A stretch of DNA of 24,000 nt from positions 381,142-405,141 of the forward strand of contig NZ_JAFBDS010000001.1 of NCBI RefSeq assembly GCF_016908375.1, written 5' to 3'. Shown piece by piece: positions 1 through 24,000 of the stretch. This stretch comes from Amphibacillus cookii (GTDB taxonomy: Bacteria; Bacillota; Bacilli; Bacillales; Amphibacillaceae). The notes beneath the pieces are model-generated. The model searched no databases and was not told the origin of the DNA. It saw only the letters and a list, made by a program, of their open reading frames with translations. The position numbers were made by a program, and so were the translations under genes. The number at the start of each line of letters is the position of its first letter. Within the stretch, counting starts at the first letter, position 1.

Positions 1-137
1 GCTATGCTATAATTGCTATTTTAGCAATGTTATCTAATTACAGTTTTAACCCATTCATACAAGAAGGTTGGGCGATTGTAATTGCAACAATACTAGCAAG
101 CTTCTTTGGAACGTTTATCATAAGGAGGGAAAAGTAA
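1..137 (+). CDS. 3' end of an AzlC-family branched-chain amino acid permease subunit (partial, runs off window start)
   Basis: Frame 3 is open from the window edge: ...YAIIAILAMLSNYSFNPFIQEGWAIVIATILASFFGTFIIRREK*, a hydrophobic TM-like tail. Its TAA (135-137) overlaps the ATG (137-139) of the AzlD-like gene (TAATG coupling), the usual azlC-azlD layout. Only 45 codons are visible, so identity rests on context. Confidence 0.4.
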   Translation, partial: YAIIAILAMLSNYSFNPFIQEGWAIVIATILASFFGTFIIRREK

Positions 138-430
138 TGCCAACACTTTTCATTATTACTTTAATGGCAGTAGTTACAGCCATTCCACGTCTTATGCCCG
201 CTTTTATTATTGAACGTGTAAAATTTCCAACATGGATCGGTCGCTGGTTAGAGGTCATTCCATATGCGGCATTAGGTGCTTTGATTTTCCCTGGTATTTT
301 AACAGTGGTTCCTGAGCGTCCATACATAGGGCTAGTAGGTGGGGTAGCAGCTATTATTTTAGCGCTATTCCGTGTTCATATTGTCCTTGTGGTTTTAGGC
401 GCTTCGGTTGTTGTTTATTTCGTGCTTTAA
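137..430 (+). CDS. azlD: AzlD-family branched-chain amino acid transport protein (small membrane subunit)
   Basis: Track ORF 68-430 trimmed to ATG 137, 7 nt after AGGAGGG (123-129). 97 aa, very hydrophobic (MPTLFIITLMAVVTAIPRLMP..., VIPYAALGALIFPGIL..., VLVVLGASVVVYFVL), AzlD-like in size and profile. Confidence 0.65.
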   Translation: MPTLFIITLMAVVTAIPRLMPAFIIERVKFPTWIGRWLEVIPYAALGALIFPGILTVVPERPYIGLVGGVAAIILALFRVHIVLVVLGASVVVYFVL

Positions 431-1308
431 TCATCAATGGTCTCAAGGTTGGGTTCTACATGGATATGTGCATGAGGAATACTATATTGATCAGCTAAAG
501 CAATTTCAATACGATCAGTAATCTCATGCCCTTGCGCAACGGTAATTGAGGGATTCACATAGATAATAATATCAAGAAATGTTTGATTACCATGATGTCG
601 CCCTTTAATATCTCTCACTTTAATGATTTCGGGATCTTCCTCGATAAATGTACGAATTACCGCAACGGTATCATCGTCAAATCCATCTGTTAACGTATGA
701 CTTGTATCTTTAAAAATCTTCCAAGCAGTATAAACGATAACACCCCCAACAAAAATACCGGCAATGGGATCAAGCCAGTACCAACCTACTTGCGCGCCTA
801 AAATACCAATTAATGCGGATAAGCTAATTAACGCATCTGATTTATTGCCTTGAGCTGTTGCATACAATGAGCTACTATTTATTTTTTTTGATAAACGTAA
901 GTTAAATACATAGACAGCAATCATTATCATTGTAGAAATTAAAGCCGTCCAACTTGCCAATGCAGTTGGCTGTGTATAAGTACCTGACCAGATGATTTGA
1001 AAGGAAATTAAGATTACCTGTAAACCTACCGTCACCATTATAAAAGAGGCCATTAAAGACGCAATTAATTCAGCTTTGAAGTGTCCATAATGATGATCCT
1101 CATCCGGTGGTTTACGAGAAATGCGTAACCCAATTAACACCGCGATTGAGGCGATGACATCGGTTGTATTATTCAATCCATCCGCTCGAAGGGCTTGGGA
1201 ATTGGCAAAATAAGATACGATTAATTTCGCGATAGCGAGAAGAAGGTATGAGAAGATACTTACCCATGCGCCGCGTTCTCCTTTTTTTAATTGATCATAT
1301 GGATTCAT
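427..1308 (-). CDS. Cation diffusion facilitator (CDF) family divalent-metal efflux transporter
   Basis: Track ORF 427-1380 trimmed to the internal Met (MNPYDQLKKGERGAWVS...) preceded by GGAAGGAAG. Six TM segments, HHYGH and D/H-rich motifs, and a C-terminal cytoplasmic domain (HVEP) typical of CzcD/YdfM-type CDF proteins. The 24-codon N-terminal extension in the track is an antisense reading of repeat copy A. Confidence 0.85.
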   Translation of the reverse strand: MNPYDQLKKGERGAWVSIFSYLLLAIAKLIVSYFANSQALRADGLNNTTDVIASIAVLIGLRISRKPPDEDHHYGHFKAELIASLMASFIMVTVGLQVILISFQIIWSGTYTQPTALASWTALISTMIMIAVYVFNLRLSKKINSSSLYATAQGNKSDALISLSALIGILGAQVGWYWLDPIAGIFVGGVIVYTAWKIFKDTSHTLTDGFDDDTVAVIRTFIEEDPEIIKVRDIKGRHHGNQTFLDIIIYVNPSITVAQGHEITDRIEIALADQYSIPHAHIHVEPNLETIDD

Positions 1309-1345
1309 TGCGTCTCTTCCTTCCTGAAAACGGCATAAAAACAGT

Positions 1346-1453
1346 TTATCACAGATAACCGTCCGTAAAACCTCCCTCAAAATAGAGAGTAGAGCAAATC
1401 AATTGAGGTGGGTGATAACGGAGTCTAATGTTTTGATTCACTCAACGAACCTT
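1346..1453 (+). repeat. Composite structured repeat, copy A (5' module only; possible degenerate tail to ~1570)
   Basis: TTATCACAGATAACCGTCCGTAAAACCTCCCTCAAAATAGAGAGTAGAGCAAATCAATTGAGGTGGGTGATAACGGAGTCTAATGTTTTGATTCACTCAACGAACC aligns by eye along its length with the copies at 7052, 7672, 9431 and 15542(-). It lacks the hairpin array. GTGAACGATTAAGATAC near 1530 weakly resembles the AGTGGGYGGGTAAGATCG junction of the other copies. Confidence 0.75.
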
Positions 1454-1732
1454 TAATCATGGCTGGTTCATTAAATCAGAACATCTTACACTATTTTTTT
1501 CCTATGTTGATTCAATTTAGACTATAAGTGAACGATTAAGATACACGCGGGATGATTACGCTTGAAAAATGGGTTGCTCTTCAGTTAGCAGCTATCAATT
1601 TCTCTTATGATAATTTACCCATAATGCAAAAAAAAAACCGTTTACTTATCATGGAAAAGGGTATATAAAATATAAATATAGATAATTAACCCTACAGCAT
1701 CAACTAAAATGGGATAAAAGGGGCTGGATTCC

Positions 1733-1978
1733 ATGAAAAAACAAAAAGTGTATTATTGTTTGCAACGCACCCATCGTCATTATGCAAAATACATGATAGC
1801 AAAGCGAGATTTATCATTTGAAATAAAGCTAACTGCACAACTAATGTTAGATTCGCTTATTGCAGATTGGAATAAAGCAGATTTTGATCGACAAATTAAC
1901 GAAGCCATTGACCAACACGATGTTGAACGTTTTAAAGAAATAAGTGAGGCTAAAAAACATTATGCTTGGGAATATTGA
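1733..1978 (+). CDS. Small IDEAL-domain-containing protein (putative)
   Basis: 81-aa ORF with AAAGGGG SD. The C-terminal half LTAQLMLDSLIADWNKADFDRQINEAIDQHDVERFKEISEAKK fits the recalled IDEAL-domain pattern (..LD....k..l..ID.AlD..d.e.F..Ls). Followed by a strong terminator. Confidence 0.5.
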   Translation: MKKQKVYYCLQRTHRHYAKYMIAKRDLSFEIKLTAQLMLDSLIADWNKADFDRQINEAIDQHDVERFKEISEAKKHYAWEY

Positions 1979-2022
1979 CATGATAAAACCTTGTCAGTAT
2001 CTGACAAGGTTTTATCATGTCA
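1976..2022. terminator. Perfect 22-bp-stem palindrome (bidirectional terminator-like hairpin)
   Basis: TGACATGATAAAACCTTGTCAG-TAT-CTGACAAGGTTTTATCATGTCA. The stem begins in the stop codon of the upstream gene, and the T/A-rich arms provide U-tracts on either strand. Confidence 0.7.
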
Positions 2023-2110
2023 TCTTTACAGTTGAGGAAAAATGTGTCTATTTGTTAATGATAAATTTATGTTATAGTGTAGGGAGTGTAATAAATTGAG
2101 GTGACTCACA

Positions 2111-2899
2111 ATGAAATTATTAATAACGACAACGCTAATAACGCTAGTATTTCTTAATGGCTGTCAGCAAATACAGCAAGATGATACGGCTAAACATGCT
2201 GATATGGTGTCACAGAAGCGCGGATCTGTTCTAATCGAAAAAGGAATTGTTGAATTATCTGACGAACAAGATCATGATAAGAACGTCGCAGGTATTGATC
2301 CAGAGACAGAATTATATGTGGTTGATAACCCTGACAGTATTGAGGTTTATGTTAATAAACAACGTCGTTTACCTGAAGGCTACGAACCTGATGATTTAGT
2401 TGAACCCGATGTTGAGCACTTATCGCAACAAGGTGTTAATCGTCGTTTATTAAGACAAGAGGCGGCTGAAGCATTAGAGTTATTATTTGAACAGGCTGAT
2501 GAACAGGGAATTGATCTTGTTGCGGTCTCAGGTTATCGCTCTTATGAGCGCCAAAAGACGATTTATCAAAGTAATGTTGCTAATAAAGGGCAAGAGGAGG
2601 CCGATCGTTTTTCAGCGCAGCCTGGGACGAGCGAGCATCAAACCGGCTTAGCGATGGATGTAAGTGCGGCTTCTGTTTCATTTTTACTTGATCAAGCTTT
2701 TGATCAAACGGATGAAGGTAGTTGGTTAGTTGAGCATGCCCATCAGTTTGGTTTTGTTATTCGTTATCCGGAAGGAAAAACAGACATTACGGGTTATGAG
2801 TTTGAACCATGGCACCTTCGCTATCTTGGTGAGGAACTTGCCACTCATCTCTATGAAGAAGATTTAACACTAGAAGAATATTTTGGCTATCATTATTAA
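2111..2899 (+). CDS. Peptidase M15B (VanY/LdcB-like) D-Ala-D-Ala / LD-carboxypeptidase, lipoprotein
   Basis: GAGGTGA SD 7 nt upstream. Signal peptide with lipobox (LVFLNGC). LAS-family zinc motifs SGYRSYERQ, SEHQTGLAMD and EPWHLRY. Confidence 0.85.
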   Translation: MKLLITTTLITLVFLNGCQQIQQDDTAKHADMVSQKRGSVLIEKGIVELSDEQDHDKNVAGIDPETELYVVDNPDSIEVYVNKQRRLPEGYEPDDLVEPDVEHLSQQGVNRRLLRQEAAEALELLFEQADEQGIDLVAVSGYRSYERQKTIYQSNVANKGQEEADRFSAQPGTSEHQTGLAMDVSAASVSFLLDQAFDQTDEGSWLVEHAHQFGFVIRYPEGKTDITGYEFEPWHLRYLGEELATHLYEEDLTLEEYFGYHY

Positions 2900-2903
2900 T
2901 AAA

Positions 2904-2941
2904 AAGCACCTGCAAAAAGTAGTTTTGCAGGTGCTTTTTTA
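2904..2941 (+). terminator. Rho-independent terminator
   Basis: GCACCTGCAAAA (2906-2917) pairs with TTTTGCAGGTGC (2923-2934), 5-nt loop, then a T6 run. Confidence 0.85.
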
Positions 2942-3040
2942 GGTTAGATAGCTTGTTGTCCTGTACTGAGTCAAGCTAACTGAAGAAAAACTTAAAAATT
3001 ATGATACAATAAGAAAAACGGTTAGCGGAGGAATTAGGAA

Positions 3041-4426
3041 ATGGATAAAAGAACGGAGTATGACACCATCGGACCGATTGAAGTCGAACAAAATAAATAT
3101 TGGGGCGCTCAAACCCAACGAAGTCTTGAAAATTTTCCGATTGGTAATGAAAAGATGCCAGATCGATTGATAGAAGCTTTTGTTATGCTAAAGCGAAGTG
3201 CTGCGATCGCCAATCATCAGTTAGGCAATCTATCGAAGTTAAAAAGGGAAGCCATTATTTATGCGTGTGATTGCTTGTTATCTGGTGAGCGAACAGAGCA
3301 TTTTCCACTTGTTGTTTGGCAAACAGGTAGTGGCACCCAAACGAACATGAACGTAAACGAAGTGCTCAGTTATATCGGTAATCAATATTTAATGAATCGA
3401 CAACAAGACGTGCGCCTTCACCCAAATGATGATCTCAATCAATCGCAGAGCTCTAATGATACCTTTCCCACTGCTATGCATATAGCCAGTGTGTTAGCGA
3501 TAGAGGAAGAATTATTACCCGCATTGTTGATGATCACACAAACATTAAAACACCAAAGTGAGAAGTACAAACATGTCGTTAAGATAGGACGTACACATCT
3601 TCAAGATGCAACACCACTGACATTTGGACAAGAAATAACGGGTTGGTTACATATGGTTGAAACAATGACTATCATGATAAAAGAAGATTTAACGTATTTG
3701 CATGAATTGGCAATCGGTGGCACCGCAGTTGGTACTGGGATTAATGCTAATCCGCAATTTGGGAAAATCGTTGCAGAACAATTAACGTTATTTACAAATC
3801 GCCCTTTTCAATCAGCTACTAATAAATTTCATGCACTAACGAGCCATGATCAAATGGTACGTGCACATGGTACTTTGAAAGCATTAGCTGCCGACTTGAT
3901 GAAGATAGCCAATGACGTTAGGTGGCTAGCTAGTGGACCGAGGGCAGGTTTTGGGGAAATTGACATTCCTGCTAATGAACCAGGAAGTTCAATTATGCCA
4001 GGGAAAGTCAACCCTACTCAAGCCGAGGCATTGACAATGGTTGCTGTTCAAGTGATGGGGAATGATGCCACGATTGGTATTGCTGCTAGTCAAGGTAACT
4101 TTCAATTAAATGTGTTTAAACCTGTTATTGCATATAATTTTCTCCAATCGGTACGTTTGTTAGCAGACAGTATCTGTTCTTTTACTGAACGTTGTTTGGT
4201 GGGCCTAACACCTAACGAAGAGAAAATGACTGCTTATTTAAATGATTCACTTATGTTAGTCACAGCATTAAATCCATATATAGGGTATGAAAAAGCCGCG
4301 AAAATTGCTAAAAAAGCCTTTGATGAGCAATTAACATTAAAGCAAGCCGCGATACAATCTAACTTGGTATCGGAAGCTGAATTTGATCAATGGGTAGATC
4401 CTAAACGAATGATTGGCGATGTGTAG
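3041..4426 (+). CDS. fumC: Class II fumarate hydratase
   Basis: 461 aa; fumarate lyase signature GSSIMPGKVNPTQ, plus TGSGTQTNMN and SSNDTFPTAMH motifs. GGAGG SD. Possible extended -10 TGATACAAT at 3002-3010. Confidence 0.95.
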   Translation: MDKRTEYDTIGPIEVEQNKYWGAQTQRSLENFPIGNEKMPDRLIEAFVMLKRSAAIANHQLGNLSKLKREAIIYACDCLLSGERTEHFPLVVWQTGSGTQTNMNVNEVLSYIGNQYLMNRQQDVRLHPNDDLNQSQSSNDTFPTAMHIASVLAIEEELLPALLMITQTLKHQSEKYKHVVKIGRTHLQDATPLTFGQEITGWLHMVETMTIMIKEDLTYLHELAIGGTAVGTGINANPQFGKIVAEQLTLFTNRPFQSATNKFHALTSHDQMVRAHGTLKALAADLMKIANDVRWLASGPRAGFGEIDIPANEPGSSIMPGKVNPTQAEALTMVAVQVMGNDATIGIAASQGNFQLNVFKPVIAYNFLQSVRLLADSICSFTERCLVGLTPNEEKMTAYLNDSLMLVTALNPYIGYEKAAKIAKKAFDEQLTLKQAAIQSNLVSEAEFDQWVDPKRMIGDV

Positions 4427-4518
4427 TCAATCGCGCTAGATTTTTCCTTGCGAGCTAGTAATTAACGCTATTAAAGTAAATAGTTTTACCCATACTAGCA
4501 GTAAGGAGGTGAACAACG

Positions 4519-4719
4519 ATGACTGATAGAAATCAAACAAATAAACTTGTTGTTCCCGGTGTTGAGCAAAAGTTAGAGCAAATGAAATATGAAATTGCAC
4601 AAGAATTCGGAGTTACACCTGGACCGAGTGAAACTGCACGTGCAAATGGATCAGTTGGTGGTGAAATCACTAAAAGACTCGTCCAAGAAGCACAGCATCA
4701 AATCGGCCCACGTTCTTAA
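4519..4719 (+). CDS. Alpha/beta-type small acid-soluble spore protein (SASP)
   Basis: 66 aa; [10 protein letters not shown] and [12 protein letters not shown] are the two conserved alpha/beta SASP blocks. AAGGAGGTG SD. CATACTA (about 4489-4495) upstream resembles a sigma-G -10 box. Confidence 0.9.
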
Positions 4720-4787
4720 ATAAAAAAAACTTTAATCAGTGGGCGTTTTAGGACGGCTATCTGTAAAGCTATAAGTTAGAAAATTGA

Positions 4788-4822
4788 AGAGAGGCATCGA
4801 TAATTATAATCGATGCCTCTCT
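4788..4822. terminator. Bidirectional terminator between SASP gene (+) and msmX (-)
   Basis: AGAGAGGCATCGAT-AATTATA-ATCGATGCCTCTCT, a perfect 14-bp stem with A-run upstream and T-rich downstream. Confidence 0.8.
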
Positions 4823-4847
4823 TTGTATCATAAAGGGGGGTAAACAC

Positions 4848-5951
4848 TTATTTAATGGCTAACTCTGTTTCTACATCAAAGAAATGGGATTTGTGCATAT
4901 CGAAAGCCAATTGTATATTATCGCCACCATCGACATCGGTGCGTGAATCTACACGAGCAATGAATTCTTGATCAGATAATTTTGAATACAAGTAAGATTC
5001 AGATCCCATCAGCTCCGCCACTTCAATTTGGGCTTTGATTGTTGAACCAGGGTTTGCATCGACAAAAACAGGTTCATCATGAATATCTTCAGGGCGCACA
5101 CCCAGCACAAGTTCTTTACCAATATAGCCTTGTTCACGAAGAACTTTCATTTTTCCTTCAGGGACTTGAATGGTTTGTTTTTCGGAAAGGCGGAATCCAG
5201 CTTCTTCTAACGTTCCATTGAAAAAGTTCATTGCAGGTGACCCGATAAAGCCAGCTACAAAGATATTGTCCGGTTTATCATATACTTCTTTCGGTGCCCC
5301 AACTTGTTGAATTACTCCATCTTTAAGTACGACAATACGCGTTGCCATCGTCATCGCTTCGGTTTGGTCGTGTGTAACATAAATGGTTGTTGTTTGTAGA
5401 CGTTGGTGAAGCTTCTGAATTTCAGCACGCATTTGACCACGCAGTTTAGCATCTAAGTTTGATAATGGCTCATCCATTAAGAATACCTTTGCATCACGAA
5501 CGATAGCACGACCGAGCGCAACACGTTGGCGTTGCCCACCAGAAAGTGCTTTTGGTTTACGATCTAAATAAGGTTCAAGACCAAGTATTTGTGCCGCATT
5601 TTTAACCCGGCGTTCGATTTCATCTTTTTTAAATTTACGCAACTTCAAACCAAATGCCATGTTGTCATATACATTCATATGTGGATATAAGGCATAGTTT
5701 TGGAACACCATGGCGATATCACGATCTTTAGGTGCGACATCATTCATTAGCTTATCATCAATGTAAAATTCACCTGCTGTAATTTCTTCAAGACCTGCGA
5801 TCATACGTAAAGTTGTTGATTTACCACAACCCGATGGACCAACGAATACGATGAATTCTTTGTCTTTGATTTCAAGATTAAAATCATCAACCGCTTTGAC
5901 GCCATCCTTTTCATAAACTTTATCAATATTCTTTAATGATAATTCAGCCAT
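4848..5951 (-). CDS. msmX: Multiple-sugar ABC transporter ATP-binding protein (MsmX/MalK/UgpC family)
   Basis: 367 aa. Walker A GPSGCGKST, signature LSGGQRQR, Walker B VFLMDEPLS, H-loop VTHDQ, C-terminal TOBE-like domain. Near-colinear with recalled B. subtilis MsmX (MAEL...FIVFVGPSGCGKSTTLRM...). Confidence 0.9.
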   Translation of the reverse strand: MAELSLKNIDKVYEKDGVKAVDDFNLEIKDKEFIVFVGPSGCGKSTTLRMIAGLEEITAGEFYIDDKLMNDVAPKDRDIAMVFQNYALYPHMNVYDNMAFGLKLRKFKKDEIERRVKNAAQILGLEPYLDRKPKALSGGQRQRVALGRAIVRDAKVFLMDEPLSNLDAKLRGQMRAEIQKLHQRLQTTTIYVTHDQTEAMTMATRIVVLKDGVIQQVGAPKEVYDKPDNIFVAGFIGSPAMNFFNGTLEEAGFRLSEKQTIQVPEGKMKVLREQGYIGKELVLGVRPEDIHDEPVFVDANPGSTIKAQIEVAELMGSESYLYSKLSDQEFIARVDSRTDVDGGDNIQLAFDMHKSHFFDVETELAIK

Positions 5952-5971
5952 TGTAAAATCCTCCTCAAAAT

Positions 5972-5985
5972 TGTAAGCGTTTTAC
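5972..5985. promoter_or_regulatory. cre-like (CcpA) box upstream of msmX
   Basis: TGTAAGCGTTTTAC matches TGWAANCGNTNWCA at 12/14 positions and lies 21 nt upstream of the msmX start codon. Confidence 0.3.
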
Positions 5986-6057
5986 TTGATGGGTTAAGTC
6001 TACTTTAAAATGGTGTATTGGTAAATGTTAATCATGCACAAAAAGTTATCTTTTGTT

Positions 6058-6071
6058 TGTGCACGCTTACA
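6058..6071. promoter_or_regulatory. cre-like (CcpA) box in the regulator-msmX intergenic region
   Basis: Reverse complement TGTAAGCGTGCACA fits WTGNAANCGNWNNCW with one mismatch. Shares ACGCTTACA with the box at 5972. Confidence 0.4.
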
Positions 6072-6092
6072 AAAATGGTTTTCAGCTATCAT

Positions 6093-6989
6093 TCAATCAA
6101 GATAGCGCTTTATTAACAAAATTAAATATACAGAAATAGCACCCTCAAATTGTTTTACCTCAATTTCAGTTTTCTCGATAAATTTATCAATTCGATACTG
6201 TAGACTATTACGGTGCATATACATTTCTTTAGCAGCAAGACTTGTGTTTGAATTGCATTCAAGAAATGTTTGGATGGAGCGCAATAATTCTTCATCAGTT
6301 GCTGTTTCTTTTAAAATTGCTTTAACTAAAAAATGATAATCGTGTTCTGCACTTAATGTCGGTAATAAATAAGGTACAGCAGAAACATAAGACATCACTG
6401 ACTTGACATTAAAAGCTTTCATTTGATTAAAGCTATCTTTCATCCAATGATAATAACGTTTTGCATCGGTAGGAGAAGTCATATATGGGCCAATATAAAA
6501 ATGGACGTCAATTAAGAAATCGCTTGTGAAAATCTCAGCCATTTCAAAATATGATGGATTATCTTCCTCGAGAAAACGCTGTTCTTCAATGATAATACCT
6601 GATTGCTGATCAATCCACATCAGTGGTGGGGTGATGGGATATAACCCATCAATTGCTTCACGAAAATCTGTTGGATCTGTTAACGATTCAGATAAGCTAA
6701 AGTAGACAAAGCGATAATCTTTAGACAGAAGGTTAAACGTTTCTGGAAATTGTTCAAATAGTAATTGATACCAAAGTTGCTCTCGAGCTGTAATGGGTGG
6801 ATGTGCACCATGGTAGGGTGTTAACATAAGTGATAACAAGGTTAAATCTTTATCATCTAGCTCTGTTTTTGCAATACCGATCACATCATTCGATGATGTC
6901 GTAAACCATTTATACGCATAGAAATCCACACTTTCCTGCTCATTGATAATGGTTAAACTAGGATAAAGTTGTTTTAATTGGTTGATCAT
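6093..6989 (-). CDS. PucR/CdaR-type helix-turn-helix transcriptional regulator (YxkF-like by position upstream of msmX)
   Basis: 298 aa. The C-terminal NTSLAAKEMYMHRNSLQYRIDKFIEKTEIEV is a PucR_C-type HTH. AGAGGGG SD. From memory, B. subtilis has a gene of similar size (yxkF) directly upstream of msmX. Confidence 0.7.
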   Translation of the reverse strand: MINQLKQLYPSLTIINEQESVDFYAYKWFTTSSNDVIGIAKTELDDKDLTLLSLMLTPYHGAHPPITAREQLWYQLLFEQFPETFNLLSKDYRFVYFSLSESLTDPTDFREAIDGLYPITPPLMWIDQQSGIIIEEQRFLEEDNPSYFEMAEIFTSDFLIDVHFYIGPYMTSPTDAKRYYHWMKDSFNQMKAFNVKSVMSYVSAVPYLLPTLSAEHDYHFLVKAILKETATDEELLRSIQTFLECNSNTSLAAKEMYMHRNSLQYRIDKFIEKTEIEVKQFEGAISVYLILLIKRYLD

Positions 6990-7051
6990 ACTTTAAACCC
7001 CTCTAATAACTATTTCTTTATATTATAGCAAATTGCCCTATGAAGCGGTAA

Positions 7052-7330
7052 TGATAATTGGATAACCGACTGTAAAACCCCCTCTCAATTAGAAAGTAGA
7101 GATAAATCTATCTAGGTGTAGGTGATAACTGACGCTCATGTCCTGATGCACTCACCATTAGTGGGTGGGTAAGATCGTAGACTAAAACCGCCACATCTTT
7201 AAAAGGATTACAGACTAAGATCGCCACGTCCTGTGGCAACGTCTGCATGACCTACATCCTGTAGGCCCACGTCTGTATGACCTACAATCCTGTAGCCCTC
7301 CGCCCGCGGATTGAAGGTTCGTTTTATTTA
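7052..7330 (+). repeat. Composite structured repeat, copy B (5' module + closing helix + hairpin array)
   Basis: 5' module 7052-7160 (GATAAC boxes at 7061 and 7124). Closing helix GTGGGTGGG 7161-7169 pairs with TCCGCCCGC 7299-7307. One 33-nt AGACTAA..GGATTAC unit (7179-7211). Three hairpins: GCCAC-GUCCU-GTGGC 7223-7237, CCTAC-AUCCU-GTAGG 7251-7265, CTAC-AAUCCU-GTAG 7282-7295. Tail GATTGAAGGTTCGTTTTATTT. Confidence 0.85.
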
Positions 7331-7367
7331 TACGATCGCTCAGCTTCCTTGTTGTAACGGGTTTAAA

Positions 7368-7402
7368 ATAAAAAAAGATTTCATCATAATGATGAAATCT
7401 TG
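7368..7402 (-). terminator. Rho-independent terminator of tRNA-Arg
   Basis: On the - strand: AAGATTTCATCAT-TAT-GATGAAATCTT followed by TTTTTTATTTT. Confidence 0.75.
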
Positions 7403-7410
7403 TCTGTTAA

Positions 7411-7483
7411 CGCGCTCGGAGGGATTCGAACCCCCGACACATGGCACCGGAAACCATTGCTCTATCCCCTGAGCTACGAGCGC
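7411..7483 (-). tRNA. tRNA-Arg (anticodon CCG)
   Basis: The reverse complement folds as a 73-nt cloverleaf: acceptor GCGCTCG/CGAGCGC, D arm GCTC-AGGGGATA-GAGC, anticodon arm ATGGT-TTCCGGT-GCCAT (anticodon CCG), variable GTGTC, T arm GGGGG-TTCGAAT-CCCTC, discriminator G. No CCA is encoded. Confidence 0.9.
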
Positions 7484-7509
7484 ATAATAGAAACAAAAGG
7501 ACAAGAAAT

Positions 7510-7538
7510 ATTATAACGGATATAAGCATATATTTCAA
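7510..7538 (-). promoter_or_regulatory. Sigma-A promoter for tRNA-Arg
   Basis: On the - strand: TTGAAA (7533-7538), 17-nt spacer, TATAAT (7510-7515), about 25 nt upstream of the mature tRNA 5' end. Confidence 0.65.
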
Positions 7539-7596
7539 TGAGCAATATTACAGATTTACCTAATCATTGATAAAACAAGAAAAATAGTCAGCTGTC

Positions 7597-7605
7597 TGTT
7601 ATAAT
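7597..7605 (+). promoter_or_regulatory. Orphan extended -10 promoter (TGtTATAAT) pointing into repeat copy C
   Basis: TG at 7597-7598 and TATAAT at 7600-7605. No ORF with an SD follows. Repeat copy C begins about 65 nt downstream. No good -35 box. Confidence 0.4.
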
Positions 7606-7671
7606 AATGAACGAGGTTTAATTTTCCATTTGTTCGGGGAAGATGTAGTTAATAAATGTGTTGAATTGAAC

Positions 7672-7900
7672 GATCACAGATAACCGTCCGTAAAAGGCCC
7701 GCCTCAAAATAGAGAACAGAGCTCATCTATTAAGGCTGGAGATAACGGATACTCTTGTCCTAATTCACTCAATTAACCGCAGTGGGCGGGTAAGATCGTA
7801 GGTCACGTCCTGTGGCAACGTCTGCATCACCTATATCCTGTAGGCCCACGTCTGCATGATCTATGTCCTGTATCCGTCCACGGGTTGAAGGTTCGTTTTA
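7672..7900 (+). repeat. Composite structured repeat, copy C
   Basis: 5' module 7672-7780 (GATAAC at 7679 and 7741). Closing helix 7782-7792 pairs with 7871-7881 (11 bp including two G-U). No AGACTAA unit. Hairpins GTCAC-GUCCU-GTGGC 7802-7816, CCTAT-AUCCU-GTAGG 7830-7844 and a degenerate third (~7858-7875). Tail GGTTGAAGGTTCGTTTTA. Confidence 0.85.
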
Positions 7901-7917
7901 TTTGACCTTTATTGACC
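7901..7917 (-). promoter_or_regulatory. CtsR operator upstream of clpP
   Basis: Reverse complement GGTCAAT-AAA-GGTCAAA matches the CtsR direct repeat (A/G)GTCAAA-NAN-(A/G)GTCAAA with one mismatch. It overlaps candidate -35 hexamers TTGACC at 7902 and 7912 (TTGACC-17-TACTAT possible). Confidence 0.75.
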
Positions 7918-7981
7918 AATTAGGTACTATTAAAGTAATGAAGAAATTTTATTATGTGTATCCTTAAGGAGGAAGATAGTT

Positions 7982-8563
7982 ATGAATTTAATACCTACAG
8001 TTATTGAGCAAACAAATCGAGGAGAGCGTGCATATGACATTTACTCTCGTTTATTAAAAGATCGGATTATTATGTTAGGTAGTGGGATTGATGACAATGT
8101 TGCAAATAGTATTGTCGCTCAACTTTTATTCTTAGAAGCAGAGAGTCCTGACAAAGATATTTCTATTTATATTAATTCACCGGGTGGCTCGATTACAGCT
8201 GGTATGGCGATTTATGATACGGTGCAGTTTATTAAACCTGATGTATCGACGATTTGTGTCGGGATGGCTGCTTCAATGGGTGCCTTTTTACTTGCGGCTG
8301 GAGCACCGGGAAAACGCTATGCTTTGCCAAATAGTGAAGTGATGATTCACCAGCCATTAGGCGGGACGCAAGGCCAAGCCTCAGATATTCAAATTCATGC
8401 TAAACGAATTATAGAAATGCGGGAAAAATTAAACCAAATTCTCTCTGATCGAACTGGTCAACCATTAGAAGTGATCGAAAAAGACACAGACCGTGATAAT
8501 TTCATGTCAGCAGAGGCAGCTAAAAAATATGGTTTAATTGATAAGGTGATGGAGAAGAAATAA
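7982..8563 (+). CDS. clpP: ATP-dependent Clp protease proteolytic subunit
   Basis: 193 aa. N-terminal [26 protein letters not shown], and GMAASMG and MIHQP motifs carrying the catalytic Ser and His. AAGGAGG SD. Confidence 0.97.
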
Positions 8564-8566
8564 GGT

Positions 8567-8596
8567 AAAAAGCTAGCATTAGCTAGCTTTTTTTTC
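8567..8596 (+). terminator. Rho-independent terminator of clpP
   Basis: AAAAAGCTAGC-ATTA-GCTAGCTTTTTTTTT starts 4 nt after the stop codon. Confidence 0.85.
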
Positions 8597-8808
8597 GTCT
8601 AGAAAATTATAAAATTTATGAGCGGTGGATAACGATATAACAGAATAGTCATATCCAGACCATCTCTTTGTTAAAAGGCATAACTATCCATAAAACGCCT
8701 ATTTATCATTATATTGTAGTTTTTACATGAACATAAAATGAATGTGCATGCTTTCTCTCTTGCTCTTAGCAATTTAGGGTAATAAAAGAGAGGGATCTGT
8801 GTATTTTT

Positions 8809-8938
8809 TTGACTTCCTTTAAAGCCTTGATACGATAAACACTACCATCATATTTAGTATAGAGCCTTTTATTTGTCCTCTACTATTAGAGTCGATATAA
8901 AAAAACCATTAGTCCTTAGAGAGGCCTAATGGTTTTTA
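8809..8938 (+). ncRNA. Candidate orphan small RNA (promoter plus terminator, no ORF)
   Basis: TTGACT (8809-8814), 16-nt spacer, TGaTACGAT (8828-8836), then about 60 nt without an SD or ORF. Ends at hairpin AAACCATTAG..CTAATGGTTT (8903-8935) followed by TTTTT on the + strand. Sequence-only prediction. Confidence 0.3.
8894..8935 (-). terminator. Rho-independent terminator of the yheA-like gene (bidirectional hairpin)
   Basis: 10-bp stem AAACCATTAG/CTAATGGTTT. On the - strand it is followed by TTTTTTTATAT. Confidence 0.75.
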
Positions 8939-8950
8939 AGGTTTTCAGCA

Positions 8951-9298
8951 TTAATCTTGTGCGCCATAAAGTTCTTCTAATGGCTTTGTAATCGTACGAC
9001 TAATATTATTGATTAACTCATTGACACGTTGTTCTTCATCCATAAGCTTAGAAATTTGATCATGCTGTTGCACAGTTTCAACAATTTTACGTGCCTGATC
9101 AACTTCTTCTTCAGTAATTTCTTGACCTTGCATTTGCTTTTGTTGAAGTTCTAATTGAGTATTACGAAAATCATCAAACATTTTCTTTGCGATTTCATCA
9201 CTCATCACTGCATCATAAGCAGCCTTTAAGCTGTTAAATTCTTCGCTATCACGGATAGCTTGTTCAAGTGCACTCGCACTTTCTTGAATGTTCGACAT
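8951..9298 (-). CDS. YlbF/YmcA-family protein, YheA-like (UPF0342)
   Basis: 115 aa, acidic coiled-coil. LEQAIRDSEEFNSLKAAY...FRNTQLELQQKQMQGQEITEEE...ITKPLEELY is close to recalled B. subtilis YheA. AGGAGGA SD. Confidence 0.8.
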   Translation of the reverse strand: MSNIQESASALEQAIRDSEEFNSLKAAYDAVMSDEIAKKMFDDFRNTQLELQQKQMQGQEITEEEVDQARKIVETVQQHDQISKLMDEEQRVNELINNISRTITKPLEELYGAQD

Positions 9299-9430
9299 AT
9301 AATAAAATCCTCCTAAAATATAGTGACCAATGTTTGGTCGGTCATTTTTTTACTGTTCCACTATAACAAACTTAACCCATTAAGCCAAATCAAACCTATT
9401 ATGCACTAAATTATAAAAATATGAACGGAT

Positions 9431-9745
9431 TTATCACAGATAATGGTCAGTAAACAGCCACCACAAAATAGAGAGCAGAGGTCAATCGATTTAGGTGGGC
9501 GATAACAGATGCTAATCTCCTGATTGACTCAACTACCAATTAGTGGGTGAGTAAGATCGTAGACTAAAACCGCCACATTTTTAAAAAGGATTACAGACTA
9601 AGATCGCCACTTCCTTAAGAAGGATTACAGACTAAGACCGCCACGTCCTGTGGCAACGTCTGCATGACCTACATCCTGTAGGCCCACGTCTGCATAACCT
9701 ACATCCTGTAGGCCTCCGCCCACTGATTGAAGTTTCGTTTTCTTT
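9431..9745 (+). repeat. Composite structured repeat, copy D (longest; expanded internal units)
   Basis: 5' module 9431-9540 (TTATC-ACA-GATAA at 9431-9443, second GATAAC at 9501). Closing helix AGTGGGTG 9542-9549 pairs with CGCCCACT 9717-9724. Two 34-nt AGACTAA..GGATTAC units (9561-9594, 9595-9628). Hairpins GCCAC-GUCCU-GTGGC 9640-9654, CCTAC-AUCCU-GTAGG 9668-9682 and 9698-9712. Tail GATTGAAGTTTCGTTTTC. Confidence 0.85.
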
Positions 9746-9838
9746 CTTTACTTAAAATACCTTGAATTGATAAAGTTACTATTCATTATCCCCACATATA
9801 TTCTTTATTTACATCCATAATATAAGTGGAGGTGATTT

Positions 9839-10006
9839 ATGATGGAAAATAACCATAAAGCAAAAGATTCATGTAAATGTGCAAAGCGTGAAAGTGATCA
9901 TCGAGAAGTGGATAAAACATTGTCAAGAGATTACGGACATGAATTTGCTGATGAATTAATATCCCATCCGAGAAGAAATAAGAATCATGCTGAATATAAA
10001 AAGTAA
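9839..10006 (+). CDS. Small basic protein, 55 aa (HEFA-motif paralog 1; possibly YfhD-like sporulation protein)
   Basis: Below the track cutoff. GGAGGTGA SD (9828-9835) then ATG. Product MMENNHKAKDSCKCAKRESDHREVDKTLSRDYGHEFADELISHPRRNKNHAEYKK. Shares the SD context and a [SP]R.[YF].HEFA[DN]E motif with the ORF at 10310. The overlapping - strand track ORF is rejected. Confidence 0.5.
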   Translation: MMENNHKAKDSCKCAKRESDHREVDKTLSRDYGHEFADELISHPRRNKNHAEYKK

Positions 10007-10067
10007 GCGTGACGTCAAGGTTGGAATAAAATAGGTAGTTTCCATTGTAAAAAGCTTCTTTTTTAAA

Positions 10068-10105
10068 AATAGAGTGAACCACTGCTATTGTTGGTTCACT
10101 CTATT
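10068..10105. terminator. 14-bp-stem hairpin downstream of small ORF 1
   Basis: AATAGAGTGAACCA-(10 nt)-TGGTTCACTCTATT, a perfect stem. The U-tract is weak on + (AATAT) and better on - (TTTTAAAAAA), so the terminating direction is uncertain. Confidence 0.5.
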
Positions 10106-10309
10106 AATATGCTTTGCGTGATTGATCGAAGCAAATGCTGGTTAATTATAAAGTGTTACCATGCTAATTGATATCAAGCTTGTTTAAAAAATTAATCTTA
10201 AAATTCTAGATATTGTAAGTCGCTGTTCATGACATGGAAAGTTAACCATATAGCTGTAGGGATAGTCGGTTTATAATGGGACAAACTAATGGTTGTGGAG
10301 GTGATAGTA

Positions 10310-10468
10310 ATGAGTCATGAGAAAAAAGCTGAAAAACGTAAACGTAAAGGGCGCAATGATCATGAAACAATTAAAGAGACATCGCCAAGACGCTTTGATC
10401 ATGAGTTTGCCAATGAACCGATGACACCAGTGGAGCTCGATCGAAATAAAATACCGAAAAAATGCTAA
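10310..10468 (+). CDS. Small basic protein, 52 aa (HEFA-motif paralog 2)
   Basis: Below the track cutoff. GTGGAGGTGAT SD then ATG. Product MSHEKKAEKRKRKGRNDHETIKETSPRRFDHEFANEPMTPVELDRNKIPKKC. A terminator follows directly. Confidence 0.55.
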   Translation: MSHEKKAEKRKRKGRNDHETIKETSPRRFDHEFANEPMTPVELDRNKIPKKC

Positions 10469-10472
10469 TTAA

Positions 10473-10502
10473 AAAGGCTTCTCTTTAAAGAGAGGCCTTT
10501 TC
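10473..10502 (+). terminator. Rho-independent terminator
   Basis: AAAGGCTTCTC-TTTAAA-GAGAGGCCTTTT (one G-U pair), then a T-run. Confidence 0.7.
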
Positions 10503-10567
10503 TATAAATATCGTTTAAAAACTTACATAAGTGGGAAAAGAAAATCAATGATAAGGAGTGATAAATA

Positions 10568-10912
10568 ATGAATAATGCGCAATATCAATCCGTAGTGATT
10601 GCGTTACAAAATTGTCGAGAGGCGTGTTTGCACTGTTATCGATCTTGTTTCAAAGAAGATGCAAATCATATGGCTAAATGTATCCAAATGAGTCAAGAAT
10701 GCGCAACGATTTGTGCTCAATTTGAGCAAGCTTTATTCTTTGATACACAGTTTATTGAGAGCTACGCAAAACTGTGTATTGAAGCATGTCAGGTATGTGG
10801 CTATGAATGTGCTAAACATGAACATGATCACTGCCAGGATTGTGCTAAAGCTTGTTATGCGTGCGCTGATGCATGTAAAGGATTACTAGACAGTAGAGGC
10901 TTGATCGATTAG
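10568..10912 (+). CDS. Cysteine-rich four-helix-bundle copper-binding protein (DUF326 / Csp3 / YhjQ-like)
   Basis: 114 aa with about 16 Cys in repeated C-x3-C-x2-C-x3-C spacing (CREACLHCYRSC, CQVCGYEC, CQDCAKACYACADAC). AAGGAG SD. Confidence 0.8.
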   Translation: MNNAQYQSVVIALQNCREACLHCYRSCFKEDANHMAKCIQMSQECATICAQFEQALFFDTQFIESYAKLCIEACQVCGYECAKHEHDHCQDCAKACYACADACKGLLDSRGLID

Positions 10913-10965
10913 AGCATCTTTTGAGAAGCAAGAAGTACGAATTATGATTGGAGAAATGATGCTCT

Positions 10966-11619
10966 TTAAGACATGCTTCTAATTTGAAATTTGGATCTTT
11001 TGTTGATCCAAATTTTTATACATAGCGCCAACCATGAGATCGATATGCTTATAGCAGCTACAATATCTGTTAAGTAATGTGCCTCTAAAATAATTCGACT
11101 TAATGCCACGCCTGTAATAGCTGTTATCCCGAGTGATAGAACACCTGCTTTTAATCGTTTATTCGCTTGCAAATGATAGACAAGAAAGATAATGAACATA
11201 AATAATAAGGTCGTGCGCATCGTATGTCCACTTGGAAAGCTATAGGAGACAAGTTCAAATTCAATGTTAAAAAACTGAATCATCCGTTCTGAACCTGGGC
11301 GTGTACGTTGGAATAATACTTTGAGCAGATAGTTCAAAAACACTCCACCGATAGACATAACCGTAAACAAAATAGCAAAGTCCCATCGCTTTTTATAAAT
11401 GAGACTAATAACTACAATAATTGAAATGGAAAGAACAAATTCAATAGCACCAAGAAATGATAAGTGGCTAACAACATATATAAGTGAAAAGTTGTTGAGT
11501 AATTCCGTGATCCTAACACCAATAGTATCCAATAAACGCCAGGGTAAAATAGTTGTTGCAATTGCCGTATATAAAAAGATAATAAGTGAAATCACGATTA
11601 TCTTGGTAGAATGTAACAT
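10966..11619 (-). CDS. PAP2-family membrane phosphatase
   Basis: Track ORF trimmed to MLHSTK..., because the GTG at 11631 lies inside the GTGAGG SD. The three PAP2 motifs are present: KVLFQRTRP, PSGH and SRIILEAHYLTD. Multiple TM helices. Confidence 0.85.
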   Translation of the reverse strand: MLHSTKIIVISLIIFLYTAIATTILPWRLLDTIGVRITELLNNFSLIYVVSHLSFLGAIEFVLSISIIVVISLIYKKRWDFAILFTVMSIGGVFLNYLLKVLFQRTRPGSERMIQFFNIEFELVSYSFPSGHTMRTTLLFMFIIFLVYHLQANKRLKAGVLSLGITAITGVALSRIILEAHYLTDIVAAISISISWLALCIKIWINKRSKFQIRSMS

Positions 11620-11696
11620 AGTAAACCTCACTTTTTAAAAAAACTTTAGAATAGCTTAACATTTTTTATTATGGTTCGCTAGTCGAAATTTAGGAA

Positions 11697-11725
11697 TTGA
11701 CATTACAAGATCGATACTTTATGAT
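11697..11725 (+). promoter_or_regulatory. Sigma-A promoter for the M-box/mgtE transcript
   Basis: TTGACA (11697-11702), 17-nt spacer, TATGAT (11720-11725). An alternative TATAAT lies at 11739-11744. Confidence 0.55.
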
Positions 11726-11744
11726 GGTGAATGTATATTATAAT

Positions 11745-11905
11745 TCCTCGTTAGGTGAGGCTCCTGTGCTGGAGATATGCTACTGCCCAAAAACGTCCAA
11801 AGACGCCAATGGGTCAACAGAGACTATCGAATTAAGGTGGTTTTTAATGTAGCTGGACTTGATCCTATGCCGCACAGTGCTAAAGCTCTACGAATGGAGG
11901 CGATC
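11745..11905 (+). promoter_or_regulatory. M-box (ykoK leader) magnesium riboswitch aptamer
   Basis: TCCTCGTTAGGTGAGGCTCCTGT...GCTACTGCCCAAAAACGTCCAAAGACGCCAATGGGTCAACAG...CACAGTGCTAAAGCTCTACGAATGGAGG matches the recalled conserved M-box blocks (GUUAGGUGAGGCUCCUG, CUGCCCAAAAAUGUC.AAAGACGCCAAUGGGU, AGUGC.AAAGCUCUACGA). It lies upstream of mgtE, as in B. subtilis. Confidence 0.85.
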
Positions 11906-11935
11906 AGGTTATTTGGGATGCACTTAAATAATTAA

Positions 11936-11964
11936 AGCTCACCTTCATTCAAAGGTGGGCTTTT
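11936..11964 (+). terminator. M-box expression-platform terminator
   Basis: GCTCACCTT (11937-11945) pairs with AAGGTGGGC (11952-11960) including one G-U, then TTTT. Confidence 0.8.
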
Positions 11965-12135
11965 CCTATGTCTGAGGGAAGTATAAGGGTAAAACTTAAT
12001 GATTTAACCATATTAAAAAAGGGGGAATACGGTATGGGAAGTTGCGCAGATTCTGATTCGAGTTATAGGCAGAGCAGTATAAAAAGGCCCCTACTGTATT
12101 TGTCGGTATCGGTCTCTAAATGAGGAGGATATAAT

Positions 12136-13497
12136 ATGGTCAAGTTTGAAGAATTAAATCGAGAAGATTATGCAACTGATGTGCTACATTATTTAAAAAA
12201 AGAAAATAAAAATAAATTTAGAGAACTTTTTTTGGAACTCCATCCAACGAATCAACTTGATATTTTTGTTCAGTTGAATCGTCAATTGCGAGATCGTTTG
12301 TATGTATTAATTTCAGGTGAAGAATTTGCTGAATTATTTGAAGGACTAGATTTAGAAAGACAAAAACAAATCATCTTAGAATTAGATGAAGCATATATTG
12401 CTGAACTATTTAATGCCATTCCTACTGATGAAGTAGCTGATTTACTCGCTGAATTAGAAACTTTTGAAGCGAGTAAAATATTGAATTCAATGGATAAAGA
12501 GCGTGCGATTATTATTCGTGAATTATTAAGTTATCCTATTGAAACAGCTGGTGGGATCATGGCGAAAGAATTCGTCACGATAAAGTCTACTGACAAAGTC
12601 AGTGAGGTTATTGATAATTTGAGATTTTCAGCACCTGATGCAGAAACGATATACTACTTATATGTGCTCGACCAAAAGTCAAGACTTGTAGGTGTATTAT
12701 CCTTGCGGGATTTAATTATAGCACCGGCGTTTGAAACGGTTGAAAATATTATGGGAACAGATATTGTTACCGTCACAACAGATATGGATCAAGAAGATGT
12801 TGCGAAGCTGATGAAACGTTATGACTTTTTGGCTGTCCCAGTTGTTACGAAAGAAGATGTCTTAACCGGTATTATTACCGTTGACGATGTTATGCAAGTA
12901 ATGGATGAGGAAGTTACAGAAGACTTTGATGAATTTATCGCAGCTAAAGGGGCGATTGACATTAATATAAGTTCTTTTCAAGCAGCGAAAAAACGTGCGC
13001 CATGGATTGTTATGTTGATATTTTTTGGTTTTATTACCGGTGGTGTGATCAATTCATTTGAAGAGTCCTTAGAGCAGGTTGTCATCCTTGCCGCTTTTAT
13101 TCCTTTAATCATGGATTCAGCAGGAAATGCAGGAACACAATCATTAGCGGTTGTTGTACGTGCAATTGCGACAGATTCCTTTGAAAAGAAAGGTTTATTA
13201 CATGCTGTTAAGCGAGAATTTGGGACAGGTATTATGCTTGGTGTTATTACTGGAGTTGTATTATTGATTTTAGTTCCGATAGTGTATGGCAATTTTGCAT
13301 TATCTTTTATTGTTGCTGCCTCACTATTTTTAACATTAAGTTTCTCTACAGTGATTGGTGCTATTGTTCCAGTTGTCATTAATAAATTGAAATTAGATCC
13401 GGCGATTGCTTCAGGTCCATTTATTACGACCGTTAATGATATTCTAGGATTAATTATTTATTTTACTATAGCGACGACATTTATCGCTTATTTATAA
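12136..13497 (+). CDS. mgtE: Magnesium transporter MgtE
   Basis: 453 aa. N-terminal MgtE_N helical domain, tandem CBS domains (VGVLSLRDLI, TGIITVDDVM), and a C-terminal 5-TM domain with PLIMDSAGNAGTQS and ASGPFITTVNDILGL. GAGGAGG SD. Confidence 0.95.
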   Translation: MVKFEELNREDYATDVLHYLKKENKNKFRELFLELHPTNQLDIFVQLNRQLRDRLYVLISGEEFAELFEGLDLERQKQIILELDEAYIAELFNAIPTDEVADLLAELETFEASKILNSMDKERAIIIRELLSYPIETAGGIMAKEFVTIKSTDKVSEVIDNLRFSAPDAETIYYLYVLDQKSRLVGVLSLRDLIIAPAFETVENIMGTDIVTVTTDMDQEDVAKLMKRYDFLAVPVVTKEDVLTGIITVDDVMQVMDEEVTEDFDEFIAAKGAIDINISSFQAAKKRAPWIVMLIFFGFITGGVINSFEESLEQVVILAAFIPLIMDSAGNAGTQSLAVVVRAIATDSFEKKGLLHAVKREFGTGIMLGVITGVVLLILVPIVYGNFALSFIVAASLFLTLSFSTVIGAIVPVVINKLKLDPAIASGPFITTVNDILGLIIYFTIATTFIAYL

Positions 13498-13739
13498 ATT
13501 AAATTTAGATAGGGAAACCGAACATTAATATCTGACTAAACATGTGTAAAATCCTAGCTGTGTAAGAGAATGATCAGGTAATTACCCCATTATTTTGAAG
13601 GAGCCTATGTCTTTTGGTCTAACCTTTGTGGGATGTTATCGTTATATCGATATTTACACAATTTTAATATTTCATTATTAAAGAAAATAGGCTATAATAT
13701 GTGCAACACTATTTCACGAATGTTAGTGGAGGTGATGTT

Positions 13740-13943
13740 GTGAAATATGTTTACTGGTTTTTTCTGTCTATATTAGTGTTGTGGGAAACAAATGCATTAC
13801 AAGATATTTTTGGATTTTCTGCTTTTTGGCAATATTTAGCTAATGTCATTTTCGTTGTCTATTTTGCTTATTTATTAAATATAGATATTAAATGGAACAA
13901 ATTATTAATGAGATATAGTCAGCAAAAAAGGTCAATAAATTAA
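13740..13943 (+). CDS. Small hydrophobic membrane protein, 67 aa, unknown function
   Basis: Track ORF 13701-13943 trimmed to GTG 13740, 7 nt after GGAGG (13728-13732). TATAAT at 13694-13699 would place the TSS after 13701. Two predicted TM helices. Terminator follows immediately. Confidence 0.45.
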   Translation: MKYVYWFFLSILVLWETNALQDIFGFSAFWQYLANVIFVVYFAYLLNIDIKWNKLLMRYSQQKRSIN

Positions 13944-13981
13944 AAAGGATTCTGCATGGTGGCCATGTAGAATCCTTTTTT
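13943..13981 (+). terminator. Rho-independent terminator
   Basis: AAAAGGATTCTGCATGG-TGG-CCATGTAGAATCCTTTTTT, a 13-bp stem with one G-U pair. Confidence 0.75.
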
Positions 13982-14040
13982 ACATAATGAAAAGAGTATA
14001 AAATTTTCACAAAGAATTGTAAATGGACTAAGGTTTTTAA

Positions 14041-14775
14041 ACTGTTACTCAACTTTCGACTGAAAATAGTTGGAAACGGAATGAAGAAGATCGAATGATA
14101 CAAATCAAACCAGAAGAAGATGCAACAGAACTGGAATCAGGAGAAATGATAGATTATGGACATATTCAAATGGGTAAGAAGGGAAAAAACACACGCCAAA
14201 CACGTCTAGTTGTTCAACAATTGACTGAAAAACAACAAGAGAAACGGGAAGGCTATTTACAAAGAAGAAGGCGGAAAGGGGGTCACACCCAATCCGCCAC
14301 AAAAAAGAATCAAATCCAAATTCTTGCCACCAATATAACACGGCAACAATTGGATATGCAAGCGTTGTATCCGATCTATTCCTTGCGTTGGCAAGTGGAG
14401 ATTCTATTTAAAACATGGAAATCATTATTTGATATCGATAAGGTGCGAGCTGTGAATCCAGAGCGGTTTGAGTGTCATTTATACGGTACGCTAATTCATA
14501 TTCTTCTTTCGTCTATGATTGCTTTTCAATGTCGTTATTATCTCCATAAGAAGCATCAGATCGAAGGTAGTGAATACAAGTGTATCGACCTTGCAAAAAG
14601 CGCCATTGAAGATGAGAAAGGACAGCCATTGCATGATATCTCTTCACTTCGTGCACTGATGAAGAATATTTATCAAAATGTATACCGACATGGAAGGAAA
14701 GATCATCGCTATGAGCATATGAGTCCTTTTGATATCTTAAATCTTACTTATGAACGAACTTTCAAAGCAGTATAG
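14041..14775 (+). pseudogene. 5'-truncated IS4-family (DDE_Tnp_1) transposase remnant
   Basis: The frame is open from 14041; the track ORF starts at an internal Met at 14095. It carries the IS4 C-terminal Y-(2)-R-(3)-E-(6)-K signature (YSLRWQVEILFKTWK). Nothing upstream is long enough to hold the two catalytic Asp residues, and I found no terminal inverted repeats. Confidence 0.75.
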
Positions 14776-14818
14776 ATTAATATTTGGGTTTTGCCAAAGC
14801 TTATTGTTTTTTAACTTT

Positions 14819-14952
14819 GTTGATTGGAGAGGAAGGCATTCGACTCCTGCGGGAAAAGCGAAGACGATGAGACCCCACAGTGAGCGTTCTGTGCGAACGA
14901 GGAGGCTCAGCGCGAGCCCGCGGAAAGCGAAATGCCTGGATCGCAAATCAAC
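14819..14952. repeat. GC-rich palindromic intergenic element (134 bp)
   Basis: Outer inverted ends GTTGATT..AGGCATT and AATGCCT..AATCAAC. Internal direct repeats CTGCGGGAAAAGCGAA / CCGCGGAAAGCGAA and hairpin GGCTC-AGCGC-GAGCC. GC content is visibly above the flanks. Both strands give ORF-track artefacts (..TPAGKAKTMRPHSERSVRTRRLSASPRKAKCLDRKSTA..). Confidence 0.7.
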
Positions 14953-15397
14953 AGCCACTTTTAACAGCGTAATATTAAAAAAAAAGCAATAAAGTGGTTT
15001 TTACTAATCATGCACCGAATTGGAAAATAATATAATTTTGTGTAAAAATTATTCACTCTAGACTTGCTTTTTCTGTAATTGATCCTTAGCTTGACGGCTA
15101 TGGGGATGGGTTTCAGCTAACTTGAGTCGCACACTCCTCAAGTGGATCTTCAGCTCATGCTATTCCCGAAGAAGTCTCACCCCTTGCTCTTATCTCCACA
15201 TAGACTGAGGGTTCATACTGAATGCGTAAGCCCAACCGCACGAAATAAAGTGAAGAAGATGTGACACGACTAGAAATAAGAAGTTTCTTATTCTGAGCCC
15301 CGCCCACTCACTAAAGGAAGGATAATGCGGATTTATAAAATTTTAGTAACAGAAACACATAGAACGCAATTACTTTAAGTGAATTACCATGATTCAA

Positions 15398-15542
15398 CAA
15401 CGGTAGTCTTCAATTCGTGGAGGTTTTCGTCATTCTCCCGCTGATTGGTCGTTGAGTGAATCCGGACATGAGCGTCCGTTAACTCCCGCTTAAGTGGGTG
15501 AATTCTACGCTCTATTTTGTTACAGACAGTTATCTGTGATAA
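15398..15542 (-). repeat. Composite structured repeat, copy E (inverted orientation, compact, no hairpin array)
   Basis: Reverse complement TTATCACAGATAACTGTCTGTAAC-AAAATAGAGCGTAGAATTCACCCACTTAAGCGGGAGTTAACGGACGCTCATGTCCGGATTCACTCAACGACCAATCAGCGGGAGAATGACGAAAACCTCCACGAATTGAAGACTACCG aligns with copies A-D. It lacks the C-rich segment and all internal units, as if deleted between CGCCAC repeats. Confidence 0.7.
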
Positions 15543-15715
15543 AAAACAGATTTAGACATAATCTTTGACGATAAAGGGTATGGTAAAGAGAAACGAAATT
15601 AAATGCTATAAAATGATAGCTATACTAAATTATGTTACGATCTATATAAGGGATGTTATCAAGAGCTTAGCTTTTGATAAGGTAGCCTTTCATTTTTACA
15701 GAAGGGGTGTTTAGC

Positions 15716-16669
15716 ATGACAATTGGTTACACAAAAACACGAAAAGTTGTAATTGTAGGTACAGGCTTTGTTGGATCTAGCTATGCATATTCCTTATTAA
15801 ATCAAGGAATAGTAAATGAAATCGTGTTAATTGACCTTGATTACAAGCGAGCAGATGGTGAGGCGCGTGACCTTAATCATGGTATGCCGTTTGGTTCGCC
15901 TATGCGTATTAGAGCAGGTGAATATGAGGAGTGTTCTGATGCAGATCTTGTTGTGATAACGGCTGGTGCAAACCAAAAACCTGGGGAAACACGACTCGAC
16001 CTAGCTTCGAAAAACGCAAAGATTATGAAGGGGATTGTCGAACAAATTATGGAGGCGGGTTTCAAGGGTATTCTCGTTGTAGCCTCTAATCCTGTTGATG
16101 TGTTAACACAAGTCGCTTATGATGTGTCAGGACTTTCAAAAGAGCGTGTGATTGGCTCTGGTACAATATTAGATACAGCACGTTTTCGTTATTTATTAAG
16201 TGAGTATTTTCAAGTGGATTCTAGAAATGTTCACGCCTATATTATCGGAGAACATGGCGATTCAGAATTGCCGGTTTGGAGTCATGTCCAAGTAGGTGGA
16301 CTTCCATTAAATGTATATGGTCGAATTGAAAATTATTATGAAGACCGTGATATGCAAGAGATCTTTGAAAATGTAAGAGATGCCGCTTATCATATTATAG
16401 AACGTAAAGGTGCGACCTATTACGGGATAGGGATGGGTTTAGCAAGACTAACCAAAGCATTGTTATACAATGAGAACTCTATTTTAACGGTGTCAACCTA
16501 CTTTGAAGGAGAATATGGACTAGACGGGGTATATTTAGGCATCCCAGCTGTTGTTAACGAATTTGGTGTTAGAGAAATATTACGACTTAATTTATCAGAT
16601 CGCGAACAAAAGCAACTCGAAGAATCTTCTAGCATATTAAAGAAAATGGTAGAAGACATTGAATACTAG
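15716..16669 (+). CDS. ldh: L-lactate dehydrogenase
   Basis: Track ORF trimmed to ATG 15716 (GAAGGGG SD 8 nt upstream). NAD-binding [12 protein letters not shown], and GEHGDSE containing the catalytic His, plus [12 protein letters not shown]. 317 aa. Confidence 0.93.
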
Positions 16670-16675
16670 CTATGG

Positions 16676-16705
16676 GGACAGGCTGCACAATAGATGCAGC
16701 CTGCC
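16676..16705 (+). terminator. Hairpin after ldh (terminator-like, no U-tract)
   Basis: CAGGCTGCA-CAATAGA-TGCAGCCTG, a 9-bp GC-rich stem (11 bp with a bulge) 7 nt after the stop, followed by CGTGTAAAAAAG rather than a T-run. Confidence 0.45.
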
Positions 16706-16722
16706 GTGTAAAAAAGAAATAC

Positions 16723-16751
16723 TTGAGCAATGCTTATTGATCTGCTACAAT
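16723..16751 (+). promoter_or_regulatory. Sigma-A promoter of the cggR-gapA operon
   Basis: TTGAGC (16723-16728), 17-nt spacer, TACAAT (16746-16751). Confidence 0.55.
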
Positions 16752-16779
16752 TACTGTGTTGGAATTTTTTTATTGTATG

Positions 16780-16820
16780 TGGGACAAAAAACGTTCTTCC
16801 GGGACGAAAATCACCCCGTT
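16780..16820 (+). promoter_or_regulatory. Candidate CggR operator (tandem GGGAC repeats, 20-nt period)
   Basis: TGGGAC-aaaaaa-CGTT-cttc-CGGGAC-gaaaat-CACC has the spacing of the recalled B. subtilis operator CGGGAC-N6-TGTC-N4-CGGGAC-N6-TGTC. The GGGAC cores at 16781 and 16801 are conserved; the TGTC halves are not. Lies between the promoter and cggR. Confidence 0.5.
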
Positions 16821-16845
16821 GATAAAAGAGTGAGGGAGGCAAAGC

Positions 16846-17874
16846 ATGCCGACGCTAATTGATTTGCAAAAATTACTATGCCCCGATCTACTTGAAGTCA
16901 TGCTAAGACGTTACCAAATCCTACACACAATACAACTGCTAGAGCCGATTGGGAGACGTAGCTTATCAGAACAAATTGATTTGAAAGAACGTGTTGTTCG
17001 TAGTGAATTAGACTATTTAACACAACAAGGTATGCTGGTTGTTAGTACAAAAGGTGTTTCTTTAACCGCAACGGGTAGAGAAATTATGATGGAATTAACA
17101 TCATACGTTGAAGAAATTAACGATTTCCGTGTATTAGAAAATCAAATCAAGCAGACATTAAACCTTGATCATGTTATAATTACTCCCGGGGACAGCGATA
17201 AGCAAGAATGGGTTAAACATGATTTAGGGCGTAGAGCGATAGATTTCTTACAATCGCGTCTTACCCCACATGCAACCGTTGCTGTAACAGGCGGAACATC
17301 AATGGCAGCTGCAGCTATGATGATGAAACCTATGGTCAAGACGGTGAATTGCATGTTTGTTCCGGCTAGAGGTGGTTTAGGAGAGCGCGTTGAGAATCAG
17401 GCGAACACGATTTGTGCTGAGATGGCTAAGAAAGTACATGGCGATTACCGACTGCTTTATGTGCCAGACCCTTTGAGTGAAGAAACCTATCATTCAATTA
17501 TTCAAGAGCCTGGTGTTAAGGAAATTTTACATATCATTAGACAAGCAGATATTGTCATGCACGGCATTGGTGATGCAATAACAATGGCCAAACGTCGCAA
17601 AGCGACCAATGATGTTTTAGCAAAGTTACAATCGGGTAAAGCAGTAAGTGAGGCTTTTGGCTATTATTTTGATCGATATGGCCAAGTGGTCTATAAAGTT
17701 CGAACCGTAGGTATGCAATTGGAAGATTTGTCAAAGATAAGAACAGTAATTGCGATAGCTGGTGGGGAATCTAAGGCTAAAGCAATTGATTCCTATTTTA
17801 GACAAGGAAAAAGTAATGTCCTCATTACTGATGAGGCTGCAGCAAAAGCGTTAATAAAGGGATTTTCCCTTTAA
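16846..17874 (+). CDS. cggR: Central glycolytic genes regulator (SorC/DeoR-type)
   Basis: 342 aa. N-terminal winged-helix region and a C-terminal SorC sugar-phosphate-binding domain (VAVTGGTSM, VPARGG, IAIAGG). Located immediately upstream of gapA. GAGGGAGG SD. Confidence 0.9.
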   Translation: MPTLIDLQKLLCPDLLEVMLRRYQILHTIQLLEPIGRRSLSEQIDLKERVVRSELDYLTQQGMLVVSTKGVSLTATGREIMMELTSYVEEINDFRVLENQIKQTLNLDHVIITPGDSDKQEWVKHDLGRRAIDFLQSRLTPHATVAVTGGTSMAAAAMMMKPMVKTVNCMFVPARGGLGERVENQANTICAEMAKKVHGDYRLLYVPDPLSEETYHSIIQEPGVKEILHIIRQADIVMHGIGDAITMAKRRKATNDVLAKLQSGKAVSEAFGYYFDRYGQVVYKVRTVGMQLEDLSKIRTVIAIAGGESKAKAIDSYFRQGKSNVLITDEAAAKALIKGFSL

Positions 17875-17907
17875 ATAAATTTATGTAAACATAAGGAGGA
17901 AACAAGA

Positions 17908-18909
17908 ATGACTGTAAAAGTAGGTATTAATGGTTTTGGTCGTATTGGCCGCTTGGCTTTCCGTCGTATTCAAGAAGTAGAAGGGATTGAAGTAGTAGCG
18001 GTTAACGATTTAACTGATGCTAACATGCTCGCTCATTTGCTTAAATATGATACTACACAAGGACCTTTTAAAGGTGATGTTGATGTAAAAGATGGTTACT
18101 TTACTGTTAACGGTAAAGATGTAAAAATCCTTTCAAACCGTAACCCTGAAGAATTACCATGGGGAGACTTAGGTGTAGAAATCGTATTAGAATGTACTGG
18201 TTTCTTTGCTTCTAAAGAAAAAGCTGAGCTTCACCTTAAAGGTGGCGCGAAACGTGTCGTAATCTCTGCTCCAGGTGGTAATGATGTACCAACAGTTGTT
18301 TACAATGTAAACCATGACATTTTAACAGGTGAAGAAACAGTAATTTCTGGTGCTTCTTGTACCACTAACTGTTTAGCTCCTATGGCTAACGTTCTTCATA
18401 AAGACTTTGGTATTGTTGAAGGTCTTATGACAACTATCCATGCCTTTACTGGTGACCAAAATACATTAGATGCACCACACCCTAAAGGTGACTATCGTCG
18501 TGCGCGTGCTGCATCTCAAAATATCATTCCTAATACTACGGGTGCTGCTAAAGCAATTGGTCTTGTTATCCCTGAATTAAATGGAAAATTAGATGGTGCT
18601 GCACAACGTGTTCCTGTTGCTACAGGTTCATTAACTGAATTAGTAACCGTCTTAGATAAAGAAGTAACTGCTGATGAAGTTAATGCAGCAATGAAAAAAG
18701 CAGCGGACGAATCTTACGGGTATACTGAAGATCAAATCGTTTCTTCAGATATTATCGGTATGACTTATGGTTCGCTATTTGATGCTACACAAACTAAAGT
18801 AATGAGTGTAGATGGTAAACAATTAGTGAAAACTGTTTCTTGGTATGATAACGAAATGTCTTACACTGCACAGCTTGTGCGCACACTAGAATACTTTGCT
18901 AAATTATAA
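17908..18909 (+). CDS. gapA: Glyceraldehyde-3-phosphate dehydrogenase (glycolytic)
   Basis: 333 aa. [12 protein letters not shown]-binding motif, active site [14 protein letters not shown] near the C-terminus. AAGGAGGA SD. Confidence 0.97.
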
Positions 18910-18950
18910 TTCAACATTATAATTAGTTAAATCTGATAGTAATAACAGTC

Positions 18951-18987
18951 AAGCGGGAAGCGATCGCGCTTCCCGCTTGTTGTTTTT
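18951..18987 (+). terminator. Stem-loop/terminator between gapA and pgk
   Basis: AAGCGGGAAGCG-ATCG-CGCTTCCCGCTT, a perfect 12-bp GC-rich stem, then GTTGTTTTT. Likely a partial terminator or 3' stabiliser separating cggR-gapA from the distal genes. Confidence 0.75.
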
Positions 18988-19013
18988 AAATTTATCTAAT
19001 GGAGGATTATGAA

Positions 19014-20204
19014 ATGGCGAAAAAAGTTGTAACTGATTTAGATGTAACAGGAAAAAAAGTACTTGTACGTGCAGACTTTAATGTCCCGATGAAAGATGGA
19101 AATATTACCAATGATGATCGTATTGTTCAGGCCCTTCCAACCATTAAACATTTAATTTCTGAAGGGGCTAAAGTTATTCTTTTCTCACACTTAGGCCGTG
19201 TGGCTGAAGAAGCAGATAAGGAAGGCAAATCATTAAAACCTGTTGCCGATCGTTTAGGTGAATTATTAGCTCAAGATGTCACATTTGTTAGTGAAACAAG
19301 AGGAGCAAAACTTGAAAGCGCGATTGACAATTTAGCCAATGGCGATGTTTTAATGTTTGAAAACACGCGTTTTGAAGACATCGACGGTAAAAAAGAAAGC
19401 AAAAATGATCCTGAATTAGGGAAGTACTGGGCAAGCCTTGGCGATTTATTTGTTAACGATGCGTTTGGTACAGCCCACCGTGCACATGCTTCTAATGTTG
19501 GAATAGCGTCTAATTTAGAATCAGCTGCAGGTTTTCTCATGGAGAAAGAAATTAAATTCATTGGAGAATCCGTTGATAATCCTACACGCCCATTTGTAGC
19601 GATATTGGGTGGGGCTAAAGTAAGTGATAAAATCGGTGTTATTGAAAACCTCCTTGAAAAAGCTGATAAGGTAATTATTGGTGGAGGTATGTCTTATACT
19701 TTCTTCAAAGCACAAGGAAAAGAAATTGGAACATCACTACTTGAAGCTGACAAAGTAGATTTAGCCAAAACGTTATTAGAGCGAGCAGGCGGTAAGATTG
19801 TTTTACCTGTAGATGCAATGATTAATAAAGAATTCTCTAATGACGGTGACATTAAAGCTGTTTCAGTAGATGAAATTCCAGCAGACCAAATGGGATTAGA
19901 CATTGGTCCAGAATCGATTAAGCAATTTGAACAGGAATTAACAGGTGCAAAAACAGTCGTTTGGAACGGGCCTATGGGTGTGTTTGAAATGTCTAATTTT
20001 GCCAAAGGAACAATCGGTGTTTGTGAATCCATTGCTAATTTAGATGATGCAACAACGATTATTGGTGGTGGTGACTCAGCTGCTGCTGCCATGCAACTAG
20101 GTTTTGCGGAAAAATTCTCACATATTTCTACTGGTGGTGGGGCATCATTAGAATATTTAGAAGGTAAAGAGTTACCTGGACTAGCAGCGATTAGTAACAA
20201 ATAA
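19014..20204 (+). CDS. pgk: Phosphoglycerate kinase
   Basis: Track ORF trimmed to MAKKVV... (GGAGGA SD 7 nt upstream). [22 protein letters not shown] and GGGDS motifs. Confidence 0.95.
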
Positions 20205-20285
20205 TCCCCAAAACATGAATGAATTTGTATGTTTTAATTAAAATATTTATGCGTTCTTAACTAAGACGTCTAATATTTTTAATAA

Positions 20286-22600
<2,315 letters not shown>

Positions 22601-22622
22601 TAATTTATTTTAAATAAAATGA

Positions 22623-23933
<1,311 letters not shown>

Positions 23934-24000
23934 GTTATAGACGTGAAAAAGTCTAATTGATCATTTATGATTTTCTCTGAATGAATGCTAGACAAACATA

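Follow-up and report, generated by a model that had tools for sequence, protein, structure and literature searches.

The element analysed here resembles, among others, three kinds of described sequence. The first is bcr1 (bcr group A), a repeat that published work assigns exclusively to the Bacillus cereus group (Okstad 2004, Klevan 2007 and Kristoffersen 2011, through the summaries in PMC6542083, PMC3184786 and PMC6199540). It has direct TTTAT repeats on both sides, a basal length of ~155-165 nt, no ORF, and two independent stem-loop domains with compensatory changes; it inserts into intergenic or untranslated regions, and its presence varies among close relatives. The second is the Bacillaceae-1 RNA (Rfam RF01690; Weinberg 2010), a motif with two hairpins and RUCCU loops that Rfam models over only 67 nt. 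The third comprises IS200/IS605 insertion sequences and their protein-less derivatives (PATEs), which have no inverted terminal repeats and carry hairpin domains near both ends; one such insertion sequence, ISGst2, has been reported to use a TTTAT target and to have a TTCAC right end (PMC10055086).

We analysed a 24,000-nucleotide stretch of Amphibacillus cookii DNA (hereafter the window), in which a dispersed family of intergenic repeats had been recognized from the sequence alone. Apart from the host range, the family shares the bcr1 traits listed above, and we estimate a probability of roughly 80% that its copies represent a bcr1-like mobile element, non-coding and non-autonomous. The original prediction had offered two readings, a non-autonomous mobile element and a structured ncRNA gene family; orthologous presence and absence with exact boundaries favour the former, and the latter has become improbable. 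Specifically, the absence of terminal inverted repeats and of a conserved ORF, the C-rich/G-rich pairing in copy A (9 of 10 positions, 1371-1380 with 1403-1412) and the order of shared blocks in five segments were all read correctly. The claim that target-site duplications are lacking was mistaken, and the element does have relatives: it shares homology with a bcr1-like repeat found in the B. cereus group.

Copies in the window and their architecture

The window holds the five reported copies (A-E) and a sixth, internally deleted mini copy, and a seventh lies just outside it (Table 1). Scored with a model of the 5' module that uses sequence alone, copies A-E reach 75-97 bits (E 1e-22 to 1e-29). 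The core motif AAAATAGAGARCAGAG is present four times at up to three mismatches, against 0.62 occurrences expected, and none of 100 shuffles gave four. Promoter and terminator regions that carry copies include those of the core genes clpP, ldh and tRNA-Arg. The orientation of the element varies relative to adjacent genes. The 3' TTTAT of copy C adjoins the CtsR operator of clpP.

Table 1. Element copies, a target site and Rfam matches in and beside the window (positions are those of the window)
Feature	Position	Strand	Remarks
Copy A	1350..1451	+	5' hairpin domain only; terminal hairpin deleted; flanked by TTTAT (1345-1349) and TTTAAT (1452-1457)
Mini copy, internally deleted	about 4725..4763	-	~20 nt of 5' end, CAGATAGCCGTCCTAAAA, joined to 3' arm and tail, CGCCCACTGATTAAAG, plus T-run/TTTAT
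Copy B	about 7056..7322	+	Decayed 5' domain; array ~7160-7305; 3' TTTAT 7323-7327
RF01690 match in copy B	7199..7265	+	82.2 bits, E 4e-14
Copy C	7675..7896	+	Array ~7780-7880; 3' TTTAT 7897-7901
RF01690 weak match in copy C	7787-7844		33.4 bits, just under threshold
Copy D	9435..9738	+	Longest array; 5' TTTAT 9430-9434; 3' TTTCT 9739-9743
RF01690 match in copy D	9616..9682	+	80.9 bits, E 8e-14
Copy E	15538 to about 15392	-	Basal type without C-rich arm; decayed tail; 5' TTTAT 15539-15543 (- strand reading)
Empty target site ATCATTTTAT/AGC	15600..15612	-	Filled in A. jilinensis
Seventh copy			~220 nt beyond eno, just outside the window

The basal unit is ~160 nt long and consists of a 5' hairpin domain, a linker and a terminal hairpin. 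In the 5' domain an outer stem (P1) is followed by a C-rich/G-rich stem (P2) with the conserved loop CAAAATAGAGA..., and the linker carries ..TCCTGATTCACTCAAC.. The terminal hairpin reaches 17 bp, its 3' arm extending to the element end, ..CACTGATTGAAGGTTCGT. A basal copy in L066 measures 162 nt and has a single-stranded DNA fold with z = -4.3. The original prediction had described separable 5' and 3' modules; a better description is a basal two-hairpin element whose 3' hairpin is missing from copy A and has an expanded tip in copies B, C and D. The tip of the terminal hairpin is hypervariable, being either lost with the whole hairpin, as in copy A and the mini copies, or tandemly expanded.

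The fold predicted for the 5' domain is genuine, with compensatory changes. Across P1 and P2, 68.9% of cells pair, compared with 33-43% in slid controls, and double changes occupy 50 cells, compared with 5-26 in the controls; none of 500 shuffles matched the observed value. Covariation across the copies had been proposed as a check, and P1/P2 do show it. A mobile element acting as single-stranded DNA or as RNA would account for this fold as well as an ncRNA gene would.

Movement between sister species

Because filled and empty sites occur at orthologous positions, and because the boundaries are exact and flanked by TTTAT, we conclude that the element is mobile and has a target-site duplication. 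Comparison of A. cookii with A. jilinensis yields clean filled/empty pairs, the outcome sought when empty sites in sister strains were suggested as a check, and the two genomes differ in this manner at four sites within 21 kb of synteny. For example, the region upstream of ldh reads GCTATCATTTTAT/AGCATT when empty in A. cookii and GCTATCATTTTAT/CACAGATAACC...GATTGAAGGTTCG TTTTAT/AGCATT in A. jilinensis (slashes mark junctions). The A. jilinensis counterpart of 15600..15612 is a full copy of ~250 nt with TTTAT on each side, and the ortholog of the copy A site is the empty sequence CAGTTTAT/CATGAC. These pairs define the exact boundaries of the element, which starts with CACAGATAAC, ends with GATTGAAGGTTCGT and has the duplicated TTTAT at both sides. 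Besides the site upstream of ldh, three polymorphic sites (site A, L101 15111 and L101 12318) have the same ends. Insertion occurs at the pentanucleotide TTTAT, which is then present on both sides.

Copy B is an older insertion common to A. jilinensis, and copy E is also present there; at the copy D site this species has just a 36-nt remnant with both ends kept. Among the junctions tabulated, 15 5' ends and 13 3' ends are intact, and TTTAT adjoins 10 and 9 of these, respectively. The element has neither an ORF nor terminal inverted repeats. Its two ends are unrelated, and its sole long inverted repeat is internal and corresponds to the 3' hairpin.

Kinship with bcr1-like repeats

Relatives of the element were found in A. 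jilinensis and A. sediminis, and a further relative is a TTTAT-flanked, multicopy repeat of ~160 nt in the B. cereus group. Full-length profile matches between the two sets are reciprocal, with blocks in the same order. Specifically, a profile built only from Amphibacillus copies aligns with the B. cereus-group repeat over its whole length (nhmmer, E 4e-6), and a profile built only from B. cereus copies matches Amphibacillus copies end to end (nhmmer, E 3e-9 and 5e-9) and has no other match in 845 kb. A joint covariance model recovers both sets at 68-124 bits. A single 5.5-Mb record contains the B. cereus-group repeat at no fewer than 40 places, and matches to the repeat are confined to Bacillus plasmid records. 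It matches the bcr1 features given in the summaries cited above and fits the description published for bcr1 (bcr group A), a name we apply by description and not by alignment to a reference sequence; the repeat may be bcr1, bcr2 or bcr3.

The Amphibacillus family departs from bcr group A in several respects. Its first 20 nt and its linker differ, and its array-bearing copies are longer (220-305 nt). Furthermore, the expandable Bacillaceae-1 arrays at the tip of the 3' hairpin are absent from the eight B. cereus copies examined. The occurrence of the family in Amphibacillus also breaks the distribution described for bcr1.

A candidate mechanism of movement

Our leading mechanistic proposal, which we advance tentatively, is that the element may be mobilised in trans by a single-strand transposase of the IS200/IS605 type. 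The element would move as single-stranded DNA, and a Y1 (HUH) transposase of this family would cut and rejoin it in trans, recognising the hairpin domains near each end and inserting the element 3' of TTTAT. The IS200/IS605 family normally produces no target duplication, whereas the element shows an apparent duplication of 5 bp. The proposal therefore requires that the right-hand TTTAT be the element's own cleavage motif. Insertion into terminator T-tracts and promoter regions would add stable hairpins to untranslated regions, and the effects of the copies on the host are probably incidental.

Several similarities are consistent with such a mechanism. Like IS200/IS605 elements and PATEs, the Amphibacillus element combines hairpin domains near both ends with a lack of inverted terminal repeats, and the TTTAT to its left is a fixed target, as in ISBth16 and ISGst2 (PMC10055086). 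The boundaries of ISBth16 give the target TTTAT and the right end ...TTCAC; in the relatives from B. cereus and A. sediminis, the end is ...GTTTCAC followed by TTTAT, and either TTCAC, TTCGT or TTCAT directly precedes the right TTTAT of the element. The left end of ISBth16 also has a similar shape, with ~20 nt preceding an outer stem and then a C-rich/G-rich stem. Local alignment of the right-end hairpin of ISBth16 with the bcr1-like 5' domain gave a score of 40 compared with 22.4 +/- 4.4 for shuffled sequences, a marginal result (1 of 300 shuffles), and profile searches (nhmmer) detected no similarity between ISBth16 ends and the element. A point against the IS200/IS605 step is that the element's two hairpin domains do not resemble each other. 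Many IS200/IS605 elements are strongly biased in orientation relative to replication. Independent insertions of the Amphibacillus element are mixed and show no bias, five lying with replication and four against it, where GC skew identifies the + strand as the leading-strand sequence.

It seems unlikely that the element is instead integrated from a circular intermediate by a tyrosine or serine site-specific recombinase, with TTTAT as the shared crossover core, as proposed for bcr1. TTTAT is indeed common to the head-tail junction (..GGTTCGTTTTAT/CACAG..) and to the empty targets (..TTTAT/CATG.. and ..TTTTAT/AGC..), often as TTTATCA. However, a 5-nt core with unrelated flanks would be very short for such enzymes, and in the 150 kb examined none of the copies has a linked recombinase gene. 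A recombinase would also leave unexplained why hairpin domains are conserved near both ends.

The hairpin array and the Bacillaceae-1 motif

The variable array in copies B, C and D is a tandem expansion of the terminal-hairpin tip. It is built of 5-bp hairpins with RTCCT loops, which Rfam models as Bacillaceae-1 RNA. The arrays of copies B and D match the whole 67-nt model above the RF01690 gathering threshold of 35 bits, and that of copy C matches weakly, just below it; a comparison with Rfam, raised at the outset as a check, accounts for part of the 220-305-nt sequence and not for its full length. The array of copy D contains tandem units of 34 nt (2.6 copies) and 30 nt (2.0 copies). In A. 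cookii copy C carries an array, whereas its A. jilinensis ortholog has a basal hairpin without one.

In these genomes Bacillaceae-1 is a tandemly expanding insert of a mobile element and not an evident free-standing gene. The motif has another setting in B. subtilis and B. licheniformis, where it lies inside a different repeat of ~190 nt with the ends CAGCGTGTCGACAAACCC...TCACGCTGA, and the bcr1-like tail is absent from all of the original Bacillaceae-1 sequences. Short mobile scaffolds whose interior varies in length by tandem units have parallels elsewhere. BIME/REP clusters are another example of elements with mosaic hairpin arrays. A MITE of P. gingivalis carries a minisatellite (PMC4596501), and REP elements are 20-40 nt long with GTAG or CGTC tags (PMC3733652). 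All of these differ from the Amphibacillus family in sequence, host and end structure.

Given the Rfam classification of Bacillaceae-1 as an sRNA with covariation, we considered whether the copies form a family of stand-alone structured sRNA genes, such as a reverse-strand RNA that titrates CsrA through the loops CAGGAU / CAGGAC. An earlier proposal held that the reverse complement of Bacillaceae-1 binds CsrA (PMC4333381), copy D has a predicted reverse-strand fold of -95 kcal/mol (z = -2.6), and the compensatory changes in the 5' domain are compatible with sRNA genes. When judged as CsrB/RsmZ-like RNAs, the arrays present GGA loops on their reverse strand (PMC4333381), a putative basis for CsrA binding, but a search for a conserved promoter or terminator inside the copies found none. 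Moreover, sister species gain and lose copies with exact TTTAT-flanked ends, copies without the array or even without the whole 3' hairpin still persist, orientation relative to neighbouring genes is not constant, and the scaffold has a homologue among known mobile repeats. We therefore regard sRNA genes as a most improbable explanation, and the copies might possibly be expressed within neighbouring transcripts. About equally improbable is a classical MITE derived from an insertion sequence whose DDE transposase makes a 5-bp staggered target cut: the flanking 5-bp direct repeats resemble an ordinary target-site duplication and bcr1 is often classed among bacterial MITEs (PMC3733652), but the element ends, CACAGATAACCG... 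and ...GATTGAAGGTTCGT, are not mutual inverted repeats (the MITE criterion being terminal inverted repeats of 15-30 bp), the duplicated target is always the same pentanucleotide rather than a variable one, and no related full-length insertion sequence was seen.

Implications

With these copies, a type of repeat that had seemed restricted to the B. cereus group reaches a distant genus of Bacillaceae. In these genomes, an Rfam 'sRNA of unknown function' corresponds to the expandable hairpin tip of a mobile element, and caution is warranted when annotators call Bacillaceae-1 matches sRNA genes. The copies also matter for annotation and assembly because they lie in promoter and terminator regions of core genes and break short-read assemblies; in contigs built from short reads of the same organism, the breaks fall inside element copies.

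The comparison provides a concrete and testable candidate for movement, given that the TTTAT target is held in common with IS200/IS605 elements of the same bacterial family and that the TTCAC end motif is common to these elements and to the relatives in B. cereus and A. sediminis. A bolder proposal, to which we assign less weight than to mobilisation in trans by itself, is that bcr1-like repeats, including the Amphibacillus family, could be protein-less derivatives of the TTTAT-targeting ISBth16/ISGst2 clade of IS200/IS605 elements that are moved as single-stranded DNA by Y1 transposases acting in trans. Under this speculative proposal, the Bacillaceae-1 'RNA' would be a self-expanding hairpin array carried in the terminal hairpin of these elements and not a gene, possibly one that spreads protein-binding hairpins through the genome. 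If true, it would answer the question, standing from 2004, of how bcr1 moves, and an Rfam family of unknown function would be reclassified.

Repeat copies and their genomic setting

All five repeat segments of the original prediction were found, with the listed blocks in the stated order, and the pairing proposed within copy A (1371-1380 with 1403-1412) is correct. If up to three mismatches are allowed, the core motif AAAATAGAGARCAGAG has four matches where 0.62 are expected; all five copies score 75-97 bits with a covariance model that uses only the sequence of the 5′ module. Coordinates of these and further copies are collected in the table. Short-read contigs from the same organism all terminate within copies, as expected for a genome-wide repeat.

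All copies are intergenic in a block of core genes, which comprises a cation-efflux gene, vanY, fumC, a SASP gene, msmX, a PucR-like regulator, tRNA-Arg(CCG), clpP and its CtsR operator, a ylbF-like gene, mgtE with an M-box riboswitch, ldh, and cggR-gap-pgk-tpi-pgm-eno. The PucR-family protein of the window has 100% identity with one of A. cookii. A loose-pattern scan of genome contigs returned 99 loci, three of them true copies, all from A. jilinensis; the other loci served as negative controls. No match came from one metagenome scan, in which a strict pattern of three blocks was required, or from a BLAST search of the Amphibacillus element against plasmids.

Positions of repeat copies and neighbouring features (window coordinates unless a comparison sequence is named)
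Feature	Position	Strand	Remark
Copy A	1350-1451	+	
Mini copy (sixth)	~4725-4763	-	Internal deletion; first 20 nt joined to 3′ arm and tail
Copy B	~7056-7322	+	
tRNA-Arg/clpP/ylbF-like segment	7410-9298		Inverted relative to A. sediminis and A. marinus
Same segment, A. sediminis (L103)	7709-9122		
Same segment, A. marinus (L106)	8376-9770		
Copy C	7675-7896	+	
CtsR operator	7897-7917		Tandem TTTGACC / TTGACC, overlapping clpP promoter
Copy D	9435-9738	+	
M-box (magnesium) riboswitch	11740-11906		143 bits; upstream of mgtE
mgtE	12136-13497		
IS4-like transposase remnant	14095-14775		
Second, GC-richer repeat	14750-15300		Adjoins the IS4-like remnant, downstream of copy E
ORF containing ..RGRHSTPAGKAKTMRPHSERS..	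14750-14992		Looks like a spurious translation of the second repeat
Copy E	15538 to ~15392	-	
Seventh copy	Just beyond window end		~220 nt downstream of eno
Cleanest basal copy, A. jilinensis (L066)	5216-5055		162 nt counting flanking TTTATs
Second, GC-richer repeat, A. jilinensis (L066)	3600-3790		Reversed, beside copy L066a
Solo 3′ hairpin-plus-tail fragments or truncated copy, A. jilinensis (L101)	17037-17095	-	
As above	18734-18800	+	
As above	2639-2790	+	
Two copies, A. jilinensis (L056)	2839-3104		Immediately 3′ of SRP RNA gene

A two-hairpin element with a variable tip

The basal copy in L066 has a predicted single-stranded DNA fold (z = -4.3) whose 5′ domain, made of P1 (the outer stem) and P2 (C-rich/G-rich), is joined by a linker to a terminal hairpin, the last a perfect 17-bp stem formed by CGAGCCTTCAATCAGTG and CACTGATTGAAGGTTCG. 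Copy A retains the 5′ domain alone, its terminal hairpin being gone as far as the flanking repeat, and of mini copies only the outermost part at each end remains. Copies B, C and D have a terminal hairpin whose tip is enlarged to an array of tandem units, which in copy D comprise 34 nt repeated 2.6 times and 30 nt repeated 2.0 times. Thus, what were proposed as modules occurring together or apart are forms of a single two-hairpin element that differ by deletion or expansion. Where copy C of A. cookii bears an array, its A. jilinensis orthologue has the simple hairpin CAGTGGGGAGAACAAAAACACCCACT, and therefore change at the tip outpaces divergence of the species. The solo fragments in L101, and the 5′-truncated copy there whose Bacillaceae-1 unit scores 68 bits, have no counterpart at the matching A. 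cookii places.

Insertion at TTTAT

The Amphibacillus repeat is mobile, with target duplications. Comparison of syntenic regions from A. jilinensis (L101), A. sediminis (L103) and A. marinus (L106) revealed the empty sites that the original prediction had proposed to seek in sister strains, and these occur both ways between A. cookii and A. jilinensis. At the site upstream of ldh, the A. cookii sequence is empty, GCTATCATTTTAT/AGCATT (slashes mark junctions), and A. jilinensis has GCTATCATTTTAT/CACAGATAACC ... GATTGAAGGTTCG TTTTAT/AGCATT, an insertion of ~250 nt with TTTAT on each side. Conversely, the site of copy A, flanked in A. cookii by TTTAT and TTTAAT, is empty in A. jilinensis (CAGTTTAT/CATGAC). 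A. cookii lacks two copies that A. jilinensis has at L101 15111 and 12318, and each of these lies in the T-tract that follows a terminator hairpin. In a set of 16 copies, 15 have an intact 5′ end and 13 an intact 3′ end, and TTTAT directly adjoins 10 of the former and 9 of the latter, so target-site duplications, which the original prediction could not find, are present. From these junctions and the filled and empty sites, the element proper extends from CACAGATAAC to GATTGAAGGTTCGT.

Copies in terminator T-tracts are the L004 copy, the two L101 copies just named and the mini copy; other copies lie in divergent promoter regions. Promoter and terminator scans of the copies found sites no more often than in shuffled sequences, and none was conserved within copies. 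A DnaA box or transcription-factor site at TTATCACAGATAA was rejected, as its palindrome derives partly from the target TTTAT and is missing in the B. cereus relatives.

Copy C ends exactly at the clpP CtsR operator, whose start is the 3′ TTTAT of that copy. The surrounding tRNA-Arg/clpP/ylbF-like segment is inverted in both A. cookii and A. jilinensis, and in A. cookii its edges are copies B and D. Recombination between B and D offers no simple explanation, since they are in direct orientation. The M-box riboswitch upstream of mgtE is kept in all three related species.

Probable relationship to bcr1

A weak model match in a B. cereus-group contig led to a B. cereus-group repeat, TTTAT/CCCGCATTAACGGGCAGTAAGACCCCCACCTCAAAATTCAGCGAAAGCAAAGAAGTTAGGTGGGGGATCAACTGCCCGTAAAAGCCCGATTGGTGAGGGCTGATAATCAGTGGGGATGAACAAAACCCCCACTGATTAAAGTTTCAC/TTTAT, that was found in Bacillus plasmid records only, one of which, 5.5 Mb long, has it in at least 40 places. 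Its block order is that of the Amphibacillus element, and the 3′ hairpin is missing from some of its copies too (L109, L112). A profile built from Amphibacillus alone matches this repeat end to end (E 4e-6), and one built from B. cereus alone matches Amphibacillus copies end to end (E 3e-9 and 5e-9) with no other match in 845 kb, a control that is conservative because much of that sequence was pre-selected for a partial motif.

Published accounts describe bcr1 (bcr group A) as a ~155-bp repeat with TTTAT and 5-bp direct repeats, having two stem-loops with compensatory changes, commonest in B. mycoides, transcribed inside untranslated regions and moving by an unknown mechanism (PMC6542083, PMC3184786, PMC6199540). 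The B. cereus-group repeat fits this published description, and on that match it is probably bcr1, bcr2 or bcr3. The A. sediminis member is closer to the B. cereus type, ends in ...GAAGTTTCAC TTTAT and has a 3′ hairpin with a Bacillaceae-1 unit.

Structural conservation

B. cereus copies have predicted folds of -24 to -46 kcal/mol with P1 and P2. When the 5′ module was aligned with plain MAFFT, RNAalifold found hardly any consensus structure on either strand because the C-rich and G-rich arms were out of register, and structure-aware realignment of 28 copies recovered the fold. Standard pairs then fill 68.9% of cells (33-43% in slid controls), the covariation score is 0.218 (at most 0.088) and 50 cells are changed on both sides (5-26); although an alignment fitted to a structure is biased in its favour, the margin is large. 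None of 500 shuffles matched the observed pairing, covariation score or double-change count. At several places in P1 the pair differs by clade, with changes such as G-C to C-G and U-A to G-C. Structure-preserving substitutions are therefore present, rather than the random decay that would have spoken against the original prediction, and they are as expected for hairpins of single-stranded DNA transposition as for RNA.

The link to Bacillaceae-1

The element does not match an Rfam family along its full length: nothing in Rfam corresponds to the 105-nt 5′ module or to the tail, and the hairpin array, which matches Bacillaceae-1 (RF01690), is the sole matching part. Copies B and D score 82.2 and 80.9 bits, and copy C (33.4 bits) falls narrowly below the 35-bit threshold. 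Bacillaceae-1 came from comparative genomics as two hairpins with RUCCU loops, of unknown function and uncertain strand, and a later paper proposed that its reverse complement binds CsrA (PMC4333381). On the reverse strand, the array loops read CAGGAU or CAGGAC and resemble CsrA sites. Judging from these loops, a CsrA role for transcribed copies is a possibility, although it is not needed to account for the family.

The B. subtilis and B. licheniformis examples inspected in the original Bacillaceae-1 alignment sit in a different repeat of ~190 nt, and no bcr1-like tail is found among the sequences of that alignment. That repeat has inverted ends, CAGCGTGTCGACAAACCC ... GGGTTT..TCACGCTGA, and its second hairpin loop includes AUCACCUCCU (supplement, PMC2864571). 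The SRP-RNA-adjacent copies of A. jilinensis recall the original remark that Bacillaceae-1 is frequently beside stable RNA operons. The loop sequence AUCACCUCCU is presumably identical to the 3′ end of 16S rRNA.

How the element might move

The absence of inverted terminal repeats, the fixed AT-rich pentanucleotide target and the end hairpins form the signature of IS200/IS605 elements, including protein-less derivatives, and we tentatively favour single-strand transposition of this type (probability roughly 0.4). The element would be a protein-less derivative of the ‘peel-and-paste’ type, its right-hand TTTAT would be its own cleavage motif, and the excised circle would have the junction ..GGTTCGTTTTAT/CACAG...

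Comparison with TTTAT-targeting members of that family is partly consistent with this mechanism. A query for Y1 transposases identified 238 Bacillus plasmid records with such genes. Multi-copy alignment of one element, ISBth16, places its left boundary immediately 3′ of TTTAT and its right boundary at ...GGGTAGTTCAC; it shares target TTTAT and end motif TTCAC with ISGst2 of Geobacillus, for which both are reported from experiments (PMC10055086). The B. cereus and A. sediminis relatives likewise have GTTTCAC right before the 3′ TTTAT; at this place, TTCGT or TTCAT occurs in copies from A. cookii and A. jilinensis. The element's own hairpin domains lie at its right end and ~20 nt in from its left end. 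The left end of ISBth16 is predicted to fold into an outer stem and a C/G stem, as in the element, and the alignment of its right-end hairpin to the 5′ domain of the bcr1-like repeat outscores 299 of 300 shuffles.

Other evidence argues against IS200/IS605-type movement. The family normally moves without duplication, yet the element has TTTAT on both sides, and profile searches of the element against ISBth16 ends found no similarity. Insertions show no orientation bias relative to replication (five with, four against), whose direction was taken from GC skew, positive on the + strand across the window. A search for an Amphibacillus Y1 transposase with ISBth16 TnpA yielded, among the matches listed, B. 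cereus-group proteins only. The flanking TTTAT could alternatively be the core of a site-specific recombinase, which we consider unlikely. As first noted, the element ends are not inverted repeats of one another, and a DDE-type MITE is very improbable. REP/RAYT-type elements were rejected, since the units here are longer and have no 5′ GTAG/CGTC tag arrangement.

Whatever the mechanism, the finding in this window is real and explained, and it is not categorically new. The Amphibacillus repeats are a new branch of bcr1-like mobile repeats, set apart by the expansion of their terminal hairpin into Bacillaceae-1 arrays, and they tie together the separately filed bcr1, Bacillaceae-1 and TTTAT-targeting IS200/IS605 elements.

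Follow-up and report, generated by a model that had tools for sequence, protein, structure and literature searches.

The window analysed here is a 24,000-nt stretch (C1:381142-405141) of the genome of Amphibacillus cookii, which was searched as a 3.82-Mb draft of 29 contigs. On its plus strand, on either side of a tRNA-Arg(CCG) gene (7410-7484, minus strand; ARAGORN, and Rfam tRNA at 60 bits) that is context and lies outside the repeats, are two copies of an intergenic repeat, here called copy B (7055-7327) and copy C (7670-7901). The clpP gene (7982-8563) lies downstream of copy C, and a further plus-strand copy, D, occupies positions 9430-9743. All three are long forms of the repeat, in the sense defined below. 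Copy B has a degenerate head, a 5' module (nhmmer, 7061-7156, E=3e-18), a closing helix formed by GTGGGTGGG (7161-7169) with CCGCCCGC (7301-7308) that encloses an array of small hairpins, and a tail, GATTGAAGGTTCGTTTTAT, that matches without mismatch and ends at 7327. Copy D, delimited by cmscan, nhmmer and a scan for the tail, begins with the head TTTATCACAG and the 5' module, continues with three AGACTAA..CGCCAC units and its own hairpin array, and has its tail end at 9743. Two other copies are less complete: copy A (1345-1455, plus strand; nhmmer E=1e-30) is just a head and 5' module, without 3' hairpin, tail or hairpin array, and a fifth 5' module lies on the opposite strand at 15447-15542 (E=3e-21). 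The head, TTATC-ACA-GATAA, was compared by eye with the DnaA box and the Fur box; neither consensus fits.

A first-pass annotation of this DNA had pointed to three consecutive hairpins in each of copies B, C and D and had suggested that they belong to the orphan RNA motif Bacillaceae-1 (RF01690). All nine hairpins are present. In copy B they are GCCAC-GTCCT-GTGGC (7223-7237), CCTAC-ATCCT-GTAGG (7251-7265) and CTAC-AATCCT-GTAG (7282-7295); copy C has GTCAC-GTCCT-GTGGC (7802-7816) and CCTAT-ATCCT-GTAGG (7830-7844), with one G-U pair apiece as had been claimed, and a degenerate third (7858-7875); those of copy D lie at 9640-9654, 9668-9682 and 9698-9712. Perfect 5-bp hairpins with an RTCCT loop occur five times on the plus strand of the window and not at all on the minus strand, against a mean of 0.025 in shuffled sequence (n=200). 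When the window was run through cmscan with Rfam 15, for which the gathering score of RF01690 is 35 bits, copies B and D were clearly positive: the match at 7199-7265 (plus strand) scored 82.2 bits (E=4.2e-14, full model 1-67) and that at 9616-9682 scored 80.9 bits (E=8e-14, the entire model spanned). The match in copy B comprises an outer helix around hairpin 1, with its GUCCU loop, followed by hairpin 2 with its AUCCU loop. Copy C was also matched, at 7787-7844, with a score of 33.4 bits that falls slightly under the threshold because 9 nt have gone from the 5' half of its outer helix. The RUCCU loop consensus given there agrees with the text of the discoverers (Weinberg et al., 2010; PMC2864571). 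Single-sequence folding gave z-scores of -1.6 for copy B and -3.1 for copy D, which is weak evidence taken alone. The hairpins in the window are true instances of Bacillaceae-1. The third hairpin lies outside the Rfam model and is a tandem duplicate of the unit of about 30 nt that carries hairpin 2 (CCCACGTCTGCATGA-CCTAC-ATCCT-GTAGG); in copy B this extra unit occupies 7266-7295 (plus strand). It had further been proposed that CCAC/GTGG versus CTAC/GTAG is a compensating change, but this pairs hairpin 1 with hairpin 2 inside one motif and is therefore not covariation. Genuine covariation is seen instead across diverged Bacillaceae-1 copies.

The suggestion that a longer composite repeat has the motif as its variable module is borne out throughout the genome. 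RF01690 has 131 matches above cut-off in the 3.82 Mb, whereas the element that surrounds it is present in about 450 copies: a profile of the 5' module found 457 matches, 319 of them full length and 412 with the start of the module (the head) preserved, and the 19-nt tail GATTGAAGGTTCGTTTTAT occurs about 474 times at up to four mismatches, compared with about 23 times in shuffles. The layout of the element is TTTAT|CACAGATAAC...GGTTCGTTTTAT|, the right end being also written as CCCACTGATTGAAGGTTCGTTTTAT| after the same TTTAT|CACAGATAAC start. Pairing heads with tails gave 276 elements in two length classes with the same head and tail. Short forms (130-170 nt, about 190 copies) lack Bacillaceae-1 and have as their 3' part a simple hairpin, CAGTGGG-AGAAGAACGAAAAC-CCCACTG. 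In long forms (200-330 nt, about 85 copies) the tip of this 3' hairpin is replaced by the Bacillaceae-1 array, and the number of hairpin-2 units per long form is 0-3, as is that of upstream AGACTAA..CGCCAC units. Bacillaceae-1 is here no separate gene but a module that a gene-less intergenic repeat may carry or lack at the tip of its 3' hairpin. Nearly all of the head-tail pairs (271/276) are intergenic, the density is about one copy per 8-9 kb and, as estimated from the counts, the family makes up about 2% of the 3.8-Mb genome.

The boundaries of the element are well defined. On the left, random upstream sequence gives way sharply to TTTATCACAGATAAC, which is 87-96% conserved per position, the TTTAT itself being conserved at 91-96%. 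TTTAT forms the first 5 nt of 198 of the 276 pairs and the last 5 nt of 226, and the 3' flank is again random. The two ends, CACAGATAACCG... and ...GAAGGTTCG, do not form an inverted pair, so that terminal inverted repeats are absent, and CACAGATAACCG is likewise unrelated to GAAGGTTCGTTTTAT. RNAalifold returned no structure from 137 short-form copies, and the fold of the consensus was used instead; it has two hairpins, a nested one on the 5' side and another on the 3' side, which stop about 10-13 nt short of their respective ends of the element. In the two tandem pairs that were found, neighbouring elements have exactly one TTTAT in common, and no other spacing was seen. Minimal elements of 53 nt, made up of 27 nt of head and 26 nt of tail, were found at several loci in Amphibacillus sp. 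Q70 and on metagenome contigs; only the ends are indispensable. Constant sequence is confined to about 25 nt at either terminus of the element, and its interior consists of swappable hairpin modules. The copies are old: the mean pairwise identity of 5' modules is 74%, and no burst of identical copies that would indicate current activity was seen in this genome. Within the main family divergence is alike at paired and unpaired positions (10-14%), and the long or short state is barely clustered on a tree of the 5' module, requiring 60 changes compared with 67.9±3.2 in shuffles. The head sequence was found in Amphibacillus and in one Oceanobacillus only, among 185,579 species genomes.

The element also has a strong orientation with respect to replication. 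When the leading strand was assigned by the sense of GC skew in the 29-contig draft, for which the gene calls are crude, 233 elements pointed along the leading strand and 37 against it (270 cases, 86%); the figure for genes is 76%. The bias is maintained whatever direction the neighbouring genes take, being present in convergent gaps (45:8), in divergent gaps (42:5) and between lagging-strand genes (25:3), with p=1e-14 and 3e-5 for the bias in these neighbour-gene contexts. At loci of other Amphibacillus genomes the ratio was 80:27.

The structure of the Bacillaceae-1 core itself was examined in an alignment of 17 diverse copies, which sample three backbones of this genome and seven further genomes. 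Both sides are altered in 12 of the 17 pairs, and 96.9% of cells are paired compared with 78.7% in shuffles and about 30-37% when the partners are slid, while the RUCCU loops and the CUAAG, AAC and UGA junctions remain constant across the aligned cores. Genome-wide, loop 1 reads GTCCT in 92 of 119 copies and loop 2 reads ATCCT in 91 of 119, and in the main family conservation is only slightly higher in the loops (93%) than in the stems (88%). The core was found in at least five repeat backbones, of which the TTTAT element is one. Two G+C-rich palindromic repeats of this genome also hold it, the G+C-rich type being present in several other genera as well; in one other genome (G050) it lies in a miniature inverted-repeat element, or MITE, with the ends GTGTTCAAAAAGTC...GACTTTTTGAACA; and in B. 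subtilis and B. licheniformis the 2010 alignment places it in a repeat of about 190 nt with inverted ends. The number of RF01690 matches per genome is equally uneven, ranging among 61 genomes of the same GTDB family from none (13 genomes) to at least 69. Taken together, these distributions suggest that the core is a long-lived, portable structure that moves in mobile repeats, rather than a conserved gene at a single locus. It had been asked whether published Bacillaceae-1 loci are also preceded by the GATAAC/AAAATAGAGAG 5' module of the present element; they are not, and sit in other backbones. In the 2010 alignment and its flanks the strings CACAGAUAAC, AAAAUAGAGAG and GGUUCGUUUUAU are absent. 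Nor is the position of the motif beside tRNA and clpP genes, rather than rRNA genes, the new point that it had been taken for, because the discoverers already gave 'many gene contexts' (PMC2864571).

A comparison with the nearest relative, A. jilinensis, gives a view of how individual copies behave over time. The joined flanks of 40 sampled elements were searched against that genome; about nine loci were occupied in both species and nine were contiguous in A. jilinensis. Among the contiguous sites one is cleanly empty (CATATAG-TTTAT-TGTTAAT), two are nearly so, and the others hold short head-and-tail remnants. In the window all three sites are different in A. jilinensis, with a degenerate copy at the site of copy B, a short form without Bacillaceae-1 at that of copy C and a remnant only, with about 45 nt of head and tail, at that of copy D. 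Nine more shared sites have flanks that are 88% identical but elements that are only 67% identical in aligned columns, and six of these nine are unlike between the species in their long or short state. For 5' modules at shared sites the identity is 72%, the same as when an A. jilinensis copy is set against one picked at random from this genome; random pairs within this genome reach 77%. These values indicate that at shared sites the two species carry unrelated copies, so that the motif has no locus-specific conserved role at clpP or at tRNA-Arg. The copy at a given site would then either have been replaced, by re-insertion or by conversion through the conserved ends, or be decaying unusually fast.

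Could the elements be sites maintained by the host, comparable to REP/BIME or to polar sequences, that serve chromosome architecture or replication and whose orientation has been selected rather than fixed at insertion? The strong replication-linked polarity and the dense spacing of about one copy per 8-9 kb count in favour of such a function, and about half of the resolvable sites are indeed occupied in both species, though by unrelated copies. The near-neutral decay of the copies and the many sister-species sites that are empty or hold only remnants speak against it, as does the restriction of the head to Amphibacillus and one Oceanobacillus, since a core chromosome function would be more widely spread. 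We regard this explanation as highly improbable.

The behaviour of the repeat is that of a gene-less transposon, and the motif accordingly looks like part of mobile DNA and less like a lone small-RNA gene. Insertion of IS200/IS605 elements is strand-specific and directed into the lagging-strand template (PMC5027513). The lagging-strand template is the strand that carries the sequence of the G-rich leading strand. On the evidence of its ends, orientation and empty sites the element seems best described as a non-autonomous element of IS200/IS605 type, that is, PATE-like, and we consider it somewhat better than an even chance that it belongs to this transposase class and is mobilised in trans. 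In common with PATEs it has a pentanucleotide directly 5' of the left end (TTTAT in the 198/276 pairs, and a single TTTAT in the one empty site), non-inverted ends with subterminal hairpins at both of them, and a replication-linked orientation (233:37, and 80:27 at other loci). Under such a mechanism the element would spread as single-stranded DNA: a Y1 (HUH) transposase supplied in trans would cut the top strand after each of the two terminal TTTAT sequences and would join the excised strand to the 3' side of a TTTAT in the lagging-strand template. Such a single-strand model would explain the replication-fixed orientation, the non-inverted ends, the clean TTTAT empty sites and the tandems that share a TTTAT.

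The presence of TTTAT at both ends means that the sequence alone fits equally well a 'TAM plus TEM' arrangement and a 5-bp target duplication. One TTTAT in the empty site and one per element end is just the pattern that would be left by an ordinary MITE if its DDE transposase strongly preferred TTTAT as the 5-bp target to be duplicated, and terminal inverted repeats are indeed present in other Bacillaceae-1 backbones (that of G050, and that of B. subtilis and B. licheniformis). The ends of the present element, CACAGATAACCG... and ...GAAGGTTCG, are not mutually inverted, however, and an orientation tied to replication in 86% of cases is not expected of DDE-type MITEs with symmetric ends. Indeed, the Bacillaceae-1 backbones of the same genome that have inverted repeats or are G+C-rich show no such bias (10:8 and 5:5). 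A DDE-type origin of the TTTAT element is in our judgement improbable.

Returning to the single-strand model, the search for a cognate transposase covered the genome itself and its relatives. No autonomous Y1 relative with the same ends was present in any of the genomes or contigs searched. No transposase was found between a head and a tail in this genome or at the Y1 loci of five relatives, nor at 71 Amphibacillus and Oceanobacillus loci or on 11 metagenome contigs; long intervals from head to tail contained ordinary genes or more repeat modules. As a transposase gene with matching ends was not found, it is from the features of the element that we infer a mechanism of IS200/IS605 type. The genome does contain resident machinery of a suitable kind. 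A resident IS200-like Y1 element has GTTAT, TTTAT or ATTAT just before its left end in all three independent copies, and a resident TnpB insertion sequence (with HTH_OrfB_IS605, OrfB_IS605 and TNB domains) has its start immediately behind the terminal TTTAT of a long-form element. The right end of the latter, mapped with relatives, is ...GGGAGTAGTTCA|. A homology of its ends that had been seen by eye did not hold, the look-alike 'AAGGTTGATTTTAG' being flanking DNA, and comparison by nhmmer of the ends of the IS200-like and TnpB elements with the modules of the repeat gave no significant similarity. These negative results count against the single-strand model, as does the age of the copies.

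The possible role of the RUCCU loops is a separate question. Since several unrelated backbones bear the conserved core as cargo, the two-hairpin core is probably a binding platform that would offer two equivalent RUCCU loops to a factor acting on single-stranded DNA or on RNA. The discoverers preferred a trans-acting RNA that binds a homodimeric protein, and noted the motif 'in many gene contexts' (PMC2864571). According to a fuller version of that idea the copies would be a multigene family of structured sRNAs, for which the repeat backbone is a mere vehicle, and whose two or three RUCCU loops would either be bound by a protein dimer or base-pair with AGGA sequences of Shine-Dalgarno type. 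The latter possibility may be compared with the C-rich loops of RoxS/RsaE and LhrC. Loops and junctions are conserved across backbones and genera while the stems change compensatingly, the loops of the main family are the better kept by a small margin (93% versus 88%), and 86% of copies face the majority direction of transcription, so that many would be read as an RNA with UCCU loops. Against this, no promoter-like or terminator-like signal was found in or at the elements, genera of a single family differ in copy number over a range of 0 to more than 130, and Bacillaceae-1 has been gained or lost at orthologous sites in the two Amphibacillus species. The equal divergence of paired and unpaired element positions (10-14%) and the existence of about 190 short forms without the motif also count against a family of functional RNAs, and we think it unlikely, if worth keeping in mind, that the copies are trans-acting RNAs of this kind.

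It has also been proposed that the functional strand is the other one. Gardner and Eldai (2014) reported strong matches to CsrA sites on the reverse complement of the motif and considered the strand uncertain (PMC4333381); under this RMfam hypothesis AGGAC and AGGAU loops, which contain GGA motifs, would sequester CsrA. The compensation in the core is Watson-Crick and so fits either strand, and the A·C that often occupies pair 12:48 of the outer stem would read as G·U if the minus strand were the functional one. Wobble counts within the core, with two doubtful outer pairs dropped, are 37 G·U and 25 A·C, and across families all changes are both-sided. Over the whole element G·U exceeds A·C (632 versus 331) and the ratio of C>U to G>A is 1.39 in pairs compared with 1.12 at unpaired positions, which suggests a weak preference for the plus (UCCU) strand and argues against a sponge on the minus strand. 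Most copies are, moreover, co-oriented with the transcription of genes, so that it is the UCCU strand that is most often transcribed, and some elements hold units in both orientations, unlike a strand-specific sponge. In a test modelled on CsrB, GGA loops were present on the minus strand of the motif only, and the strand signals were weak and conflicting. We consider a reverse-strand CsrA sponge very improbable. The order that we infer for the role of the loops thus runs from a protein platform on single-stranded DNA or RNA, as the most likely, through an anti-Shine-Dalgarno or sponge RNA to the reverse-strand CsrA sponge.

A more far-reaching speculation, to which we attach rather little credence, is that Bacillaceae-1 is the mark of a superfamily of mobile repeats in Bacillaceae, modular and structured, that has so far gone unrecognised. 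The RUCCU pair would then dock a dedicated dimeric factor, and the interior modules, Bacillaceae-1 included, would be exchangeable cassettes of an undescribed recombination system. The unrelated copies at the same sites in the two species would in that case reflect active, site-directed replacement, through re-insertion or through cassette exchange by way of the 25-nt termini, and not plain decay.

No function has been assigned to Bacillaceae-1 since 2010, and reviews rank it among the most abundant 'sRNAs'. The analysis shows that the motif forms, in one genome, an optional tip on a replication-oriented, TTTAT-bounded element of about 450 copies, and that in other genera it is carried by other repeat backbones. 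Both findings make the question of its function open to specific bench tests, and they advise caution, in that not every RF01690 match should be annotated as an sRNA gene. They also document a very dense repeat family with unrelated copies at the same sites in sister species. The observation made in the first-pass annotation is confirmed and its main interpretation supported, the added value being the reframing of the motif as cargo of a mobile element. The gene-less, replication-oriented and TTTAT-bounded carrier would be best explained as PATE-like.

Comparison with known systems places these results in context. Agreement with Bacillaceae-1 as published (RF01690; PMC2864571) is close: copies B and D score more than twice the gathering score over the full model, the two RUCCU hairpins, the outer helix around hairpin 1 and the CUAAG, AAC and UGA junctions are all present, and the host is one of the Bacillaceae, broadly defined. 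Bacillaceae-1 was described as a trans-acting sRNA (PMC2864571); here it differs in lying inside a longer element, with extra hairpin-2 units and upstream AGACUAA..CGCCAC units, and in its abundance, with 131 copies compared with the 8 reported for B. subtilis (PMC8208703).

The nearest parallel to the carrier is found in Geobacillus, in which ISGst2 has TTTAT as its TAM and TTCAC as its TEM and gene-less PATE-like derivatives exist (Meers et al., 2023; PMC10055086). The PATE-like elements of G. stearothermophilus resemble the present element in being gene-less, in their non-inverted ends with subterminal hairpins, in the TTTAT beside the left end, and in their many copies in a related host family. 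The ISGst-type elements number 47 (PMC10055086), about a tenth of the copy number here. The right end of the present element is TTTAT, unlike the TTCAC of ISGst2, and its interior is made up of hairpin modules in variable array. The search gave no cognate TnpA whose ends match, and comparison of the element with the resident TnpB element or its RNA region gave no detectable similarity.

In design, with no homology implied, the element is similar to the BOX elements of Streptococcus pneumoniae, which are intergenic, have the arrangement boxA-boxB(n)-boxC with hairpins and number more than 100 copies. Both have constant end modules, a middle unit of variable number and predicted hairpins, in more than 100 copies in a small Firmicute genome. 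To our knowledge BOX elements are not known for TTTAT ends or for a replication-linked orientation. A 190-bp repeat of B. subtilis, attributed to Kunst et al. in 1997, is said to be present in about ten copies and to be shared with B. licheniformis; it reportedly lies mostly along the direction of fork movement and has a conserved secondary structure. The Bacillaceae-1 loci of B. subtilis and B. licheniformis have common flanks of about 190 nt (CAGCGTGTCGACAAACCC...GGGTTTTGGGTCACGCTG) in the alignment of 2010, on account of which we take them probably to be this repeat. It differs from the TTTAT element in the sequence of its backbone, its inverted ends and its low copy number. Finally, the HEARO RNA, another orphan motif of the same 2010 screen, turned out to be the omega-RNA of IscB and part of IS200/IS605-family elements. 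HEARO adjoins its nuclease gene and guides the nuclease, in which it differs from Bacillaceae-1 as seen here, but it sets a precedent: a structured orphan motif of the 2010 screen has already proved to belong to IS200/IS605-family elements.

Turnover of the TTTAT element was assessed by comparing orthologous sites of A. cookii and Amphibacillus jilinensis, namely the three long-form copies of the window (sites B, 7055-7327; C, 7670-7901; and D, 9430-9743) and loci L173-L181. The 5' modules of elements at orthologous sites are 72% identical, no higher than for random copies, and the flanks of these sites are 88% identical. Taken together, these values point to the resident copy having been replaced, or having decayed very quickly, at sites that are themselves fixed. 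The long or short state of the element also differed between the two species at six of nine sites. The window carries the 5' module a fifth time at 15447-15542, there on the minus strand and within a gene-poor stretch. The window also contains an M-box (Mg2+) riboswitch (143.4 bits, 11740-11906, plus strand) with an ORF downstream (12136-13497).

A. cookii also harbours two resident elements of the IS200/IS605 type. A complete TnpB (IS605 OrfB) element (L034, G000:C3:237343-240546 of the A. cookii genome, minus strand) begins immediately after the TTTAT terminus of a long-form element, and its right end, mapped using relatives, is ...GGGAGTAGTTCA. Other family members' genomes contain the terminal ~55 nt of this end in as many as 12 copies, and these recurring ends may be gene-less derivatives. 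The second is an IS200-like Y1-transposase element present in three copies (L031 and L032 in A. cookii, L067 in A. jilinensis) that have common boundaries, with GTTAT, TTTAT or ATTAT 5' of the left end and a right end of ...GCAGAGCAA; the copy on contig C5 carries an in-frame TGA.

Minimal elements of 53 nt, in which nothing but a head (27 nt) and a tail (26 nt) is present (TTTATCACAGATAACCGTCCGTAAAACTCCCACTGATTGAAGTTTCGTTTTAT), were found at several loci unrelated to one another, in Amphibacillus sp. Q70 (L106) and on metagenome contigs (L162, L166, L170 and L172). The full-length element contains the direct repeat AAAACTCCC, and deletion via this repeat could generate the minimal forms.

Head-to-head pairs of Bacillaceae-1 units on opposite strands, spaced 2-30 nt apart, are present in A. 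cookii at C13:18892-19027, C5:77979-78114, C5:82410-82545 and C8:162564-162724. In the C13 pair, the one that was read, a TTTAT element encloses a reverse-oriented unit from a different subfamily. Bacillaceae-1 is also carried by other backbones. A genome from another genus of the family (G050) has ~30 copies, all scoring 81.8 bits (e.g. L148-L151). They are housed in a MITE whose termini are inverted (GTGTTCAAAAAGTC...GACTTTTTGAACA), and this has the look of a recent burst. The published Bacillaceae-1 loci of B. subtilis and B. licheniformis are probably the 190-bp repeat of the 1997 B. subtilis genome paper. These loci (NC_000964 and NC_006270) share flanks conserved over ~190 nt, with CAGCGTGTCGACAAACCC...GGGTTTTGGGTCACGCTG as their inverted ends (PMC2864571 supplementary alignment).

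Follow-up and report, generated by a model that had tools for sequence, protein, structure and literature searches.

The closing helix of hairpin arrays in Amphibacillus is the inner stem of an interspersed repeat resembling bcr1

The 24,000-nt stretch of Amphibacillus DNA analyzed here (the window) contains arrays of small hairpins, three of which (copies B, C, and D) are enclosed by a long-range closing helix, raising the question of what keeps the two distant arms of this helix complementary. A preliminary description noted that the helix differs between the three copies only in wobble-compatible, strand-specific ways and proposed selection on an RNA transcribed in the (+) orientation, as opposed to a purely DNA-level cruciform. 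By direct reading, all of the pairings that it listed match the sequence. In copy B, the 5′ arm GTGGGTGGG (7161–7169, + strand) and the 3′ arm TCCGCCCGC (7299–7307, + strand), the latter followed by the conserved tail GATTGAAGGTTCGTTTTAT, form 9 pairs, 3 of which are wobbles (in order: G7161-C7307, U7162-G7306, three G-C pairs, U7166-G7302, two G-C pairs, and G7169-U7299). Copy C forms 11 pairs between GTGGGCGGGTA (7782–7792) and TATCCGTCCAC (7871–7881), including two G-U pairs (G7786-U7877 and G7790-U7873), and copy D forms 8 pairs between AGTGGGTG (9542–9549) and CGCCCACT (9717–9724), running from A9542-U9724 to G9549-C9717. The three varying columns likewise read as described for B, C, and D, respectively: U-G, U-A, and U-A in column 2; G-C, G-U, and G-C in column 5; and U-G, C-G, and U-G in column 6. 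The statement that the shared helix varies only in wobble-compatible ways holds for these three columns but left out what adjoins them, namely, the in-register continuation of copy D beyond position 9549, which is an A9550·C9716 mismatch followed by G9551·U9715, where copies B and C have G-C and then G-U. This A·C, a state of the kind that counts against the (+) strand, lies directly beside the shared helix.

A helix within an interspersed repeat

In the register of the family helix, 7161–7169/7299–7307 forms the inner stem of hairpin 2 (HP2) in a ~160-nt non-coding interspersed repeat. The layout of this repeat is TTTAT, a first hairpin (HP1, ~95 nt), GATTCACTCAAC, HP2, and GATTGAAGGTTCGTTTTAT. 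Its consensus folds into the two hairpins, with HP1 extending from AUCACAGAUAACCGUCCGU to ACGGACGCUAAUGUCCUGAU and HP2 consisting of AACGAAC..AAUCAGUGGGNN, a loop, and NNCCCACUGAUUGAAGGUUCG, followed by UUUUAU. A conserved module of ~120 nt at the 5′ side precedes each array in the window, and an HMM of this module identified 432 copies in the 3.82-Mb Amphibacillus genome (~1 per 9 kb), all of them intergenic. The ends of the element are sharp: sequence information drops to zero just outside TTTAT on the 5′ side and TTTTAT on the 3′ side, with the boundary logos showing TTTAT in 268–278 of 292 copies and TTTTAT in ~230 of 276. Terminal inverted repeats are absent from the consensus, whose 5′ end (TTTATCACAGATAAC) is not the inverted counterpart of its 3′ end (GGTTCGTTTTAT). 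Furthermore, Rfam returned no family for the element itself, even for a plain copy at a permissive threshold. None of the 212 copies with precise boundaries in this genome is stacked in tandem. Three head-to-tail copies with a period of ~153–155 nt were observed in Ornithinibacillus gellani (L104:1238–1606) and in Lysinibacillus parviboronicapiens (L061:4293–4766); in other genera, the element thus stacks on its own TTTAT end.

The loop of HP2 comes in two forms, either 11 nt or an array of 100–400 nt. Of the 276 copies with both module and tail, 160 have a plain loop of ~11 nt (AAGAACGAAAA), and 92 have a hairpin array of at least 100 nt; overall, arrays are found in about 100 copies, i.e., approximately a quarter. 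Within the window, copy A (1342–1479, + strand; covariance-model match of 93.4 bits) consists of an HP1 module and a degenerate HP2 with no array. Copy B (7051–7330, + strand; recovered by repeat search, nhmmer, the covariance model, and RF01690) is a composite repeat with a diverged 5′ end, HP1, HP2 with a hairpin array, and the tail TTTTAT. Copy C (7667–7904, + strand; 103.3 bits, with a full-length covariance-model alignment that spans the array) is a full element whose HP2 loop holds an array of three hairpins, while copy D (9427–9745, + strand; repeat search, covariance model, and RF01690) is a full element with the longest array. Finally, copy E (15394–15546, − strand; 105.7 bits) is plain: HP1 is followed by a short HP2 whose loop is ordinary, and the tail has diverged.

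The arrays themselves correspond to a known family. Rfam cmscan places a Bacillaceae-1 motif (RF01690) with two UCCU-loop hairpins in the HP2 loop of copy B (7199–7265, + strand; 82.2 bits) and a second one in that of copy D (9616–9682, + strand; 80.9 bits), both exceeding the RF01690 gathering score of 35 bits, while the array of copy C reaches only 33.4 bits (contig C1 388928–388985). Across the genome, at least 132 RF01690 matches score over the Rfam threshold, and 106 of 142 Bacillaceae-1 matches (75%) lie a median of 36 nt after a same-strand module. Alignment to the Rfam model revealed the layout of the family, i.e., two UCCU-loop hairpins, the first of which is enclosed by an outer stem, and the loops of 160 such hairpins read GUCCU in 88 cases and AUCCU in 70. 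Thus, the HP2 stem has the appearance of a long-range closing helix because its apical loop has been expanded by one or more Bacillaceae-1 modules.

Several other features of the window were recorded. The interval between copies B and C contains a tRNA-Arg (CCG) gene (7410–7484, − strand). Directly after copy C, the direct repeat TTTGACCTTTATTGACC (7901–7917, + strand) corresponds, on the opposite strand, to a GGTCAA repeat resembling a CtsR operator and overlaps a promoter-like site (7902–7930) upstream of clpP (7982–8563); the flanks with this GGTCAA-like repeat are 100% identical in the sister species, in which the adjoining element is only ~75–80% identical. On the 3′ side of copy D, there are two small paralogue-like ORFs (9839–10006 and 10289–10468, + strand; 55 and 59 aa) that share a ...(D/R)..HEFA(D/N)E... 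stretch. An M-box (magnesium) riboswitch (143 bits) is located at 11740–11906 (+ strand), upstream of the ORF at 12136–13497. A 25-nt similarity to the array start (GGTAAGATCGTAGA) at 22332–22356 falls within the long ORF at 21065–22600, is unaccompanied by the rest of the element, and appears to be a chance match.

Covariation and strand asymmetry of the hairpins

Structural conservation was analyzed with a covariance model (R1) built from 12 plain copies, with the structure set by hand and checked. RNAalifold on these 12 seed copies yielded fragments only (−5 kcal/mol). In a plain HMM alignment of 238 copies, the pairs with the highest mutual information reflected alignment shifts rather than helices, and this alignment was replaced by the covariance-model one. 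Among 118 copies of the Amphibacillus genome, 82.4% of cells were paired versus 79.7% after shuffling, a value reached by 0 of 500 shuffles, and changes on both sides of a pair occurred in 168 cells versus 74 (0 of 500); when the 3′ partner was slid by 1–3 columns as a control, only 35–44% of cells in these copies remained paired. Across genera (59 copies from ~45 species), 79.0% of cells were paired versus 68.9% after shuffling (0 of 500), with both-side changes in 272 versus 94 cells (0 of 500) and a covariation score of 0.226 versus 0.086. Specifically, 92% of the cells of the HP2 inner helix were paired across genera, and 10 of its 11 pairs carried changes on both sides, as exemplified by AAUCAGUGGGAG/CUCCCACUGAUU versus AUUUGUUGGGGG/CCCCCAACAAAU. 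The outer HP2 helix ACGAACC/GGUUCGU (in DNA, ACGAACC/GGTTCGT) is genus-specific and only 41% paired elsewhere. The cross-genus and within-genome covariation together place the HP2 stem under structural selection over the history of the family; the closing helix is real, conserved, and structurally selected on that scale.

The same helix was then scored in array-bearing copies, 69 of which were registered by module-linked anchors that all lie outside the helix, with 10 pairs scored per copy (looser anchors gave false positives and were dropped). The closing helix recurs in every array-bearing copy, with 83% of cells paired and ~17% unpaired; the cells comprise 424 Watson-Crick pairs, 151 G·U, 35 A·C, and 80 other mismatches. 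The two arms of a given copy form 8.33 of the 10 pairs on average, and arms swapped between copies form 8.25 (z ~1.3, not significant). In addition, the consensus of the array subfamily itself has U·G at k = 6 and G·U at k = 9 of the closing helix, and these wobbles are therefore not independent events. Both results, along with the A·C mismatch at the next column of copy D, would be expected if the helix of copies B, C, and D were merely inherited from one array-bearing founder and its wobble-compatible differences were due to chance. Against this explanation, the helix covaries at 10 of 11 pairs across genera as well as across all copies of this genome. As a full explanation, pure inheritance is very improbable and is refuted by the cross-genus covariation, surviving only for the three copies in the window. 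We infer that the differences between B, C, and D combine inherited wobbles of the array subfamily with mild G·T/G·U tolerance and decay, as opposed to selection on a host RNA acting locus by locus.

Strand asymmetry bears on the form in which the hairpins act. Single transitions that depart from a Watson-Crick pair, counted over the whole element in this genome, produced G·U in 323 cases and A·C in 184, a ratio of about 2:1 (p = 7e-10), and the rates at unpaired columns (C>T, 0.099; G>A, 0.121; A>G, 0.038; T>C, 0.038) reveal no bias that explains this excess. Departures from Watson-Crick columns in the array-type closing helix were likewise in favor of G·U (79 versus 37; 69 copies), as were those of HP1 across genera (82 versus 50). 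The small UCCU hairpins showed no such excess (G·U 9 versus A·C 15), and one outer Bacillaceae-1 stem pair is A·C in 71 of 108 copies. Nor did the HP2 inner helix across ~45 species, where 562 cells are Watson-Crick, 13 are G·U, and 20 are A·C. The folding energies of the two strands are mixed as well. When the consensus structure was imposed, the (+) strand folded better in 70 of 106 copies and the (−) strand in 36 (p = 2.5e-4), whereas unconstrained folding favored the (−) strand in 155 of 193 copies, a comparison confounded by U-rich composition (shuffled control, +1.9 kcal/mol). Free folding prefers the (−) strand for copy B and the (+) strand for copy C; comparing the minimum energies of both strands, as the preliminary description suggested, therefore leaves the strand undecided.

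The proposal that G-U states in excess of A-C states imply a selected (+) strand RNA is thus borne out in part. It agrees with the whole-element counts, the closing helix, and the consensus-structure energy, but not with the small hairpins, the cross-genus HP2 helix, or the arms of individual copies, which pair no better with each other than with those of other copies. The (+) strand wobble bias in this genome is modest and inconsistent, and it does not prove an RNA. The accompanying argument against a purely double-stranded cruciform stands, with the qualification that the significant G·U excess speaks only against a symmetric double-stranded form, since a folded single-stranded DNA that tolerates G·T would show the same pattern.

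A role of the hairpins in double-stranded DNA, either as a cruciform or as a protein-binding architectural site of the REP/BIME kind with neither strand special, would account for the almost purely Watson-Crick HP2 helix across genera, because a requirement for pairing on both strands predicts near-symmetric G·U and A·C counts; the small hairpins show the same symmetry. We consider this reading quite improbable, given the G·U excess in HP1 and HP2 of this genome and in HP1 across genera and the strong replication-linked orientation bias (see below). Moreover, the conserved U·G (k = 6) and G·U (k = 9) of the array subfamily turn into two C·A/A·C mismatches on the other strand.

Replication-linked orientation and drift of resident copies

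We found that 361 of the 432 copies (83.6%) run with replication, compared with 76.6% of genes (leading strand defined by GC skew). Between leading-strand genes, 174 copies run with replication and 38 against it. Between lagging-strand genes, where the two influences are opposed, 23 copies run with replication and only 3 with the genes (p = 1e-14 if elements followed genes), which indicates that the orientation of the element is set by the direction of replication and not by the neighboring genes. Since most copies run with replication, their (+) strand usually lies on the lagging-strand template, which is left single during replication.

The genome is 90–92% identical to that of Amphibacillus jilinensis Y1, and orthologous sites were compared with those of one genome from the same genus (the sister species). 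At the loci of copies B, C, and D, the element is present in both species with different interiors: in the sister species, the ortholog of copy B has lost HP1, that of copy C has a plain loop in place of the array, and that of copy D is an internally deleted 41-nt remnant with both ends kept. At 15 orthologous sites, the flanks align tightly; the sister species lacks the element at 2 of them, where a single 5-mer (TTTAC at one, TTGAC at the other) replaces TTTAT-element-TTTAT. As neither is an exact TTTAT, these empty sites do not establish a simple target-site duplication. With occupancy differing at only 2 of the 15 sites, recent mobility is low, and both species carry an element at most sites, often internally rearranged.

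Among the 11 occupied ortholog pairs, divergence was virtually the same in paired (0.212) and unpaired (0.207) columns. Single changes away from Watson-Crick pairs led to G·U in 35 cases, to A·C in 22, and to other mismatches in 38, such that 63% of them broke the pair, and compensatory double changes were rare (3 versus 95 single changes). Resident copies therefore drift almost neutrally, which implies that selection at the level of the family must act on the lineages that propagate.

These observations weigh on the possibility that the element or its array is a functional (+) strand RNA (a small RNA, or a terminator or stabilizer acting in cis within UTRs) whose helix is kept for RNA folding. 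Such a role would fit the G·U excess of the whole element (323:184) and of the closing helix (79:37), the consensus-structure energy (70 versus 36 copies), the terminator-like UUUUAU that follows HP2, and the Rfam classification of Bacillaceae-1 as a small RNA, and there is a precedent in the bcr1–bcr3 repeats, which are reported to be transcribed within UTRs, with bcr3 correlating with mRNA decay rate (PMC3446304). However, no conserved promoter is found, as the sequence upstream of TTTAT carries no information, and despite the resemblance of HP2 and its U-rich end to an intrinsic terminator, a terminator scan of the consensus does not call HP2. The small hairpins (9:15) and the cross-genus HP2 helix (13:20) lack the G·U excess, the element ignores the orientation of neighboring genes (23:3 in lagging-gene regions), and orthologs differ by gain or loss of whole arrays and by internal deletions, with no constraint on the stems of resident copies. 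The combination of replication-linked orientation with equal drift of stems and loops, in particular, points away from an RNA selected by the host at each locus, and we regard a functional RNA as unlikely.

A preference for existing terminators as insertion sites was also considered and rejected, as the 50 nt upstream of the element fold no better than those upstream of other intergenic TTTAT sites (p = 0.17). In a genome from another family of the order, an element copy is followed, ~170 nt further downstream, by a group II intron (L030:1501–1718 and 1892–2448; Rfam D1-D4 and domain V-VI matches). Certain group II introns of bacteria use terminator-like hairpins as homing sites and insert behind them, and by analogy, HP2 and its T-run may serve as a homing site for such an intron.

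Kinship to bcr1 and the Bacillaceae-1 modules

The HP2-plus-tail pattern was found in species-representative genomes of Amphibacillus, Oceanobacillus, Ornithinibacillus, Virgibacillus, Lysinibacillus, Sporosarcina, Neobacillus, Cytobacillus, Paenibacillus, Bacillus mycoides, and Bacillus manliponensis, among others. R1 recovers a full-length, TTTAT-ended element in about 45 Bacillales species, including members of the Bacillus cereus group (B. mycoides, 63 bits; B. manliponensis, 70–90 bits), and the copy number is patchy among genera. A repeat of this kind has been described in the B. cereus group as bcr1, one of the group A BCR repeats (bcr1–bcr3) (Økstad 2004; Klevan 2007; Kristoffersen 2011; summarized in PMC3184786, PMC6542083, PMC6199540). 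The published accounts describe bcr1 as a ~155-bp sequence with two independent stem-loops that show compensatory changes, 5-bp direct repeats/TTTAT, and a suspected mechanism resembling site-specific recombination (PMC3184786, PMC6542083, PMC6199540, PMC3446304). They also characterize it as MITE-like and specific to the cereus group, with 11–130 copies (PMC3184786, PMC6542083, PMC6199540).

The element reported here shares with bcr1 its length (about 155–160 nt), its non-coding nature, intergenic location, and high copy number, the TTTAT ends, the two covarying stem-loops, and possibly a presence or absence that varies between relatives. It differs in being found in Amphibacillus and about 45 Bacillales species, in its ~430 copies, in the Bacillaceae-1 arrays in the loop of the second hairpin, in the Amphibacillus-specific outer HP2 helix, and in its replication-biased orientation, a bias of which we found no report for bcr1. 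Based on the cereus-group copies and on the published description, as distinct from an alignment of consensus sequences, the element fits the same kind of repeat as bcr1 and appears homologous to it. What is modestly new is the very wide distribution of a bcr1-like repeat and its replication-linked orientation.

Comparison with other small repeats narrows the mode of propagation. IS200/IS605-derived and REP/REPIN elements have hairpins near their ends and no terminal inverted repeats and are moved by Y1 (HUH) transposases; their target is short and sequence-specific, and their orientation is tied to replication since the active strand is the lagging-strand template. The element resembles them in its end-proximal hairpins, the lack of inverted repeats, a short target, and replication-tied orientation. 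It differs from them in carrying the same 5-mer at both ends and much longer hairpins, and no Y1 or RAYT gene flanked by matching ends was found in the genome, so that it is at most a putative member of the IS200/IS605 or REP/RAYT groups. As candidate partners, the Y1 transposase genes (C8:3657–4010 and C5:239400–239756) and a TnpB gene (C3:238843–239046) of this genome were rejected, as they have no element-like flanks and thus share no ends with the element, and the Y1 gene profile across relatives fits the distribution of the element only weakly; the search thus yielded no mobilizing enzyme.

Classical MITEs derived from DDE transposons differ from the element, which lacks terminal inverted repeats. 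SPRITE of Streptococcus pneumoniae and Correia/ERIC-type MITEs resemble the element in being small repeats that end in a hairpin and a T-run. Repeats of the SPRITE, Correia, and ERIC types are often co-transcribed with neighboring genes; the element differs from them in showing no preference for sites behind terminators and no orientation preference relative to genes. The 1997 Bacillus subtilis genome paper reportedly described an intergenic repeat of ~190 bp with an RNA-like structure, compensatory changes, an optional insert, and ~10 copies, and R1 has one full-length match in a record titled B. subtilis DE0224.

Bacillaceae-1 was originally described as an RNA motif (Weinberg et al. 2010, PMC2864571). 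The array units match the family at 81–82 bits and follow the same plan of two hairpins and an outer stem, but where Rfam treats the motif as a stand-alone 67-nt small-RNA gene, 75% of the matches here are inserts in the loop of a larger repeat, with arrays gained or lost between orthologous sites and a wobble signature on neither strand. Of 61 genomes sampled throughout the order, 27 contain the motif, some of them in many copies, and its loop often reads UCGU in other genera. An R1-type carrier was absent from the two Bacillaceae-1-rich genomes searched with R1, which suggests that the motif behaves as a module riding on different carriers. A reading of minus-strand arrays as a CsrA sponge, based on their AGGAU/AGGAC loops and perfect UACAGGAUGU, was discarded because GGA is not conserved in other genera, where many minus-strand loops would read ACGAU. 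The genome does contain csrA (contig C1 323824–323982), and the minus strand of the second Bacillaceae-1 hairpin reads CUACAGGAUGUAG, which we take to match the CsrA SELEX consensus. We also observed opposite-strand Bacillaceae-1 pairs 2–30 nt apart in a head-to-head, palindromic arrangement (C5:77979–78114, C5:82410–82545, C13:18892–19027, and C8:162564–162724), in contrast to the usual co-oriented arrays. In addition, nine Bacillaceae-1 matches score an identical 63.2 bits and seven an identical 71.5 bits, on both strands; these are probably identical copies that belong to some larger repeat (an insertion sequence, for example) or to rRNA-operon-adjacent sequence.

Our preferred reading, to which we assign a probability of roughly 0.6, is that the ~430 copies are a relative of bcr1, a mobile repeat with Bacillaceae-1 modules in the loop of HP2, that propagates via a folded single strand. 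The two hairpins would be kept because the element needs them to propagate, and the active form would most likely be the folded single (+) strand; in 84% of copies, this strand is on the lagging-strand template. A mobilizing enzyme would recombine at a TTTAT-like 5-mer, and once inserted, individual copies would drift almost neutrally. The orientation and drift data suggest that the propagating strand is, most simply, DNA on the lagging-strand template; counting against a mobile DNA, the excess of G·U over A·C in this genome and the U-rich sequence that follows HP2 would be compatible with an RNA role as well. A broader generalization is tentative at best, namely, that bcr1-like repeats of Bacillales might form a distinct class of elements moving as single-stranded DNA through the lagging-strand template and a TTTAT-like 5-mer, with Bacillaceae-1 as a cargo or expansion module that hops between carriers and is no gene.

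For the interpretation of such loci, a caution follows: wobble-compatible differences among three copies are not evidence for an RNA gene. An orientation that follows replication and not transcription narrows the search for the mobilizing enzyme. Placing the orphan Rfam family Bacillaceae-1 inside a mobile repeat alters the way in which its many genomic matches should be annotated, and an element of the bcr1 type, confined to the cereus group according to the literature, occurs widely in Bacillales.
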